A DNA stretch of 64,000 nucleotides, from the NCBI GenBank assembly GCA_044221725.1, contig JBGAON010000005.1, positions 256,001-320,000 on the forward strand, in the 5' to 3' direction. Both the position numbers and the translations under genes were made by a program. The notes under the pieces were generated by a model, which did no database searches, had not been told where the DNA came from, and worked only from the letters and a program-made list of their open reading frames with translations. This DNA is from Elusimicrobiota bacterium (GTDB lineage Bacteria > Elusimicrobiota > Elusimicrobia > F11). Positions 1 through 64,000 of this stretch are shown one piece after another; within the stretch, counting starts at the first letter, position 1, and every line of letters begins with the position of its first letter.

Positions 1-3000
1 AAGCTGGCAGCACAATTTCGACGGAACAGCGGTGCGCAGCGATAGCGTGACGGAAAACGATCTCGTGGTGTGGGCCGCCTCGGGCCGGGTTGTGCCGCGC
101 AGTGTTACGAACACGAGTTGGACCACGGATTGGACGAGCCGTTCCGTGTGGAACACCGGCGGTGTGCCGCTCATTGCGTTTGATGCCGAAGGGAACGCTG
201 TCGAAAATCTCAATGTGATTTGGGGTGGCCATTCGTTTGACTCTCCCTACGAAGGACCAACCGGTTGGCAGCGCTCGATCGGCACGACGTACTTCGCGAA
301 CAGCGACAACACGAAGCGCTCGTACAACAATTACGGACGCCCGACCGACGTGGCGCCATGGAGCGTGTCGAAATCTCAACGGTTCAACGCGCTTGGCGTT
401 CCGGGCGTCGACGTAAATTACGATGCGTCGATCAGCTACGGCACATCAAACAATGCGATCTGGCAAGCGACCGGCGTGCAGCGTTCGGATCTTCAAGTGA
501 CGCGATCGTGGAGTGCCACCGCGGATTTCTTTGCGTCGTTCACGGCGTTCGGTTTCGATAATCCGAATATTTCTGCGTTGACCGGCGAAGGCAGTGCGAG
601 TTGGACCATTTTGGATTCGCGCGGTTCGTATTTCTCGAGCGGTCCGGACATCGGAAAAATAAACCGAGCAATTGCTCCGCGCACGTACGGCGGAAGTTGG
701 CAGCATAACTTCGACGGGACCGCCGTGCGCAGCGACAGTGTTACACAAAACGATTTGACGGTTTGGGCCGCGTCGGGACGGATTGTGCCGCGCAGCGTAA
801 CGAACACAAGCTGGACCACGGACTGGACCAGCCGTTCCACGTGGCAAATCAACAACGTGCCAATCATTGGGTTGGATAGCGAAGGCCATTCGGTCGCCGG
901 ATTGGACCGAATTTGGGGCGGCCACAGTTTTGATAATCCGTACGTTGGACCGACCGGCTGGCAACGCAGTATTGGCACAACGTATTTTGCAAACAGCGAC
1001 AATTCCAAACGTTCGTACAACAATTACGGACGGCCGACCGACATCGCGCCGTGGAGCGTGTCGAAATCGCAGCGCTTTAATTCGCTAGGCATCACGGGCG
1101 TCGACATCAATTACGATGCGTCTATTAGTTACGGCACGTCGAACAATCTTATTTGGTACGCGACCGGCGTGCAGCGTTCAGAATTGCAAGTGACCCAAAC
1201 GTGGAGTGCCGCTGCAGGATTCGATGCGTCGTTCGCGAGTTACAGCTTCGACAATCCGAATATTTCCGATTTGACCGGCGAAGGCAGCACCAGCTGGAGC
1301 ATTTTGGATTCGCGCGGATCGTATTTTGATTCGGGCGCGGACATCGGGAAAATTAATCGCGCGGTAGCGCCGCGGAGTTATGGCGGCAGCTGGCAGCGCA
1401 CGTTTGACGGCACCGCCGTGCGCAGCGATAGCGTGACCGAGAACGATCTGTCCGTGTGGGCGGCATCGGGCCGTGTGGTGCCGCGCAGTGTGACGAACAC
1501 AAGCTGGACGACGGACTGGACCAGCCGTTCAAATTGGACCATCGCCGGCGTTCCTATTATTGGTCTGGACGCACAGGGAAATTCGGTGGTCGGTTTGAAT
1601 CGGATCTGGGGCGGACAAAGTTTTGACAATCCATTCGAAGGACCGACCGGTTGGCAGCGCAGTGTTGGTACAACCTATTTCGCGAATCGAGACGATTCGA
1701 AACGTGCGTACAACCTGTACGGTCGTCCCACGGATTTTGCTCCGTGGAGCGTTACGCAATCGCAACGATTCAATTCGCTTGGAATTCCGGGCGTCGATAT
1801 CAATTATGACGCCTCCATGAGTTACGGTGTATCAAACAATGCGATCTGGCAGGCGACCGGTGTGCAGCGTTCGGATATTCAGGTGACGCAAACCTGGAGC
1901 GCCGTTGCGGGTTTTGATGCATCGTTCCGGAATTACAATTTCGACAATCCGAATATTTCGGAATTGACCGGCGAAGGAAGCACGAGCTGGAGTTTGCTCG
2001 ATTCGCGCGGTTCGTATTTTGATTCGGGCGCGGACATTGGGAAAATTAATCGCGCGGTAGCGCCGCGGAGTTATGGCGGTAGCTGGCAGCGCACGTTTGA
2101 TGGCACCGCCGTGCGCAGCGATAGCGTGACCGAGAACGATCTATCGGTGTGGGCCGCATCGGGCCGCGTCGTGCCGCGCAGTGTGACGAACACAAGCTGG
2201 ACGACCGACTGGGCCAGCCGCTCGACTTGGAATATTGCTGGCGTTTCGATTGTCGGGCTTGATGCGCAAGGAAATTTGGTCGCGGGACTCGATCAAATTT
2301 GGGGCGGACAAAGTTTCGACGATCCGTACGAAGGCGCGACCGGATGGCAGCGCAGTATCGGAACCACGTTCTTTGCGAACGCCGACAACTCAAAACGCTC
2401 GTACAACTTGTATGGCCGCCCAACCGACGTCGCTCCGTGGAGCGTCACAAAATCGCAGCGGTTCAACGCGCTCGGTGTTCCAGGGGTGGATGTTAACTAC
2501 GACGCATCGATCAGTTACGGCACCAACAACAACGCCATATGGAAAGCGGTCGGCGTGCAGCGTTCCGATCTTCAAGTGACGCAATCGTGGAGCGCCACGG
2601 CGGATTTCGCGAATTCGTTTACGAATTTCAGTTTTGATAATCCGAATATTTCTGCGTTGACCGGCGAAGGTAGCACGAGTTGGAGTGTGCTTGATTCGCG
2701 TGGTTCATACTTTACGAGCGGTGTCGACATCGGAAAGATAAATCGCTCCGATGTGCCGAAGAGTTACGGCGGTAGCTGGCAGCGCACGTTCGACGGAACG
2801 GCCGTGCGCAGCGACAGCGTGACCGAGAACGATCTGTCGGTGTGGGCCGCATCGGGCCGGGTTGTGCCGCGCAGTGTCACGAACACAAGCTGGACGACCG
2901 ACTGGACAACGCGTTCGGTTTGGACAATTTCTGGAGTTCCTATTGTCGGTCTCGATGCCAACGGGAATTCCGTGGCGGGTCTGGATCGTATCTGGGGCGG

Positions 3001-6000
3001 AAACAGTTTCGAAAATCCATTCTCGGGCCCGACCGGATGGCAGCGGTCCTTTAGCAGTACGTATTTCGCGAACACGAACGATTCGAAACGCGCGTACAAC
3101 CTGTACGGCCGTCCAACGGATGTTGCTCCTTGGAGCGTCACCAAATCGCAGCGGTTCAACGCGCTCGGTGTTCCGGGCGTGGATATAAACTACGACGCGT
3201 CGATCAGCTACGGCACGAACAACAACGCGATTTGGAAAGCCACGGGCGTTCAGCGTTCCGACATTCAAGTGACACAAACGTGGAGCGCTGTTGCTGGATT
3301 CTCCGATTCGTTCTCGGTTTACAATTTCGACAATCCGAATATTTCGGACCTGACCGGGGAAGGCAGCACAAGCTGGAGCTTGCTCGATTCGCGCGGTTCC
3401 TATTACGAGTCCGGACGCGATATTGGAAAAATCAATCGGTCGAATATGCCGCGGAGTTACGGAGGCAGCTGGCAGCGCACCTACGATGGAACCGCAACGC
3501 GCAGCGACAGTGTGACCGATAACGATATCGACGTTTGGGCCGCGTCCGGAAGAATTGTGCCGCGCAGCGTGACGAACACGAGTTGGACCTCGGATTGGTC
3601 GTCGCGGTCCACGTGGCAAATTGCCGGATTTCCGATTGTCGGTTTGGATGCGGAAGGAAATGCCGTCGCGGGTCTGGATCGCATCTGGGGTAGCGACAGT
3701 TTCAATTCTCCATTCGAGGGGCCGACCGGATGGCAACGTTCGATCGGCACGACGTACTTTGCGAGCGGCGACAATTCGAAGCGCGCGTACAATTTGTATG
3801 GCCGCCCGGGCGATTTTGCTCCGTGGAGCGTTTCGATGTCGCAACGGTTCAATTCGTTGGGCGTGCCGGGAGTGGACGCAAATTACGACGCGTCGATCAC
3901 CTACGGCACAAACAGCAATGCGATCTGGAAAGCAACGGGGTCTCAACGGTCCGATCTGCAAATCACGAAAGGATGGAGCGCGGTGCCCGACTTCAGTGGT
4001 TCGTTCACAAGTTACAGTTTTGATAATCCGAACGTCTCGGTGTTAACCGGCGAAGCCACAACGAGCTGGAGCTTGCTCGATTCGCGCGGTTCGTATTATG
4101 AAAGCGGCGCCGACATTGGAAAAATAAATCGATCCGTTGCGCCCCGCACGTACGGAGGAAGTTGGCAACGGTCGTTCGATGGAACCGCAACGCGCAGCGA
4201 CAGCGTGACCGAAAACGATTTGTCGGTATGGGCCGCGTCCGGACGCGTGGTTCCGCGCGAGGTGACGAACACCAGCTGGACGACCGACGTGACGTCGCAT
4301 TCGCAGTGGAATGTCTCCGGCGTGCCCATTGGTGGATACGACGCCGATGGAAATGCGGTGCTTGGTTTGGACCGGATCTGGGGCGGAAACAGCTTTGATG
4401 CTCCGTACGTTGGTCCGACGGGCTGGCAGCGTTCCATTAGCACGACGTATTTCGCGAACAGCAACGATGCGAAACGCGCGTACAACTTGTACGGGCGACC
4501 AAACGATGTGGCGCCGTGGAGCATTTCGCAATCGCAGCGCTTCAACGCGCTCGGTGTGCCCGGCGTCGACATGAACTACGACGCGTCCATCAGTTACAGT
4601 ACCAACAACAATGCGATTTGGCAGGCGACCGGCGCGCAACGTTCGGATGAACAGGTGACGCAGTCGTGGAGCGCCACGGCCGATTTCGCCGGTTCGTTCG
4701 CGAGTTTCAGTTTTGATCATCCGAACATTTCTGATTTAACCGGGGAAGGAAGCACGAGCTGGAGTTTGCTTGATTCGCGGGGTTCGTATTTCACGAGCGG
4801 CCCGGACATCGGAAAAATTAATCGGGCCGTTGCGCCACGCAGCTACGGTGGAAGTTGGCAGCGCACGTTCGACGGAACCGCGACGCGCAGCGACAACGTG
4901 ACCGTGAACGATCTCGATGTGTGGTCCACCTCCGGCCGCGTGGTGCCACGCAGTATCACGAACACAAGTTGGACAACCGACTGGACAAGCCGATCGGTTT
5001 GGAATATTCCAGGCGTTTCCATTGGCGGACTTGATGCGCAGGGAAATCCTGTCGCCGGACTCGACCGTATTTGGGGCGGGAACAGCTTCGCTTCGCCTTT
5101 TGAAGGGCCCACCGGATGGCAGCGCAACATGAGCACAACGTATTTCGCGAATTCGAATAACTCCATTCGCTCGTACAACTTGTACGGGCGTCCAACGAAC
5201 GTGGCACCCTGGACTGTTTCGCAATCGCAACGATTCAATTCGCTCGGTGTTCCGGGTGTCGATGTAAATTATGACGCGTCCATTACTTACAACACAAACA
5301 ACAGCGCGATCTGGCTTGCGACCGGTGTGCAGCGTTCGGATATTCAGGTCACCGAAGGTTGGAGCGCGGTGGCCGACTTCGCGACGTCGTTCTCGCGCTA
5401 CAGTTTCGACAATCCAAACATTTCGGAGTTGACCGGCGAAGCGAGCACGAGTTGGAGCTTGCTCGATTCGCGCGGTTCGTATTTTGAATCGGGCCCTGAC
5501 ATTGGAAAAATAAATCGCGCGAACGTGCCGAAGAGTTACGGTGGGAGCTGGCAACGCAGCTTCGACGGTACGGCTGTGCGTAGCGACACCGTCACACGAA
5601 ATGATTTGTTTGTGTGGGCGGCGTCGGGCCGAGTGATTCCGCTGAGCGTCGAGAGCACAAGCTGGACCACCGACGCGACAAGCCGGTCGCAGTGGCAAAT
5701 TCCGGGCACACCGATTATGGGGCTGAACGCCGACGGGCAATTGGTGGGCGGTTTGGACCGAATTTGGGGCGGGAACAGTTTTGAGGCTCCGTTTGAAGGT
5801 CCCACCGGGTGGCAGCGTTCCATCAGCACGACGTATTTCGCCAACAGCGACAACACGAAGCGCGCGTACAATCAATACGGTCGGCCGACCGGACAGGCGC
5901 CGTGGAGCGTCACGAAGTCGCAGCGCTTCAACGCGCTCGGAATCCCTGGTGTGGATCTCAATTATGATGCGTCGATCAGCTACGGCACCAACAACAACGC

Positions 6001-6600
6001 GATTTGGCAAGCAACGGGAGCGCAACGCTCCGATGAGCAATTGACGAAAACATGGAGCGCCGCTGCTGAATTTGATGCGTCGTTCTCAGCGTACAGTTTC
6101 GATAATCCGAACGTTTCCGAGTTAACCGGCGAGGCGAGCACGAGCTGGAGTTTGCTTGATTCGCGCGGTTCCTATTTCACGAGCGGGCCCGACATCGGAA
6201 AAATTAATCGCGCTGTTGTGCCGCGCACCTATGGCGGCAGCTGGCAACGTAATTTCGACGGCACAGCGACGCGCAGCGATAGCGTCACCGTGAACGACCG
6301 CGACGTGTGGGGAACATCCGGTCGCGTGGTGCCGCGCAGCATTTCGAACACAAGCTGGACGACCGACTGGACTTCTCGTTCGAGCTGGAACCTTGCGGGC
6401 GTTCCTGTTGTGGGACTCGACGCCGAAGGAAATCTCGTTGCCGGCCTCGATCGCATTTGGGGCGGCTTTGATTACAACAGTCCGTTCGAAGGACCGACCG
6501 GGTGGCAGCGCAGCAAAGCGACCACGTATTTCGCGAGCGACGACAATTCGCGTCGCGCATACAATCTTTACGGACGGCCCACCGCGAACGCCCCGTGGAC
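1..6600 (+). repeat. Tandem 693-bp (231-aa) coding repeat, ~9.5 copies, degenerating to ~8600
   Basis: The GSWQ(H/R)xFDGTA motif recurs at exactly 1, 694, 1387, 2080, 2773, 3466, 4159, 4852, 5545 and 6238. More diverged copies follow. Confidence 0.97.
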
Positions 6601-9600
6601 AATTACGAACGGCCAGCAATACAACAGTCTTTCGTCGCCGGCGCTCGATGATGCGTATTCCGCGTTCCAAAGTTACACGACGTACAACGACACGATTTGG
6701 TCGGGCGTTGGAGTGCAACGAACGAAACAACAAATCACGTTGGGTTACAGCACGAACCGCGTCGGCGATGGATCGTTCGCCGATCCGTACGCGTCGACAG
6801 CGACCGGTGCGCGTTCCACGAACTGGAACGTGACCGATTACAGTGGCAGTTATTACACGACCGGCGCCGACATTGGAAAAATCATTCGCACGGTTGACGC
6901 GACGCCGAAATCGTACGGCGGAAGTTTTAGCGACGACGGTTTCTTAAACGTGACGCGCGCCGACACGTGGACCACGAACAACGCGGACATTTGGATGGCG
7001 TCGGGCCGTGTGGCGCCTTTGCAATCGGGCTTCACGAGTTGGACCAGCACGCGCACGAAAGGAACCTGGGATGCACGCGCGCACGTGGGCGCGAGCGTGA
7101 CGGCGCTGGACGCGTCCGGTCGTGCGCTCGACTTCAGTGTGATCAACGTTCTCGGTGACCACACCTTTGATGATCCGGCGAAACGCGTGACCGGAGCGTG
7201 GAACAAAACCAAAGGCACGACCTATTTTGATGTGAGCTACAACAATTACGGGCGGCCCGTCGGTGTGGCGCCGCGCTCGGTGACCGAATCACTGGATTAT
7301 TCGCCGGTGGCACCGTCCGTGGCAGGCGACATTCCCAACGCGTACACGGCGTCCATCACCTACGCCAGCAACAACGATGCGATTTGGGACGCCATTGGTG
7401 TCCAGCGCCCGCTCGTTCAGGCGCGTTACGGCTTTAACTCGAACGCGAACTGGGGCGGCAGTTTCGACGCGCCGACGAACGGCCTGCTCGGCACGAGCCG
7501 CAGTTGGAACGCCGTTTATTATAAGGACAGCTTCTTCACCGATCCGTCGGACATGACAACCATCGGTCGCGTGCGTCGCGGCGATGAAAAATATTTACCG
7601 ATATCGAAAGGCGGGTTCGAATCGTTCGACAATTTGATCACGTACTCGGCCGGAACCACCGAGACGACATTCAATCTCGACTATTGGAACCTCACCGGAA
7701 ATCTTCTGAACGCGTCTGTGCGCACGCGGACGTGGTCGTCGAGCGACGGACAAGCGAGCTGGGATGTGAACGCCGCGTTTGGTGCGAACTTGGTCGTGCA
7801 CGACGCCGGCAACAACGCCATTGATCTGGCGAGCCGCCCCGTGTACGGTCCGGGCAGTGTTGATGCGCCGCTTAAATTAATTGATGAGAGCAGTTTCCGT
7901 TCCCAGCTGGACACGGACTACAGCCGTTCGTTCTCGCTCGCGCTCGGAACTCTCGGGCGTCCGACGAACACGGCGCCGACGTCCACCGGTTGGCAGTGGT
8001 CCGACAACGGAACGGGTGCCGGTATCAGCAAAGCGATTCTCAGCCAAACCTACAACGATGAGATCTGGGGCCGTTTGCAAGAACAGCGCTTGGCCGACAC
8101 CACGCAAATATCGTTCTCGTCCGATGACAAATTGGTCAGCGGTCGTCCGGGAATTGATAGCGAATACGGTTCCGGATCGATCAACAATCCCATCGCGCAA
8201 GCGAACGACACGTCGTTCCGCGGCTACAACCACACGAGCTACAACAATTCTTGGAATCTCGCGAACGGTCAGCCGAACCCGGCCGTGCCTCCAACAACCG
8301 ACGGGTGGACACTGAATTTCGACGGGTTCCGGTACCAGAAAACGATCACAAACGTCACCAACCAAGCAGCGGTGTGGGGTTTTGACGCGCGCGCGGTATT
8401 CGAAAAATCCATCAGTCAGACATTTGATTCCGATGACACGGTCATCAGCAACAATCCGGAGCATCCGGATTTTGGAGGCGGAACGTACGCGACGCCGGTG
8501 CTCCGGGATGATCATCTGTTCAATCGCAGCCAAACAATTACAACGGCCGAAGGGTCGTTCGATCCGTACGGCATGCCGACCACGAAGGCGCCCATTTCGG
8601 TTGTCACCACCGACGCCGGCGAAATGTTCAAGACCCGCGATTTCGCGAACCAAGCGGACTTCAACCAAGCCGTGCAAGCCGTGAGCGCCCGCGTCGGACA
8701 GTTCTTCGATCTGTTGCCGTACACGCTCACGCAGCAACGTATGCTCGGAATTTTGCGCGACGATTTGAGCACGCCGTATTGGAACCCGAGCCTTGAAGAA
8801 GCGGCGAGCATAAAAGCATCGGTGATAACGGCGCTCAATGGTTGGGCCGCCAGTCACAACGCAAGCACGTCGTCGTACGATGATTTTTATGACTTTGTGG
8901 TCGGCGTGCTTGAAACGAGCGTGCCGCACTTGAGCGATCTCAAAAACGCGGACAATATGGATTTCGTGCAGCAACTTTACGACGACTTGTACCGTGGACA
9001 AGAATCCGGTCCGACGACGCGGTTCGTTGATGCGTTGCGCAGATTGCCATCCGACCCGGCGATTGCGAGCGAACTGAATTCCATTTTGAATTCGGGCGGC
9101 ACCTTTGTTCAGATCGCCTCGAAAGTAACGTCGCTCATGGCGAAAGCAAAAGACAAAGCGGTGGTGAACGCGCTCAGCACCCTGCTTTATAATTTCTCAG
9201 ACAAGAGTTCGCTAAAAAACACCTTCGCGTGGCGAAGTCTGCAGGACACGCAAATCGAGCAACGGTTCTCCGCGCAAGCGTGGCACAATACGGGCCAACA
9301 GCGCATCGAATATCGAAAGACCGACACGAAAGGCCAAGCGTTTGACGGAACCAAGTACGAAAGTTTCGTCGAAGTAAATTACACGCTGGACCCGAAGAGT
9401 GGCCTGACCGCGAACGCGAGCGGTCGCGGCTGGACAACAAACACCGATCCGGCCGGCAATTCCCAAAAAACGTCGTTCGAACAAACGTATGTGATTCGCT
9501 TGCACGAAGCACGGCTCGAACGGCAAACCTCGACCGCGTTTGAGTCGTTCTTCAACGACGGATCAAGCACGAAATTGATTGGCCAAAATTACACCGAATA

Positions 9601-12600
9601 TGAGTACGACGCCGTTGGCCGGCTCACGGGGGCGCACGGCGAAAGCGGAACGCGCTCGGACGATGGGTTTGGAAATGTCACCGAAACGCAAACGTCGCTT
9701 TTCTACACGATCATCAAAGGAGCCGCGAAACTCGATCACAGTTTAAGCACCTCCATCAGCGCGACCACCGACGGAAATTACACGGTGCCGGTGGGCGGCC
9801 CCGCGCGCACGAATTACCATTACGACACGGCCGGAAACTTGTTGAGCGCCGATTCCACAAACAACGTGTCTCAAACCGTCGATTCGTTTGGCAATCGGCA
9901 AGACCGCAGCGTGTCGATCGAATTCCGATTGTTTGTTGGACAGGTGCGCGCCGCGCGCGTGTTCAGTTCGGTTGACGCGTTCAATATCGACGGATCCATC
10001 AGCCACACGGACACGTTGACGAGCAACCGGTTCCTGTCGTCGGGGGCGCTACCGAAAGTTGTCACGTCGACATCGAAGAGCGTGTTCCGTGGCGATGACG
10101 GGAATTTGAATTTCACCGTGGGCCGTTCGTACACCGAGTCGCAGAACATTATGGGTCTTTCCAAGCAAACCTCGTCGGTGAACATTGCGCTGCTGGCAAA
10201 TTTTGATGGATCCGTTGTGCAATCAAAATCCACGTTTGTGTCGCAATACACGGGCGGTGTGCTGGCGGGCGGAAACGCGGTGCGGGAATCGTGGAGCGAT
10301 GACGGGTTTGGCAATTTGGATGCGGGCGACGGCTTCGACACGTACGTGGCCATCGGGGGCCTTTTGAAGATTGCGAGCTCGACCTCGCGCAATGTGCACG
10401 CGGCGCGCGACGAGTCGGTGTCGTGGTCGTCCACGAAAATCGATTATGCGTACAAATGGGTTTCGACGCGCACGCCGTTCGGTGGTGTTGGCCTCATCAG
10501 TATGTTGGACCGAGCGATTGGGATCGGCACGAACAAATCGAACGATGGATGGGGAAATATCACGCACGGCCAATCGGTGCTGACGTTCGCGGTCATTGCG
10601 GGTCAGGCGCGCCCGCTCAGTACAATTTCCGACAACATCACGCGCGCGATGACAGGCGCCACCACAATCTCGCACTCGGAAACGTACACGCTGTACAACA
10701 CGGTCGGCCGCGCGTATCGACAGTTCGGAATCGGCAGCAGCAACACCGACGATGGTTTTGGAAACAAGACCTGGGAAACGCTCACGGATACGGAATTCGT
10801 TTTGATGCACGGGAAATTCAAAGTGGCCGAGGTGCACAGCCGCGGTGGATTCCTGCGACGCGATTTAAATTACGGTGTGAATTCCAGCGACACGTATTAC
10901 CTCTATGCAGCGAACGATCAATTGCTCACGGCCCGCGGTTCCCGTTCGTCGTTGGGCACCGATCAGTGGGGAAATTACAACGACAGTTCGACGCAGGTCG
11001 TCTACGGAATTTTTGCGGGCCAAGCGCGCGCGGTGAAAACGGAAACCACGTCGCACAGCCGCCGTATTGATTCGTCATGGACCGACAGCAGCGATACCGA
11101 AATTATGGGCTACAACGCGGGCGGACGAATCATGGCCGCGAGCAATTCGTCGATCAGCTTTGGTGGCGACGGATTTGTATCGGTGAATTCGAGCGTGAGC
11201 AACACGGTCCAAGCGATTGCTTTCGGTTCTCCGGTTGCCGTCGAATCGTTTACGCACACCGAGAGCTCGGACATTCGCGGCGATTGGAGTCAGAGCGACA
11301 ACTTGACCGATTATTTCTACAGTCGAAACGCCACGTACGTGATGCCACTCGACGTGTTCAACGACATGCACGTGTACTACGCGCCGTTCCTCGCCACAAA
11401 CAATCTAACCGTGTTCAATAGTCAGAGCTTCGCGAGCGGAATTCTTACGACCGAAACGGGCGGCTTGCGCATGAGCGCGATCATCGGCGACACGAATCTC
11501 ATGCGCGATATTCACGAAGAGATCGGGTATCGCACCGGCGTAATTCGAATTCAAGATCTCACCGGATGGTATAGCCAAGACAACACCACCGCGCGCCGCA
11601 AATCGGATTATCAATACGACTTGGGAACCGCGGCGTTTCTCACCGGTCAATCGGTGACCGAAACATTTACGGACAAGCGCGAAATGAGCCAGATGGGAAC
11701 GAGCAACGCCTACCAGGGCAGCTCCGTTTCCATTGCGCTCTACACAAATGTGGCCGGTAAACGGGTGGTTGCGATGGACTCCACGAACTCGACCGATTTT
11801 GTGATTGTCGCGGGTCGGCTGGCCTCGACGTCCACGAGCCAGACGATTTCCGAATATTTTTACAACGATGTGGGAAATGCCACGTACAAAACGGCCGACA
11901 CGATCACGGACAGTGAGGAATCTGTTCCGACACTCCCGCCGGTCATCGGGCCCGCCGTCGACGACTTCTTCTTCGGCGCAAAAGGATCGCTGTCGCATTC
12001 TCGAAGCTTTACGTACTCCGAAAACGTTTACGGATTTTTGGACCCGGTGTTCACAAAGAGCGAAAGCACCTCTTGGAATACCTTCCGCTCCGCTGTGACC
12101 GAGCGAACGTCCATCCTCACGTATCAGTTTAATAGGTTCGGTGAAGTTGGGCGTGAAGGCCGTTGGTTCAGTGCGACGAGAAACGCGTGGTACGAGAACT
12201 GGAGCGGAACGCCGGGGGATGAAGAAGCTTTTGACGCCGAAGACGCGAACGTTGTCACGCGGTCCTGGGGAGAGGATACTTACCAGACATATCGGTACGT
12301 CCGCGGTCAACTTGTTCATTCGCGAGTCGACAGTCATACGAATGGACGAACGACGACCATTGACACCACGTACAACCGTGACGTGATCACCGGCAAAGGA
12401 TTGTCGACCGACACGGTCACCCGCAGCGGCAATATTGGCGCGACAAACGATTGGTGGAGCCTCGTCATCGATCATTCGATCGAGTACGCGATCGACAGCT
12501 ACAACGTGGTCACCGAATCTGAACAGCGGTATTCGGGCGTTGCATTTTTTGAGGTTGCCTCGGGCCGCGGCGCGCTGGTCCCAATTTTCGTTTCGTTTGT

Positions 12601-15600
12601 GCAGGACTATAAGTACGACGGACAAGCGCTGCTCACTTCCATTAACGTGCGAAACGTGAACGCGTCCATAGTTTTCGGCACGGCGCGCGGCTCGTTCCAA
12701 AATATCGGCGATCTGACGCGCGCTACCAGCGGCGAGATGGCGAAGCAAGGATTCGTTGTGCCACCCTCGTATCTATACGCGGGAACTCTTGAGAACGCGA
12801 TGGCGCGAGGTGGGATTCGCGTGAATTACCGACGTGAGATGGATGTTTCCTCAGGTCGCACGGCGCTTCTCGGATACGAATCGTTTAACTTTGGATTCAT
12901 GGGATGGACCGAAGAAAATACTCTGCGCGACACGAAAGGCGACGCGATTGAACTAAGCAAACAGACCTTCTACAAATACGATGGAAATGTTCTCGCGTCC
13001 ACCGACCACATTCTCGATTTGTTCCATCTCACAACATTCCAAACCATGTTCCCCGAGAGCAATCTCAATCAAACGTCGGACATCTATGTCTACATGCACA
13101 CAATGGTGTTCCGCAGCCCGCGCAACGAAGATGGCGAAATGATCCCGGACCCGAACAACCTCCTCGGAAAAGGCGCAACGCCCATGATGGAACAGTATCT
13201 TGAAGAATTCATTCAAATGGCCGACAACGGGTTTGCGCCGTGGATGAAATTCGACGGTGTGGTCACGATGCCCGGCGTGTTGACGAACCGCGACAGATAC
13301 AATTCGAATCGCGCGTACTTTACGCAGGGATGGACGGCCTTGCCGTGGTTTATTTCCGACGTGAACTGGGGACCGAGCGGTGCGCGGCTGTTCCCGCAAC
13401 AGTCGTTTGGCGGATTCAACGCTTCCAATATCGCGCTCCAAATGATTTCCGATTACGGCGTGTCGCATCTCACGCCGGGCGGTGTGCAAATCGTAGCGGC
13501 GTCGGGCGACAACCGGTTCGATCCATTGTGGTATTTGCCGCCGACCGCGTGGTTGCCGGCCGGAGGTTACTTGTATCAAGTAACAGACACCGGACAACCG
13601 GGACGACCGCACATTTGGCAACCACGTAACCTGTATGCATTTTCCGATGATGAAGGCGCTGCCGACGAAGAAGAGGTTGAACCGTTCAATCTGCTCGACC
13701 TGCCGAGCTTTGTCGCGCGCGCGGTAATTTTGGTGGCGCTGGTGTGGGCCGGCGCGCCCGACGCGAGTTCGGCGGATAGCCAAGTGCAGCTGGCACCCAC
13801 CGAGGACGGGCATTCCGAGAGAACGCCCGCCGCGGAGGAAGGAAAGAATCCCGATGCACAGGCGAACCCGCAGGGCAACGGGCCAGCGGTCGGAAAAGCG
13901 CCGGATCGGCCACTGAAAATCGAAACGAACGGCACCGTGCCGTTGAAGGACAACGAAGGCAAAGTGACGGAGACGCGAAGGGAAATTGTGAATGCACCGA
14001 CCGAGCCGTCCGAGCCGAGCAAACCAAACTTCTTGTTTGCGGCTATTAAAGGAGTGTTGGTGAATCTAATCGTCGTTGCGACCGCTGTTCTGAAATTTAC
14101 CGAAGTGAAGCCGGCCGGCAAAGAGGTCGTGAAGCCCGCCGTGCAGAACGATGCCCCCAAAATCGCAGGCGCAGTCGTTCGGAAGAAAGACCCTAATAAT
14201 AAGGAGAGACATCCGGATAATAGGGAGAACGTGCGCAAAGACGGCGAGAAATTCGAACTGAAGAAAGGCGCCATCGAAGTCGACAAGAATGGTCGCCTCC
14301 GATTGACGGCGGCCGAAGCGAAGAAATTCGCGCGCGGCAGCGAGATCAAACTGCTCGGCAAGAACGGCAAAGAGATCACGGTGACGGTTGGCCCGAACGG
14401 ACTGCTTGTGTTCAAAGAAAAGAACAAACCGTCGGAGCAGCTGCTTAAGGAAATCTTCACGCCGCTGCTGAAACAAGATTTGAACGGGCGCGTAGAATTG
14501 CGCGCCATGGTTTCCAATCAAGGCCGCACGTGGTTTGTTCGCGCGCCGGACGCACCGGTGGTAAGACGCGCGCAAATCGACCGTGTTCTCGAACAGGTCA
14601 AGCTGGCGCCGGTTGGCGAAGGCGAGGAAAATCCCAACGTTGGGCCCGCGAAAGTGAACGGCAATCTCGAACAGAATCCGAAATTAGGAAAAGCGGGCGA
14701 GAAGCCGCAAACCGACGCGGTAGTAGCGCGCGGCCTCTTGTCGCGCTTGGCACAAGCGCTCAACGTGTCGCCGCGAGAATTGACGATATTGCTGACGAGA
14801 GCCGAAAAACGGGCCCTGGAAAAAGGTGGCGTTGGTCCCACCGTGTTGCTGCGCACCTTTCTGCAAGCCGTGAAACTTGGAGACCAGGTTTCTTCGGCAA
14901 AATTGTACGCGGCGCTCGTCACCGAATTAAAAGACGTGAAACGCGAAGCGAACATCGGTGCCGGCCCGGTCGCGAAACCAAACGTCGCGAAACCGCAAAA
15001 CGAAGCGAAGGTGAATGCGGCGCAACCGAACGCGAACGAGAGGGACGAGAAACAAAAAGCCGAAGTGAAATTCCAAGCGCCGATGGTGAGTTTGTTGGGA
15101 GCGTTGCGGCAAATGTTGCGCGTGGAGGATAAGCAGCGCGGACTCGATGCGCGCGCACCGCAACAAATCTCGCTAAACATTGATGAGAACGGAAAACCGT
15201 CGTTGATTGTGAACGTCGGGGGAAAAACCGTCACATACAAGGTCGGCGAGCAAGTTGTTCTCGCCGTGGCGGGCCAACGTTTGGTTGTGAAGATTGGCAC
15301 CGATGGCTTCATCGTTCAAAATCCGAAAAACGTTTTCACGGTGGGCGCCGTACTGAGCGCGTTGTTGCCAAAAGGAGAAAAAGGCACAGCGCAGGTTATC
15401 GGTGTCACCAAAGACAACGCCGGTCAAACGGTGCTGCGCGTTGTGAACGCCACAGCCACCGATCTTGGATTGAAACTAACGTTTGCTGGGAAAAACGAAA
15501 CTGTTCAATCGAACCAAATCGATTTGATTGCGCAAGCGCACCACGTGAAAGCGACTGAAACACTCGATGGTCCGAAAATTGGCGAGAGAGTTTTCCAAAT

Positions 15601-17230
15601 TTCCGCCGTCGTTGATCGCCGAACGGGTTTCGATGCCAAACAATTTTTCGTCGAGAACTTGTTGGGGCGCCAAGTCGATCAGCAAGACGGAAATCGTATC
15701 ACAGTGCTCGTGCTCGACACGAAAGGAAACGTGATCCGCGCGGCGTTCAATTACGACAAGCAGAATATCGAATTTAAACAGGACGCAAAGCCGGCCATCG
15801 GCTCGCTCGTTGTTGCAGCCGGATTTGGAACCGCGAAAGCGACGCTGACCGCGGAGGGGAAGCCGGTGTTCGGTGTGGGCGGCAACGGTCCCATCGTAAA
15901 CAAAGCGCCGGCCGCGAACAATTTCGTTAATAACGGAGCAAAGCCGGTGGGCAACAACGCGATCGCGGTACCGAACGCCGCCGCAGTGAAACCGAATTTT
16001 GTATCGCTCGTGGGCGTTTTCTCAGCGAATGTTTCGCCGATCGCTACGGCCACCGCCCACACGGCGGTGAAATTCTCGGAGTTGTTCGCCCGTTTCGTTG
16101 TCGGCGATAAGATTGGTGGAAGGGACTCGGTGGGTCTTGTGTCGCGATTCACCGGTTATCTTGTCGCGGTTGGCGACAAAACCGTTCAGTCGCTCATCAC
16201 GCTCATCGCGCCGCGCACCCCGATGATTGTGAACGGTCGGTCGCCGTTCGTAATAACGGAAAATCCTCAGATTGGGCGCACGACGTTGAATATCAGCGAA
16301 CTGAAAGAGTTGGCGAAAACCTTTGAAGGCCGCCTTTCTATTCTCGATCAGTTGGGAAATCTGAAAGTGGACACGAAGACCATGTCGCAGGTGCTCGGCT
16401 TGCTCGCGATGCCCGCGGTTCAAAGTCTGCAACAGCCGTTTATCCGCGTCGATAAAAATGTGAACGGCACCTATATCGTTGAGGCGCGCGGCCGCGACAA
16501 CGACGGAAACGCGATCCGCATCACACCGAACGGAAAGATGGAGCGCATTCCGGAACAAGAGATCCCGAAGAAAGTCCCGGCGCCAGGATTGTGGAAGCGG
16601 TTTGAGTCAACCAACGATAACAATCAAATCGATCTCAACAGATTTCATTCGTTCGCTGTTGCGCCGACAGCGATTGCGAGGGAAACAGCGGGCGCGATCC
16701 TTGTGTCCGACGCCGGATCTGCGCTTATCGCACGCGAGATTCGCAATCTCACGCCGGCGTTTGCGACGGCGGACAGCATTGGAATTTCGGATGCGAGCTA
16801 CGCGAAATTGCCGGGTCGGTTTGTTCCTTACCACACGCATCTCGGTTGGCCAAACACGTTTCATGGTTTGGCGCGGTTCGCACCGACGGCCGAAGACGTG
16901 CGTACGCACCGATCGCTCATGAACAAGTTCGCGAAAACGCACGGAACGGATTTGTCGTTGCCGGGCGTGATCTATTTTGCGTCGGGCGAGAAAACCTTAT
17001 TCTGGGTCGGAGAAAGCGATCACGAGCTCGTGAAACTGGAAGTGCTCGATGCTGAGGGTGCACGACGCGTTGCACACGTGACGGTTCAACAATTGGAGCT
17101 TGCAGAGCTGACCGGCGAATTGAATGTTGTGAGCGACGATGGCGTGAGAGAACCGGCGGGTGTGGCAGCGTCGAACAAAATTGTAATGCTAAACCTTAGA
17201 ATGGATTTGTGGGACAAGAAGAAAAGATAA
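1..17230 (+). CDS. Giant repeat-rich secreted/surface protein, 5' truncated (>5,740 aa in window)
   Basis: Single uninterrupted ORF. The frame is already open at nt 2 (SWQHNFDGTAVRSD..., mid-repeat), so the start lies upstream of the window. Stop TAA at 17228-17230. Confidence 0.95.
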   Translation, partial: SWQHNFDGTAVRSDSVTENDLVVWAASGRVVPRSVTNTSWTTDWTSRSVWNTGGVPLIAFDAEGNAVENLNVIWGGHSFDSPYEGPTGWQRSIGTTYFANSDNTKRSYNNYGRPTDVAPWSVSKSQRFNALGVPGVDVNYDASISYGTSNNAIWQATGVQRSDLQVTRSWSATADFFASFTAFGFDNPNISALTGEGSASWTILDSRGSYFSSGPDIGKINRAIAPRTYGGSWQHNFDGTAVRSDSVTQNDLTVWAASGRIVPRSVTNTSWTTDWTSRSTWQINNVPIIGLDSEGHSVAGLDRIWGGHSFDNPYVGPTGWQRSIGTTYFANSDNSKRSYNNYGRPTDIAPWSVSKSQRFNSLGITGVDINYDASISYGTSNNLIWYATGVQRSELQVTQTWSAAAGFDASFASYSFDNPNISDLTGEGSTSWSILDSRGSYFDSGADIGKINRAVAPRSYGGSWQRTFDGTAVRSDSVTENDLSVWAASGRVVPRSVTNTSWTTDWTSRSNWTIAGVPIIGLDAQGNSVVGLNRIWGGQSFDNPFEGPTGWQRSVGTTYFANRDDSKRAYNLYGRPTDFAPWSVTQSQRFNSLGIPGVDINYDASMSYGVSNNAIWQATGVQRSDIQVTQTWSAVAGFDASFRNYNFDNPNISELTGEGSTSWSLLDSRGSYFDSGADIGKINRAVAPRSYGGSWQRTFDGTAVRSDSVTENDLSVWAASGRVVPRSVTNTSWTTDWASRSTWNIAGVSIVGLDAQGNLVAGLDQIWGGQSFDDPYEGATGWQRSIGTTFFANADNSKRSYNLYGRPTDVAPWSVTKSQRFNALGVPGVDVNYDASISYGTNNNAIWKAVGVQRSDLQVTQSWSATADFANSFTNFSFDNPNISALTGEGSTSWSVLDSRGSYFTSGVDIGKINRSDVPKSYGGSWQRTFDGTAVRSDSVTENDLSVWAASGRVVPRSVTNTSWTTDWTTRSVWTISGVPIVGLDANGNSVAGLDRIWGGNSFENPFSGPTGWQRSFSSTYFANTNDSKRAYNLYGRPTDVAPWSVTKSQRFNALGVPGVDINYDASISYGTNNNAIWKATGVQRSDIQVTQTWSAVAGFSDSFSVYNFDNPNISDLTGEGSTSWSLLDSRGSYYESGRDIGKINRSNMPRSYGGSWQRTYDGTATRSDSVTDNDIDVWAASGRIVPRSVTNTSWTSDWSSRSTWQIAGFPIVGLDAEGNAVAGLDRIWGSDSFNSPFEGPTGWQRSIGTTYFASGDNSKRAYNLYGRPGDFAPWSVSMSQRFNSLGVPGVDANYDASITYGTNSNAIWKATGSQRSDLQITKGWSAVPDFSGSFTSYSFDNPNVSVLTGEATTSWSLLDSRGSYYESGADIGKINRSVAPRTYGGSWQRSFDGTATRSDSVTENDLSVWAASGRVVPREVTNTSWTTDVTSHSQWNVSGVPIGGYDADGNAVLGLDRIWGGNSFDAPYVGPTGWQRSISTTYFANSNDAKRAYNLYGRPNDVAPWSISQSQRFNALGVPGVDMNYDASISYSTNNNAIWQATGAQRSDEQVTQSWSATADFAGSFASFSFDHPNISDLTGEGSTSWSLLDSRGSYFTSGPDIGKINRAVAPRSYGGSWQRTFDGTATRSDNVTVNDLDVWSTSGRVVPRSITNTSWTTDWTSRSVWNIPGVSIGGLDAQGNPVAGLDRIWGGNSFASPFEGPTGWQRNMSTTYFANSNNSIRSYNLYGRPTNVAPWTVSQSQRFNSLGVPGVDVNYDASITYNTNNSAIWLATGVQRSDIQVTEGWSAVADFATSFSRYSFDNPNISELTGEASTSWSLLDSRGSYFESGPDIGKINRANVPKSYGGSWQRSFDGTAVRSDTVTRNDLFVWAASGRVIPLSVESTSWTTDATSRSQWQIPGTPIMGLNADGQLVGGLDRIWGGNSFEAPFEGPTGWQRSISTTYFANSDNTKRAYNQYGRPTGQAPWSVTKSQRFNALGIPGVDLNYDASISYGTNNNAIWQATGAQRSDEQLTKTWSAAAEFDASFSAYSFDNPNVSELTGEASTSWSLLDSRGSYFTSGPDIGKINRAVVPRTYGGSWQRNFDGTATRSDSVTVNDRDVWGTSGRVVPRSISNTSWTTDWTSRSSWNLAGVPVVGLDAEGNLVAGLDRIWGGFDYNSPFEGPTGWQRSKATTYFASDDNSRRAYNLYGRPTANAPWTITNGQQYNSLSSPALDDAYSAFQSYTTYNDTIWSGVGVQRTKQQITLGYSTNRVGDGSFADPYASTATGARSTNWNVTDYSGSYYTTGADIGKIIRTVDATPKSYGGSFSDDGFLNVTRADTWTTNNADIWMASGRVAPLQSGFTSWTSTRTKGTWDARAHVGASVTALDASGRALDFSVINVLGDHTFDDPAKRVTGAWNKTKGTTYFDVSYNNYGRPVGVAPRSVTESLDYSPVAPSVAGDIPNAYTASITYASNNDAIWDAIGVQRPLVQARYGFNSNANWGGSFDAPTNGLLGTSRSWNAVYYKDSFFTDPSDMTTIGRVRRGDEKYLPISKGGFESFDNLITYSAGTTETTFNLDYWNLTGNLLNASVRTRTWSSSDGQASWDVNAAFGANLVVHDAGNNAIDLASRPVYGPGSVDAPLKLIDESSFRSQLDTDYSRSFSLALGTLGRPTNTAPTSTGWQWSDNGTGAGISKAILSQTYNDEIWGRLQEQRLADTTQISFSSDDKLVSGRPGIDSEYGSGSINNPIAQANDTSFRGYNHTSYNNSWNLANGQPNPAVPPTTDGWTLNFDGFRYQKTITNVTNQAAVWGFDARAVFEKSISQTFDSDDTVISNNPEHPDFGGGTYATPVLRDDHLFNRSQTITTAEGSFDPYGMPTTKAPISVVTTDAGEMFKTRDFANQADFNQAVQAVSARVGQFFDLLPYTLTQQRMLGILRDDLSTPYWNPSLEEAASIKASVITALNGWAASHNASTSSYDDFYDFVVGVLETSVPHLSDLKNADNMDFVQQLYDDLYRGQESGPTTRFVDALRRLPSDPAIASELNSILNSGGTFVQIASKVTSLMAKAKDKAVVNALSTLLYNFSDKSSLKNTFAWRSLQDTQIEQRFSAQAWHNTGQQRIEYRKTDTKGQAFDGTKYESFVEVNYTLDPKSGLTANASGRGWTTNTDPAGNSQKTSFEQTYVIRLHEARLERQTSTAFESFFNDGSSTKLIGQNYTEYEYDAVGRLTGAHGESGTRSDDGFGNVTETQTSLFYTIIKGAAKLDHSLSTSISATTDGNYTVPVGGPARTNYHYDTAGNLLSADSTNNVSQTVDSFGNRQDRSVSIEFRLFVGQVRAARVFSSVDAFNIDGSISHTDTLTSNRFLSSGALPKVVTSTSKSVFRGDDGNLNFTVGRSYTESQNIMGLSKQTSSVNIALLANFDGSVVQSKSTFVSQYTGGVLAGGNAVRESWSDDGFGNLDAGDGFDTYVAIGGLLKIASSTSRNVHAARDESVSWSSTKIDYAYKWVSTRTPFGGVGLISMLDRAIGIGTNKSNDGWGNITHGQSVLTFAVIAGQARPLSTISDNITRAMTGATTISHSETYTLYNTVGRAYRQFGIGSSNTDDGFGNKTWETLTDTEFVLMHGKFKVAEVHSRGGFLRRDLNYGVNSSDTYYLYAANDQLLTARGSRSSLGTDQWGNYNDSSTQVVYGIFAGQARAVKTETTSHSRRIDSSWTDSSDTEIMGYNAGGRIMAASNSSISFGGDGFVSVNSSVSNTVQAIAFGSPVAVESFTHTESSDIRGDWSQSDNLTDYFYSRNATYVMPLDVFNDMHVYYAPFLATNNLTVFNSQSFASGILTTETGGLRMSAIIGDTNLMRDIHEEIGYRTGVIRIQDLTGWYSQDNTTARRKSDYQYDLGTAAFLTGQSVTETFTDKREMSQMGTSNAYQGSSVSIALYTNVAGKRVVAMDSTNSTDFVIVAGRLASTSTSQTISEYFYNDVGNATYKTADTITDSEESVPTLPPVIGPAVDDFFFGAKGSLSHSRSFTYSENVYGFLDPVFTKSESTSWNTFRSAVTERTSILTYQFNRFGEVGREGRWFSATRNAWYENWSGTPGDEEAFDAEDANVVTRSWGEDTYQTYRYVRGQLVHSRVDSHTNGRTTTIDTTYNRDVITGKGLSTDTVTRSGNIGATNDWWSLVIDHSIEYAIDSYNVVTESEQRYSGVAFFEVASGRGALVPIFVSFVQDYKYDGQALLTSINVRNVNASIVFGTARGSFQNIGDLTRATSGEMAKQGFVVPPSYLYAGTLENAMARGGIRVNYRREMDVSSGRTALLGYESFNFGFMGWTEENTLRDTKGDAIELSKQTFYKYDGNVLASTDHILDLFHLTTFQTMFPESNLNQTSDIYVYMHTMVFRSPRNEDGEMIPDPNNLLGKGATPMMEQYLEEFIQMADNGFAPWMKFDGVVTMPGVLTNRDRYNSNRAYFTQGWTALPWFISDVNWGPSGARLFPQQSFGGFNASNIALQMISDYGVSHLTPGGVQIVAASGDNRFDPLWYLPPTAWLPAGGYLYQVTDTGQPGRPHIWQPRNLYAFSDDEGAADEEEVEPFNLLDLPSFVARAVILVALVWAGAPDASSADSQVQLAPTEDGHSERTPAAEEGKNPDAQANPQGNGPAVGKAPDRPLKIETNGTVPLKDNEGKVTETRREIVNAPTEPSEPSKPNFLFAAIKGVLVNLIVVATAVLKFTEVKPAGKEVVKPAVQNDAPKIAGAVVRKKDPNNKERHPDNRENVRKDGEKFELKKGAIEVDKNGRLRLTAAEAKKFARGSEIKLLGKNGKEITVTVGPNGLLVFKEKNKPSEQLLKEIFTPLLKQDLNGRVELRAMVSNQGRTWFVRAPDAPVVRRAQIDRVLEQVKLAPVGEGEENPNVGPAKVNGNLEQNPKLGKAGEKPQTDAVVARGLLSRLAQALNVSPRELTILLTRAEKRALEKGGVGPTVLLRTFLQAVKLGDQVSSAKLYAALVTELKDVKREANIGAGPVAKPNVAKPQNEAKVNAAQPNANERDEKQKAEVKFQAPMVSLLGALRQMLRVEDKQRGLDARAPQQISLNIDENGKPSLIVNVGGKTVTYKVGEQVVLAVAGQRLVVKIGTDGFIVQNPKNVFTVGAVLSALLPKGEKGTAQVIGVTKDNAGQTVLRVVNATATDLGLKLTFAGKNETVQSNQIDLIAQAHHVKATETLDGPKIGERVFQISAVVDRRTGFDAKQFFVENLLGRQVDQQDGNRITVLVLDTKGNVIRAAFNYDKQNIEFKQDAKPAIGSLVVAAGFGTAKATLTAEGKPVFGVGGNGPIVNKAPAANNFVNNGAKPVGNNAIAVPNAAAVKPNFVSLVGVFSANVSPIATATAHTAVKFSELFARFVVGDKIGGRDSVGLVSRFTGYLVAVGDKTVQSLITLIAPRTPMIVNGRSPFVITENPQIGRTTLNISELKELAKTFEGRLSILDQLGNLKVDTKTMSQVLGLLAMPAVQSLQQPFIRVDKNVNGTYIVEARGRDNDGNAIRITPNGKMERIPEQEIPKKVPAPGLWKRFESTNDNNQIDLNRFHSFAVAPTAIARETAGAILVSDAGSALIAREIRNLTPAFATADSIGISDASYAKLPGRFVPYHTHLGWPNTFHGLARFAPTAEDVRTHRSLMNKFAKTHGTDLSLPGVIYFASGEKTLFWVGESDHELVKLEVLDAEGARRVAHVTVQQLELAELTGELNVVSDDGVREPAGVAASNKIVMLNLRMDLWDKKKR
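9300..11330 (+). repeat. Degenerate ~70-aa YD/RHS-like repeats within the giant protein
   Basis: D(G/S)(F/W)GN-type motifs at about 9445, 9656, 9878, 10091, 10295, 10538, 10745, 10958 and 11162, with Y(D/N)xxG(R/N)L motifs such as EYEYDAVGRL and YHYDTAGNL. Confidence 0.75.
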
Positions 17231-17274
17231 GCGTTAAGAATTACACCTACTGTCGGGCCGGGATGACGGCTCTA

Positions 17275-17973
17275 TTATTCTTGCGCGAGGTAGCGATAAC
17301 CGATGCGCTCGACGGTTTCGATCTTGTTTTCGTAGCGTCCGAGTTTTTTCCGCAGTCGACCGACGTGCACGTCGACGGTGCGCGTGTTGCCCACCAACTC
17401 ATGGCCCCATACTGACTCGCACAGCACTTCGCGCGTTAACACCGTGTTCTTCGCGCGCATGAGAGCGGCCAACAAATCAAATTCTTTCGGGGAAAGATCC
17501 ACCGGCTTCTTATCAATCTCAAGCCGATGTTGATCCAAATGGATTTTGATGGTTCCGTCTTCGATCATGCCGTGCATCGGATCTTTCGGTTTGGAACGGC
17601 GGAGCACCGCGCGGATGCGCGCGACAAACTCGCCTTGGTTGAACGGTTTCACAATGTAATCGTCGGCGCCGATTTCCAAGCCAGCGATTTTGTAGGAATC
17701 CACGGATTGAACGGTCAGCATAACGACCGAAAGGTTGGCCGTGTTCGGATTTGCGCGAAGTTTCTTAATGATGCCAAAGCCATCTTCATCGGGAAGTTGC
17801 AAATCGAGCACCACAAGATCCGGTTTAAAAGTGCCAACCAATTTGAAGAAGTCGGCGGCTGAGGACGCGGTTTCTACAATGAATCCTTCGCGTTCGAGAA
17901 CCATTTCGACCAGGCGGCGAATATCCGGGTCGTCGTCGACAACAATGATCTTTTGTTTAATTTCAGAAGCCAT
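17275..17973 (-). CDS. OmpR/PhoB-family response regulator
   Basis: Receiver domain (VVDDD, DLVVLD, ADDYIVKPF) plus winged HTH (RTVDVHVGRLRKKL, GYR). AGGAG lies 5-6 nt before the ATG at 17973. Confidence 0.95.
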   Translation of the reverse strand: MASEIKQKIIVVDDDPDIRRLVEMVLEREGFIVETASSAADFFKLVGTFKPDLVVLDLQLPDEDGFGIIKKLRANPNTANLSVVMLTVQSVDSYKIAGLEIGADDYIVKPFNQGEFVARIRAVLRRSKPKDPMHGMIEDGTIKIHLDQHRLEIDKKPVDLSPKEFDLLAALMRAKNTVLTREVLCESVWGHELVGNTRTVDVHVGRLRKKLGRYENKIETVERIGYRYLAQE

Positions 17974-17982
17974 TTGCACTCC

Positions 17983-19476
17983 TTACTGAGGTCGAAGTAC
18001 TTTTGCCTTTAGCTCTTCAGTCAACTTCGGTATCGTAAAAAAGAAAGCTGTTCCTTGCCCGGAGGGCGCGGGGCTTTTGATCCAAATTTTCCCGCCGTGC
18101 GCTTCAACAATTCCTTTCGCAATCGCAAGGCCAAGTCCAGTCCCTTTGTGTTTGCGGGCCATGCCTTGATTCGACTTCACCTGCTCGAATTTGCTGAACA
18201 ACTTGTCCACCATGTCAGGCGGAATTCCTTCGCCGGTGTCGTGCACGCTGATCTCAAGATGATTTCCGCCTTCGGTCGCCTGAATTTCCACTTGGCCTTT
18301 TTCGGGCGTAAATTTGATGGCGTTCGACGTCAAATTAATAAGAACCTCGGCAATTTTGTCTTTGTCCACAAACGCGGGCGCCAACTGCTTCGCGACCTTA
18401 TTCTTGAACGTAATTTTCTTTTCTTCAAGCTGAGGTTTGAAAAGAGCTTCCATTTCGTGCGCGAGGTCCGCCATGTTCAGTTGCTCCGGCGTGAGCTTTA
18501 GCTTGTGCGCTTCGATCTTCGCGACGTCCAAAAGATTATCGATAAATCGTCCCAGCCGAACCGCGCTGTTTTTGATCACGGATAAATAATCTTTTTGCTC
18601 CGCATTAATGGGTCCCGCCGCCCCCTGCAGCAAAAGGTCAATGTAGCCACGGATGGATGTCATCGGTGATCGCAATTCGTGCGTGACGTTTGAAACAAAG
18701 TCTTGCTTCATTTGGTCCAGTTCGCCCAACTTCGCCGCCATCAAGTTGAAATCGTCGGCCAGTTCCTTTAATTCGTCGTCGGTCGAAACGGCGATGCGGT
18801 GGTCCAATTTTCCTTCGCCGATTTTTTGCGCGCCTTCGCGCAACGTCTCAATTGGTTTCGTAATAAACGCCGCCAACAAGAACGCGCCGAGCAAGCCGAG
18901 CACCAACGCGAAGAAAAAGGCGCTGCGAATGCGCTGGTCCATGATCCGCAACGAATTCTTTATGTCGCGGTCGATCATGCTTTTGTCGAACCCAATGCGG
19001 GCCACGCCTTCGTATTTCGGGGGATTTAAGCCGATCATGATCGGGACCGATATATCAATAATGTCTTTGTTGTCCTTCGACTTGAGGTTTTGCGTGAACA
19101 ATTCTTGGCGATCGCGGTTTTCGAGAACTTTTTGAGAAGCGGGATCGTCCAGTTTCTTGCCGATTTGGGTGGCGTCGGTGTGCACGCGGACGCGGCCATC
19201 TTCGTAAAGCACCATCGCGTACGCCGTCGTCAGGGACTTTTGCAGCAAATTCACATAGTTAACAAGACCTGTTTCGTCATCGACGAGAATCGCCTCGCGC
19301 GCCACTTGGCGCAGCGCCCGCACCATGTCAGCGCGGTTCGTTTCCTGGGTTTCGATGATCGCCCGTTTCTGGCCGGACCGAAGGTAATAGCTGAAGGCTC
19401 CGGCCACAAACAGCACCAAAAGCGTCGCAAAAAAGGCCAGTTTGAACTTTAAAGGGGTTCGTTTTTTCGTCGGCAT
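17983..19476 (-). CDS. Membrane sensor histidine kinase (TM-periplasmic-TM-HAMP-HisKA-HATPase)
   Basis: H-box VTHELRSPMT, N-box NLTSNAIKFT, G-boxes DTGEGI and GTGLGL. The start is placed at MPTKK because the longer ORF start lies within a REP hairpin. Confidence 0.93.
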   Translation of the reverse strand: MPTKKRTPLKFKLAFFATLLVLFVAGAFSYYLRSGQKRAIIETQETNRADMVRALRQVAREAILVDDETGLVNYVNLLQKSLTTAYAMVLYEDGRVRVHTDATQIGKKLDDPASQKVLENRDRQELFTQNLKSKDNKDIIDISVPIMIGLNPPKYEGVARIGFDKSMIDRDIKNSLRIMDQRIRSAFFFALVLGLLGAFLLAAFITKPIETLREGAQKIGEGKLDHRIAVSTDDELKELADDFNLMAAKLGELDQMKQDFVSNVTHELRSPMTSIRGYIDLLLQGAAGPINAEQKDYLSVIKNSAVRLGRFIDNLLDVAKIEAHKLKLTPEQLNMADLAHEMEALFKPQLEEKKITFKNKVAKQLAPAFVDKDKIAEVLINLTSNAIKFTPEKGQVEIQATEGGNHLEISVHDTGEGIPPDMVDKLFSKFEQVKSNQGMARKHKGTGLGLAIAKGIVEAHGGKIWIKSPAPSGQGTAFFFTIPKLTEELKAKVLRPQ

Positions 19477-19505
19477 AAATAGAAGGCGGGATGTTATCAC
19501 ATCAC

Positions 19506-19596
19506 CGTCGCCCCCGCGCAGGCGCGGGGCCAGGCACATGAAATCGCGAGCGGATTGATTGACGGTGTCTAGGCCCCTGCCTGCGTGGCGGCGACG
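19506..19596. repeat. REP/REPIN-like imperfect inverted repeat
   Basis: cgtcgcccccgcgcaggcgcggggccaggcac ... gtgtctaggcccctgcctgcgtggcggcgacg pair imperfectly. Confidence 0.7.
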
Positions 19597-19656
19597 ATCA
19601 AAAAACTTTAAATCGCATTGAATTTCATCGCTTCCTCCTTATACTGGGATGGAAAT

Positions 19657-21390
19657 ATGGCGAAGAATCCGAACGTTTTGGGTCGTAAGACCATCAAAGA
19701 CATCTTCCTCGAGCAAAAACTGCTCAAGCCCGACCAAGTAGAAAAAGCCATGGTCGAATCGAAAAACACGCAGAAGCCACTCCAACAGATTGTTGTCGAC
19801 ATGGGCATGGCCGAACGCGTCGATGTTTTGCAAATACTTTCCAAAGAATGGCGCGTGCGTGCCGTGGATCTCTCCGAAATGGATGTGGACCCCGACGTCG
19901 TAAAAATTGTGTCCGAACAAAACGCGCGCCGTCATTTGGCCATTCCGTTTGCAAAAGAAGATCGTGTGCTGCTCGTGGCCATGGCCGACCCGCGCGATTT
20001 CTTCATCTCGGAAGACATTCATCTGCGAACCGGATTTGAAGTCCAAAGCTACTTGGCGCTTCCCGAAGACATTCTTCGCGAACTCGGCAAGGTGTACGGC
20101 ATGGCGTCTGCCGTAAGCGCCGAAGACATGGTGAAAGGTATCACCGATCAATTGCCCGGGGATGACACTGGAATTTCGCTTGAAAAGATGGAAGAGGCGG
20201 TGGACGTCACCGAAGTCGACGCGTCAGCGCCCGAAGTTGAACGTATCGTTAACGCGGTCATCGTCGGCGCGCTGCAAGCCAAAGCGTCCGATATTCACAT
20301 TGAACCGTTCGAAAACAAATTTATTGTGCGTTACCGTGTGGACGGCAACTTGCGCGAAGCAAACTTCCAGATTCCGATGTCCTACAAGAATGCCGTGATC
20401 GCGAAAATAAAAATCATGACGAACCAAATGGACATCACCGAGCGTCGAAAGCCTCAAGACGGCCGTATTCAAGTGAGTGCGAAAGGCAACCCGGTCGAAT
20501 TCCGTGTGAACATTGTACCGACGGTGTTTGGAGAATCCTGCGTTATGCGCGTGTTGGACCGCGCGAGCGTGCGCGTTGATTTGAACAAGCTCGGATTTCA
20601 CCCGGAGCTGCTGACGCAGTTCAAGGAAATCTTGCAGCGGCCCTACGGTCTCATGCTCGTCTGCGGGCCGACGGGTTCCGGAAAATCGACGACGCTGTAT
20701 GCGGCGCTGAACTCGATCAATAATCCGGATACGAAAATTCTTACAGCCGAAAACCCTGTCGAATACAATCTGTCTGGCATCATTCAAACAAACGTCAATC
20801 CGGATATCGGTTTTACGTTTGCCGAAGCGCTGCGCGCATTTTTGCGACAGGATCCGGACATCATCATGGTCGGCGAAATTCGCGATAAAGAAACGGCTCA
20901 GATTGCGATGGAAGCGGCCATGACCGGTCACTTTGTGTTTTCAACAATTCATACAAACGATGCACCATCCGCGGTCGCGCGATTGCACGAGATGGGCGTG
21001 CCCTCATTTCTAATTGGTGGCACGCTCGAAGCGGTGCTCGCGCAACGGCTCGTGCGGCGCGTGTGCTCCGCATGCGCGAGGCCGATTCAAGCCACCGACG
21101 AAATGAAAGTCGTGTTTGATAAATATCAGATCGACATCAGCAAAGCGAAATTTATGCAAGGAAAAGGCTGCGACACGTGCAACAAAACCGGTTACAAAGG
21201 ACGCGCCGGTATTCACGAGCTTCTTGTGATGGATAACGATATCCGTCGGATTCTATTGAGCGAAGTGTCGGCGCAGCCGATTCGTGAACAAGCTGTCAAA
21301 AGCGGAATGCGACTCATGTTGCTGGATGGTCTTATTAAAGTAACGAACGGTGTTACCACGGTCGAAGAAGTGTTTGCGGCGACGCAATAA
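19657..21390 (+). CDS. PilB/GspE-family pilus/T2SS assembly ATPase
   Basis: ASDIHIEP, Walker A GPTGSGKST, Walker B DIIMVGEIRD, His box GH...STIH, CxxC...CxxC zinc motif, and a degenerate MshEN-like N-terminus. Confidence 0.93.
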   Translation: MAKNPNVLGRKTIKDIFLEQKLLKPDQVEKAMVESKNTQKPLQQIVVDMGMAERVDVLQILSKEWRVRAVDLSEMDVDPDVVKIVSEQNARRHLAIPFAKEDRVLLVAMADPRDFFISEDIHLRTGFEVQSYLALPEDILRELGKVYGMASAVSAEDMVKGITDQLPGDDTGISLEKMEEAVDVTEVDASAPEVERIVNAVIVGALQAKASDIHIEPFENKFIVRYRVDGNLREANFQIPMSYKNAVIAKIKIMTNQMDITERRKPQDGRIQVSAKGNPVEFRVNIVPTVFGESCVMRVLDRASVRVDLNKLGFHPELLTQFKEILQRPYGLMLVCGPTGSGKSTTLYAALNSINNPDTKILTAENPVEYNLSGIIQTNVNPDIGFTFAEALRAFLRQDPDIIMVGEIRDKETAQIAMEAAMTGHFVFSTIHTNDAPSAVARLHEMGVPSFLIGGTLEAVLAQRLVRRVCSACARPIQATDEMKVVFDKYQIDISKAKFMQGKGCDTCNKTGYKGRAGIHELLVMDNDIRRILLSEVSAQPIREQAVKSGMRLMLLDGLIKVTNGVTTVEEVFAATQ

Positions 21391-21398
21391 AGGACCTC

Positions 21399-22475
21399 AT
21401 GAAAGCAAACGGTGCAAACGACGCTGAACCGAAAGAACACGATGTTTTCGAGCTTGCAAAATCCTGGGCAACGAGCCAGGACGTGGACTCGCTGCTCGGC
21501 GAAATCAGCAAGGCCGTTGAGCGCATGACCGGTTCCGAAGCGGCATCGATCCTATTGCTGGATGCAAACAAAAAACAACTGGTTTTTAAGGTTGCAACCG
21601 GCGAAAAAGGCGCGTCCGTAAAAAGATTTTACGTCCCGCTCGGAAAAGGGGTGGCGGGGTGGGTGGCGGAGTACAAGGTGCCTGTCATCATCAACGACGT
21701 GCAATCCGATACTCGCTTTACAGGTCAAATTGATAAGTCGAGCGGATTTTCAACCCGGTCCATACTCGCGATGCCTATGATTGTGAACGATCAACTGATC
21801 GGCGTGGCCGAAGCGCTCAACAAGATTGACGGCGTTTATGGAGAAAGTGATCGCAAGATTCTCGAAAACTTGGGCGCGTTGGCCGCCACGACGATCGCCA
21901 ATGCGCGGATGGCCGAGGATTATCGGAACTTCTTCGCGCACACGATCGAAATTATCACGATGGCGGTTGAAGGATCCGACGGTCGGCTGACGGGGCATTC
22001 CTACCGAGTGGCGGAATTGGCCTGCCGGATTGGGCGCCAAATGGGTTTTGTCGGAAGCGAATACAAAAATCTTTACTACGGTGCGATCTTGCACGATATC
22101 GGTATGGTGGCCGTGCATGATTTGCGTTATCTGCCCAACGTGATTTCGCACACGATTGAGCGCACGCCGGAGAAATTGCACACGCTGGTCGGATCCGAGT
22201 TGGTGAAGAACATCCGCCTTCTGGCCGATGTTGCTCCTATTATTCTTTGTCACCATGAGTATGTGGACGGTACCGGTTTCCCCAACGGACTTGTTGGCGA
22301 TGATATTCCGCTCGGCGCGCGCATCCTTTGCTTGGTCGAACATCTGGACGAGCTGCACATCAATGGACTCGCCGGCGAACAATTCGATGAAGCGGCCGAA
22401 AAGATGGCACAAGAAGGAGCCGGCACCAAATTCGACAAAGACGTTGTTAATGCGTTCCTTTCGCTCCCCAAATAA
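21399..22475 (+). CDS. GAF + HD-GYP domain protein
   Basis: N-terminal GAF (G.AGWVA, D.RF...D, NK). C-terminal GHSYRVA, LHDIG, HHE..DGTGFP, IPLGAR. Confidence 0.88.
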   Translation: MKANGANDAEPKEHDVFELAKSWATSQDVDSLLGEISKAVERMTGSEAASILLLDANKKQLVFKVATGEKGASVKRFYVPLGKGVAGWVAEYKVPVIINDVQSDTRFTGQIDKSSGFSTRSILAMPMIVNDQLIGVAEALNKIDGVYGESDRKILENLGALAATTIANARMAEDYRNFFAHTIEIITMAVEGSDGRLTGHSYRVAELACRIGRQMGFVGSEYKNLYYGAILHDIGMVAVHDLRYLPNVISHTIERTPEKLHTLVGSELVKNIRLLADVAPIILCHHEYVDGTGFPNGLVGDDIPLGARILCLVEHLDELHINGLAGEQFDEAAEKMAQEGAGTKFDKDVVNAFLSLPK

Positions 22476-22519
22476 ACTTCTATAATGGACCATCAAATTT
22501 TGACCCAAAGGGGGCGTCC

Positions 22520-22984
22520 ATGAAATCAACCAAAGAGCGTCGCAGAGGAAAACGGTGGAAGGTTGCTGTCTTGGTGCGCTGTTCGCTTCCAAAAGTTTCT
22601 GACGAAATGGTTGAGATGGAGATGTGGGCCAAAGATGTAAACGAGAAAGGCATGCAGCTCGAGCTCGCGCGCGGTTTAAACGTGATGCACTTGCAAGGCG
22701 CCGAAAAAGGTTCAAACCACCCCGTTCGATTTGATGACATCGATTTTGCAAAAGGTTCGCCGGTGAAAGTTCAGGATTTGTTTTACGATGATGATGGCTC
22801 GCCTTTCATTGAAGGAAAAATCACGTGGGCGCGTCAGTCTTCAGCAAACGGCAATTGGGCGCTTGGTGTTCAGTTTGAAGACGCAAAGAAGCAACCCAAG
22901 GCGCTGCTCGGCGCGTTCAAAGATTTCATTAGCATCGTAAAAAACCCCACCGTCGCGATCGCGAAGGCGTCTCGCCGCAAGTAG
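22520..22984 (+). CDS. PilZ domain protein
   Basis: ERRxxxR (ERRRGKR), DxxxxG (DVNEKG) and a C-terminal GVQF motif. Confidence 0.75.
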   Translation: MKSTKERRRGKRWKVAVLVRCSLPKVSDEMVEMEMWAKDVNEKGMQLELARGLNVMHLQGAEKGSNHPVRFDDIDFAKGSPVKVQDLFYDDDGSPFIEGKITWARQSSANGNWALGVQFEDAKKQPKALLGAFKDFISIVKNPTVAIAKASRRK

Positions 22985-22996
22985 CCCCGGCATTCC

Positions 22997-24019
22997 ATGG
23001 CGGGCCGCCCTGATTTTGACGAGTTCCTCACCGCACTAAACGGTTTTCTCGACAAAAAAGTCACGGTCCCGCAGGACCCAAGTTACCTCCGATTCCTCGA
23101 AATCTTCTGCCGCTCGGTCGGTTCGAGTGAAGGTCATTTGCTCGAGCATCTCGAAGGGAAAGGGCTTCAATCGATTGTCGCGTTCGGCATGCCATCGACC
23201 TTCGAGAAAGATTTCAACGGGACGGCTCCGCAAGCTCTGAAAGAACCGTCCCCGCTGGATTCCGCGTTTCGTGATCAACAAGTAATGGCCGTTGTTGAAC
23301 TGAAGCGCGGTGTAGGAATCCCGCTGTGGTTTATGGATATTGCGGGCAAGTACAAATTCAAGTCACTCGTGGCGGTGCCGCTGATCGGTCAAACAAAACC
23401 CGTCGGAGTGTTGTGCGCGTATTACCGAGACGTGTGCTTGTTTGACCAAGGCACGTTGGACCGACTCATGACGATTGGGCGAATGGTGGGGACCGCGATG
23501 GAGAAAACCATGTCCGCGGGCGGTGCCACCGAAACCGATCATGCCACACCGGCCGTTGACGGTTTTCTGCAGCTTCTTACCACGCAGACGACAACCAAAG
23601 CGCACATTTTCGAAGCGCTCACGAAAATTCTTGTCAAAAACCTACAGCCTTCCGGAATCATCAGCGGTCCGCTTCGCGTTGTGGGGCAAGACCTTATTCT
23701 GTCGGTCAGCGATGGAACGGGCGTTCCGCCGAACGCGCTCGGTCAACGTTATCCGTTGCCTCCGCTGCTCGCGAAAAAACTGTTGTTACCGCACGGAAGC
23801 CACCGGATTGAGACGTTGAAAGCCGACGAATGGGGGCAGCTGCGCCCGCTCATGAGCGGAAAATCGGCCACCGTGATCGCTCAGCCGATTATTTGGCAAA
23901 AGCAGCCGCAGGGGGCCATTGTCGTTTGGCGAAGCGAAGCAAAACCGTTTACCGATGTGGATGACACGCTGCTCTCTCGACTGGCCGGCATTACGTCGCT
24001 CGCGCTGCGCACGAACTAA
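22997..24019 (+). CDS. Tandem GAF-domain protein
   Basis: SLVAVPL...VGVL...FD...L, and a second AQPI...GAIVV...FT..D..LL repeat. Confidence 0.75.
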   Translation: MAGRPDFDEFLTALNGFLDKKVTVPQDPSYLRFLEIFCRSVGSSEGHLLEHLEGKGLQSIVAFGMPSTFEKDFNGTAPQALKEPSPLDSAFRDQQVMAVVELKRGVGIPLWFMDIAGKYKFKSLVAVPLIGQTKPVGVLCAYYRDVCLFDQGTLDRLMTIGRMVGTAMEKTMSAGGATETDHATPAVDGFLQLLTTQTTTKAHIFEALTKILVKNLQPSGIISGPLRVVGQDLILSVSDGTGVPPNALGQRYPLPPLLAKKLLLPHGSHRIETLKADEWGQLRPLMSGKSATVIAQPIIWQKQPQGAIVVWRSEAKPFTDVDDTLLSRLAGITSLALRTN

Positions 24020-24027
24020 ATCCTCCC

Positions 24028-24279
24028 ATGATCAATTATCTTCTTCTCGCGATTATCTTCTTCTTGCTCGGCATTATTGGCTGGTTTCTGTGGAAATCCG
24101 GATTCTTATTCGATGCGGAGACGCCAACGTCAATTATCGACAAACCTGTCATGGACGCGAAGGAACGAAAGGCGTTTATGAAGCGACTGAAAAGGTGGCG
24201 CGCCGAGGGGAAAGTAACCTTGGCAGAGTTTGAAACAATTTTGAGATTGTGCGACGAAGAGTGGGACGCGCCTAGTTAG
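24028..24279 (+). CDS. Small membrane-anchored hypothetical protein
   Basis: N-terminal TM helix and a short C-terminal GKVTLAEF (SHOCT-like) segment, in operon position. Confidence 0.7.
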   Translation: MINYLLLAIIFFLLGIIGWFLWKSGFLFDAETPTSIIDKPVMDAKERKAFMKRLKRWRAEGKVTLAEFETILRLCDEEWDAPS

Positions 24280-25405
24280 CCAATTCCATCCATTTGTTGA
24301 CAGCTTCTTCCGCGAGCTCCGCCGTTCCCGGGCTCGGATAGTGATGCTTCTCGGTGACGTCGCGCAGTGCAATGCCCGCCCGCATCAATAGGTCAAAGTA
24401 AAGCACGAGCGCGTCGGCACCCTTTCCATAGATATGGGCGCCCAGCAACTCGGTCGTCTTCTTGCGTCCGACCAATTTGATGATGCCGCGTTCGTTTGAA
24501 ACCGTCACCGCAATTGCGTCGCGAAATTTCGTTTTCGCGTCACGCTCGAGCAATCCAATTCGCGCGAGCGGTGGATCAAACGGCAAAATCGACGGCACGG
24601 CTTCCGGAAACATTTTCTGGCGATTGAAGAACGGGGCGAGAATATTTTCCGCCACCAGCTGCGCCTGATAGTCTTCGTACGCGAGATTGAAATATGGCCC
24701 AAGCACCGGTCCCAACGCGTGAACCCGCGTGTTCGATGTGCGCAATTCGCTGTCCACAACCACTCGCACTTCCGGATGGACGTACACGCGCGCTTTGTCC
24801 AATCCAAAACCGACCACGTTCGGCTGAATGCCGGTGGCGAGAACGGTCGCTTCGCTTTCTGCCGATTGTTTCACGTTCTCGATGCGCACGTTTAGGCTGC
24901 GCAAGTCCTCGGTGACACGTTGAGCCAATTCCGGCTCTTCGCGATGAAGAATAAGGTCACGGTTTGATAGCACGGTCACGCCCGCGCCGCGTCGCGCCAA
25001 ATGAAACGTGAGTCCAATGCCGACCGGTCCGGCTCCCACCACGGTGACCGTGCGCGGCGGCGTGCCTTCGAGCGCCTGGAAGGGAGACAAGCTTTTCCAT
25101 CCGGCGTATTCGACCGGAAGTTTCGGCTCGCTGCCCGACGCCAGGACATAATGCGCCGCTTGGATTTCTTCCCCGCCCGTGCGAAGCGTCTTCGTATCAA
25201 CAAAACGCGGAGTGTCCGTTGTGGTCGCCGGCATGCGCACCGACGGTTTGCCCGTGGAAAGGGATTCCACAATGTTTCGGAAGTAATCTTCGGGCGCGCC
25301 GGGCAACGGAATGAGCAGGACGTCTTTTTTTTGGGCGCGCAGTTTGTCGGCAATCGTTTGAGCGGCACGGCCGCTTCCAAGGATCGCAACATCGGTCTTT
25401 TTCAT
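24272..25405 (-). CDS. Degenerate pyridine nucleotide-disulfide oxidoreductase family protein
   Basis: VAILGSG, VVGAGPVG, ATGIQPN, LRTSNTRVHALG and LLGAHI motifs, but no CxxxxC redox pair. Confidence 0.8.
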   Translation of the reverse strand: MKKTDVAILGSGRAAQTIADKLRAQKKDVLLIPLPGAPEDYFRNIVESLSTGKPSVRMPATTTDTPRFVDTKTLRTGGEEIQAAHYVLASGSEPKLPVEYAGWKSLSPFQALEGTPPRTVTVVGAGPVGIGLTFHLARRGAGVTVLSNRDLILHREEPELAQRVTEDLRSLNVRIENVKQSAESEATVLATGIQPNVVGFGLDKARVYVHPEVRVVVDSELRTSNTRVHALGPVLGPYFNLAYEDYQAQLVAENILAPFFNRQKMFPEAVPSILPFDPPLARIGLLERDAKTKFRDAIAVTVSNERGIIKLVGRKKTTELLGAHIYGKGADALVLYFDLLMRAGIALRDVTEKHHYPSPGTAELAEEAVNKWMELAN

Positions 25406-25475
25406 GGATGAGGATCGTATCACATGCACATGCGCATGCAAATTTGCTAACACTGGCGCCTTCGTAAACATATCT

Positions 25476-26705
25476 ATGAAAACATCTCCTAAAAAAATCG
25501 TTTTGGCTTACTCTGGCGGGCTTGATACGTCGGTCATCTTGACCTGGTTAAAAGAGGAATACGAGTGCGACGTCGTTGCCTGTTACGTGGATGTCGGACA
25601 ACCGCGAAAAAACCTGGCGGGCGAACGCGAAGACCGCGAAGCGATCCGCAAAAAAGCGTTTCGAACCGGCGCTTCGGATTTCTTCGCGCCCGACGTTTCA
25701 AACGAATACGTTACCGATTACTTGTGGCCGGCGCTGCAGGCCCACGCCACTTACGAACACAAATATTTGCTCGGCACCGCGCTCGCGCGTCCGCTGATTG
25801 CTCAGAAAGTTGTTGAAGTCGCGCGCAAGGTGAAAGCCGACGCGGTTTGCCATGGTGCGACCGGCAAAGGCAACGATCAGGTGCGTTTCGAGTTAACCTT
25901 TGCGGCGCTTGCGCCCGACCTGCAAATTATTGCGCCGTGGCGCACGTGGAATTTCAAGGGCCGTGAAGATCTGCTCGATTTTGCAGCCCGTCACAACATT
26001 CCGGTCCCTGTGTCGAAAAAGCGTCCGTACTCGAGCGACGCAAACCTTTGGCACATTTCACACGAAGGTGGAATCCTCGAAGAACTCGACAAGCCGGTGC
26101 CGGAAGATGTGTACGCGTGGACCGTGTCTCCGGAAAAAGCGCCATCCAAGCCACAGGATGTGACCATTGGATTCGTGCGCGGCATTCCGATCACATTGAA
26201 CGGCAAAAAGATTTCTCCGGTCGACATGGTGGTGACACTCAACAAGCTTGGCGGCCAGCACGGCGTCGGTCGCGTTGACCTTGTTGAAAACAGGCTCGTC
26301 GGCCTCAAGTCACGCGGCGTTTACGAATGCCCGGCCGCAACAATTCTGTACACGGCACACCGCGAATTGGAAACGCTTGCGCTCGATCGTGAGACGCTGC
26401 ATTACAAGGAACAGATTGGTCCCAAGTTTGGCGAGATGACCTATTACGGTCAGTGGTTCACGCCGCTGCGCAAGTCGCTGCAAGATTTCGTGGCCATGAC
26501 GCAGAAAAACGTGACCGGCGAAGTAAAGCTGCGTCTGTACAAAGGAAACTTGGAAATCCGTTCACGCAAATGCGTGAAATCACTTTATTCTCAAGATTGG
26601 GTTACGTTTGAAGCCGATAGCTTCTACAACCAGGCCGACGCGACGGGCTTTATTCGCTTGTTCGGTTTGCCCATCAAAATGCAGGCGCTGCTCCACCGGT
26701 CATGA
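25476..26705 (+). CDS. argG: Argininosuccinate synthase
   Basis: LAYSGGLDTS, HGATGKGNDQVRFE, ENRLVGLKSRGVYE. Confidence 0.97.
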   Translation: MKTSPKKIVLAYSGGLDTSVILTWLKEEYECDVVACYVDVGQPRKNLAGEREDREAIRKKAFRTGASDFFAPDVSNEYVTDYLWPALQAHATYEHKYLLGTALARPLIAQKVVEVARKVKADAVCHGATGKGNDQVRFELTFAALAPDLQIIAPWRTWNFKGREDLLDFAARHNIPVPVSKKRPYSSDANLWHISHEGGILEELDKPVPEDVYAWTVSPEKAPSKPQDVTIGFVRGIPITLNGKKISPVDMVVTLNKLGGQHGVGRVDLVENRLVGLKSRGVYECPAATILYTAHRELETLALDRETLHYKEQIGPKFGEMTYYGQWFTPLRKSLQDFVAMTQKNVTGEVKLRLYKGNLEIRSRKCVKSLYSQDWVTFEADSFYNQADATGFIRLFGLPIKMQALLHRS

Positions 26706-28054
26706 GTTCGGCCAGCTGGTCCGACGTCTCCGCTCCCCAAAAATTCATCGAATCCTTTTCGTACGATGTGCGTCTTGCGCCGTACGATATTCAAGGCTCG
26801 ATCGCGCACGCGACGATGCTGGGCCGAAAGAAAATTATTCCACCGGCGCTCGCCAAAAAAATTGTGCGGGGACTCGAATCCATCCTTCGTGACTTGAACC
26901 GCGGGTGGCGCCTTCCTGTGGAAGAGGATATTCATTTTGCTATGGAACGCGAACTCATCAGGCGCTTGGGTCCTTCGGGCGGCGCGTTGCACACGGGTCG
27001 TTCGCGCAACGATCAGGTCATTACGGACCTTTATCTTTATCTGCGCGATCATATCGATATGGTGGTAAAGGAAATTTCGCGCGTTCAAGTGGGAATTCTT
27101 ACGGTGGCTCAGCGCTACCAGGACGCGGTGATGCCGGGCTTCACGCATCTGCAACACGCCCAGCCGGTGCTTTTCGCGCATCATGTGCTCGCCTATGCGT
27201 GGATGCTCGAGCGCGACAAAGGCCGCTTTTTGGACGCCCGCAAACGCCTCGAAGCGTTGCCGTTGGGATCGGCCGCTCTCGCGGGCACGTCGTTTCCCAT
27301 CGATCGGGCGTTCGTGGCCAAACAGTTGGGTTTTAAAACGCTCAGCGAAAATTCCATCGATGCAACGGCGAGCCGCGACGGTGTTGTGGAATTTGTGTCG
27401 GCTTGCGCTATTTTGATGTCCAACTTGTCGCGCATGGCCGAAGAGCTGGTCATCTGGTCGAGCTCCGAATTTTCATTTATCGAACTCATTGCCGAATTTA
27501 CCTCGGGATCTTCGATCATGCCGCAGAAGCGAAACCCGGACGTCGCCGAAATTGTGCGCGGCGAAACGGGCCGCGTGTACGGATCGCTCGTGGCGCTTCT
27601 CACAATTTTGAAAGGCCTGCCGCTCAGCTACAACCGCGATCTTCAGGAAGACAAGCCGCCGTTGTTTGACGCGATCGACACGGTCATGGGCTGTTTGTCG
27701 GTGATGGCGCCCATGATGGGCACGATGAAAGTGAATGTCGCGACGCTAAAACACTGGTGCGACTATGGATTTCTTGCGGCGACCGAGCTTGCGGATTTCC
27801 TTGCGGAGCGCGGCGTTCCGTTTCGAACCGCGCACGGCGTTGTTCGCAAGCTGGTGGCCTATTGTCAGAGCAAGGGCGTTCGACTGGACCGTTTGTCGTT
27901 GTCCGAATTGCAACAATTTCATCCGAAATTTGATGCGCACGCGTTGGATTTGTTGGCGCCGGAAAAAGTGGTGCGCGCAAAAACCTCCTATGGCGGCACA
28001 TCGCCGGCGAGTGTTGCCCGTCAGATTTCAAAACTCAAAAAACTCATCAAGTAA
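26702..28054 (+). CDS. argH: Argininosuccinate lyase
   Basis: HTGRSRNDQ, GSSIMPQKRNPD, YNRDLQEDK. ATGA overlap with argG. Confidence 0.97.
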   Translation: MSSASWSDVSAPQKFIESFSYDVRLAPYDIQGSIAHATMLGRKKIIPPALAKKIVRGLESILRDLNRGWRLPVEEDIHFAMERELIRRLGPSGGALHTGRSRNDQVITDLYLYLRDHIDMVVKEISRVQVGILTVAQRYQDAVMPGFTHLQHAQPVLFAHHVLAYAWMLERDKGRFLDARKRLEALPLGSAALAGTSFPIDRAFVAKQLGFKTLSENSIDATASRDGVVEFVSACAILMSNLSRMAEELVIWSSSEFSFIELIAEFTSGSSIMPQKRNPDVAEIVRGETGRVYGSLVALLTILKGLPLSYNRDLQEDKPPLFDAIDTVMGCLSVMAPMMGTMKVNVATLKHWCDYGFLAATELADFLAERGVPFRTAHGVVRKLVAYCQSKGVRLDRLSLSELQQFHPKFDAHALDLLAPEKVVRAKTSYGGTSPASVARQISKLKKLIK

Positions 28055-28058
28055 CACC

Positions 28059-29363
28059 GTGCGCAAAGTAATCTTGGCCCTTAGTTTGATGTTGCCCGCC
28101 GCGAGTTTGGCCGAGGAACGTCTCACGTTGGCCACGAGCCTCGAACGCGCGCGCGCGAACAACCCGAAGATGTTGCTCGCGTCAAAAGAACTCTCCATCG
28201 CCAAGATGCAACTGCGCCAAGCCAAATCGCAGTACTACCCAAAAGTAAATTTAAATTTGGACTACGTGCGTTACCGAAACGAAACGCTCGGAATCACAGG
28301 GCCCGAGCTCGGAAACGTTATCCTCGAAGCACCGATCGCCGCGAACAAAGGCGAAGAGCGTGGCAACCCGCTCGCGAAGAACTTGTACCTCGGGCGCATC
28401 GGATTCTTGCAGACGTTGTATTCGGGCGGAAAGATCAACACCACGTATCGCCTTTCACAGGCCAGTGTCCGACGCGCTGAAAGTTCCATCGAAACTATTC
28501 GCGCGGATGTGCAGTTCGAAACAACGCAGCTTTTCTACCGCCTTGTGGCGCTGCGCGATCAAAAGAAGATTTTCAACAACGAGCTCCTGGAGATCGACAA
28601 ACTTGCGAAACAGGCCACCGGCGCGCACGCGCAGCTCCAGTTGGCTGCCGCCGAAGCCAACGTTCAAAAAAAGTTGAGCGACTTGAAACAAGAAGAGCAA
28701 ACCGTTCGCTACCGCTACTTGCAGTCGATGGGACTTGAGCTGTTTACCGACGTGCAAGTTGAAGGCGAGCTAACGTTGTCGCCGGCGATCCCCGATTTGC
28801 AAACGGTGCTCGTGTGGGCCAAACAAAACCGAACGGAACTGAAAGAGACGCAAATTCAAGAAGAAGTGGACCAGCTTTCGGTGGAATTGTCGCGATCCGA
28901 GCGTTATCCGGTGTTTTTGTGGGGCGGCGGATACGAAGTACGAAACGAAGATTTCCCGTTGAAAGACACGAACTGGAATACGGCGCTTACAATGAACATT
29001 CCCATTTTTGATGGTTTCTCCGGGTACGCGCGTGTCAAAGAAAGTCGTTATCGCGCGGACCAGGGGCGACTCAAGCGTGTTCAACTTGAAGACCAAGTTG
29101 AAATTGAAGTTCGCACGGCGCATACCGATTGGCAGCACTGGAAAAATGAAATCGATTCGCGCCAAAAACAACTGGCCATGTTTGAGAAACTTCGACGCGA
29201 AGCTTTTGGTGGGAAGGATCGGGTGGGTGGCTCGACCGGTGAGCGCATTGAATACTTGAGCTGGCGGGCGGATTCAAGCGCGGGATTGGTCGAAGCGCAG
29301 TACCAACTTTGCGCCGCCGAAGCCCGACTGTCAAAAGCCGTTGGTCGTCCCATTAATCAATGA
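28059..29363 (+). CDS. TolC-family outer membrane efflux protein
   Basis: Signal peptide from GTG at 28059, then LTL...A..NNP, YYPKVNL, LYSGGK, YP...IPIFDGF. Confidence 0.88.
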   Translation: MRKVILALSLMLPAASLAEERLTLATSLERARANNPKMLLASKELSIAKMQLRQAKSQYYPKVNLNLDYVRYRNETLGITGPELGNVILEAPIAANKGEERGNPLAKNLYLGRIGFLQTLYSGGKINTTYRLSQASVRRAESSIETIRADVQFETTQLFYRLVALRDQKKIFNNELLEIDKLAKQATGAHAQLQLAAAEANVQKKLSDLKQEEQTVRYRYLQSMGLELFTDVQVEGELTLSPAIPDLQTVLVWAKQNRTELKETQIQEEVDQLSVELSRSERYPVFLWGGGYEVRNEDFPLKDTNWNTALTMNIPIFDGFSGYARVKESRYRADQGRLKRVQLEDQVEIEVRTAHTDWQHWKNEIDSRQKQLAMFEKLRREAFGGKDRVGGSTGERIEYLSWRADSSAGLVEAQYQLCAAEARLSKAVGRPINQ

Positions 29364-30316
29364 AATTTCTTACCCGAGCATTGCTCGTTGCATCGCTGGT
29401 CGTCGGCAAAGCGGCCTTTGCTTTCGACTTCCCGACCGATGTTTCTGAAAAAAGATTCGCGACCGAGGTTCTCTGGAAGGGATTTCAGGGACTTAAGGTC
29501 GACGAGCGCCCCCGCGTCATTCTCGTGCTGGGCGGCGGTGGGGCCAAAGGTTTGGCGCACATCGGAGTGCTCCGCGTGCTGCGCGAAGAACACATTCCGG
29601 TGGATGAGGTGGTGGGGGTTTCGGTTGGTGCGTTGATCGGTTCGCTCACCGCGGCCGGTGTGACCGATATGGAACTCGAAACCATGGCCAACGAAATCGG
29701 CTGGAACAATTTAACGGCCACCTCCAAGGCATCCGCCGTGCGCATGATTCTGAACGACGAATTGCTTTCGACGCAGGGCATGGAAGATTATTTGAGAAAA
29801 CGGATTGGCGACAAAACCTTTAAAGACTTGCCGATTCCGTTTTCTTGCGTGGCGACCGATCTGCGCACCGGCGAAAAAATTGTGTTGCAAGAAGGATCGG
29901 TGGCGTTTGCCGCTCGTGCGAGCGCGACGATTCCCGGTTTGTTTCAACCGGTGCCGTTTCGGCAGCGGCTGCTCGTCGATGGCGGACTGGTCGATAATCT
30001 GCCGACGGATATTGTACCGAGAAAAAATGATTGGGACGTGGTGCTCGCCGTTCATCCGAAAGTCGAAAAACTTGCCGGCGATAAACTGACCGTTTTTAAG
30101 TCGCTCGTGCGCGCGATTGAAATTCAGGGCGGCGTGATCACGCAAGCGGGCAAGAAATCCGCTGACTTCGTGATTGAGCCGGAGGTTGGCGATGTTGGAA
30201 TCGCCGATTTGCGGCGGTCGCGCGAGTGCATTGAGGCGGGGACGTTGGCGGCGCACAAGTCGGTGTTGGCGCTCAAGCAGCTTTTGTTGAGTCGGCAGCG
30301 GGGGGTAAGGAAATGA
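29360..30316 (+). CDS. Secreted patatin-like phospholipase
   Basis: GGGGAKG, GVSVG nucleophile and DGG motifs, with a signal peptide. Confidence 0.92.
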   Translation: MKFLTRALLVASLVVGKAAFAFDFPTDVSEKRFATEVLWKGFQGLKVDERPRVILVLGGGGAKGLAHIGVLRVLREEHIPVDEVVGVSVGALIGSLTAAGVTDMELETMANEIGWNNLTATSKASAVRMILNDELLSTQGMEDYLRKRIGDKTFKDLPIPFSCVATDLRTGEKIVLQEGSVAFAARASATIPGLFQPVPFRQRLLVDGGLVDNLPTDIVPRKNDWDVVLAVHPKVEKLAGDKLTVFKSLVRAIEIQGGVITQAGKKSADFVIEPEVGDVGIADLRRSRECIEAGTLAAHKSVLALKQLLLSRQRGVRK

Positions 30317-31134
30317 GAATGAATTATTCCCCTCACCCTGCCCTCTCCCCGCTGACGCGGAGAGAGGGATTCGCGTTCGTTTGGGTCTATTTGATTTTTC
30401 TTTTTGCAGCGGCTTCAGTTTTCGCGGCGCCGCAGGATTCAGGGATGAATCTATATAAGCAGGGGAAATTTCCCGAGGCGGCGCAGGCATTTGAAGATGC
30501 ACTGCAAAAAAGCACGACGCGCGGAGAGCGTCGCGTTATTTACCTTTATATGGGCAAAAGCTATTTGTCGGCCGGTCGGCTCGACAAGGCGATCTCCGCC
30601 TACGAGCAAGCGCTGGATTACGACCCGCGTAATTGGCGTCGACATGGCGATCTGGCCGGGCTTTACGAACAGGCCGAACTTTATTGGAAAGCGGTCAACC
30701 TGTACAAAAGCGCACTGGCGCTTAACCCCAAAGATCCTTCGCTTTTTCTGTCGTTGGGCCGAATTTGGCGCAAAATCGGTATTTACGCGTACGCGCTGGC
30801 CGCGGTTGACAGCGCCGCTCTGAACGGAGGCCCGAACGACTTCGTCCAGCAAGAATTGTCACGCATTTACGAGGGACAAGGCCGCTTTCAAGACGCGGCC
30901 GCAGCCAGTCTCAAAGGCAACGACGACGCGCGGCGCGTGGTTTACCTGGCCGCGCTGGCCGATGACAAGGGATTGCTCGACGAGGGCCTCAAAAAGATGA
31001 AGACCGAGCGGGTTTCACCCGAATCGATCCGAACGTACGAAAATTTGGTTCAATTGCTCCAGCTCTCGCCACAAGAGATCCTTGCCGGTAAGACCAGCAG
31101 CACAACCCTCCAGGAGTTATTGAAGAAACAATGA
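30313..31134 (+). CDS. Periplasmic TPR protein
   Basis: Hydrophobic signal followed by TPR repeats (A...YEQAL.YDP, A...YKSALALNP). ATGA overlaps at both ends. Confidence 0.85.
   Translation: MRMNYSPHPALSPLTRREGFAFVWVYLIFLFAAASVFAAPQDSGMNLYKQGKFPEAAQAFEDALQKSTTRGERRVIYLYMGKSYLSAGRLDKAISAYEQALDYDPRNWRRHGDLAGLYEQAELYWKAVNLYKSALALNPKDPSLFLSLGRIWRKIGIYAYALAAVDSAALNGGPNDFVQQELSRIYEGQGRFQDAAAASLKGNDDARRVVYLAALADDKGLLDEGLKKMKTERVSPESIRTYENLVQLLQLSPQEILAGKTSSTTLQELLKKQ
30328..30370. repeat. REP palindrome (ccctcaccctgccctctccc...gagaggga) inside the TPR gene 5' end
   Basis: Near-identical to the REP copy at ~35043-35076. Confidence 0.75.
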
Positions 31135-32393
31135 AGTCGAAGCACGCCGTGTATCGCCGCGGCCAGCTATTTATCGAGAACGTGTCCGTTGCCGACATCG
31201 CCAAAAAGGTCGGCACGCCGTTTTATGCCTACACGCGCGCCGGCATTGAAGATGCCTTGGCGTCCTACGAAACCGCTTTTGCCAGCGTTCCGCACTTGAT
31301 TTGTTATTCGCTGAAAGCAAATTCCAGCTTGAGCATCGCGCGCATATTATCGAAAGCCGGTGGCGGAGTGGACATTGTGTCGGGCGGCGAGCTGCAACGC
31401 GCGCTTTTGGCGGGTTTTTCGCCGGACCGGATTATTTTTTCGGGTGTCGGTAAAACCAAAGATGAGCTGGCTCTCGCCATCAAGAAAGATATTCGGCTCA
31501 TTAACGTGGAATCCGAAGAAGAACTGCGCGCGTTAAACGACGTCGCTAACACCTTGCGACGTCCCGCTTATTTTTCGCTGCGCGTAAACCCCGACGTTCG
31601 GGCTGGCGGTCACCCGCACATTTCGACGGGCACGCCGAAAAACAAATTTGGTGTCTACCACAAAAACATTTTTCCACTGTATCAGTGGGCACAAAAACAA
31701 AAGTACTTACGACCAATTGCAATTCAGTCGCATATCGGTTCGCAAATCACGCGTGTTGCGCCTTACCGCCGTGCGTTGGCCGTTTTGTTGGATTTGGTCG
31801 ACAACTTGCGCCGCATTGGAATTCGCATGGAAATCCTTGATTTGGGCGGAGGGCTCGGCGTCACCTACGACAACGAAACGCCGGAGACGCCGTCGCATCT
31901 GGCCGATGTGGTGTTACCGGCGCTCAAAGGGCGAGGGTTAACGCTTTTCTTGGAACCGGGACGCTCAATGGTGGCGCAGTCCGGAATTTTGGTGACCCGT
32001 GTTCTTTATCGGAAGCAGGCCGGCACGAAACAATTTGTAATCGTGGACGCCGCGATGAACGATTTGGCGAGGCCCGCGTTGTACGACGCGTATCACGAAA
32101 TCATCCCGGTGCGCGAACGCAGCGGTCAGAAAATGGTGGTCGACGTGGTGGGGCCCGTGTGCGAATCGAGCGATTACTTCGCGAAAGGGCGCGCGATCGT
32201 CATGCCAAACCAAGACGATCTTTTGGCCGTTCTCACCGCCGGTGCGTATGGGTTTTCAATGAGTTCGCAGTACAACTCGCGGCCGCGGGTGCCCGAGGTG
32301 CTTGTTTCGGGATCGCGCATCGACGTGGTTCGGAAACGCGAAAGTTTTGAGGATCTTATTAGAGGAGAGAGCGTTCCGGCATATTTACGGTAG
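31131..32393 (+). CDS. lysA: Diaminopimelate decarboxylase
   Basis: YSLKAN, HIGSQI, LGGG, EPGR, GPVCES, GAYG. Confidence 0.97.
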   Translation: MKSKHAVYRRGQLFIENVSVADIAKKVGTPFYAYTRAGIEDALASYETAFASVPHLICYSLKANSSLSIARILSKAGGGVDIVSGGELQRALLAGFSPDRIIFSGVGKTKDELALAIKKDIRLINVESEEELRALNDVANTLRRPAYFSLRVNPDVRAGGHPHISTGTPKNKFGVYHKNIFPLYQWAQKQKYLRPIAIQSHIGSQITRVAPYRRALAVLLDLVDNLRRIGIRMEILDLGGGLGVTYDNETPETPSHLADVVLPALKGRGLTLFLEPGRSMVAQSGILVTRVLYRKQAGTKQFVIVDAAMNDLARPALYDAYHEIIPVRERSGQKMVVDVVGPVCESSDYFAKGRAIVMPNQDDLLAVLTAGAYGFSMSSQYNSRPRVPEVLVSGSRIDVVRKRESFEDLIRGESVPAYLR

Positions 32394-32466
32394 TCGCCCT
32401 GGAACGTTTTATTCCAGGGCCCATTTAACGTGGATTCTGGATAGAGACATTCCAGAATGACGACCA
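32392..32466. repeat. REP-like palindrome pair between lysA and dapF
   Basis: gtcgccctggaa...ttccagggc followed by ctggatagagacattccagaatgacg. Confidence 0.7.
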
Positions 32467-32475
32467 GACACCCAA

Positions 32476-33300
32476 ATGAAAAAAATTCCATTTATAAAAA
32501 TGCACGGGGCAGGGAACGACTTTGTGTTTCTGTCGCGCGATAATTACAAGGGTGCGGTGACGCCGAAATTGGCGGAACGGTTGCTGGACCGGCACTTTGG
32601 TGTTGGCGGTGACCAACTTCTGTTGTTGTCGTCCGTGAAAACCGGGCAAGCGCCGCGGCTTGATTTCTTTAACTCGGACGGCTCCCGTGCCGAGATGTGC
32701 GGCAATGGTACGCGTGCCGTGGCCGCGTATCTGCGGGATCAAAAAGGGTTTCGCAGAGCGTTTCAAATCCGAACCCAAACGCGCATGATTGGTATTGGCT
32801 TTGCCGGCAAGAAGCTCGAAGTGGATATGGGCCATCCGATCTGGGACGGCCGTAAAATTCCAGTCAATGCCGACGGACCTGTTATCGGAAGAAAATTGAA
32901 AGTGGGCACCGAAACGTTCACGATCCACTGCGTTTCGATGGGGAATCCGCACTGCGTAATCTTTGTGAAAGACGTCGCAAAATTTCCGGTTCGCGAGATC
33001 GGTCCGCAAATCGAAAACCATTCGTTTTTTCCAAAACGCGTAAACGTTGAATTTGTCGAAGTGAAAAGCGGCACGCGTGTGAAAGCGCGTGTGTGGGAAC
33101 GCGGCGCCGGCGAAACTCTTGCCTGTGGAACCGGTGCTTGCGCGATTGGCGTCGTCGCTGCTCGCACCGGCAAAACCGCGCGCAACACAAAAATCGATTT
33201 GCCGGGCGGTGAACTGGGAGTTCGTTGGGGAAACGACGATCGCGTTTATCTGACCGGGCCGACCGAAGTCACGTACGCCGGAAATTTTTTACTGAAATAA
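32476..33300 (+). CDS. dapF: Diaminopimelate epimerase
   Basis: KMHGAGNDF, EMCGNG, GNPH, ERGAGETLACGTG. Confidence 0.97.
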   Translation: MKKIPFIKMHGAGNDFVFLSRDNYKGAVTPKLAERLLDRHFGVGGDQLLLLSSVKTGQAPRLDFFNSDGSRAEMCGNGTRAVAAYLRDQKGFRRAFQIRTQTRMIGIGFAGKKLEVDMGHPIWDGRKIPVNADGPVIGRKLKVGTETFTIHCVSMGNPHCVIFVKDVAKFPVREIGPQIENHSFFPKRVNVEFVEVKSGTRVKARVWERGAGETLACGTGACAIGVVAARTGKTARNTKIDLPGGELGVRWGNDDRVYLTGPTEVTYAGNFLLK

Positions 33301-33301
33301 A

Positions 33302-33349
33302 GTCGTCATCGTGGTCGTCACCCTGGAATGTCTCTATCCAGGATGACGA
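33302..33349. repeat. REP-like element between dapF and dapA
   Basis: tggtcgtcaccctggaatgtctctatccag is the reverse complement (28/30) of 32437-32466. Confidence 0.75.
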
Positions 33350-33381
33350 AATTACGCGAGGGCGACAGATTTGGAGGGGAT

Positions 33382-34257
33382 ATGTTTGCTGGTTCCTTTG
33401 TAGCGCTGATCACACCATTTAAACGCGGCCGCATCGACGAGAAGAAAATTCAAGAGCTCGTTGAGTGGCACATCGCCGAAAAGACCTCGGGTCTCGTTCC
33501 TGTGGGGACGACCGGCGAGTCGGCGACGTTGTCGCACGCCGAACATCGGCGCGTTATCGAAGTGGTCGTTCGCGCGGCGAAAAAACGGGTGCCCGTTATT
33601 GCTGGTGCCGGATCCAATTCCACGGACGAAGCGATTTCGCTCAGTGTTGAGGCGCGCAAGCTCGGGGCGGACGCGGTTCTGTCGGTCAATCCCTATTACA
33701 ATCGTCCCACACAAGAAGGTTTGCGTGCGCACTTTTCGGCCGTCGCAAAAGCGGCTGGTTTGCCGGTCATCCTGTACAACATCCCGTCGCGCAGCGGTGT
33801 AAACGTCAACGTTGACACGATGGTTCGTCTCGCCGAGCAGCACAAAAATATCGTTGGTGTAAAAGAGTCCAGTGGCAGCATGGACCAAGCAAGCGAAATT
33901 TTGCAGCGCATCGGAAAGAAGTTTTTTATTTTGTCAGGTGATGATTCGCTGACGTTGCCGCTCATGTCCATCGGCGCATCCGGTGTGATCTCGGTGGCGG
34001 CCAACCTGGTGCCACGGGCCGTGTCGGACTTGGTGTTCGCGGCGCTCAACCAAGATTTTGGTCGCGCGCAGGAAATTCATTTGAAGCTTTTCCCGCTCGT
34101 GAAATCACTGTTCTTGGAGACAAATCCATCGCCGATCAAAGCGGCGATGAAAGAAGCGGGTATCATTACCGACGGGTCGTTGCGGTTGCCCATGGTGCGT
34201 GTCACGGACACCACGCGTCAAAAGCTTAAAGCGGCGATGAAGGAGTACGGGCTATGA
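33382..34257 (+). CDS. dapA: 4-hydroxy-tetrahydrodipicolinate synthase
   Basis: ALITPF, GTTGES, PYYN, YNIP, GVKES. RBS GGAGGG precedes the ATG at 33382. Confidence 0.97.
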   Translation: MFAGSFVALITPFKRGRIDEKKIQELVEWHIAEKTSGLVPVGTTGESATLSHAEHRRVIEVVVRAAKKRVPVIAGAGSNSTDEAISLSVEARKLGADAVLSVNPYYNRPTQEGLRAHFSAVAKAAGLPVILYNIPSRSGVNVNVDTMVRLAEQHKNIVGVKESSGSMDQASEILQRIGKKFFILSGDDSLTLPLMSIGASGVISVAANLVPRAVSDLVFAALNQDFGRAQEIHLKLFPLVKSLFLETNPSPIKAAMKEAGIITDGSLRLPMVRVTDTTRQKLKAAMKEYGL

Positions 34258-34994
34258 CCGCAAAAAAAATTAATCTCGCGGTGTGCGGGGCGGCAGGCCG
34301 TATGGGCACGCGCATTCTCGCGCTCGCTCACAACGATCTTCGGTTCAATGAAATCATCGGTGTCGACAAAGCCGATAACCTCGTCAATGTTCTCGTCGAT
34401 GCCGATGTTGTGATTGATTTCACATCGCCCGAGGCGACGCTCGGGATTGCGCAGAAGGTTTCTTCTGCGAAGCGTGCGCTTGTTGTCGGGACAACCGGTC
34501 TCACGGACGGAACTTTGAGCAAACTGCGCGGCTTTTCGAAACGGATTCCGCTTGTGTTCTCGCCGAACATGAGCATTGGAATGAACATTTTGTTTGACCT
34601 TGTGCGACAGGCGGCGCAGTCGCTGAAAGGTTTCGACATCGAAGTGATTGAAGCGCATCACAATTTGAAGAAAGACGCGCCTTCCGGAACAGCGATGCGA
34701 TTGGCGAATGTTGCGGCCGAAGGCTCATCGCGCCGTCCGCAAGATTTTGTGTATGGCCGCAAAGGCATGATCGGGCCACGAACAAAAAAAGAAATTGGCA
34801 TCTCAACGGTTCGGGCAGGCGATATTGTTGGAGACCATACGGTGATGCTGGCCGGTGCCGGTGAGCGTGTGGAACTTACGCACCGCGCGCACTCGCGTGA
34901 CGCGTTCGCGGCGGGGGCCATCGCGGCGGCCGCGTGGGCGGTCGGCCAGAAGCCGGGGTTTTACAGCATGAAAGACGTTTTAAACATTCGTTAA
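34254..34994 (+). CDS. dapB: 4-hydroxy-tetrahydrodipicolinate reductase
   Basis: GAAGRMG, GTTG, EAHHNLKKDAPSGTA. Confidence 0.97.
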   Translation: MTAKKINLAVCGAAGRMGTRILALAHNDLRFNEIIGVDKADNLVNVLVDADVVIDFTSPEATLGIAQKVSSAKRALVVGTTGLTDGTLSKLRGFSKRIPLVFSPNMSIGMNILFDLVRQAAQSLKGFDIEVIEAHHNLKKDAPSGTAMRLANVAAEGSSRRPQDFVYGRKGMIGPRTKKEIGISTVRAGDIVGDHTVMLAGAGERVELTHRAHSRDAFAAGAIAAAAWAVGQKPGFYSMKDVLNIR

Positions 34995-35003
34995 ATCCCA
35001 GAT

Positions 35004-35078
35004 TCCCTCCCCCTTTAGGGGGAGGGTTAGGGAGAGGGGAACCCCTCACCCTGCCCTCTCCCTAAAGGGAGAGGGATT
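35004..35078. repeat. REP doublet between dapB and dapL
   Basis: ccctccccctttagggggaggg...ggagagggg followed by cccctcaccctgccctctccctaaagggagaggg. Confidence 0.8.
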
Positions 35079-35095
35079 AGGAGAAAAGATTATTT

Positions 35096-36265
35096 ATGAA
35101 AGTCCGTTCCTCGCTCAACCAACGCCTACAAAAACTTCCGCCGTATCTTTTTGCGGAGCTTGATCGCCGAAAAAAGGCGGTCATCGCTAGCGGTGTCGAT
35201 TTGATCTCGCTCGGCGTTGGCGATCCCGATCGTCCGACGCCGTCCCACATTATTGAAGCAGCGAAAAAGGCCCTGGACAACCCGAGCCACCACAAATATC
35301 CGTTCGGATCGGGCTTGGCACCTTTCCGCGAGGCCGTTCGTGCGTTCATGAAGACACGATTTGAGGTTGATGTGGATGCGGCCACCGAAGTTTATTCGTT
35401 GATTGGATCCAAGGAAGGCATTGGCCATTTGCCACTCGGTGTGGTGGACGTCGATGACGTGGTGCTGGTTCCCGATCCGGGATATCCCGTTTATCAAGGG
35501 TCCACAATTCTTGCGGGCGCCGAGGTGTATTACATGCCTCTCTTGGAAGAAAACAATTTTCTGCCGGATTTGGACCGCATTCCGCTGGATGTGCTCGAAC
35601 GTGCGAGCCTAATGTTTATCGGTTATCCCAACAATCCAACGTCGGCGTCGGCCACCGAAGAATTTTTCAAGAAGGTCGTGAAGTTCGCGCGGGATCACGA
35701 GATTGTGGTCGCTCACGACAACGCTTATTCCGAAATGTATTACGGCAAACCACCGATCAGTTTTCTAAAGACTCCGGGAGCGAAGGACGTCGGCGTCGAG
35801 TTTCATTCGCTGTCGAAAACCTACAACATGACCGGCTGGCGAATCGGCTGGATTTGCGGCAACAGAGATGTTGTGAAGCAGTTGGCCACCGTGAAAGACA
35901 ATTTTGACTCTGGCGTTTTCGAAGTGGTTCAGGCGGCGGGCATAGCGGCGCTCACCGGGCCGCAGTCCTGCGTGGAAGAAATGCGCAAGATGTACAAGAA
36001 GCGTCGCGACGTTTTTGTGCCGGCGCTGAAAAAACTTGGTTGGAATCTCAACACGCCGGACGCGACGTTTTATGTGTGGGCGCACACGCCGAACGGTCTT
36101 TCTTCAATGGAAACGGTGTCGCACATTCTCGACAAAACCGGAGTTCTCTGCACGCCGGGCAACGGTTTCGGCCCCTCGGGCGAAGGCTTTGTGCGCTTCG
36201 CTCTGACCGTCGAAGAATCCCGCCTCGAAGAAGCGATTCAGCGCCTATCCAAACTTACGTGGTAA
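35096..36265 (+). CDS. dapL: LL-diaminopimelate aminotransferase
   Basis: Class I PLP aminotransferase (LPPYLFA, IGSKEG, YPNNPT, HSLSKTYNMTGWR) located in the dap operon. Confidence 0.88.
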   Translation: MKVRSSLNQRLQKLPPYLFAELDRRKKAVIASGVDLISLGVGDPDRPTPSHIIEAAKKALDNPSHHKYPFGSGLAPFREAVRAFMKTRFEVDVDAATEVYSLIGSKEGIGHLPLGVVDVDDVVLVPDPGYPVYQGSTILAGAEVYYMPLLEENNFLPDLDRIPLDVLERASLMFIGYPNNPTSASATEEFFKKVVKFARDHEIVVAHDNAYSEMYYGKPPISFLKTPGAKDVGVEFHSLSKTYNMTGWRIGWICGNRDVVKQLATVKDNFDSGVFEVVQAAGIAALTGPQSCVEEMRKMYKKRRDVFVPALKKLGWNLNTPDATFYVWAHTPNGLSSMETVSHILDKTGVLCTPGNGFGPSGEGFVRFALTVEESRLEEAIQRLSKLTW

Positions 36266-36313
36266 TTACATCATTCCGATCGGTTTAACTCGGGATTATA
36301 GTCGCGCTTCAGA

Positions 36314-36559
36314 CTACTTTCGCTTCTTCAGGTGTCGCCATACCTGTTCATGGGAGAGGGCATGGGCTCTGTCGAAAGTTTTTTCGCGTTCGCGAGCGAA
36401 ACGAAGCAGTTCTCGATCTTCATGTTTTTCGATTGCCTCTTTTACGAGGTCTCGAACTTTAAGTGAGAGAGAAATTCCTTGTTTTTTGGCCATAGCTTCC
36501 ACCAATTTGAATAAATATTTATCCAATACGACGTGTATTCGAGGGTTTGTCGCTGGCAT
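36314..36559 (-). CDS. RHH-type antitoxin (orphan)
   Basis: MPATNPRIHVVL...SLSLKVRDLVKEAIE..ED...LSHEQVW matches the pattern of RHH antitoxins that normally precede RelE/ParE toxins. Confidence 0.75.
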   Translation of the reverse strand: MPATNPRIHVVLDKYLFKLVEAMAKKQGISLSLKVRDLVKEAIEKHEDRELLRFAREREKTFDRAHALSHEQVWRHLKKRK

Positions 36560-36607
36560 AACGGGGGTAGGCGCAGTGTAACAGAAGTGCTGCACCGCAG
36601 CAAGAAA

Positions 36608-37000
36608 TTATTTCTTGCCGTAAGTCGCTTCGATCGAGCTGTGGATGCCGCCGCGGGAGGAGAAATCGCCGCGCACGGTGCACCATTTTGGTTTCGCCGC
36701 TCTCACCACGTCTTTTAATATCCGATTGACCGCGTTTTCGTAGAAGATTCCCAGCTCGCGATAGGCGAGCATGTACATCTTAAGCGATTTCAATTCCAAG
36801 CACTGTTTGTTCGGGCGATAAACGATCGTGATGGCTCCGAAATCGGGCAGTTGGGTTTTTGGGCAAATCGACGTGTATTCGGGGACGGTGATGGTGATAT
36901 CGTACGCGGGAAATTGGTTCGGCCAGCATTCGATGTCAGGAAGTTTCGCGTCAATTCCGGAAATCGCGTGGCGGTCGGTGTAGCCTAGCTTCGTCTTCAT
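36608..37000 (-). CDS. queF: preQ0 reductase (type I QueF)
   Basis: CPKTQLPDFG, ELKSLK.Y, E, RGGI motifs. Confidence 0.93.
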   Translation of the reverse strand: MKTKLGYTDRHAISGIDAKLPDIECWPNQFPAYDITITVPEYTSICPKTQLPDFGAITIVYRPNKQCLELKSLKMYMLAYRELGIFYENAVNRILKDVVRAAKPKWCTVRGDFSSRGGIHSSIEATYGKK

Positions 37001-37413
37001 TTCTTTCTATTTCTCCTCATGTTGGCGCGAATCTTTTTCTCGCGGGCTTTTAATTCATCCCAGCGGTCGACGACGTCTTGCGCGCTCCATTTTTCGCCTT
37101 TCGCATCGCCAAACACATGCGGGTGGCGTAGCGTTAACTTAATTTTCAACGTTTCGAGCACATCATGGATGTCGAAGCGGCCTTTTTCTTCGGCAATCTT
37201 CGCGTGAAACAAAATTTGCAACAGCACGTCACCGAGTTCTTCCTCGAGGTTGTTCCAGTCCTTTTTCTTGACCGCCTGCTGCATTTCGGCGGTTTCTTCT
37301 TTCAGATATTTGAGCAGCGACTCGTGCGTCTGTTTGCGGTCCCACGCACAGCCACCGGGTGCCCGGAGCGTGTTCATGACCTCAATCAGATCAGAAAAAG
37401 TTGTCTTTTTCAG
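36997..37413 (-). CDS. mazG: Single-domain MazG nucleotide pyrophosphohydrolase
   Basis: LRAPGGCAWD..QT, EELGD, RHPHVF. Probable CTG start at 37413; the first ATG is at 37377. Confidence 0.9.
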   Translation of the reverse strand: MKKTTFSDLIEVMNTLRAPGGCAWDRKQTHESLLKYLKEETAEMQQAVKKKDWNNLEEELGDVLLQILFHAKIAEEKGRFDIHDVLETLKIKLTLRHPHVFGDAKGEKWSAQDVVDRWDELKAREKKIRANMRRNRKK

Positions 37414-38852
37414 AGCAAAGATCCCTTCAGGATAAGCATCGAAACAGAAAAATAGATGACGAGGCCGGTCACATCAACGAGCGTGGCGACGAACGGCGCG
37501 GAAACAACGGCCGGGTCAAGACCGATTTTCATAAGGATGATCGGCAAAATGGAACCGGACAAAGAACCCCAGAGAACTACGAGCACGAGCGCCGCGGCCA
37601 CCGCGGCCGCGACGAGCATGTAGTGCGGTCCGTAAATCGACGTGAATTGTGCCCACACAAAGATTCGGAAAAAGCCAATGCTGCCAAGGATTAGGCCGAG
37701 CACGAGACCTGAGAAAAATTCCCGCCGCATCACGCGCCACCAGTCGCGAAAGGTGATTTCTTTAAGCGCCAGCGCGCGCACAATGAGCGTTGCAGCCTGA
37801 GAGCCGGAATTGCCGCCGCTCGAGATAATGAGCGGAATAAAAAGGGCGAGCACGACCGCGCGTGCAATTTCCTTTTCGAAGAAAGCCATTGCGGTTGCTG
37901 TGAGCGTTTCTCCGACGAACAACACGCACAGCCAGGTTGCGCGTTTGCGCACCATGTCTTTGAACGGGGTCAGGAAATACGGATCTTCCAGCGCTTCGAC
38001 ACCAGCGAGCTTTTGGATGTCTTCGGTGGTTTCTTGTTCAATGACCTGAATCACGTCGTCGGCATCGAGTACGCCCACCAGTCGATTGTCGGCGTCGACG
38101 ACCGGGGCCGACATCACTTTGTACCGCGAAAATATCTCGGCCGCAGCTTCACGGTCCATCGTCACGAGAATGCGGATCGGCGACATCGGTGACATAATTT
38201 CTCGCATCTTTATGTCGTTCGGCGCCGCAATCAACGTGCGCAGCGCCACACCGCCGAGGAGCCGACGGTTACCGTTCGTCACGAAGATCATGTGAATATC
38301 TTCTTCGATGCGCACGCGCGATCGCGCTTGCAGCAACGCCATCGTTGCTTTGGCCGTGCTGTCGGGCCCCACATTAATGAAGTTCGTGCGCATAATAGCG
38401 CCCACCGTTTCGGCCGGGTATTCCAAAATTTCGCGAATTTCGCTCACGCGTTCCTTGTTCATGAGCGTCGACATTTTTTTGACCATTTTCTCGGGCAATT
38501 TCTTGAACAGTTTTGCGGTGACTTCGGTGGGCACTTCTTGAAGCAGAGGCGCCAGAAACGTGTCGTCCAAGTGGCCAAGAATCGTTTGTTGCTCCGGAAG
38601 CTCGAGTTCCTCGAAAACTTCCATCATGCGGGCCTGGGGGAGCAGCATGAACATGAGCACTTGCTGCTCCGGCGTGAAATTGTTGAACCCGTCCGCGAGA
38701 TCGATCGGATTTATCTCGGAGAGCAAGTCTTGCAGCGCTTCGAGCGAGCGTGCCTCAAGCAACTGTTTGATTTCCGGAACAAACAGTTCGATTGGCCGGC
38801 AATCCGCGCGCGGCTGGCGCGGTGATATGCTTTTCGGAGCGTTATCGTCCAT
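37410..38852 (-). CDS. mgtE: Magnesium transporter MgtE
   Basis: N-domain, CBS pair, plug (EQETTEDI), GGNSGSQ, DPA...PFVATLVDV. Confidence 0.96.
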   Translation of the reverse strand: MDDNAPKSISPRQPRADCRPIELFVPEIKQLLEARSLEALQDLLSEINPIDLADGFNNFTPEQQVLMFMLLPQARMMEVFEELELPEQQTILGHLDDTFLAPLLQEVPTEVTAKLFKKLPEKMVKKMSTLMNKERVSEIREILEYPAETVGAIMRTNFINVGPDSTAKATMALLQARSRVRIEEDIHMIFVTNGNRRLLGGVALRTLIAAPNDIKMREIMSPMSPIRILVTMDREAAAEIFSRYKVMSAPVVDADNRLVGVLDADDVIQVIEQETTEDIQKLAGVEALEDPYFLTPFKDMVRKRATWLCVLFVGETLTATAMAFFEKEIARAVVLALFIPLIISSGGNSGSQAATLIVRALALKEITFRDWWRVMRREFFSGLVLGLILGSIGFFRIFVWAQFTSIYGPHYMLVAAAVAAALVLVVLWGSLSGSILPIILMKIGLDPAVVSAPFVATLVDVTGLVIYFSVSMLILKGSLL

Positions 38853-39507
38853 GGCTCATTTCATTGATAAGTGCATGTTTAAATTGTGATGTATGGAAAC
38901 CGGAAGTGCCATGCAGGGTTCCCTGATAGAGTACGGCTTCTTTTGTGATACGCAAGGCGCCACCAATAATTTTTTTCTCGCCGATCATGACGTCGTTGCA
39001 GACCGGTTCTTCAAAGCAAACGGAAAAAGTTTTTCGGGGGGTAATATTTTGAGCGCAGCGTTCGGTGGAGGCAGAGTGAAGAGAAAGAACGCCTCGCCCC
39101 GCACCGCGAAGCGCGTTCAACAAGATGGCATGAATTTCCGCGTAGCATTCGCGCGGACGGTTCGAGAAAATCTTTGACGCGCGCGACCACAAGAACGAGA
39201 AGCTTAAATCGTGTTCCGAGTGCAACACGGCTCCGCCGCCGGTGGGACGCTTAGCGCGGTCGATGGTCGAGAGGCTTTGGTCCATAGATGAAATCCATTC
39301 TTCCACTTGCTGTTCGTTCAGAAGATAGCCGTAAGTGACCGTTGGGCGAATCCATTGGAAGAAGCGTAGCGTCGGGGAGGATAAGCCGGATTGCGCCGCC
39401 GCGAGCGCAGCGCGGTCGATTTCCATGTTGACGGTGCCCTCGAGAGGGCCACAGTCAACGACGTTCCACGTGCGTTCGATTGTCTGTTGAGAATTGAAGG
39501 GGTTCAT
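38842..39507 (-). CDS. Lipoate-protein ligase A/LipM-family protein
   Basis: NMEID, RPTGGGAVLH, CF......D....KKIIG.A. Confidence 0.88.
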   Translation of the reverse strand: MNPFNSQQTIERTWNVVDCGPLEGTVNMEIDRAALAAAQSGLSSPTLRFFQWIRPTVTYGYLLNEQQVEEWISSMDQSLSTIDRAKRPTGGGAVLHSEHDLSFSFLWSRASKIFSNRPRECYAEIHAILLNALRGAGRGVLSLHSASTERCAQNITPRKTFSVCFEEPVCNDVMIGEKKIIGGALRITKEAVLYQGTLHGTSGFHTSQFKHALINEMSHGR

Positions 39508-40969
39508 CCCATCCGTTCCATTTGAGCACCGGCTCGCGTGCGGCTTTCACTTCGTCGAGGCGCCGGACCGGTGTCGTGTGGGGAGCTGTTTTCACGAGCT
39601 CTGGGGTTGTTTTGATCTCCGCGAAGATTTTTTCGATTGTTGAGCAGAATTCGTCCAATGTTTCCGGCGTTTCGGTTTCGGTCGGCTCGATCATGAGCGC
39701 CTCGGGTACGATGAGCGGGAAATAAATAGTGGGCGCATAATACCCATAGTCGAGCAATCGTTTTGCCAGATCCAGAGTCTTCACGCCGTGCTCCTGGAGC
39801 GTTACGCCGGAAAACACCGCTTCGTGCATGCACGGCTCCGAAAGCACGGCTTTAAACATTTTTGAAAGTCTCACGCGGATGTAGTTCGCGTTTAGAATCG
39901 CGCGGCGGCTCATTTCTTTCACGCCGTCTTCGCCCATCGCGAGCATGTAGGTGTACGCACGAATGAGAATGCCTGTGTTGCCAAAGAAACTGCGCAGTTG
40001 ACCGATGGATTGGGGAAACTGATGTTTCGAATCCTGCAGATGATACATGCCGTCCTTCTTTATAACGCGCGGCACCGGTAAGAACGGCTCCAATTCCTTC
40101 TTGACGCCGACGGGCCCCGCGCCCGGACCACCGCCACCGTGGGGCGTCGAGAACGTTTTGTGCAAATTGATGTGGCAAATGTCGAAGCCAAGGTCTCCCG
40201 GTCGAATTAGTCCTGCCAGCGCGTTGAAGTTGGCGCCGTCCAAATAAACCAGCGCGCCTTTCGCGTGCGCCTCGCGTGTGAGCGCTTCGGTTTCTTCTTC
40301 AAACAGGCCGAGCGTGTTCGGAAGCGTCATCATGATGAGCGCCACGTCTTCGTTCAATTTCGAGCGGAAATCCGTCATGTCGATGTGACCGTTTGGCTGT
40401 GATTTCACTTGCACCACATTCAAACCGGCGAGCGCGGCGCTGGCCGGGTTTGTGCCGTGCGCCGAATCCGGAACAAGAACCGTCGATTTCTTGTGGCCTT
40501 TCGAGCGGTGATACGCTTGCGCGATGAGAATGCCGGTAAATTCGCCGTGCGCACCGGCGGCCGGGTGCAGCGTGAACGCGTCCATGCCGGCCATTTTGCA
40601 CAGCCACTGTTCCAAATTGTGCAGCAATTCGAGTGTTCCTTGGCTCACCGTGTCGGGCGCGAGCGGATGGTTCAAGCGAAACCCCGGAAGCCCGGCAACC
40701 AATTCGTTGGTCTTCGGGTTGTATTTCATCGTGCAACTTCCGAGCGGATAAAAGTTCGCATCGATCGAGAAATTGAGATGCGAAAGACGCGTGAAATGCC
40801 GCACAATCTGAAATTCCGTCACTTCTGGCAGGTGCGGTTTCTTCTTTCGCAACAAATGGGAGGGGATCAATTTCTCAATTGGCTGGGACACCGGCGACGC
40901 CGGAATGCGCGCCGCGCGCCGCCCTTTCACGGATTCATCGATGAGCAGAGATTCTTGTTGTTGATTCAT
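39455..40969 (-). CDS. gcvPB: Glycine dehydrogenase subunit 2
   Basis: PLGSCTMKYNP, SAHGTNPAS, NLHKTF..PHGGGGPG. Confidence 0.97.
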   Translation of the reverse strand: MNQQQESLLIDESVKGRRAARIPASPVSQPIEKLIPSHLLRKKKPHLPEVTEFQIVRHFTRLSHLNFSIDANFYPLGSCTMKYNPKTNELVAGLPGFRLNHPLAPDTVSQGTLELLHNLEQWLCKMAGMDAFTLHPAAGAHGEFTGILIAQAYHRSKGHKKSTVLVPDSAHGTNPASAALAGLNVVQVKSQPNGHIDMTDFRSKLNEDVALIMMTLPNTLGLFEEETEALTREAHAKGALVYLDGANFNALAGLIRPGDLGFDICHINLHKTFSTPHGGGGPGAGPVGVKKELEPFLPVPRVIKKDGMYHLQDSKHQFPQSIGQLRSFFGNTGILIRAYTYMLAMGEDGVKEMSRRAILNANYIRVRLSKMFKAVLSEPCMHEAVFSGVTLQEHGVKTLDLAKRLLDYGYYAPTIYFPLIVPEALMIEPTETETPETLDEFCSTIEKIFAEIKTTPELVKTAPHTTPVRRLDEVKAAREPVLKWNGWDEPLQFSTDNRTHVERR

Positions 40970-41028
40970 AGGTGTTTGTTGTCGCTCCTGCCTTTGCGGG
41001 GGCGGCGTTTGGGTAACTCCTTAATAAA

Positions 41029-42366
41029 TTATTTAAAGCTCCGAAGAACACTCACGAGCCGATCGATATCTTCTTTCGATTTTTTCTCGGTTACATTAAT
41101 CAACAAATGATGCTCGAGCTTTGGATAGAAATTTTTGAGCGGCAGACCGACAAGGACGCCGAGATCCAACAGTTTCTTTTGAAGTGTTTCGACATCGAAC
41201 GGTGTCTCGAGCACAAACTCGTTGAAAAAGGGCGCCGCGAATCGAAGTTTGAATCCGGGAATGCGGGTGAGCTGATCGGCAGCGTAATGCGCGAGTTGCA
41301 AATTCAATTCGCCGAGTTCGCGCAAACCATCCGGGCCCAGCATCGCCGTGTGAACCGTGAACGCGGTCGCGCACAAGTTTTGGTTGGTGCAAATATTCGA
41401 ATTGGCTTTTTCGCGGCGGATGTGCTGTTCGCGCGCTTGCAGCGTGAGCACATAGCCGGTTTTCCCATCCACATCCACGGTTTTTCCGCAAATGCGACCG
41501 GGCATTTTGCGCATCAGCTCCTGTTTGCACGCGAAAAGACCAACGTAAGGTCCGCCAAACGAAACCGGCAGTCCGAGTGGCTGGCCATCGCCGACCGCTA
41601 TATCAGCGCCGAACTCACCCGGAGGCGCGATGACGCCCAGCGAAAGTGGGTTTGATGAAGCAATGACGAGAGCGCCGGCCGCGTGGGCTTTCGCGGCGAT
41701 GGACGCGCTGTCCTCAATACAGCCAAAGAAATTTGGTGTTTGTATGACCACGCCGGCCACATTGCCCGCGTTCTGTTTGATTTTTGCGTCAAGATCGTTT
41801 GGATCAATGGTTCCTTCCGGGCACGCGACCGTTACAAGGCGGTAGGGCGTGTTTTCGACGAAATACGTTTCGAGCGTGCGGCGCGAATGCGGGTGGAGCG
41901 CGTCCGGAATCAGCAAAACGGTTCGCTCGGTGTGGCGGAAAGCGACCAGCGCTGCTTCGGCGAGCGCGGTAGCTCCGTCATAAAGCGATGCGTTCGCGAT
42001 GTCCATTCCGAAAATTTCGGCGACCATACTTTGAAATTCAAAAATAACTTGGAGTGTGCCTTGGCTCGCCTCGGGTTGATACGGCGTGTAGGCGGTCGCA
42101 AATTCTCCGCGCGATGTGATCGCACCGACGACGGCCGGAACAAAATGATCGTACGCTCCGGCGCCGAGAAAGCTTAGCAGCTGCGAATTTTTGTTCGACA
42201 GTTCGGTGAGCGTGCGCGTGAGCGCCATTTCGGACATTTCATTCGGAAGTCCGAGGCCCGGGTTAACGTATTTTTTTGGAAGCCGTCCGATCAGTTCGTC
42301 GAACGACGCGACGCCAATGGCGTCGAGCAATTTCTTTTCGTCGGCAGCGGCGTTCGGATGAAACAT
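41029..42366 (-). CDS. gcvPA: Glycine dehydrogenase subunit 1
   Basis: AYTPYQPEASQG, NASLYDG, REQHIRREKA.SNICTN. Confidence 0.97.
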   Translation of the reverse strand: MFHPNAAADEKKLLDAIGVASFDELIGRLPKKYVNPGLGLPNEMSEMALTRTLTELSNKNSQLLSFLGAGAYDHFVPAVVGAITSRGEFATAYTPYQPEASQGTLQVIFEFQSMVAEIFGMDIANASLYDGATALAEAALVAFRHTERTVLLIPDALHPHSRRTLETYFVENTPYRLVTVACPEGTIDPNDLDAKIKQNAGNVAGVVIQTPNFFGCIEDSASIAAKAHAAGALVIASSNPLSLGVIAPPGEFGADIAVGDGQPLGLPVSFGGPYVGLFACKQELMRKMPGRICGKTVDVDGKTGYVLTLQAREQHIRREKANSNICTNQNLCATAFTVHTAMLGPDGLRELGELNLQLAHYAADQLTRIPGFKLRFAAPFFNEFVLETPFDVETLQKKLLDLGVLVGLPLKNFYPKLEHHLLINVTEKKSKEDIDRLVSVLRSFK

Positions 42367-42369
42367 CGA

Positions 42370-42747
42370 TTAATGTTCGTCGCCGAGCGAGCTTTGATAC
42401 GCGGTGTGGGACATGAGATTCGTTTCTTCGTCGGGATTCTTTTTATCGATCGAGAAAAGCCAACCGTTCCCGTAAGGGGATTGGTTCACGAGCGCCGGAT
42501 TCTTCGAAACGTCAGAATTCACTTTGGAAATTTTTCCGGATACCGGCGCATAGATGTCGAACGCGGCTTTTACCGATTCGACAACGGCCACCGCTTCACC
42601 GGCTTTTACTTCTTTGCCCACTTTGGGCAGGTCGACAAACACGACGTCGGTAATTTCCTTCTGCGCATGGTCGGATATGCCAACCGTCCCATCGGTCGCC
42701 AACCATTCGTGGGACTTCGTAAATTTCAGTTCATCGGGGTTTTTCAT
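42370..42747 (-). CDS. gcvH: Glycine cleavage system H protein
   Basis: HEW, VESVKAA (lipoyl lysine), PYGNGW. Confidence 0.97.
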
Positions 42748-42754
42748 ATGTCTC

Positions 42755-43852
42755 CTAATTATTCTGAGGCACGGTTTCAGATTTCTTATAAAACGGCATC
42801 TTCACTATCTTCGCTTGTAGCTCACGGGTTCCTTGGCGAATTGTTAACGCCTCGCCTTCGCGCGCGATTGTGTTCGGAACATAGGCCATTCCAATCGCAT
42901 AACCGAGCGTGGGTGCAAAGGTCCCGCTGGCGACGGGGCCAATCTCTTTTCCATTGTGAATGAGCGTGCCGCCGTTGCGCGCAACACCGCCCGCTTCCAC
43001 TTTAAAGCCAATGAGCTGATTCGGAATTCCGGATTTTTTCTGCTGCACCAGCGCGCTGTGACCGACGAAGGTCCCTTTATCCAATTTCACTACCCAGTTC
43101 AAGCCCGCCTCGAAAGGAGTGTGGTTTTCGTCGAGCTCATGACCGTAAAGGGGATAGGCCACCTCGGTGCGCAGCGTGTCGCGCGCGCCCAATCCGCACG
43201 GAACAAGTCCGAATTCGGGTCCTACTTGGAATATTTGATCCCAAACCATCAGCAAGTGGCCGGCCGGTGCAAAAAATTCGAAACCATCCTCTCCCGTGTA
43301 ACCGGTGCGCGCCACGTGTACCGAGAGATCCCCAATTTCAAATTCGTTGATGCCGAAGCGTGGAAGATTAGCAATTGCCGGGTTGAGCTTCGCCACAATG
43401 TCTTTCGCGCGTGGGCCCTGCAACGCGAACGCTGCCGCGTAGGGCGCTTCGATAATGTTTGCATCAAACTTTTCGCGGTGACCATTTATCCACGCAAGGT
43501 CGGCTTCGCGGCGGGACGCGTTCACGATGACGAGAAATTTGTCGTCTTCGAGACGGTAAACGAATATATCGTCGATCACGCCGCCTTTTTCGTTTAACAG
43601 ATGCGCGTAAATACCTTTTCCTATCGTGGCACGGTTCAAGTCGTTCGTGATGAGATATTGCAGGAAGTCGAAGGCTTGCGGGCCCCACACGAACACTTGG
43701 CCCATGTGGGAAATATCGAAGATTCCGGCAGCGGAGCGCACGGCCGTGTGTTCGAGCGTGATCGTTGAATACTGCACCGGCAGTTCCCAGCCGTAAAAGT
43801 CGACGATTTTACCGCCGAGCGCGATGTGTTTATCGAAAAATGGAGTTTTCAT
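42755..43852 (-). CDS. gcvT: Aminomethyltransferase (T protein)
   Basis: [27 protein letters not shown]. Confidence 0.97.
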
Positions 43853-43863
43853 GGCTATAAGCT

Positions 43864-44781
43864 CTAAGCTGTAGGCTTTAAGCGCGGCTTACGGCTTACA
43901 GCGATTTGTTCGTCGGCATGATAGGAGCTACGTACAAGCGGTCCCGCGGCAACGTCAACGAAGCCGCATTGTAAAGCTTCTTGTCGCAGTTGGTCAAATT
44001 CCTCGGGCGTGTAAAACCGGTCGATGGGTAGATGGCGTGGCGACGGTGCCAAATATTGTCCGAGCGTCAGCATTTTGCAGCCGACGGCCACCAAATCGCG
44101 AAAAGTTTCGACGAGCTCGGTTGTCGTTTCGCCGTGGCCCACCATAACGCCGGATTTCGCTACGAGCCCTGCGTCGTTGGCGCGTTTGAGCACGCTGAGC
44201 GTACGATCGTAAGTTGCTTTGCTGCGAACCTTGGGCGTTAAGCGCCGCACCGTTTCAATATTGTGATTGAAAATATCGGGATGGCTTTCGAAAACCGTTT
44301 TTAAACAATCGTCTTTGCCGCGGAAATCTGGTGTTAGGATTTCAACGGTCACGTGCGGCAATTCTTTGCGAAACAACTTCACAACGGCGGCGAACTGACC
44401 GGCGCCGTCGTCTTGCAAATCATCGCGTGCCGGAGAGGTGATCACCACGTGTTTGAGTTGCAGTTTGCGCGTTGCGTCCACAATGCGTTGCGGCTCTGCC
44501 TCATCAACGAGGCCGAACGGTCTTCCAAAGGTTTCCGCGCAGAAACCGCACGAGCGCGTGCAAATCCGCCCAAGGATTTGGAACGTGAGCGTTCCGCGGG
44601 CGTAACAATGCGTCCGGTTGGGGCATTTCGCCTCTTCACAAACGGTGTTCAGTTTAAATTCTCGGATCGAGTCCTGCACCGCAACAAACGCTGGTCCCTG
44701 CGGCACCGTCTGCTTCAAATACGACGGTAACCGCGGTCGAAACGACCGATTGTCAACTTTGATGGGGATTAAGGCGGGCAT
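43864..44781 (-). CDS. lipA: Lipoyl synthase
   Basis: CEEAKCPNRTHC, CTRSCGFC, RSSYHA. Confidence 0.96.
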   Translation of the reverse strand: MPALIPIKVDNRSFRPRLPSYLKQTVPQGPAFVAVQDSIREFKLNTVCEEAKCPNRTHCYARGTLTFQILGRICTRSCGFCAETFGRPFGLVDEAEPQRIVDATRKLQLKHVVITSPARDDLQDDGAGQFAAVVKLFRKELPHVTVEILTPDFRGKDDCLKTVFESHPDIFNHNIETVRRLTPKVRSKATYDRTLSVLKRANDAGLVAKSGVMVGHGETTTELVETFRDLVAVGCKMLTLGQYLAPSPRHLPIDRFYTPEEFDQLRQEALQCGFVDVAAGPLVRSSYHADEQIAVSRKPRLKPTA

Positions 44782-44785
44782 GAAT

Positions 44786-46111
44786 TTAACGTTTGGTGGC
44801 GTCTTTAATGGTTTCGGCGAGTGTGGGATGCGCGAACATTACAGTCGAGAGATCTTTTAGCGTCATCTGCGCTTTTAGCGCCACGGAAATAATGTGGATA
44901 AGCTCGGTCGCGTGAGCACCGATAATTTGCGCGCCCAAGATTTTCCCCGAGTCCGGCTCGCTAATAATCTGCACAAATCCTTCGGATTCTTTGGCCGCGA
45001 GTGCTTTGGAGGAGCCTTTAAAAAAGGCACGGGTCGCTTTCACCGGTTTGTCCGCTTGTTCGAGCTGATAGCGCCATTGTCCAACGCTGGCCACTTCGGG
45101 CCAACTGTACAAGCAGCGCGGCACAAACCGATCGTCAAAGCGTTCATTGCCGCCGAGCGCGTTGGCGGCGGCCACTTCGCCTTGCGCGGCGGCCGCGTGC
45201 GCGAGACGGGTTGTTGCGGCATCGCCCGCCGCAAAGATTTTCGGATTTGTGGTTTGCAGGCGCTCGTTCAACACGAGCGAACCTTTTTCGGTGCGGACGC
45301 CCGCGGCCTCGAGGTTCAAGCCTTCAAAGGACGGTGTTCGCCCGACGCACACCAGCACTTCCTCGGCCACGAGAATCGTTCCACCCGATAGCGCGAGTTG
45401 CCAGCCGTCTTTGTTCTTCTCGATCGCTACCACTTTGTTGCCGGTCAAAACTTTGATGTCGCGTTCCTCGAACGCGCGTTGGAGCGCGGCCGAAATAGCA
45501 GGGTCTTCGCCGGGCAACAAGTTTTCTTTAAGTTCGATCAACGTGACTTCGCTGCGGGCGGCATTCATGAGGCACGCAAATTCGCAGCCCACGGCGCCGC
45601 CACCGATAATCGCAATACTCCGCGGCGTTCGATCGATGTTTAAAACCTTATCGCTGTCCCATAGAAATTCGCGAAATTGATCAAGCGGCGGAGGAAAAAA
45701 TGATTTCGTGCCGGTCGCGAGGATGGCCTGATCAAAACCAATTGTTTGAACGCCGTTTTTCGTTTCGACTTCAACGGAGGATGGCCAATTAAAGCGGGCG
45801 GTGCCGCGGATCAAATTAATTTTTAGGGATTTGAGCGACGCTTCCAGCTGCGAGCGAATTCCGGACACCACCTCCGCTTTGTACGGTTGAGCCTTTGCAA
45901 AATTAATTGGCAAGTCGCACTTCCAGCGTTTGTGAGCTTCCTCGAGCAACGTTTTTGATGGAATGCACCCTTTGTTCAGGCACAGGCCGCCCGCTTCTTC
46001 TTTCTCGATCAGTGTGATGTCGACCGGTGTGTTTGACGCGGCGCTCAGGCGTCGCGCGGCTTTTGCGGCCGCTTCGCCCGCCGGTCCGGCCCCAATAATA
46101 AGGAGGTTCAT
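44786..46111 (-). CDS. lpdA: Dihydrolipoamide dehydrogenase (L protein)
   Basis: GAGPAG, GGLCLNKGCIPSK, HPTLAE. Confidence 0.92.
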   Translation of the reverse strand: MNLLIIGAGPAGEAAAKAARRLSAASNTPVDITLIEKEEAGGLCLNKGCIPSKTLLEEAHKRWKCDLPINFAKAQPYKAEVVSGIRSQLEASLKSLKINLIRGTARFNWPSSVEVETKNGVQTIGFDQAILATGTKSFFPPPLDQFREFLWDSDKVLNIDRTPRSIAIIGGGAVGCEFACLMNAARSEVTLIELKENLLPGEDPAISAALQRAFEERDIKVLTGNKVVAIEKNKDGWQLALSGGTILVAEEVLVCVGRTPSFEGLNLEAAGVRTEKGSLVLNERLQTTNPKIFAAGDAATTRLAHAAAAQGEVAAANALGGNERFDDRFVPRCLYSWPEVASVGQWRYQLEQADKPVKATRAFFKGSSKALAAKESEGFVQIISEPDSGKILGAQIIGAHATELIHIISVALKAQMTLKDLSTVMFAHPTLAETIKDATKR

Positions 46112-46158
46112 AGCGGCGCAGTGTAATAAATAACCTCGCGGAGCGTCCGTCGTTTCTA

Positions 46159-46188
46159 TTGACGGTGATTTGGGCGGTCTGTTAAGCT
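46159..46188 (+). promoter_or_regulatory. Putative sigma70 promoter for a (near-)leaderless ferredoxin mRNA
   Basis: TTGACG-18-TAAGCT (preceded by TG) ends 6 nt before the ATG. No strong Shine-Dalgarno. Confidence 0.5.
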
Positions 46189-46194
46189 CGGGGC

Positions 46195-46470
46195 ATGTCC
46201 AATACGGTAAAAATTAACGACGCCGAGAAACCCACGTCACCCACCGGCAAAAAGCCATCGCCGCGCGTGGCGTTTGTTAATTTCGATCAATGCACCGGCT
46301 GCGAAGCGTGCATTGCGGTCGCGCCGTGGGACAACTGCCTCCTCCGCCAAAGTGACCTGCCCGAAACGTCCCACGTAAAAACAAACAACGAGGCCTGCAC
46401 CGGTTGCACGCTTTGCATGAAGATTTGTCCGTGGGATGCCATTACGATGGTTCCGCGGCCTTCGGCCTAA
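46195..46470 (+). CDS. 2x[4Fe-4S]-type ferredoxin
   Basis: CTGCEAC and CTGCTLCMKICP motifs. Confidence 0.88.
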   Translation: MSNTVKINDAEKPTSPTGKKPSPRVAFVNFDQCTGCEACIAVAPWDNCLLRQSDLPETSHVKTNNEACTGCTLCMKICPWDAITMVPRPSA

Positions 46471-46627
46471 GATTTTTTCGCGTCCTATTTCCCGCCGAAT
46501 TAGCCTCCACTAAAGTCCGTCCCCAAAAACTCGATTCGCCCGACGGAAAACGCCAACGTCGTCGATAAAATGCAACACGTTTGACAGTTCGTTGGTGAGC
46601 TTTTCTGCCCAAAACCAACCGATTTTA

Positions 46628-46645
46628 TGGCTTGCCCAACGGGGT
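46628..46645 (-). other. Candidate att core resembling a tRNA 3' end
   Basis: The minus strand reads accccgttgggcaagCCA (T-stem 3' strand, acceptor strand, discriminator G, CCA). The rest of a tRNA is absent. Confidence 0.45.
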
Positions 46646-46702
46646 CTGATTCAAATGCCGCATGTGGGCGAATGTGGGTCATTGTTGCTCTTGTGAGACA
46701 AG

Positions 46703-46787
46703 GTGTATGGCAGTTTGTATGGCATTGCTCTGGAATCTGCCATCAAAAGTGTATGGCAATTCGGATTTGTTGGCAGAGGTGATGGCA
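46703..46787. repeat. Cluster of TGGCA-core short repeats (candidate integrase arm sites)
   Basis: gtgtatggca 46703, ttgtatggca 46715, inverted tgccatca 46738, gtgtatggca 46749, tgttggca 46768, gtgatggca 46779. Confidence 0.65.
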
Positions 46788-46888
46788 ATCTGAGCCAGGT
46801 TGTGATTGCCGAGGTGCGAGTGAGTGTTTCCATCGAATGGCCCGGACTATATTCGGCGAATGGGTTGTCGTGCTAGAATGCGGTTCTA

Positions 46889-47707
46889 ATGTTGCCCAAT
46901 CCCCTCTATGCTAAAGAGTCCAGCGAATTCTGGGCTCTCGTCAGATCTTCTTCTGAGAAGTTCGGCTATTCGAAACGGAAAGATAATCTATTGAAGCGAT
47001 TTTCAATTGAGGACCTCGATGTTTTTAAAGAGCGTTTTCCCATCGATTCCAAACTATGCAAAACGGTTGTAGATTATTTGAACTTTCGAGCTGAAGTGTT
47101 GGAGAAAAAGGTGCTCCCCAATCTGATGGATCGGCTTGAAGCTAAGAAAGAGTTTGAGAAATTATTGGGCAAGTATAAGCCCAAATTTCCTTTGGTGATG
47201 AATAAACAGAAGGGAGAGAAGCGTCATTACAATTATCTTTCCTGCATGGTGAATATTATCGCTGAAAAGCTCTTAGCTGATAAACCCTGCAACTTTAGCC
47301 CACGAGGGTTGTGTGTTCTGACCGACAAAGAAGGAAGACCAATTAAGGTTTTATCTCGATGGTTGGATGGCGCGTATCCAGACGTCATAAATCCAGTAGC
47401 TATTTGGGAGATCAAGGAATATTACGGAACAACCACATTTGGAAGTCGCGTTGCGGATGGTGTTTATGAAACCCAGTTGGACGGATATGAGATCAATGAG
47501 GCTGAAAAAATATCCAACAAACGGATAAAACATTATTTATTCGTCGATGATCGGCGAACTTGGTGGGACATGGGAAAATCATATCTTTGTCGTATGATCG
47601 ACATGTTGCACATGGGTTTTGTTGACGAAATAATTTTTGGAAGGGAAGTGGTTACTCGTTGGCCCGAAATTGTCCGATCTTGGGATTGCGAATCACCAAG
47701 TAAGTAA
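46889..47707 (+). CDS. Putative type II restriction endonuclease (PD-(D/E)XK)
   Basis: LDGAYP...WEIKEY motif, low GC, adjacent to a DNA methyltransferase. Confidence 0.65.
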   Translation: MLPNPLYAKESSEFWALVRSSSEKFGYSKRKDNLLKRFSIEDLDVFKERFPIDSKLCKTVVDYLNFRAEVLEKKVLPNLMDRLEAKKEFEKLLGKYKPKFPLVMNKQKGEKRHYNYLSCMVNIIAEKLLADKPCNFSPRGLCVLTDKEGRPIKVLSRWLDGAYPDVINPVAIWEIKEYYGTTTFGSRVADGVYETQLDGYEINEAEKISNKRIKHYLFVDDRRTWWDMGKSYLCRMIDMLHMGFVDEIIFGREVVTRWPEIVRSWDCESPSK

Positions 47708-48547
47708 CAACCTTTCTTTTACATCTTCGCCGATCATTACCTCGCCGCCATTCTGAAATCTTTTTAGCATCGAACTGCTTCCTCCAATCAAGATTTCTCG
47801 TTCGAATAGGCCCTCTGGAATGCCCAAGTTAATTACTTTCTTCCCTGATTTTTTGTGCCCGTCAATTGAGAGGGCCACCTTTGCACCGCGATCCTTGCAA
47901 TCAATAATTGACTCAATAAGATCGGGAAGTTTAAACGATTGAGCGCCGTAAAGTATTGCCTGTGAATCCACATAAGGAGGGTCGCAGTAAATCAGGTCGC
48001 CTGATTTTGCCATGTTCATTGTTTCGGTAAATGGCTGATTAATAAAACGTGTGAACTGAACACGTTCTTGCCATTCAAAAGCTCTTTGCGCAAATGATTC
48101 CGGGGGAATAGGTTTATGAGGGCCCACCGGAGTGCTGATGGTTCCTTGTTTTGTGAATCGAATCACGCCCCCGTAACACGTTCTGCTGATAATCAGTAGG
48201 TCGCAGGGGTTGGGATTGGCATTGTATCGAGCCAAGGTCTCACGATAAATTACTTCCTTGTTTTCCAGTAGTTTCGGAATTACATCAGAATAATAATTGA
48301 TTAATGTCTCCGGCTCCCTTTGGATGAGTTGCCAGAGGTCAATCAATGGCGACAGCGTATCGCCTGCGATTGCTTTATCTGGTGAGAGTGTTGCCAGAAT
48401 TGCGCCAGTCCCAATAAATGGCTCTATGAATGTTTCGTATGAGTCTGGGAAATGAGAAACGATTTCGTGCGCGTATTTGTATTTGCTGCCAATCCATTTT
48501 AGAAGTTGTCCATTCGGCTTGCTTGGGACGAATACTGCTGGTGTCAT
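47693..48547 (-). CDS. Dam/D12-class N6-adenine DNA methyltransferase
   Basis: KWIGSK, EPFIGTGA, YCDPPY. Confidence 0.92.
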   Translation of the reverse strand: MTPAVFVPSKPNGQLLKWIGSKYKYAHEIVSHFPDSYETFIEPFIGTGAILATLSPDKAIAGDTLSPLIDLWQLIQREPETLINYYSDVIPKLLENKEVIYRETLARYNANPNPCDLLIISRTCYGGVIRFTKQGTISTPVGPHKPIPPESFAQRAFEWQERVQFTRFINQPFTETMNMAKSGDLIYCDPPYVDSQAILYGAQSFKLPDLIESIIDCKDRGAKVALSIDGHKKSGKKVINLGIPEGLFEREILIGGSSSMLKRFQNGGEVMIGEDVKERLLLTW

Positions 48548-48706
48548 AGGGAATCCTTATTAAAGTCAGAGGAGGGTTTGACCGAGTACGAGGGGTTTGA
48601 AGGGAGAACCAGACGATGATGAACACTATCACCGTTGATTGGGAATGAAATTAACAATATTCGTTGCATGCGTCAATTATAAACGTTCCTTCTGGCAAAT
48701 TGAAAA

Positions 48707-49735
48707 CTAAACCGGGATTTTGCTGATATTTTTTAGATTCGGTAGATATGTCACAGCTTCTTTCAGGCTCGACGGCAACAAATGCGCGTAAATCTGTGTC
48801 GTGACGACAGTCGAGTGTCCCATCATCCGGCCAATTCGTAAAAGATCGACCCCCGCCATCGCCAAATGCGACGCAAACGTGTGCCTCAGCGAGTGGAGTG
48901 ATCCCTTATTGATTCCGGCGCGCTTAAGTATTCGCGAGTAGGATTGGGAGAACGCGATCTCTTTGTAGTACCAGGGGATAACGCGGCCCTCTCCGTTTTG
49001 TGAGGCAGCGCGCCAAATTTTGAGATGTTCGATCAACGCCGGGTGCATGGGAATTTCGCGCTCCTCCCGGTCCTTCGGGTGCCACTCTTCGTTCGGCTTG
49101 ATACGCACAATCCCCGCTTGGAAATCCACGTCTTCCCACTTCAAGTTAAGCATCTCGCCACGCCGAAGCCCCAGATAGACCCCCAGATTAATGGCCGTTT
49201 GCCATAACGGATCCGCCGCCTTGAGAAGCGAATCGATTTCCTCCAGAGTGTAGAACACGGGGCGCTTTTTTACAGTCGGCATTTTTCGAACGCCCCAAAT
49301 GTTGGAAGAGGCGTAGCTCCATTCGCCAGCTTTCTTCATGGCGGACTTGACCGTGACCAATTCGCGGTTGATGGTGGAGGCTTCAATCCCTTGATTCTTT
49401 CTGGTGAGCTTGAAGTCTTCCAAGTACTCTGGCGTCAAATCTCGTAACGTCCTTATAGGCATATATTTTCTGATGTTGGAAAAGACGACCCGAACTCGCA
49501 CCACAGATGCGGGGGCCATGTTGGCCTCGCAATAGTTCATGTATTGAGCTACAAAATCCTCCCAGAGGATTTCTTTTTCCGCTCCGTTCTTTTTGGCGTC
49601 GAGCCTTTTCTCGATGTCAGCCATTTCAATCCGCGCCAGGCGGATATTGCTTCCCAGTGATTTTTCCTTCACCTTCCCGTCTTCCCGCCAATAGGCGGAA
49701 TACGAATTTCCTCGTTGCCGTAATGCGACTGCCAT
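48707..49735 (-). CDS. Tyrosine integrase with N-terminal arm-binding-like domain
   Basis: GLRRGE, HSLRHTFAS, MGH, TQIY. N-terminal RGNSYSAYWREDGK..KSLG. Confidence 0.95.
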   Translation of the reverse strand: MAVALRQRGNSYSAYWREDGKVKEKSLGSNIRLARIEMADIEKRLDAKKNGAEKEILWEDFVAQYMNYCEANMAPASVVRVRVVFSNIRKYMPIRTLRDLTPEYLEDFKLTRKNQGIEASTINRELVTVKSAMKKAGEWSYASSNIWGVRKMPTVKKRPVFYTLEEIDSLLKAADPLWQTAINLGVYLGLRRGEMLNLKWEDVDFQAGIVRIKPNEEWHPKDREEREIPMHPALIEHLKIWRAASQNGEGRVIPWYYKEIAFSQSYSRILKRAGINKGSLHSLRHTFASHLAMAGVDLLRIGRMMGHSTVVTTQIYAHLLPSSLKEAVTYLPNLKNISKIPV

Positions 49736-49738
49736 AAG

Positions 49739-49942
49739 TCAGACCCCCCGTTTTATTATTCGATGCAGACGAACCCACTGCTCCAACGCCTCCATCTCGA
49801 CGCGAATAATCCGCTCTCCGGATTTTACCGCCCGAATTTTTCGAAGGCGAATCCATTCCCTCAACGTGTAGGGGGAAACGCGAAGCCATGCGGAGGCTTC
49901 TTTAACGGTGAGTAGTTTGTTCGTCTGCCCTGTTGTTTCCAC
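49739..49942 (-). CDS. Excisionase/HTH_17 DNA-binding protein
   Basis: LLTVKEASAWLRVS..TLREWI...KIRA.K.G..IR; directly upstream of the integrase. Confidence 0.88.
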   Translation of the reverse strand: METTGQTNKLLTVKEASAWLRVSPYTLREWIRLRKIRAVKSGERIIRVEMEALEQWVRLHRIIKRGV

Positions 49943-49996
49943 TCAGACCTACCTTCTTCTGATCAAGGCCATCAAGTCAAAGATTTTCAACGGAGG

Positions 49997-51364
49997 CTAT
50001 GCCAAGTCTTCGACGTAGCTGATTCGCGGAGCAATTCGCATTTCCTGGACCGCCTGAAGGCTCATATATAGCGCGTCCAGGAGATCGTCGCGGCCGCGGG
50101 GAAAATTGACGAGTTCCTCTTCCAAATCCGGCAAGCTCTCCGGCAACCGAATGGCTCCATTTTCAAAGAGGACAGCGAGGCTTCGGATGCGCCGCTGTTT
50201 GTCGCCCGTGGTCGTGATGCCTTTGATGGGCAGGCGGGCGGTCGCCTCATCGACGCGCAACACCTGAAGCATGGATTGTTGGTAAGCGTTATTCTCTATG
50301 CAAACCAAGGTTGGTTTCCAAATGTGGCAGAACCGCTTGATAGTTGTGACTTGTTCCGGGAATTGAATATGAGCTCGGGTTGCTTCTAAGACGTAGGCAT
50401 CCTTTTCGCCTTTTGGAATGCCGACAACAACGTATCCAAACCTTGAATGGGACTCCTTGGATCCGGACGCCAAATCAACGCCGATGTAAATATTCATGTC
50501 TTCGGGCCGCACGGTATAACGGCAAGAGCGAAGCCATTCCTGCTTAAACTCACTTTCCTGTACGGCGACATCGTTCAGCATTTGTAGGGAATAAGAACTG
50601 GCTCCCATCATGTTCCTTAACTCTTCCAGCTTTTGTTCCGAGAACCGTTCGGGGAAAAGAAAATGTTTCTTGCCCTCTTCGTCTTTCCACTCGGCGCGCT
50701 GGACAATCTTTTTCCAATGATTAAATCCAGGCGTGCTGAGTATGTGGCCGTAAAGGTCCTGCTGGTGCCATCGTGTGCCCACGATGCAAAGCTGACCGTC
50801 AGGCTCAAGCGATGGAAGGATGACACCGGTAAACCAGTCCAGTAATTTCTCTCGTTGCCCGGGCGCGTAGGATTTGGTGTTGGCCACCACGTCGTCCAGA
50901 ATGATGAGATCGTTGTGCATGGAAACCAGATTGCCCATCACACCGCCACAGGCAATGGATGGTTCCTTCACAACACGGGACCGAGGAATGGTGATGCTGT
51001 CTTCCGTCCACTTGGCGGCATTGGCATCCCAAGTGCCGTGGAGCTTTCGGAAGTTCTCATTCATGGTGATGTGCTGTTTGATCGCGTCCAATAGCTTCCG
51101 CGCAATCCCTTGCGTTTCGGCGATTATGAGAACGCGCAGATTGAGGTTTCTGGCCAGCCGCCAAAGCGGATAGCACGTGGTGACGACGGTCGACTTGAGA
51201 TGGCCACGTGGAGCCAACAATAGGAGGTATTGGTTCTCCAACAACGCTTGGTACCAGTCGATGTGAAGTCGAGTGAGCGCCTTGTAATCCAACACGTCCC
51301 GGCTGAACGCGAAAAGATCCTCAAGATGATCCACCGGCAGGTTTATTTTCTCTGGCTGTTTCAT
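49997..51364 (-). CDS. terL: Phage terminase large subunit
   Basis: Walker A-like APRGHLKST, Walker B LIILDD, GTRWH, nuclease GVDLA, ENNAYQ, DDLLDA. Confidence 0.9.
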   Translation of the reverse strand: MKQPEKINLPVDHLEDLFAFSRDVLDYKALTRLHIDWYQALLENQYLLLLAPRGHLKSTVVTTCYPLWRLARNLNLRVLIIAETQGIARKLLDAIKQHITMNENFRKLHGTWDANAAKWTEDSITIPRSRVVKEPSIACGGVMGNLVSMHNDLIILDDVVANTKSYAPGQREKLLDWFTGVILPSLEPDGQLCIVGTRWHQQDLYGHILSTPGFNHWKKIVQRAEWKDEEGKKHFLFPERFSEQKLEELRNMMGASSYSLQMLNDVAVQESEFKQEWLRSCRYTVRPEDMNIYIGVDLASGSKESHSRFGYVVVGIPKGEKDAYVLEATRAHIQFPEQVTTIKRFCHIWKPTLVCIENNAYQQSMLQVLRVDEATARLPIKGITTTGDKQRRIRSLAVLFENGAIRLPESLPDLEEELVNFPRGRDDLLDALYMSLQAVQEMRIAPRISYVEDLA

Positions 51365-51600
51365 GATTCGGCCCCCTCGATCAATGGTTGTTCAAAGAAT
51401 CGTTCTAAATGTTGGTCCGCGTTTTCATAGGGAGAAATTCGTGAGTTAGAACGCTGTGGGAAACGGTTACCCCTTTGTGTTCGAGAGGCGGGCGAGAGGG
51501 GAGCATCCCCGCATCGATGGGCAAAATTTACGCTTTTCAAAATGCCCTCCTCGAAATTCCTCTTTCCCGACGGAGAAATGTCAATTGAATGTGCATTCAA
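51361..51600 (-). CDS. Small hypothetical protein
   Basis: Fills the gap with 4-nt start/stop overlaps to both neighbours; no recognisable motif. Confidence 0.35.
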   Translation of the reverse strand: MNAHSIDISPSGKRNFEEGILKSVNFAHRCGDAPLSPASRTQRGNRFPQRSNSRISPYENADQHLERFFEQPLIEGAES

Positions 51601-52193
51601 TTGCCTCCAGGCGCACCACGTTGCGCCGTTTCGGTGGTGTTGCCGATGGATTTTGGGCCGGCGGGATCAGCGGCCGCCTCCCTTTTTTGTGGTTCGAGAC
51701 CAGAGGCGCCTAGGTTCGTTTCGACGATTTTTTCTTTCAGGGGGTCGGCGGATTTCACTTCCTTGTGCTGGCGAAGGATCATGAGCGTATCCTCGCTCGC
51801 CGACCAGCCTGAAGAAGCAGGAGCGCTTTGGGCCTTGAGGGCTTGCGCGGCCTGGGACATTTTGTCGGCCAAAACCGCAATGGTGAGCGCCAAATCGCGG
51901 ATGCCCTGCGGTTTTTCTTTTTTGAGTTCGCCATCAAGCCGATGGAAGGTCAATCCAATGCTTGTCCAGCAGTGATCGATGAACGCTTTTGACCGCTTGT
52001 CTGTTTTGGATTGGAGGGAGGTCGGCATGCGGGACGTTAGGGATTGATCCGCGTGACTCTTCCAATAAGACAGAAGCCCCTTGCTGATGCCCAACTCTTT
52101 GGCAACGTCGGTGAGAGGTTTGCCCGCGGCCAATTTCGCCAATGCTCCTTTGATTTTTTCCGGGCTGTGACGCTGGGGACTTTTATTTTTCAT
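51597..52193 (-). CDS. HTH protein, candidate terminase small subunit
   Basis: N-terminal HTH (GKPLTDVAKELGISKGLLSYW) followed by helical segments, upstream of terL. Confidence 0.65.
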   Translation of the reverse strand: MKNKSPQRHSPEKIKGALAKLAAGKPLTDVAKELGISKGLLSYWKSHADQSLTSRMPTSLQSKTDKRSKAFIDHCWTSIGLTFHRLDGELKKEKPQGIRDLALTIAVLADKMSQAAQALKAQSAPASSGWSASEDTLMILRQHKEVKSADPLKEKIVETNLGASGLEPQKREAAADPAGPKSIGNTTETAQRGAPGGN

Positions 52194-54091
52194 TGGGGTT
52201 GGCCTCCATTTGGTTTGGGAGGAGGCAGAACAACGCGTGACCCGGGGAAGTGATCTTGCGCCATTTTGATCACTTCGACGGATTTTTCGTCGTAATACTG
52301 GCGAAGCACTTTCTCGTGGTCATCAGAACCATTTTCCAGCGCGGTGGGGATATCAAGAGGAAGTGAACCTGTGAACCTAGGTGAACTATTCTCCCTCGTC
52401 CTATTATTGGACTCATCAAGGAGGTCCGATTTAGGTTGGGGTGAAAAAGGTTCACTGACGTTCACAGGTTCACTTTTGGGGGAGGGGGCTTTTTCCCCAT
52501 TTCCCCCTTTTACCCCTACCGCATACCAACGCTCAGCGGATCGTCCCGCCGTGGGAACTTGTCTGAAGTACACTAAACCGCGGGTTTGTAGAAGGCCAAG
52601 GGCGGAACCGAGACTCCCGGATTTGTGGTGACCAAAAAGACGAGAACTGATTTCGGTCCGGGTCAAACCTTCGGGAGATGAGCGCAAAATGGAGAGGACT
52701 TCATCCGCCAATGGATTTCCGAGACTGTCGCCAAATATGTACAAGGCTGATTCTTCCGCGTAGCGCCACACTTCGAGCGCAGCTTCAAGGTGTTCTTTTC
52801 TGATGACGGTTGATTGATCGAGGAGCGCATAGATCAGCGCCAAACGCATCACCTGAGCCTCGGCGCGAGAGATCACAGCGCCGAACAGACCTGGCTTACC
52901 CTCCGACAGTTTCTCGTATACCTCACGCCACAGCTTTCGAGCCTCAGGATCGCGCACAATGCACGTGCGCCCCAATTGTTGAGCAAACATCGCCGCTTTT
53001 TCAAACGCGAGATCCAATGGGCCAAAATCGACCGACCCAATGTCTCCACCCTCCGGCAGAACTTTTGACCGGCGGACACAGAAGAAAAGAATGCGGTTTG
53101 CAAAGCCATTGCCGATCTCCGTTCGATCCAAATAACGGCACAACTCCTCCTTGGTAATGTGACCGCACATACTGATGTGAGCCTCGGTGGCTTTGGCGGG
53201 GGTGTTTTTGGTGAGAATACGAAGCCCACCGGTGTCCCACGCCTGGCGCACGACACCTGAGAGGCTGTTGCCATCGCGTTCCAGGACTCGCAACGTGGTG
53301 GCGAATTCCGGCTGAAGAGCCATGAGCCTCTTGTCAGAGACACCAGGATCAACTTCAACCATCTGGTAATCTTCAACTTTCCCTTTCTTTTTGATGGGTT
53401 CTCGCTGCTGCACCGCGTCACGCACTGCATAGATGAGTCCTTCACCGGAAGAAAGTCCTGTTTGTACGCAGTCGTCGACCCAATGACCGTCTATGGCTCT
53501 CATTCGTTCGCGGACATGTCCCCAAGACGTTCCTTTCCGGCCCTTCGCTGTCTCGCCGACCAAAACCGCGAAGAGGTTGGTGAAGTGACAGTCGGCTTCT
53601 GCTCTAAAGTGCGCCCCTCGGCCCACCACATTGCCGAAGGCTACGAGTAGCTGGCTAAGGAGACCGACACGATCCGCCTCGGTATGAGGCTCCACCAAAC
53701 GGACAAATTGTCCAGCAAGACCATGGAAGGCCTGCTCGCCCAAGGGTGACGGCCATTTTTGAGAAAACACTGTGGGGGAAGAAGGGGGATATGGGGAATA
53801 AGGGTCTGGTGCGTAGCGGCTGATGCTTTCGGAAATGGTTTTAATCTCTTTTTCAGGGAGCGGTGGAGAGCAGTGGTGTTTATTTTCTTCCATCAGCGCG
53901 GCCAGGATGGCCTCTTGACCCATCCCTTTCCGGCGCATAGCGCCCGCCATGCTGGCAAGGCTTGCGTTTCTAGACCCTTCTGGAATCAATGCCGCCCCAT
54001 TCATGGCCGGATGTGGCGCGGTTGGGAGTAAAAGCCCGTTTGTGAGCCAAGCGGGAGCCGGGGCCAGTGGCGTTAAATCGTTGGTTTCCAT
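52190..54091 (-). CDS. Primase C-terminal (PriCT-1) + DUF3987/YfjI-like P-loop protein (downstream part of split primase)
   Basis: EGSRNASL...AG.M...CSPPL...E...I..S, GETAKGRKGTS, SSGEGL, and a C-terminal winged helix. Confidence 0.8.
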   Translation of the reverse strand: METNDLTPLAPAPAWLTNGLLLPTAPHPAMNGAALIPEGSRNASLASMAGAMRRKGMGQEAILAALMEENKHHCSPPLPEKEIKTISESISRYAPDPYSPYPPSSPTVFSQKWPSPLGEQAFHGLAGQFVRLVEPHTEADRVGLLSQLLVAFGNVVGRGAHFRAEADCHFTNLFAVLVGETAKGRKGTSWGHVRERMRAIDGHWVDDCVQTGLSSGEGLIYAVRDAVQQREPIKKKGKVEDYQMVEVDPGVSDKRLMALQPEFATTLRVLERDGNSLSGVVRQAWDTGGLRILTKNTPAKATEAHISMCGHITKEELCRYLDRTEIGNGFANRILFFCVRRSKVLPEGGDIGSVDFGPLDLAFEKAAMFAQQLGRTCIVRDPEARKLWREVYEKLSEGKPGLFGAVISRAEAQVMRLALIYALLDQSTVIRKEHLEAALEVWRYAEESALYIFGDSLGNPLADEVLSILRSSPEGLTRTEISSRLFGHHKSGSLGSALGLLQTRGLVYFRQVPTAGRSAERWYAVGVKGGNGEKAPSPKSEPVNVSEPFSPQPKSDLLDESNNRTRENSSPRFTGSLPLDIPTALENGSDDHEKVLRQYYDEKSVEVIKMAQDHFPGSRVVLPPPKPNGGQPQ

Positions 54092-54609
54092 TTATAGATG
54101 CCTCCGCTGATGTGGACGCTGGGTGGAGCCACCACATAGCCACCATCTCCTCGGATGTCGATCCCCGGCAAGAGGTCGACCCTGTTTTTCATCGGTTTAT
54201 CGCACGGATGGAGAAAATAAAGGTGTCGCCCTCCACCACCGGTGGCGCATTCAAGCGTGGCCGTCAACGGGCCTTTGCTGACCTCAAGCTCGGCCAGCGA
54301 CACATCTCCGCCCCGCGCTGGGTCAATATCCAACACGACAATATTGCTGACCATGCCTGTCGCAATGCCGATGTTCGCTTCCGGCCAACGACCCCACCAA
54401 TTAAGGATGCGGGCCTCGTTGGTGGTGGCCTCCAACACCCCGTGTTTAACCCGTGGGTGTTTGGCTGGGCTCGAGCATTTGGGATTCCCGCAGGCGCACC
54501 CGCCACGGCCGTCCGGTTCGTAAACCGGAAAAATTGGCCAGCCCTTCCGATTGATGTAATCGAGGGCGGCCTCGCGCTTGGTGATCGCTGTTTTAATCGA
54601 TATTTGCAT
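54073..54609 (-). CDS. Prim-Pol bifunctional primase/polymerase domain (upstream part of split primase)
   Basis: GWPIFP, KHP, WP.ANIGIATG, LDID, TGGGGRHLYF, DIRGDGGYVVAPPS. RBS GGAG precedes the ATG at 54609. Confidence 0.9.
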   Translation of the reverse strand: MQISIKTAITKREAALDYINRKGWPIFPVYEPDGRGGCACGNPKCSSPAKHPRVKHGVLEATTNEARILNWWGRWPEANIGIATGMVSNIVVLDIDPARGGDVSLAELEVSKGPLTATLECATGGGGRHLYFLHPCDKPMKNRVDLLPGIDIRGDGGYVVAPPSVHISGGIYKWKPTI

Positions 54610-54622
54610 TCTCCTCTCCCAC

Positions 54623-54674
54623 AAAAAAAGGCGCTGTCATCGGCGGATCAAATAACCCGCCAACAACAGCGCCT
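54623..54674 (-). terminator. Intrinsic terminator upstream of the primase operon
   Basis: 18-bp stem AGGCGCUGUUGUUGGCGG/CCGCCGAUGACAGCGCCU with three G-U pairs, followed by a U-run. Confidence 0.85.
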
Positions 54675-54694
54675 CGGTTTGTCCGACAACGCTA
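54667..54694 (-). promoter_or_regulatory. Candidate antiterminator hairpin overlapping the terminator 5' arm
   Basis: UAGCGUU-G-UCGG-ACAAA-CCGA-GGCGCUG folds into a bulged hairpin that sequesters AGGCGCUG. Confidence 0.65.
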
Positions 54695-54699
54695 AATAG

Positions 54700-54876
54700 C
54701 TATTGTTTTTTTGATAATTCTCGTTTCAATTCTTCCAACTTCATGCTCCGTTCTTCTTGGATCCGGCAGATGCGGCCATCCTCCCAGCTTAGAACCACTT
54801 TCCCATAGAAGCGACGCTGGCGCATAAGGCGAACCCACTCAAGTAAAATTTCCTCAGGGATGGGCCCACCGCTCAT
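54700..54876 (-). CDS. 58-aa YezD/DUF2292-like micro-protein (absent from the ORF track)
   Basis: Translated manually as MSGGPIPEEILLEWVRLMRQRRFYGKVVLSWEDGRICRIQEERSMKLEELKRELSKKQ. GGAG lies 6 nt upstream; pattern FYG-beta-DG-beta-E..K. Confidence 0.75.
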   Translation of the reverse strand: MSGGPIPEEILLEWVRLMRQRRFYGKVVLSWEDGRICRIQEERSMKLEELKRELSKKQ

Positions 54877-54972
54877 TTGATGCTCCGCATGTTCATAGTT
54901 CTCATATTCAACTCCAAATCCCTATATGTTAGCGATATATGTACAAAAGCTACCTCAAAAGGCAAAAAAATA

Positions 54973-55974
54973 TCAGGCCGTATAAAGCTCAAGTCCCTCC
55001 GGGGTATAAACCTCAGACAAAGTCCAGGACTCGAGCGCTTTTTTCAATTTTTTATCGCCCTTCGCAGCCCACCCCAGCGACCGGCACAGTGTCCGCGCCA
55101 GCAATGCGCTAAGCGTGGCCTGAGCCCCGCTGTAGGCTTCGATGGTTTCTTCCCGGTTTCTCTCTTTGGCAACGTACAAGTCATAGTGGATGCGGGAGGT
55201 GACGTCCTCCCAACTTTTTTGAAAGCGGAGAAGATAGCGTGGATCAACATCCAGTTTTCCTTTGGACCGGACAAAGCAAACCATGTCCAATAATTGGAGG
55301 AAGGCGACGCGGGAATCGACGGCATGCCCAGACGTATTGAGTATCCGAAGCGGAACATCCGACAACTCATTGCGAAGTTTCTCGCTTTCGATTCGAGCGA
55401 TTTCCTCTTCCTTCATTCGCGGGAGGTTCTGTTTATGGGAGAGATCGTTTATGGCTTTTTGAATTCGTTTGTGCGCTTCCTCTTGAATAAGCCATCCCCA
55501 CCGGTCGTCAGCGAGTCGGATCTGCAATGTCAGCCGCTTTAAACTCATAGCCTCATAGTCCCGCGTATAGTTATCCTTTCGCCCGTTGATCCCGACGAAG
55601 GCATAGAAGTGATTGAGATCGTCGAGGAAAATCTTAAAAAAGGCGTCGAGGTATTCGTCTCGTAATTGAATGATTCCTTGTTTGAATAGGTATTCGGCCA
55701 GCCACTTCCGAATCTGCGTATCGGAGCATCCCACGATGCGACCGATCTCGGCCAGCGTCCGGCGCCGCGTTGATTTCCAAAGAAGCATTTGGAGTTGAGC
55801 ATTGAATTTCTTCTGTGTCAGTGGCCGAGTTTCATCGCGGGGAATACCGGTGCGGGGTTGTTCTTCGAATGATTCTGACTTGCGCTGCATAAATAGAAGA
55901 AGATCAACGTCGGAGAAAAAATCCCGACGCGTTTTGTATTGGGGTGGAAGAAATCGGTCCGGCCCATTAACCAT
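54973..55974 (-). CDS. HTH-containing putative regulator
   Basis: RTLAEIGRIVGCSDTQIRKW helix-turn-helix followed by a long helical region. Confidence 0.7.
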   Translation of the reverse strand: MVNGPDRFLPPQYKTRRDFFSDVDLLLFMQRKSESFEEQPRTGIPRDETRPLTQKKFNAQLQMLLWKSTRRRTLAEIGRIVGCSDTQIRKWLAEYLFKQGIIQLRDEYLDAFFKIFLDDLNHFYAFVGINGRKDNYTRDYEAMSLKRLTLQIRLADDRWGWLIQEEAHKRIQKAINDLSHKQNLPRMKEEEIARIESEKLRNELSDVPLRILNTSGHAVDSRVAFLQLLDMVCFVRSKGKLDVDPRYLLRFQKSWEDVTSRIHYDLYVAKERNREETIEAYSGAQATLSALLARTLCRSLGWAAKGDKKLKKALESWTLSEVYTPEGLELYTA

Positions 55975-56012
55975 AGTAGCGATAAACTACTATACGCTAC
56001 TAAATATGTCAA
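55974..56012 (-). promoter_or_regulatory. sigma70 promoter with overlapping inverted-repeat operator
   Basis: TTGACA (56012-56007)-17-TAGTTT. Inverted repeat tagtagcg (55974-55981) / cgctacta (55995-56002). Confidence 0.6.
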
Positions 56013-56028
56013 TTGAAAATATTGAGAG

Positions 56029-56913
56029 CTAAAACCGTGGGTGAGCTTGCTGGCAGGTTTCTCGAAGGGCTTGATGATTGAGATTCAAATAGCGTTGTGT
56101 TGACGTCAGATTGGAATGCCCCAACAATAATTGAAGCGAACGCAGATCCGCTTTTCCCTGGAGCATGTGCACGGCGAACGAATGGCGCAATAAATGAGGA
56201 TAAACGCGTCGCGTTATCCCAGCGCGGGCCGAATACCGTTTGAATTTTCGCCAAAATCCGTTCTTTCCAAGCCGGGTCCCGGATCGCGTTAAGAACAGTG
56301 CGCTACACCCATTCCCGGATTTGTCGGTTCTTCTTTGCAGATAAGCTCGCAGTGACTTAATCGCCTTCGTTCCAATCGGGACCAACCGTTCCTTTGATCC
56401 TTTGCCTTTCACTTTGATGTAGCCATCGTCCAAGTGGAGATGTTCGACGTTCAGACCGATAGCCTCGCCGATACGAAGTCCGCAATAAAGAATTTCCAGA
56501 ATCGCCTGATCTCTCGTCCCCAAGAAAGTCGACTGCGAAGGAGCCGAAAGTAATCGCTCAACTTCCTCCACCGACAAGGGTTCCACAACGGAGATCTTCA
56601 ATTCGGGCAATATCAGCCCGACCGTTGGGTCAAATTCCGCGTAACCCTTTTCAACCAGAAACCGATGAAATGATCGAATCGCGATGGTGGCGCAGAATCG
56701 GGTGGTTGGGCTCAACCCACGATGGCTCAACTCTCCAACGTATCTATTTGTCAACTTGCTGGTAGCAATAATGGGACCCGAATTCGCTTCTTGAAGGAAT
56801 CGGCCATAAGCCTCCAGGTGATGGCTGTAGGTGATGGCAGTATTTTCGGAGAGCCCGCGATCACTCCGTAGATGATTTAGAAATTCGGACAGATATTCTT
56901 TATGAAAGTTCAT
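56029..56913 (-). CDS. XerD-like tyrosine recombinase
   Basis: RGLSENT...Y, RDQAILEILYCGLRIGE, KGKGSKERLVP, HLLRHSFA, LGH, TQRY. Start placed at MNFHKE. Confidence 0.92.
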   Translation of the reverse strand: MNFHKEYLSEFLNHLRSDRGLSENTAITYSHHLEAYGRFLQEANSGPIIATSKLTNRYVGELSHRGLSPTTRFCATIAIRSFHRFLVEKGYAEFDPTVGLILPELKISVVEPLSVEEVERLLSAPSQSTFLGTRDQAILEILYCGLRIGEAIGLNVEHLHLDDGYIKVKGKGSKERLVPIGTKAIKSLRAYLQRRTDKSGNGCSALFLTRSGTRLGKNGFWRKFKRYSARAGITRRVYPHLLRHSFAVHMLQGKADLRSLQLLLGHSNLTSTQRYLNLNHQALRETCQQAHPRF

Positions 56914-57376
56914 GGCCGTTTGCCTTGGGCTTGAGGACTCGAACGTGTTTCTTGTCGTCCTTTTCGATTTTCCATGCCTTACGAGAGAAGGAAACCATGC
57001 GGGCGCGCACGTTGGCCTCAACATCTTTGCCCTTGGCGAGATCCGCCGCCTGTTTGATGGCGAGCGCGGCGATTTCCTTCACGGTTTTTCCGCCAGCGAA
57101 TAGCATCGGATCGATAGTCGCCGAGAGAGATTCTTTGTTCGATTTTCGACCGCCTTTGCTCCGACCGCCCCCATTGGCGCGGATCAAGGTTTTCGCTTCC
57201 TTGCTGATCTGCGATTCCTTGTAGGATTTTAGTTCGTAGTTTTTAGAGACTTCGATGTCGTTTTCCGATCCGCCGATCTTCAAAACCACCTTATCGTTTT
57301 TGTGACCGACAACGGTGACCGGCGTCCCTTTTTTTGACAGATACTTTTGACCTACTTTTGCGTCGATGGCGTTCAT
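56900..57376 (-). CDS. Lys-rich hypothetical protein (SH3-like N-terminus, winged-helix-like C-terminus)
   Basis: Strong RBS AGGAGG; KVGQKY...VTVVG beta pattern; GKTVKEIA...NVRARM helix pattern. Confidence 0.75.
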   Translation of the reverse strand: MNAIDAKVGQKYLSKKGTPVTVVGHKNDKVVLKIGGSENDIEVSKNYELKSYKESQISKEAKTLIRANGGGRSKGGRKSNKESLSATIDPMLFAGGKTVKEIAALAIKQAADLAKGKDVEANVRARMVSFSRKAWKIEKDDKKHVRVLKPKANGHELS

Positions 57377-57377
57377 A

Positions 57378-57615
57378 TTAGCGCCCTCCTTTTTTTGTTG
57401 TGACTGTTTTCTTGAAAACGGCGAAGTTCACACCTTCGCATTTCGGGCCTTCGATTTTTCGGATGACCCTGCGTAGATGGGGCGATCCATTCTTTGTCTT
57501 GCCCGGACCGATCCTCCGGCGCGAGCTGGCCCGATTGGATCATGTGGATCTTTGATCCCAGCGCCTCGACGATTTCTACCCAGTCGGCCATTTCGAATTT
57601 GATGGTGTTCTGCAT
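57378..57615 (-). pseudogene. Small hypothetical gene, probably frameshifted in a C4 run at ~57480
   Basis: RBS AAGGAGG precedes MQNTIK. Removing one C gives an amphipathic KEWIAHLRRVIRKI and a stop 1 nt before the next ATG. Confidence 0.45.
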
Positions 57616-57935
57616 ACCCCTAGTTGCCTCCTTATCTCGCCCACGTTGCGCCGTTCGTGCAACCCGTTGCCCTGTTTGGGCTATTTTTGCCGCTTTGTCC
57701 GGACCCAAGTACAGCGAGTTCGCGAATCAATCAAGGCCTTTTGTCGTCGACATCGCGCAATAAATCAAATCGATTCCGAGTCATCGAAATTTGGCGATTT
57801 GAGGTTTGTTTGGATAGGGAAGGACTACCTTCTTCAAAATAGGAAGCCAAGTCGAAGATCAAGTTAAAAGTTTTCAGGCGTGGCAATCTTCGATTCCTTC
57901 ATGAAACCGGACAAGGTAAACTCACCTCTTAATCT

Positions 57936-59768
57936 ATGAGTGAAGAAATTCCCAGAAAAGACATTGTTTATTTTTCGTCGGCCAAATATCTGATCGGGTG
58001 TGCGGTGGCGGCTGTCGTCTTCCTATTGATCGGGAAAATTAATCCATTTCCGGCCTGGTTTATTGCAGTGGAAGTGTTTGTGGCGGTGATTGCGCTTTTT
58101 GTCTTTGGGTCCATCCGTGACCGCCTGGACAAAAATGCGCTGACCTATGGCGCGGTTCTCATCATCACAGCGACGTTTTGGGAATCGTGGTGGAGAGAAT
58201 CGGGATTGAGAACCGATTTTTCAGCCGAAGGTTTTGGCGCGATCCTTCGGTTTTTTCAGCACCATTTCCTGTCACTGCATGGCTTAGATGAGATCGTTCA
58301 CGCCGATACCATGTTGTTTATTTTAGGCCTAACGTTTTTTGTCGCGGTCATAGCTCAGACCCGTATTCTCGAAACGATTAGTTTTTCCATCCTCAATAAG
58401 TTCAAAGGAAACGTTGTGCCAACGGTGGCGCTTCTCGCGGCCATCGTCTCATTCTCATCGGGTATTTTGGATGGTGTTTCCATGATCGGCCTGATGATCC
58501 GGACGCTTGTGATCATCCTCTTCCTGGCCAGAATTAAGGATGAAGCTGTTGTGTATGCGGTGGTGGTATCGACGGTGGTCACAACGGTGTGCGGAATGTG
58601 GCTGGCCTATGGAGAACCACCCAACCTCATCATGAAATCCAATCTCTCGCCGCATCTGAATGACGCGTTCTTCCTGCGATATTGCTTGCCGGTTGCCATC
58701 GGCGCTTATTTCATCGTGCTTTGGAACATCAAGCGAAAACTCAAGGGTCAGAAAGTCGACATATCGAAACTGGATGTGCTTGACCTCAATACGGCGGATG
58801 TACGGTTCATTCAGGCGCAACGGCATGGCAAAGTTTTAACGCCGATAGAGTTTGCTGAAGAGCACCGCCAGCAACTGGCCGAGCATTACGAACCGTTGAT
58901 TCGCCGGCTTCATCAGGGTGAGACGCTTGGCGACGCTTTGACGGCCGAGCATATTCCACAAAGTGTCCGGCAATATCTAATGGGGCAATATGTGTCGGAA
59001 GATCTTGCGGAGGCGCTGGATCACCATTACTCAGTCGTGTTGAAAGATGATGCGCTTAATAACGATGATTCCATGCGCAAGATATCCAAGGCGCTGGCAT
59101 GGATCCGCCAACGTCGAGTGCGTACACAATGGATTGGCGGCATTTCGTTTATCCCATTTATCGGACTCTTGGTCTGGCATGCGATTGACCATGACGTTCC
59201 ACTTTTTCTGGCATCTTTCGCCGGATTCGCAGTCGCCTTCTTAGGTATTCTAGGGATCACCAATATGCGGAGATTGGCTTTGCGCGAGGCCCGCCACGAA
59301 TATGCGGAGTACCTTTTTCTTTTCCCGCTTTTCTTCTCGATAACCCTGCTTCAAAAGACCGGTTTCTTTCAGCAGCTTGCGGATTTGCTCCATCACGGCG
59401 TCGAAAAATTGGGCCCACCACACATGGCCTTTCTTCAATTTATCGGGACGGGATTTTTGTCTGCGATGTTGGACAACAACGTCGTAGCGGATTTCGCGGG
59501 CCGGGCGATTATGGGATTGGAATTAAGCGTTCTTCACCTTTTCGCCATGGCCCAGATTGCAGGATACGCGGTGGGGGGATGCTGGACACACATCGGTTCG
59601 GCCCAATCGGTTGTGGCTTATTCGTTCATTCGAAATGAAGTCGACGAACACTTCACGCCGTTTCAGTGGATCAAAGCCATGACCCCTATCGTCTTAGAAA
59701 TTTCGGTTTGGGTGACCGTGGTTATCTATGGCGAGGCTCTCCTTTTGCAATATCTTCCGGAGCATTAG
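57936..59768 (+). CDS. IT-superfamily (ArsB/NhaD/CitMHS-like) ion transporter
   Basis: Multiple TM helices, SGILDGVS, YGEPPN, SAMLDNNV, GGCWTHIGSA. Confidence 0.85.
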   Translation: MSEEIPRKDIVYFSSAKYLIGCAVAAVVFLLIGKINPFPAWFIAVEVFVAVIALFVFGSIRDRLDKNALTYGAVLIITATFWESWWRESGLRTDFSAEGFGAILRFFQHHFLSLHGLDEIVHADTMLFILGLTFFVAVIAQTRILETISFSILNKFKGNVVPTVALLAAIVSFSSGILDGVSMIGLMIRTLVIILFLARIKDEAVVYAVVVSTVVTTVCGMWLAYGEPPNLIMKSNLSPHLNDAFFLRYCLPVAIGAYFIVLWNIKRKLKGQKVDISKLDVLDLNTADVRFIQAQRHGKVLTPIEFAEEHRQQLAEHYEPLIRRLHQGETLGDALTAEHIPQSVRQYLMGQYVSEDLAEALDHHYSVVLKDDALNNDDSMRKISKALAWIRQRRVRTQWIGGISFIPFIGLLVWHAIDHDVPLFLASFAGFAVAFLGILGITNMRRLALREARHEYAEYLFLFPLFFSITLLQKTGFFQQLADLLHHGVEKLGPPHMAFLQFIGTGFLSAMLDNNVVADFAGRAIMGLELSVLHLFAMAQIAGYAVGGCWTHIGSAQSVVAYSFIRNEVDEHFTPFQWIKAMTPIVLEISVWVTVVIYGEALLLQYLPEH

Positions 59769-59790
59769 CCGAAACCGTAGGTGTACTGGC

Positions 59791-60402
59791 TTATTCAAGC
59801 GCAGTGAGGATTTTTTTCTGAATTTCTTCGCCATCGATTGAAAGACTTAACTTTTTGTGAAACAAGCGGTAGTGATTAATGAGGCCTGTCGAATAAGAAG
59901 CAAGTGATAGAGCCATTGTTCTTGCCTTCTCAGCTTGGCGGGAGGACCCACCTAGGGATCGAATCAAAAGATCTGCCAGTTGAAGGAGATAGTCTCCGTA
60001 GATTTCCTTAAGATTCGCAGAGATTCCCTGCTTAAGCTGAAGCAAACCTCTGACTTGATGAAAAATAAGAACAAATGATTCTTCTCTCAATAAAAAATCA
60101 ACATGGGCTTTTACGAGTGCCTTTAAGGCATCTTGATGGTTGTCGTTTTTTTGAACCGACAACTGGCATCGAGCCATAAGCTTGTCGAGTCCGTCTCTGA
60201 GGAGGTTTTCGAGCAGTTCGTCTTTCCCAGAGAAATACTGATAGAAGGTGCCCTTTCCAATATCCGCCTTCTCGGTGACGTCTTCAATGGTTGTTACGTA
60301 GATACCTTGTCTTGAAATGATATCGAGAGCTACGGCCATGAGCGTTTCGCGCGTTAGTTTTTTCTTTCGTTCCCGCCTCGTCAAATCTTCCGTTGCTTCC
60401 AC
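59791..60402 (-). CDS. TetR/AcrR-family regulator
   Basis: RRERKK..TR, TIEDVTEKADIGKGTFYQYFSGKDEL. RBS GGAGG. Confidence 0.93.
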   Translation of the reverse strand: MEATEDLTRRERKKKLTRETLMAVALDIISRQGIYVTTIEDVTEKADIGKGTFYQYFSGKDELLENLLRDGLDKLMARCQLSVQKNDNHQDALKALVKAHVDFLLREESFVLIFHQVRGLLQLKQGISANLKEIYGDYLLQLADLLIRSLGGSSRQAEKARTMALSLASYSTGLINHYRLFHKKLSLSIDGEEIQKKILTALE

Positions 60403-60459
60403 GTTTCCTCCCCAGTACGGGTTATCAAGATAATTACGTGTGAGAATCCTTGCATAATC

Positions 60460-60495
60460 TTGACCGGTCAGTCAATTTTGACTACTGTGTCAAAA
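60460..60495. promoter_or_regulatory. Two adjacent palindromic TetR-like operators
   Basis: ttgaccggtcagtcaa and ttttgac-N6-gtcaaaa, between divergent tetR and otsA. Confidence 0.65.
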
Positions 60496-60548
60496 ATGGG
60501 ACCCGCACACGTATTTTTCCTAAAAAAAGCTGATTCGACGGAGTCAAA

Positions 60549-62804
60549 GTGAAGATCACGCTCCGTCTTGTTTTATCGCTGGTGGCCGTCATAACGATGG
60601 TGGTCGCTCTATTCACGTTTTTGCAAGTCCGGCATGAAGAAAAAGTGATGCTGGAAGAAATGGAACGAAGGGGCGCGCTTCTGGCGGAAAGTCTTCAGGA
60701 TTCTATTGAGCCCCATCTTGCTCCCCGCAATGAAAAGGGACTTGCGAGAATTGTTGAGAAATTCGGGAATCGTGAACGCGTGGCTGGAATTGCGGTTTAC
60801 GGTCCTGACAAATCAATTGTTGCCATGACGAAGAGTCTCGCAGCCTGGCTTCCCGATCCGCCCTCTGCGGTCGCCACCTCTCTTGCCGAAGGAACGGCGC
60901 GGGGTGAGCTTTTCAGTCCTTCAAAAGAAAAAGCAATTTACGGATATTTCTTTCCTTTCACTTCCCCGGACGGCTCCTCCTACTTATTGGCATCCTATCA
61001 TCCCGCCAATCACATTCGCACACGTCTTAGAGACTTGTACCAACAAGGGTTTATCCGCCTGTTCTTACAGGCATTTCTCATTTCGCTTGTAACGATTTTC
61101 ATTATTCGATGGAACGTCATGGCCCCGCTCCATAAGGCCGCTGATTGGATTAAGAAGCTTCGCCTGGGAGAAGAAGGACCCCACGCCTCTCTTCCGAAAG
61201 AACTTTTTGGTCCCCTGGAAAAAGAAGTGACTCGCTTAGCGAAGAGTTTTACGACCGCTCGGGCCGCCGCTGAAGAAGAGGCCAAGCTCCGCCAGCAAGC
61301 CGATTCCATTTGGACCTCCGACCGCCTGCGTGAGTATGTTCGCACGAAACTGCCGGATCAAAAGCTTCTAGTGGTTTCTAACCGCGAGCCCTACATGCAT
61401 GTCCGAAAAGGAAAAGACGTTGACTGCATCATGCCGGCCAGCGGTCTTGTCACGGCGCTTGAACCCATATTGAGAGCCTGTGGTGGCACGTGGGTGGCGC
61501 ATGGAGCCGGAGGCGCTGATAAGGAAATGACCGGTACAGACAATCGGCTAAAGGTTCCACCGGATGAGCCCCAGTACCTCCTTCGCCGAGTTTGGCTTTC
61601 GAAAGAGGAAGAAGATGGCTATTACTACGGATTTTCCAATGAAGGGTTTTGGCCTCTATGTCACATCGCTCATAATCGTCCCGTTTTTAAGCCTGAAGAC
61701 TGGGACTATTATCAAACTGTCAACGGCAAGTTCGCTGACGCCGTTTTGGAAGAAATTGAAAATGACGAAGAGCCTTTGATTCTAATTCAGGACTATCATT
61801 TTGCTCTCCTCCCCCGGTTGATCAAGGATAAGCGCCCGGATGCGCGTATCGCTCTTTTCTGGCATATCCCTTGGCCTAATCCTGAATCATTTGGCATCTG
61901 CCCGTGGCAGCGCGAAATCGTTCATGGAATGCTGGGCGCGGACCTCATTGGATTTCACATCCAACAACACTGCACCAATTTCTTAGACACCGTGGACCGA
62001 ACGGTTGAATGCCGGATCGATTGGGAACGATTCGTTGTTAATCGGCAAGACCACAAAACGCTCGTCAAACCGTTTCCCATCAGTGTTGCGTTAACACCCT
62101 CGGCGACAAATGGATCACCGGCCCCTAAACCTTCCGCTGATAAAGAAGCGATCTTCAAGCAACTTGGGATTAAAGGGCAATATCTTGCCGTGGGAGTGGA
62201 TCGAATTGACTACACCAAAGGCATTATCGAACGGTTCCGGGGCATCGAACGTTTCTTGGAAAAAAACCCCAATTATCAAGGCAAGTTCGTGTTTGTGGAA
62301 TTGGGCGCGCCGAGCCGCACCCTTATCAAACGCTACCACGATCTGATGGCGGAAGTGGAAGAGGAAGCCGAGCGGATCAATTGGAAGTTCAAGTCAAAAG
62401 AATGGCAGCCCATCGTGTTTTTAAAGAAACATCACAGTCATCAAGACATTGAGCCTTTCTACAAAACGGCTGACCTGTGTCTTGTCACCTCGTTGCACGA
62501 TGGAATGAATTTGGTCGCCAAAGAATACATTGCCGCCCGCGACGATGAAGATGGCGCTCTGATACTAAGCCGGTTCACTGGCGCTTCGCGAGAACTTCCT
62601 GATGCTTTCATCATTAATCCCTACGACGTGGATAGAACCGCCGATGCGATACGGGCCGCGTTGGAAATGGAACCCGAGGAACGCCGAAAAAGAATGCGGC
62701 GAATGAGAACAGTGGTGATGGGAAACAACATTTATAAGTGGGGCGCCAACTTGATCGAAGATCTTTCGCAAATCAGATTGGAAACCAACACGCCGGTCGC
62801 TTAA
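60549..62804 (+). CDS. otsA: Trehalose-6-phosphate synthase with N-terminal TM-periplasmic-TM-HAMP-like module
   Basis: VVSNREP, QDYHF, FWHIPWP, VDRIDYTKG, DGMNLVAKEY, preceded by ~250 aa of sensor-like architecture. Confidence 0.92.
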   Translation: MKITLRLVLSLVAVITMVVALFTFLQVRHEEKVMLEEMERRGALLAESLQDSIEPHLAPRNEKGLARIVEKFGNRERVAGIAVYGPDKSIVAMTKSLAAWLPDPPSAVATSLAEGTARGELFSPSKEKAIYGYFFPFTSPDGSSYLLASYHPANHIRTRLRDLYQQGFIRLFLQAFLISLVTIFIIRWNVMAPLHKAADWIKKLRLGEEGPHASLPKELFGPLEKEVTRLAKSFTTARAAAEEEAKLRQQADSIWTSDRLREYVRTKLPDQKLLVVSNREPYMHVRKGKDVDCIMPASGLVTALEPILRACGGTWVAHGAGGADKEMTGTDNRLKVPPDEPQYLLRRVWLSKEEEDGYYYGFSNEGFWPLCHIAHNRPVFKPEDWDYYQTVNGKFADAVLEEIENDEEPLILIQDYHFALLPRLIKDKRPDARIALFWHIPWPNPESFGICPWQREIVHGMLGADLIGFHIQQHCTNFLDTVDRTVECRIDWERFVVNRQDHKTLVKPFPISVALTPSATNGSPAPKPSADKEAIFKQLGIKGQYLAVGVDRIDYTKGIIERFRGIERFLEKNPNYQGKFVFVELGAPSRTLIKRYHDLMAEVEEEAERINWKFKSKEWQPIVFLKKHHSHQDIEPFYKTADLCLVTSLHDGMNLVAKEYIAARDDEDGALILSRFTGASRELPDAFIINPYDVDRTADAIRAALEMEPEERRKRMRRMRTVVMGNNIYKWGANLIEDLSQIRLETNTPVA

Positions 62805-62806
62805 CG

Positions 62807-63580
62807 ATGCAGTATTTGTTTTCGGATTGGCCGGACATCTCTAAGCGGCTTCGTTCTGCGTCTCATAGGCTTTATCTTTTCGACATCGACGGAACTCTGG
62901 CGTCGATTGAAAAAGTTCCACAGGCTGCGCGAATTCATGCGCCATTGCGGCGGCTCTTATATTCCCTTTCCGTCACGCCTCGATCAACCGTGGGAATTAT
63001 TTCTGGCCGTCAGCTTGATGACGCCAGGGAGATGGTCGGGTTGCAGCACCTAATTTATGCCGGGAATCATGGGTTGGAAGTGTGTTTTAACGGAAGCAGG
63101 CATATTGAACGACAGGCTAGAAATCACGCACACGCGCTTGAGCTTATTTACCGTGATGCCAAACAAGCATTTGGCGATGTGCCAGGAGCCATCGTCGAGT
63201 GGAAAGGGCTCACCATGAGTTTGCATTACCGGATGGTCGAGAAGAAAAATATGGCGAAGTTTGAACGAATTTTTCAAGAGGACATCGTCCCGCTTTTGGC
63301 GCGCGATAAATTTCAGCATCGAAAAGGAAAGAAGGTAATCGAAATTATTCCCTTCGGCGATTGGAGTAAGGGAACCGTTGTCGAAATGCTGGCAAAACAT
63401 TTCCGAAAGCCAGTGACGATTTTCATTGGAGATGATGTGACCGACGAGGGAGCTTTCGGTGTCATGGGGCCTGATGATGTCTCCGTCCGAGTTGGACACA
63501 AGGATGATTCGAAAGCTCTCTACTACTTAAAAAACCAGGGAGAGGTAAAAAAACTTCTTCAGCGCTTGGTTAAATTGTAA
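62807..63580 (+). CDS. otsB: Trehalose-6-phosphate phosphatase
   Basis: HAD motifs FDIDGTL, ISGR, GNHG, K, GDDVTDE. ATG at 62807. Confidence 0.93.
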   Translation: MQYLFSDWPDISKRLRSASHRLYLFDIDGTLASIEKVPQAARIHAPLRRLLYSLSVTPRSTVGIISGRQLDDAREMVGLQHLIYAGNHGLEVCFNGSRHIERQARNHAHALELIYRDAKQAFGDVPGAIVEWKGLTMSLHYRMVEKKNMAKFERIFQEDIVPLLARDKFQHRKGKKVIEIIPFGDWSKGTVVEMLAKHFRKPVTIFIGDDVTDEGAFGVMGPDDVSVRVGHKDDSKALYYLKNQGEVKKLLQRLVKL

Positions 63581-63969
63581 TGCCGATCCCAAACGAAATT
63601 AAATTGTTCATCAGTCAGTATATTGGATCAATTCAGCAGTTGGAGGTCTTGCTGGCCGTTAGCTCTGAGCCGGAACGCAATTGGAGCCCTGAAGAAATCA
63701 GCAAAAAGCTTGGGTTGGATGTAACGGCGGTGACCAACCGGCTCCTGAGCCTCTGCGTCAAGGGATTGGTTCGTTCAGATGAAAAGCAGGCTCGCACGTT
63801 CTGCTATCAGCCCGAGGGAACCGTCGCGGACATCATGGTGAAAAAGCTTGCGTCGCTCTATAGAGAACACCCGGCGCCCTTGGTGGAATTTATTTGCTCC
63901 CGGGCTGAGAGCCGATTGCGAGATTTTTCAGACGCTTTCAAGCTAAATCAGGAAGAAGAAAATGATTAA
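63580..63969 (+). CDS. Conserved hypothetical winged-helix-like protein
   Basis: FI...I.SI.QLEVLL...P...WS..EI..KL...L..L...GL. Coupled to otsB (TAATG). Confidence 0.75.
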   Translation: MPIPNEIKLFISQYIGSIQQLEVLLAVSSEPERNWSPEEISKKLGLDVTAVTNRLLSLCVKGLVRSDEKQARTFCYQPEGTVADIMVKKLASLYREHPAPLVEFICSRAESRLRDFSDAFKLNQEEEND

Positions 63970-64000
63970 GGCTATTTACATGCTGTGCGGCCTCACAAGC
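63962..64000 (+). CDS. Start of a small membrane protein (DUF5985-like), 3' truncated
   Basis: MIKAIYMLCGLTS... overlapping the previous stop. Confidence 0.5.
   Translation, partial: MIKAIYMLCGLTS

Follow-up and report, generated by a model that had tools for sequence, protein, structure and literature searches.

Long exported beta-rich stalks with a C-terminal enzyme are familiar from CdiA and filamentous haemagglutinin-type sticks, RHS proteins are built on a YD repeat of ~20 aa, and JAB domains occur in phage tail assembly. JAB domains are also known as RHS tips, namely Tox-JAB-1 and Tox-JAB-2/DUF4329, and the prokaryotic JAB peptidases described in the accessible part of the same source are intracellular (PMC3482391). 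The interior of Rhs containers is given as negatively charged in the available portion of 10.1101/2024.02.26.582050, and the accessible text on TLPs (PMC13018210) puts their C-terminal part at ~15 kDa and defines the motif DPxG-X18-DPxG. For the giant proteins of Omnitrophota, the available excerpts predict beta tubes that are hollow, RHS-like and ~1,500 aa in size, and propose self-cleavage by built-in peptidases (10.1101/2023.11.21.568195), and they place transmembrane (TM) helices or signal peptides in most such giants (10.64898/2026.06.07.730766). The Elusimicrobiota are likewise rich in huge proteins without functional assignment, according to the accessible part of PMC11573180. Here we describe the anatomy of one giant protein that a preliminary description had likened to those of putatively predatory or parasitic bacteria, and whose host, judged by the names of close homologues, belongs to a lineage rich in giant genes, the Elusimicrobiota.

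Extent and authenticity of the gene

The window analysed here, 64,000 nt of contig JBGAON010000005.1, opens with a forward-strand ORF (positions 2-17230; 5,742 codons without a stop) in which the preliminary description had recognised a giant modular repeat protein of >5,700 aa, advising that the upstream sequence be retrieved for full length and signal. Doing so showed the ORF to be the 3' third of a frame at G000:C2:219180 to 273230 (first ATG 219210), which starts 36.8 kb upstream of the window and encodes 18,006 aa (1.96 MDa), about three times the length seen in the window, on 1.9% of the genome. Residues are numbered below in the 18,016-codon stop-to-stop frame (minus 10 gives numbering from the ATG), of which the window holds residues 12,275-18,016; all features of the gene lie on the forward strand. 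A basic n-region and a hydrophobic segment (Kyte-Doolittle peak 1.96), similar in relatives, make the N-terminal stretch a candidate Sec signal by eye. This stretch contains the only cysteine of the whole protein, and the part within the window has none, as had been noticed.

An assembly expansion, a chimera or an unexpressed ORF is, in our judgement, a negligible explanation for a frame of this size. The repeat copies have diverged at the DNA level (identity at most 82% overall and 45% at four-fold third positions, with no identical run longer than 47 nt), for which reason we reject an assembly expansion, and an ortholog from another species (G002; 18,143 aa) is collinear over its full length. 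DNA runs from two other studies matched 29 of the 30 bins into which window 7300-18000 was divided, and 25 of 35 and 33 of 72 aligned contigs agreed with this interval at 99% or better. In an RNA run, where DNA carry-over is possible, 14 of 15 contigs reached the same level of agreement and touched 16 of the 30 bins. Runs with small word shares were left out of this comparison. On the other side, no aligned contig spans the stretch, and the read comparison started at 7300, after the repeat array (window 1-7300).

Repeat units and fold of the stalk

Some 16,000 residues of the protein are built from a four-strand, YD-like unit of ~70 aa, so that ~90% of the chain is meander. Units scoring >10 bits number 87 in the whole protein, eight of them in the window, and none of five shuffles exceeded 3.6 bits, in keeping with the YD-like repeats first reported. 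The 231-aa tandem repeats prove to be 19 copies in exact register, 17 core copies being 69-86% identical; ten start in the window (260 to 6497), where the array occupies 2..7189. Judged from its sequence, every 231-aa repeat consists of a pair of lengthened four-strand units: a bridge HMM gave 38 matches in the 19 repeats, in two fixed registers (12.8-52 bits; shuffle maximum 5.9). When the profiles of the 70-aa unit and the 231-aa repeat are compared directly, the match is weak (probability 2.8%, E 0.016), and the array of the G002 ortholog was needed as a bridge. At the array edge (7190..8590) the degenerate half-repeats were recovered as four single units (residues 14,696-15,087). Beyond them lies an insert of ~200 aa (8639..9227; residues ~15,150-15,350) with no Pfam match, which is kept across the order at 30-48% identity (4/4 orthologs tested); its presence thus bears out the earlier claim, and its helical nature is a probable reading by eye. 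Nine ~70-aa units then form a continuous antiparallel beta-meander (9368..11314), as indicated by AF2, Pfam and Foldseek.

YD/RHS repeats are weakly detected in the stalk by established models, PF05593 (RHS_repeat) reaching 22.7 and 28.6 bits against a cut-off of 22 in two segments (22.7 at 9368..11314) and TIGR01643 reaching 20.5 against 15.8 in one of seven. The 231-aa repeat, insert, cap, linker and tip matched no family in Pfam, NCBIfam or PHROGs, in scans that passed over residues ~10,600-12,270 (the same repeat as the scanned copies), and a PDB sequence search with the stalk gave a single non-significant Rhs match (E 0.43). No known adhesin family or adhesion domain was matched by any scanned segment, so that neither of the outcomes against which the preliminary description had warned, an assembly artefact or a well-characterised adhesin, was encountered. 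The four-strand repeat is uncatalogued and is predicted with high confidence to fold.

In the model of a 649-aa stalk piece (AF2 pLDDT 92.5, pTM 0.80), 36 antiparallel strands and no helix form a sheet that is shown as continuous and curved. The structure prediction and Foldseek search that had been recommended return RHS, teneurin and Tc shells as nearest matches (E 3.5e-12), and kinship of the modelled stalk to RHS/teneurin shells is thereby supported. The overall geometry differs, with global TM to RHS shells at most 0.17 and rmsd ~30 Å. The preliminary description had inferred a beta-rich stalk or cage bearing a C-terminal module, as in RHS/teneurin-type architectures; the stalk kinship and the module hold, and a closed cage finds no support in these TM values for the 649 aa modelled or in the lack of an Rhs-associated core. 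The best VIA rows for the stalk are unrelated beta-barrels and single-layer sheets (Z at most 12.7). An outer-membrane barrel was considered and rejected, the barrel matches spanning 137-240 residues of a far longer polar meander. Homologue searches with a single stalk piece recovered none among 7,999 candidates. A stalk profile recovered 5 of 7,998 and 4 of 8,000; apart from two, these carry the label Elusimicrobia or F11, and one of the two is labelled Chlamydiota.

Cap and linker

The stalk leads into an order-specific cap (11327..13609) with degenerate YD-like turns, and conservation of the unique region of the preliminary description (residues 16,050-16,810) is confined to the order. The cap ends near an Asp-Pro (13520-13525) found in 8 of 9 orthologs, which is single and has no following Gly; no DPxG pair of the DPxG-X18-DPxG aspartyl autoprotease type was found at the cap end. 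TIGR03696, the Rhs-associated core, gave four matches at E ≤10, all in the true RHS locus of the genome (C5), which has orphan cores, and none in the giant gene. With no core, no DPxG pair and an Asp-Pro absent in one ortholog of nine, no cleavage mechanism could be identified. The complex prediction for cap (residues 380-761 of A2) and tip scored 0.00, which is evidence neither way. A metagenome scan with the cap confirmed 0 of 194 stretches. A scan of viral contigs gave 0 of 43 stretches.

A variable, mostly basic linker of near-constant length follows (13610..16597). The distance from Asp-Pro to HxH is 1,017-1,210 aa in eight orthologs, net charge is positive in seven of these eight, and mean identity to the G000 linker is 9-20%. 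The Lys-rich region noticed earlier is plain in residues 17,001-17,500 (10% K, net +24), and the basic C-terminal part as a whole (~133 kDa) has a pI of 9.4 against 5.0 for the acidic stalk. The acidic patch and two hydrophobic helices of the preliminary description were likewise seen (13640..14095; patch at 13640; hydrophobic stretches 13685-13753 and 14027-14095, Kyte-Doolittle peaks 1.96 and 2.26), but they are not conserved and a role for them was not supported: by hydropathy, a strong segment directly after the cap occurs in 2/8 orthologs, no linker segment exceeds 1.6 in another 2/8, and weak segments elsewhere fall at unrelated positions.

The C-terminal JAB domain

The last 210 aa (16598..17227) carry a full JAMM-type site, namely Glu 16682, His 16832, His 16838, Thr 16886 and Asp 16895, and a conserved terminal Trp-Asp, and both motif and fold agree with the JAB-like C-terminus proposed from the letters. 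E, HxH, T and D are invariant in 11/11 aligned tips, and the motif is present in 20 of 23 database matches, the other three being fragments that start after it. In the modelled tip the His pair lies at a strand end and the Thr and Asp at a helix start. Superposition with VIA gave Z 9.1 to PfJAMM1 (rmsd 2.9 over 116 residues) and 8.7, 7.8, 8.3 and 7.6 to AMSH/Sst2, Rpn11, Cap3 and RadC, respectively, at 6-18% identity. Rows 1-33 of that comparison are, judging by their titles, MPN-containing entries, as are 45 of the 46 Foldseek rows listed (best E 5.2e-3, none under 0.001). The modelled tip has a JAB/MPN fold with a complete zinc-site motif, and zinc binding and isopeptidase or nuclease activity are predicted.

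The family to which this JAB domain belongs is named by no Pfam, NCBIfam or PHROG model. PF15659 and PF14220 matched 0 of 11 tips in the Pfam scan at E ≤1 and no tip in 5/5 genomes at E ≤10, and a PDB sequence search with the tip gave no match at E ≤10; by Atlas language-model likeness the Tox-JAB-1 and Tox-JAB-2/DUF4329 clusters are nearest among named ones (0.92 and 0.91). The ordinary Prok-JAB gene of the genome is separate and has only the motif in common with the tip. Across orthologs the tip is 40-43% identical, compared with 22-38% for the stalk.

Distribution and genomic neighbourhood

The JAB tip was found once per genome in 11 of the 12 genomes of the order, spanning eight genera, and in the twelfth the contig ends inside the linker. 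A 54-kb gene retained throughout an order whose genomes measure 2-3.6 Mb must matter to the way of life of these bacteria. More widely, giant ORFs that match its first 600 aa occur in 25 of 401 genomes of the phylum (nine families), and seven such giants with a distinct intact end are without the JAB tip. Two of the N-terminal relatives carry toxin-type domains, Ntox10 and RES, above the Pfam cut-off, and share the N-terminal region only, with no match to the four-strand unit. The one relative with both the four-strand unit and an intact distinct end (G037) has 53 units and then six hydrophobic segments, and another giant (G025) has EAL and GT2 domains together with hydrophobic segments at its end. 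In two distant relatives with other tips, the stop is directly followed by a small gene on the same strand. A PLA2-like motif seen by eye at the end of the G252 giant was unconfirmed on follow-up.

The stop is followed by a gap of 44 nt, which leaves no space for an immunity gene and in which a weak terminator-like hairpin lies (17250..17282, forward strand; two overlapping sites against 0.6 expected). A convergent response regulator and histidine kinase (17275..19539, reverse strand) are conserved 3' neighbours that mark the locus boundary, their membership of the system not being shown; the regulator lies downstream in 14/14 ortholog loci. No same-strand ORF of at least 60 aa precedes it in 11 of these 14 loci, the other three have unrelated-looking genes there, by eye, and G000 has no immunity gene either. 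Upstream, a Tad-like cluster occurs in four of five order loci checked, and the upstream cluster stands beside 0/10 related giants of other families, two of which have <3 kb of flank. Omp85 as a dedicated transporter was discarded as unproven: only two of five order loci have it, and the genome holds five Omp85-type genes in all. The VgrG base domain PF04717, the sole T6SS marker searched, was not found in the genome (93.9% complete), and PAAR has no match in the first 1,000 aa.

Discussion

We propose, with a probability of roughly 0.45, that the gene encodes an exported, RHS-like, single-chain stalk or tube of ~2 MDa that carries a metalloenzyme to non-kin cells. The N-terminal signal would send the chain out through Sec, and the sheet may wind into a long ribbon or hollow tube of roughly 100-250 nm (our estimate from at least 130 units, ~520 strands), its length perhaps tuned by the repeat array. 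The basic C-terminal ~133 kDa could be stored in, or displayed on, the acidic stalk and may be cut near the cap end to reach a touched cell, where the JAB domain would act as a zinc isopeptidase or nuclease. A conserved tip without an immunity partner suggests that the target is a cell that is not kin, either prey or host, or else a substrate missing from that compartment of the producer. In favour of this proposal are the fold of the stalk and its RHS kinship, a layout in which a variable linker joins the conserved body to the enzyme tip, the JAB fold with its invariant catalytic set, and the N-terminally related giants that end differently, two of them in Ntox10 or RES. Against it, the stalk does not superpose on RHS shells, the Ntox10 and RES relatives lack the four-strand unit and G037 ends in hydrophobic segments, described toxin tips are variable and have immunity genes whereas this one is conserved and has none, and no VgrG base domain was found, the export route resting on a signal stretch read by eye. 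Delivery and predation are what we infer. The effector-like tip of the preliminary description stands as a JAB-fold module and falls in the polymorphic-toxin sense. A more daring form of the proposal, a one-gene hollow beta-nanotube of >100 nm that holds the ~133-kDa cargo in store and delivers a JAMM metallo-isopeptidase to the inside of prey or hosts using ubiquitin-like tags (protists or archaea), strikes us as improbable.

The single copy, fixed synteny and a tip better conserved than the stalk have the look of a core function, and it could be argued, if somewhat doubtfully, that the protein serves as a structural appendage or an adhesin. Its JAB domain would then be a maturation enzyme with a housekeeping role, cleaving its own 2-MDa precursor or assisting in its assembly, and would enter no other cell. 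No immunity gene would be required, the Tad-like cluster would fit, and precedents exist in the self-cleavage proposed for Omnitrophota giants (available part of 10.1101/2023.11.21.568195) and in the JAB domains of phage tail assembly. The giants of other families, however, share the N-terminus, and often the unit, yet lack this JAB domain, which implies that the stalk does not need it; nor was any known adhesion domain found, and the variable linker of 1,100 aa is left unexplained. An Omnitrophota-type membrane-anchored giant, with the stalk outside, a post-cap helix in the inner membrane, and linker and JAB domain as a cytoplasmic signalling or regulatory output, is unlikely. Acidic patch, hydrophobic helix and basic region do fit the positive-inside rule in G000 and G001, the ends of G037 and G025 point the same way, and the accessible accounts of TM helices or signal peptides in most Omnitrophota giants (10.64898/2026.06.07.730766) and of intracellular prokaryotic JAB peptidases (PMC3482391) agree with it; but the sparse and scattered hydrophobic segments of the eight orthologs do not, and two helices in G000 would put the C-terminus back outside.

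A classical polymorphic toxin for kin competition, with swappable tips and cognate immunity, is largely refuted and very improbable. Toxins that combine an RHS-like body and a JAB tip have been described (in the accessible part of PMC3482391), and distant relatives do carry other tips, two with a small gene after the stop. Against this stand the identical tip type in 11 of 12 genomes and eight genera, the 44-nt gap in G000, the lack of a same-strand ORF before the regulator in 11 of 14 loci, and the orphan cores of the true RHS locus, of which the giant gene has none. Its tip is conserved and it has neither an RHS core motif nor an immunity gene, so the protein is not a classical polymorphic toxin, and the exported stalk carrying an enzyme to non-kin cells is the reading that we retain.

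Together these results give one Elusimicrobiota giant a full anatomy, in which a four-strand repeat extends the principle of the RHS shell some ten times over and the chain terminates in a JAB domain. The 210-aa tip and the 650-aa stalk piece are small enough to test, which makes the function of a giant gene directly testable.

Comparison with known systems

Like CdiA and filamentous haemagglutinin, the giant combines a long beta-rich stalk with a C-terminal enzyme-like domain. This is a functional analogy only, since no TPS or haemagglutinin domain was matched, an antiparallel meander replaces the parallel beta-helix, and the upstream Omp85 gene is present in only two of the five order loci checked. 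With the Omnitrophota giants (Archaeovorin and Dockerin types) it shares giant ORFs in a related phylum, and an RHS-like antiparallel tube is predicted there; in the available excerpts it is one part of proteins with several domains and TM segments, among them SecA-like and carbohydrate domains. Our protein is ~90% meander, has no conserved TM and, in the parts scanned, matched no SecA-like or carbohydrate domain of Pfam, the tube likeness being by description only.

The tip agrees in fold and order of metal-site residues with JAMM/MPN+ isopeptidases (PfJAMM1, AMSH/Sst2, Rpn11, Cap3) and RadC, and differs in being joined to a giant, putatively exported body. With Tox-JAB-1 (PF15659) and Tox-JAB-2/DUF4329 (PF14220) it has in common the JAB fold, the series E, H[ST]H, S/T, D, and a C-terminal position on a YD-like protein. 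Unlike these, it is matched by neither HMM, has Thr for Ser, spaces the second His and the Thr by 14 residues before a ~90-aa extension, and lacks an Imm65 or Imm-NTF2-2-type partner gene.

The giant departs from RHS/YD-repeat toxins (T6SS Rhs, Tc BC shell, WapA) and teneurin-like proteins in being ~10 times longer, its hairpins measuring ~35 aa and its strands 13-15 aa. It shows no global superposition (TM at most 0.17), has neither an Rhs-associated core nor an immunity gene, keeps its tip conserved, and has a C-terminal part of ~133 kDa against ~15 kDa in TLPs. What it shares with RHS and teneurin-like proteins are YD-like turns, a continuous antiparallel beta-meander, a basic enzyme module at the C-terminus of an acidic body, and conservation that falls off beyond an Asp-Pro. 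Its acidic stalk and basic cargo parallel the negative interior of Rhs containers.

Results

Following the open reading frame at window positions 2-17230 (forward strand), whose 5' end is open, upstream as the preliminary description had advised yielded a gene on contig C2 (219180 to 273230, first ATG at 219210) of the source Elusimicrobiota genome (G000; 2.82 Mb, five contigs, 93.9% complete). Its product of 18,006 aa (1.96 MDa) is 45% T, S, G, N and D with one cysteine in the whole chain, and residues are numbered here along the 18,016-codon stop-to-stop frame, in which the window starts at residue 12,275. All the elements previously listed for a giant modular repeat protein are present. The gene is no artefact, an assembly expansion or chimera being exceedingly improbable: its 19 tandem 231-aa repeats have diverged (DNA identity peaks at 82%, four-fold third positions agree in 45% of cases, and no stretch of perfect identity exceeds 47 nt), and another species of the same genus (G002) carries a collinear ORF of 18,143 aa. 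Compared in 500-aa windows, the two share 52-66% identity in each of the 20 windows that make up residues 1-10,000 and 47-49% over residues 15,001-16,000; across the array the figure drops to 27-38%, with off-diagonal matches, and residues 17,001-17,500 have no match. Of the 30 bins of window 7300-18000, 29 are covered by the DNA runs of two other studies, with no single piece bridging the stretch, and an RNA run, which may include DNA carry-over, contributes contigs to 16 bins, 14 of its 15 contigs being at least 99% alike.

The stalk consists of ~70-aa four-strand units, of which an iterated HMM, at scores over 10 bits, counted 87 in G000 and 99 in G002 (five shuffles peaked at 3.6 bits). 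A second HMM, from the G002 array, matched every G000 repeat twice (38 matches in 19 repeats) as well as ordinary units outside the G000 array, so the 231-aa repeat represents a pair of lengthened units, and G002 shows expansion of an array of its own (~245-250 aa). For residues 15,397-16,045 (52-row alignment), the predicted fold (pLDDT 92.5, pTM 0.80) is free of helix and comprises 36-38 antiparallel strands, the majority of them 13-15 residues long. Foldseek returned 132 matches below E 0.001, with the shells of Rhs, teneurin and Tc proteins at their head (best E 3.5e-12); the suggested beta-rich, RHS/teneurin-like character held, but apparently not the overall shape of those shells (TM 0.07-0.17, rmsd ~30 Å). 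With VIA-align every fit was partial, Z reaching 10.6 for beta-barrels and 12.7 for single-layer sheets, and the model reads as a curved RHS-like meander whose overall geometry differs from RHS shells. PF05593 and TIGR01643 matched some stalk segments only, weakly but above cut-off, and in the Atlas the closest clusters consist of unnamed Elusimicrobiota proteins, at a low recognition score (954).

The JAB-like C-terminus was borne out by motif and fold: its Glu, His-x-His, Thr and Asp are invariant in 11 of 11 aligned sequences, and the JAB motif occurs in 20 of 23 tip matches. The tip model (pLDDT 78.5) aligned with PfJAMM1 at Z 9.1 (rmsd 2.9, 116 residues), Sst2 (8.7), Cap3 (8.3) and RadC (7.6), with nothing below E 0.001 in Foldseek; such Z values are middling alone, yet Foldseek and VIA-align both settle on JAB/MPN entries and the motif concurs, pointing to a JAB/MPN domain. 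Among named Atlas clusters DUF4329 and Toxin-JAB1 lie nearest, neither HMM matches the tip, and judged by sequence it is a new JAB family. In some genera (loci L012, L013, L011, L093) the domain has a ~60-75-aa insertion that lies between the Glu strand and the His pair. Toxin JABs may be nucleases rather than peptidases, as argued by Zhang et al. (PMC3482391), so the tip could be either a zinc isopeptidase or a nuclease.

The tip had 23 matches when 1.84 billion representatives were searched exhaustively; close homologues are labelled Elusimicrobia or Elusimicrobiota, including Ca. Obscuribacterium magneticum, which 10.1101/2022.07.08.499144 assigns to order F11. G000 probably belongs to this order too. 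The tip is single-copy in 11 of the order's 12 genomes (8/8 genera) and was not found in 29 genomes from the remaining families of its class; the twelfth genome has the cap, the conserved region preceding an Asp-Pro, and its contig stops within the linker between Asp-Pro and tip. Among 401 phylum genomes the cap matched strongly in seven of the order and weakly in one other, and the N-terminal 600 aa in 25 (nine families), mostly within ORFs of 2,000-18,000 aa. Across seven orthologs, conservation runs from 22-38% in stalk and cap to 9-20% past the Asp-Pro (residue 16,781) and 40-43% in the last 200 aa. The Asp-Pro is kept in 8/9 orthologs, with neither the Gly nor the second motif that the RHS autoprotease has (PMC13018210). 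The linker measures 1,017-1,210 aa in eight orthologs and is net positive in seven of them.

Upstream (L001:4141-17861) lie Tad-like genes (TadG-like, CpaB, CpaF, TadB), an Omp85/POTRA gene, a CHASE2 adenylate cyclase and an ABC-2 transporter. Within the order Tad is retained in 4/5 loci and cyclase and ABC in 5/5, and the cluster stands beside none of ten related giants elsewhere; the association may be plain synteny. Window 19618-24019 encodes a PilB/GspE-type ATPase with an MshEN domain followed by GAF-HD, PilZ and GAF proteins; this cyclic-dinucleotide-linked pilus or secretion cluster recurs in several orthologous loci. Window 25404-36265 holds ordinary arginine and lysine biosynthesis genes, a TolC-type protein, a patatin and TPR proteins. 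No VgrG base domain was found in the 93.9%-complete G000 genome.

Of 27 related giant ORFs sampled, none carries the JAB tip, and 11 stop inside the retrieved DNA, four within repeat-like sequence and seven with a distinct end. Above Pfam cut-offs, these seven comprise one Ntox10, one RES, one RHS repeat, one EAL plus GT2 past hydrophobic segments (the 11,500-aa G025 giant, L052-L053, with the shared N-terminus and a multi-hydrophobic C-terminal region) and three with nothing. Most unit-rich giants run off contig ends, the complete one being that of G037 (15,714 aa, 53 units; L072-L073-L043). These ends only suggest tip swapping on the four-strand stalk, because the likeness of the Ntox10 and RES giants to our protein is confined to the N-terminal region, with zero unit matches, and the sole complete unit-rich case ends in a multi-hydrophobic region. 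G002 has two further giants with the shared N-terminal region, of 9,977 aa (L046:3958-L047, G002:C5) and 7,808 aa (G002:C11); the former has Ntox10 and, 4 nt on, a 353-aa same-strand gene, resembling a toxin-immunity pair. In G028, a giant of 5,149 aa (L061:16813-18059) carries a RES domain close to its end, and the gene downstream, of 73 aa, overlaps that of the giant. G000 itself has 37 stop-to-stop frames of at least 1,500 aa, eight exceeding 5,000 aa (13,703; 8,881; 8,776; 8,370; 8,031; 8,005; 5,198; and the present giant); none of the others matches it, four are consecutive just upstream of the window (C2:153733-204047), and several finish in a similar short motif.

Discussion

The analysis establishes the anatomy, the stalk-piece and tip folds, the conservation and the lack of an immunity gene or RHS core. 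Delivery is our inference, a tentative reading with a probability of about 0.45: the chain would be exported via Sec, the stalk would form a ribbon or tube of 100-250 nm, the basic 133-kDa C-terminal part would be carried and then released, and the predicted zinc enzyme at the tip would act on a non-kin cell. That the protein is instead a self-processing appendage is rather unlikely.

Still less probable is a membrane-anchored protein with its JAB domain in the cytoplasm. The two hydrophobic helices described earlier exist in G000 and are a local trait, because a strong segment past the cap occurs in just 2/8 orthologs. A toxin aimed at kin is very unlikely: the next gene is a convergent response regulator in 14/14 ortholog loci, 44 nt away in G000, too short a gap for an immunity gene, and 11/14 loci have no same-strand ORF of at least 60 aa in the gap. 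One locus (L013:17180-17718, G007) has two small same-strand genes past the stop, by eye presumably a ribbon-helix-helix/RelE-type pair.

Our literature search, which took in few subscription papers, found no description of the family, repeat or tip, and bioRxiv supplements may hold them. Giant genes of this phylum have a precedent in PMC11573180 and RHS-like hollow tubes in Omnitrophota one in 10.1101/2023.11.21.568195; 10.64898/2026.06.07.730766 and PMC12057145 offer further ones for giant genes or RHS-like tubes. G000 also holds a true polymorphic toxin locus (C5:583000-605000), in which three orphan Rhs-core ORFs (359, 396 and 87 aa) come after a canonical RHS protein of 2,461 aa; the Rhs-core model that finds this locus has no match in the giant. 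The giant falls outside RHS toxins and polymorphic toxins, whereas in its manner of operation it would, by analogy, resemble RHS and CdiA-type carriers.

Follow-up and report, generated by a model that had tools for sequence, protein, structure and literature searches.

A candidate protein-dependent transcription attenuator before the primase operon of a satellite-like element in Elusimicrobiota

What governs transcription into the replication and packaging genes of a mobile element is the question raised by a locus in the window analysed here, a 64,000-nucleotide stretch of the genome of an uncultured Elusimicrobiota bacterium. On the minus strand, a leader composed in order of a 58-aa open reading frame (ORF), a hairpin, a terminator and a ribosome-binding site (RBS) runs into the start of a Prim-Pol primase gene:

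54700..54876, minus strand: 58-aa small ORF, remotely DUF2292/YezD-like, predicted helix-hairpin-helix, candidate antiterminator (from relatives, hhalign and AlphaFold2)
54667..54694, minus strand: antiterminator hairpin with 6-bp lower stem, 2x1 internal loop, 4-bp upper stem and 5-nt loop
54623..54674, minus strand: intrinsic terminator, stem 54674-54629 of 19-20 bp, 7-U tract 54629-54623
54607..54619, minus strand: RBS (54619-54611) and start codon of the first gated gene (primase ATG at 54609), by direct reading

The hairpin and terminator, together termed the gate, on balance probably constitute a protein-dependent transcription attenuator, with the 58-aa protein as its putative binder, in a satellite-like element.

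The geometry largely agrees with that proposed in a first-pass annotation made from the sequence alone. The small ORF does end a few nucleotides before the hairpin, with its TAG stop at 54702-54700 and the 28-nt hairpin starting 5 nt downstream. The bulged hairpin described there is real, as judged by covariation, except that its single bulged G gives way to an internal loop of UG opposite G/A, favoured both by ViennaRNA and by the relatives. Likewise, a terminator with a U-tract does lie just before the primase RBS, its stem corrected from 18 bp with three G-U pairs to 19-20 pairs with 3-4 G-U, by computation and direct reading. As the 5' base of the terminator is also the 3' arm of the antiterminator, with an overlap at 54673-54667 (7-8 nt), the two folds are mutually exclusive as had been claimed, an arrangement conserved in 21 related loci in which both folds covary.

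In the minus-strand RNA the terminator folds with -38.8 kcal/mol (z -7.8), compared with -25.6 for the plus strand of the same DNA. The antiterminator alone folds with -12.4 kcal/mol (z -2.2; 5 of 200 shuffles equally good) and is the best fold until about 54637 has been transcribed, when most of the terminator has been made; thereafter the advantage of the terminator over it amounts to 12.3 kcal/mol. Across the genome, an overlapping alternative hairpin of -9 or better occurs at 11 of 137 strong terminator-like sites, four of the 11 being gate copies. The signal of an alternative fold in the single sequence is only modestly above chance, so that it is covariation in the relatives that settles whether the fold is real. 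An alternative fold arising by chance was considered and rejected from that covariation, from retention of the fold in gates lacking the ORF, and from the genome background count. No Rfam covariance model matches over the gate (E<=5) or over four further loci (E<=2). Upstream, no sigma-70-like promoter above chance precedes the small ORF, and the palindrome-plus-promoter of prophage-type loci, which occurs once in the genome at a prophage on contig C3, is absent from the window. A 10-codon ORF at window 54873-54905 has a stop overlapping the small-ORF start; a similarly placed 10-codon ORF is found in L005, a related element.

Conservation of ORF and gate together bears directly on the antiterminator reading, and the first-pass annotation had named a lack of the overlapping hairpin and terminator beside homologous ORFs as an observation that would speak against it. 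The outcome is divided: among 36 ORF matches (loci L001-L039), both structures lie downstream of 25, while the other 11, including L007-L009, L020, L025, L026 and L036, have none by the pattern used and are counted against that reading; L029 and L030 are probably false matches. The covariation check also proposed there came out positively for both folds in an alignment of 21 gates, made after removal of two near-identical copies and of two loci whose DNA the set already contained. In the antiterminator, 89.5% of cells are paired and 3 pairs (14 cells) have changed on both sides (0 of 500 shuffles; slid controls 24-47%); in the terminator base, 99.5% of cells are paired and 4 pairs (19 cells) show two-sided changes, exceeding 500 shuffles in pairing as well as the slid controls, with the relatedness of the aligned loci meaning that these counts overstate independent events. 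The two outer antiterminator pairs are weak, being unpaired in 12 and 8 of the 21 loci. The antiterminator lower stem uses exactly the first bases of the terminator in all 21. The motif GCG...RGCGY and the internal-loop G are kept while the loop and upper terminator vary freely, as would be expected of a binding site.

Outside these loci the hairpin shape is less informative. Hairpin-only patterns gave 32 matches in viral contigs, eight with a terminator and the same eight with the ORF, all close kin, and 24 with neither; the 5-nt-loop pattern gave 15 matches there, none with terminator or ORF. Loop size itself differs between the window hairpin (5 nt) and that of the C3 prophage (6 nt), and the prophages of genomes G282 and G350 also have 5-nt loops.

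The protein encoded by the small ORF belongs to no Pfam, NCBIfam or PHROGs family (best PHROG E 0.31), and a PDB sequence search returned chance-level matches only. Protein searches gave 5, 5 and 18 matches, two of them named as Elusimicrobia proteins, and with a profile 22 of the 401 Elusimicrobiota genomes gave a match, three at marginal E-values. The resemblance to DUF2292 suggested in the first-pass annotation is borne out at a remote level: the 35-member family alignment matches a profile of DUF2292 proteins with an hhalign probability of 88.2% (E 3e-6, 38 columns), the target profile being a thin one of four sequences. A direct comparison with PF10055 gave a mixed answer, with no match for the window protein at the Pfam cut-off of 22 bits, weak matches (E<=1) for 8 of 35 family members and 21.8 bits for the best relative, P0010; the atlas lead to DUF2292 for the window protein scored only 0.81. 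Judged from these comparisons, the ORF is a real gene and a remote relative of DUF2292/YezD, not a formal member. AlphaFold2 models it as helix, beta-hairpin, helix (alpha-beta-beta-alpha; pLDDT 89.8). A homodimer prediction scored 0.31 and was set aside, and the monomer model finds no fold above Z 2.7 among PDB representatives and no viral match at E<=0.001. The net charge of +3 makes the protein barely basic, within a family range of -2 to +5.

Family members also occur in other settings. Longer ones (73-102 aa, some with the motif apparently doubled; L020, L025, L026, L036) lie directly before excisionase-like genes without a gate, and in the phage contigs of L007-L009 they stand, again gate-less, with the terminase on one side and a portal-like gene on the other. 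Downstream of L028, a true DUF2292 gene, lies a hairpin that by eye has a like shape and that covariance model R1 does not pick. A search of viral contigs and GenBank phages with a canonical DUF2292 query gave no match, so that this one locus, judged by eye, is the sole basis for likening the gate to a canonical DUF2292 hairpin.

The genes behind and around the gate indicate what kind of element it serves:

54073..54609, minus strand: Prim-Pol primase/polymerase domain, 178 aa (PF09250, E 1.7e-43)
52190..54091, minus strand: PriCT-1 plus DUF3987 (helicase-like), 633 aa, in a different frame from Prim-Pol with a 19-nt overlap
51597..52193, minus strand: HTH protein, 198 aa, in small-terminase position (TerS-like, a putative function), with 27% identity to the gene preceding C3-prophage TerL
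51361..51600, minus strand: 79-aa ORF of no family, partly conserved in L005
49997..51364, minus strand: large terminase (TerL), 47% identical to the C3-prophage TerL
49739..49942, minus strand: excisionase-like HTH_17 protein, by family match
48707..49735, minus strand: tyrosine integrase, 72% identical to the integrase of the G282 prophage at the ferredoxin gene
46889..48547: type II restriction-modification cargo, endonuclease 46889-47707 (plus strand) and adenine methylase 47693-48547 (minus strand)
46426..46439, plus strand: likely attachment core at the ferredoxin-gene 3' end, repeated at G000:C2 near 332880
54973..55974, minus strand: 333-aa HTH protein upstream of the small ORF, marking the element family (5 of 401 genomes)
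56029..57024, minus strand: Xer-like tyrosine recombinase, by family match
56900..57708, minus strand: two ORFs of no family; 56923-57837 matches one end of the C3 prophage (84% identity over 922 bp)

Repeats of the ferredoxin 3' end about 30.5 kb apart, at window 46426 and at G000:C2 (same genome) near 332880, mark a whole island of about that length. No tRNA gene was found in the window, the attachment site lying in the ferredoxin gene instead. No portal, capsid or tail gene was found among the scanned ORFs of the island (the core plus 15 cargo and other ORFs); two cargo and four core ORFs have no family. Phage satellites such as PICI and P4-like elements carry integrase, excisionase, primase-helicase, a packaging gene and defence cargo and lack capsid and tail genes, and the same gene set occurs here, with flanking attachment sites and a related full prophage in the same genome. 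The window element differs in having its own large terminase beside the TerS-like gene and a second, Xer-like recombinase; its control would be by an RNA attenuator where PICI and P4-like elements use a repressor or transcription activator. From its gene content, it is read as a capsid-less, satellite-like relative of the prophage family whose capsid and tail genes lie behind the same gate.

Several further features of the island were observed. The frames of Prim-Pol and the PriCT-helicase differ at 54073-54091, a split that the C3 prophage, with its single 740-aa protein, does not have. A run X4 contig that comes from another study carries the split too, and given this split the window element may be decaying in this strain. 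Short arm-like repeats are present at window 46700-46766, and the island may consist of two elements in tandem. The ferredoxin-gene 3' end is an integration hotspot with tandem copies, also at G000:C5 5433, 8137 and 9585, and the prophages of G282 and G350 likewise abut the ferredoxin gene. Cargo across window 57936-64000 and G000:C2 to 332880 includes a transporter, TetR, trehalose synthesis genes, MgtC, MFS, LysR, flavodoxin, superoxide dismutase and hemerythrins. Within the terminal part of the helicase-like gene, at window 52361-52475, a 33-nt inverted repeat with internal short repeats is a possible replication origin of the element.

Gene order is the same (Xer, HTH, small ORF, gate, primase, HTH, TerL) in L004, L005, L006 and L045, the last an entire element of about 11.5 kb between host-like genes. 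In L005, L006 and L045 a serine-recombinase-like gene, so assigned by likeness to the C3 integrase, follows. L055, of the same family and with excisionase and integrase, runs from the HTH gene straight to the primase without ORF or gate. Among L005, L006, L045, L055 and L058, the replication gene is swapped between Prim-Pol, DnaG-zinc-finger and 1100-aa types as the HTH gene, small ORF, TerS-like gene and TerL stay constant, with L055 and L058 lacking ORF and gate. The operon of primase, terminase, excisionase and integrase postulated in the first-pass annotation thus stands in part: primase, TerS-like gene and TerL lie downstream of the gate, and the minus strand is free of terminator-like sites from 54628 to the methylase gene, but gating of the integrase is not conserved. 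The suggested commitment to excision is not upheld, given the serine recombinase that ends L005, L006 and L045 and the presence of excisionase and integrase without ORF or gate in L055.

The 43-kb prophage of the same genome (G000:C3:98300-142420; L040, L041) carries portal, protease, capsid, tail and lysis genes, and a paralogous small ORF and gate precede its protease and capsid genes. It appears complete, is of siphophage type and ends at a tRNA-Gln; its small ORF, preceded by a conserved palindrome, is leaderless-like, with a -10-like box about 6 nt ahead of the start. With the window element it shares one end (the 922 bp at 84%), Xer, Prim-Pol and TerL (47%).

How widely the gate is used was surveyed with a covariance model, which finds five strong copies in the window's genome. 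Of 80 chosen genomes, 17 hold a gate: 14 among the 18 that are ORF-positive and 3 among the 62 that are ORF-negative, an association mostly due to physical linkage. In 18 genomes there are 38 copies, 25 of which lie downstream of a family ORF, with stop-to-gate distances of 23-36 nt in 24 and 146 nt in the remaining one; 13 have no adjacent ORF yet retain the antiterminator fold (94% paired). Ten of these 13 stand before class III nucleotide cyclase genes, one of which is a remnant, another precedes a tail gene of a G282 prophage, and two lie in small elements before replication-type genes, one with the prophage-type promoter and a 10-codon stump that, in L092, keeps the usual stop-to-gate spacing. 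Ten of the 13 are in genomes with the ORF elsewhere; the other three are in genomes without a full paralogue (G392, G298 and G343; 85-96% complete) and count against a diffusible protein. ORF-less gates accompany 9 of 11 cyclase loci (L062:1411-2286, L063:787-1572, L067-L076), which are stand-alone 232-aa class III genes matching PF00211 above cut-off and the Pycsar cyclase PycC, which would lie beside an effector gene, at E 1e-5 only, with neighbours that differ between loci by ORF listing. Six copies of the cyclase gene occur in G282 and two in the window's genome, often near mobile-element ends.

These observations are consistent with the following mechanism. Unaided, the terminator would win, as the energies suggest, and transcription would stop before the primase. 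The 58-aa protein, made upstream on the same transcript, would bind the conserved internal-loop hairpin as it emerges and block invasion by the 3' arm of the terminator, so that RNA polymerase could read on into the primase, the TerS-like gene and TerL. Being diffusible, the protein could also serve gates elsewhere. As the small-ORF gene precedes the gate, the circuit would be feed-forward, setting a delay or threshold, and would lack positive feedback. The 13 of 38 gates without an ORF favour a diffusible RNA-binding antiterminator, one that by analogy would work like BglG on its RAT with an unrelated protein; the tight spacing of 24 of 25 linked gates, which a purely diffusible factor would not need, is counted against it.

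The first-pass annotation had let either the protein or its terminating ribosome stabilise the antiterminator. The protein is probably the likeliest opener, but the ribosome fails in that role, because a ribosome at the stop would cover the 5' arm of the antiterminator and the effect has the wrong sign: blocking 9-15 nt after the stop weakens that fold from -12.4 to between -4.9 and -0.2 kcal/mol in a simple footprint model, and 13 of 38 gates have no ORF at all. By the same model, the ribosome could tune the switch towards termination. This leaves, as an unlikely alternative, attenuation coupled to translation in cis, in which the ribosome finishing the small ORF sets the fold and its product matters little; sterically, coverage of the 5' arm would lead to termination, and uncoupled or stalled translation to read-through. 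The constant stop-to-gate spacing, its persistence at the L092 stump and the destruction of the lower stem in the footprint model speak for such an effect, but ORF-less gates and one gate 146 nt from its stop are hard to place within it, the protein is conserved in sequence and fold across the family, and a free antiterminator cannot outlast a terminator stronger by 12.3 kcal/mol. The ribosome may accordingly act as a modifier of protein-dependent attenuation.

The hairpin could instead be a loading site of the lambda nut kind, or the target of a host factor, with the small protein acting on RNA polymerase or another protein and not on the RNA fold. The low net charge, the three gates in genomes without a full paralogue, and the gate-less family members before excisionase-like or portal-like genes fit this, but a loading site need not build its lower stem from the first bases of the terminator, as 21 of 21 loci do, nor would each gate have its own terminator where one site upstream of many would serve; such a role seems improbable. 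A further idea, quite improbable, is interference, whereby the satellite protein binds the helper's gate or paralogue and delays the capsid genes, with its own gate opened mainly by the helper protein. Satellites often interfere with helper late genes, the satellite and prophage paralogues in this genome share only 23% identity over 48 residues, and their hairpins fall into different loop classes, of 5 and 6 nt; loop class, though, does not split cleanly by element type (the G282 and G350 prophages have 5-nt loops), and the satellite-type genomes G288 and G400 gave no match to the C3 helper capsid protein. The same search, which had no positive control, found none in any of five genomes (G288, G400, G371, G298, G343). 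The reading preferred here remains attenuation dependent on the small protein.

Among known systems, the closest parallel is that of BglG, SacY and LicT with their RAT sequences, hairpins of 29-33 nt that share 6-10 nt with the terminator and on which LicT blocks terminator invasion in the way proposed here for the small protein (PMC5393181). The window gate shares with these a hairpin of about 28-30 nt with an internal loop, a shared stretch of 7-8 nt at the 5' end of an intrinsic terminator, within the RAT range, and a small binding unit of about 55 residues. It differs in having one 2x1 internal loop where RAT has two, and in targeting mobile-element genes instead of sugar operons. The 58-aa protein has no sequence match in Pfam or PDB to the CAT and PRD domains that the BglG family combines; it is predicted to be alpha-beta-beta-alpha with no sensor domain, unlike BglG, SacY and LicT, and a fold search with its monomer model, bearing on whether it may be CAT-like, gave no match above Z 2.7.

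A regulator gene directly before a terminator that gates the rest of an operon is also found in the HutP system of Bacillus subtilis, with hutP placed upstream of the hutP-hutH terminator (PMC12591593). HutP is a ligand-activated hexamer on NAG triplets in single-stranded RNA, whereas the window gate conserves a structured hairpin, and HutP shows no sequence match to the window protein in Pfam or PDB. DUF2292, YezD and OscA, the last of which we take to be a DUF2292 protein, resemble the window protein in size, YG motif and beta-hairpin, from which it departs by an extra C-terminal helix and the lack of a Pfam match. OscA, which shares a transcript with sbp, is a small protein whose function is given as unknown (PMC2996968), and the names YezD, DUF2292 and OscA do not occur in the text of PMC12591593. 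The literature search yielded no mechanism for DUF2292, YezD or OscA, or for this protein-RNA pair; RNA-motif catalogues in supplements could list the hairpin.

What is new is the use of the gate in a satellite replication operon and its ORF-less copies before cyclase genes. This offers a testable function for a widespread family of unknown small proteins, together with an RNA element absent from Rfam; as a switch, an antiterminator of 58 residues in a single domain, acting on a target of 28 nt, would be both minimal and portable. Satellite, prophage capsid and cyclase genes may all be turned on by the same small protein, and the ORF-less cyclase gates may be listening in on the induction of prophages. 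Provided that gates without an ORF respond in trans, the late-gene switch of the phage itself could tell satellites, and genes that possibly raise an alarm, that a prophage has been induced. The broadest form of this idea, which we hold only as a tentative and rather doubtful extension, is an RNA-level tripwire in which a family of 55-60-residue antiterminators is the lytic signal of Elusimicrobiota prophages, read in trans by satellites and by the ORF-less cyclase gates. Were it true, satellite primase-terminase operons would sit behind a copy of the gate, L087 and L092 would have lost their own protein, and transcription of the cyclase genes would be confined to times at which the late programme of a phage or satellite turns on. 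At one such locus, L061:1501-1620, the gate is followed by only the first cyclase codons and then by an MgtC/DUF4010 gene, with an excisionase-like ORF upstream.
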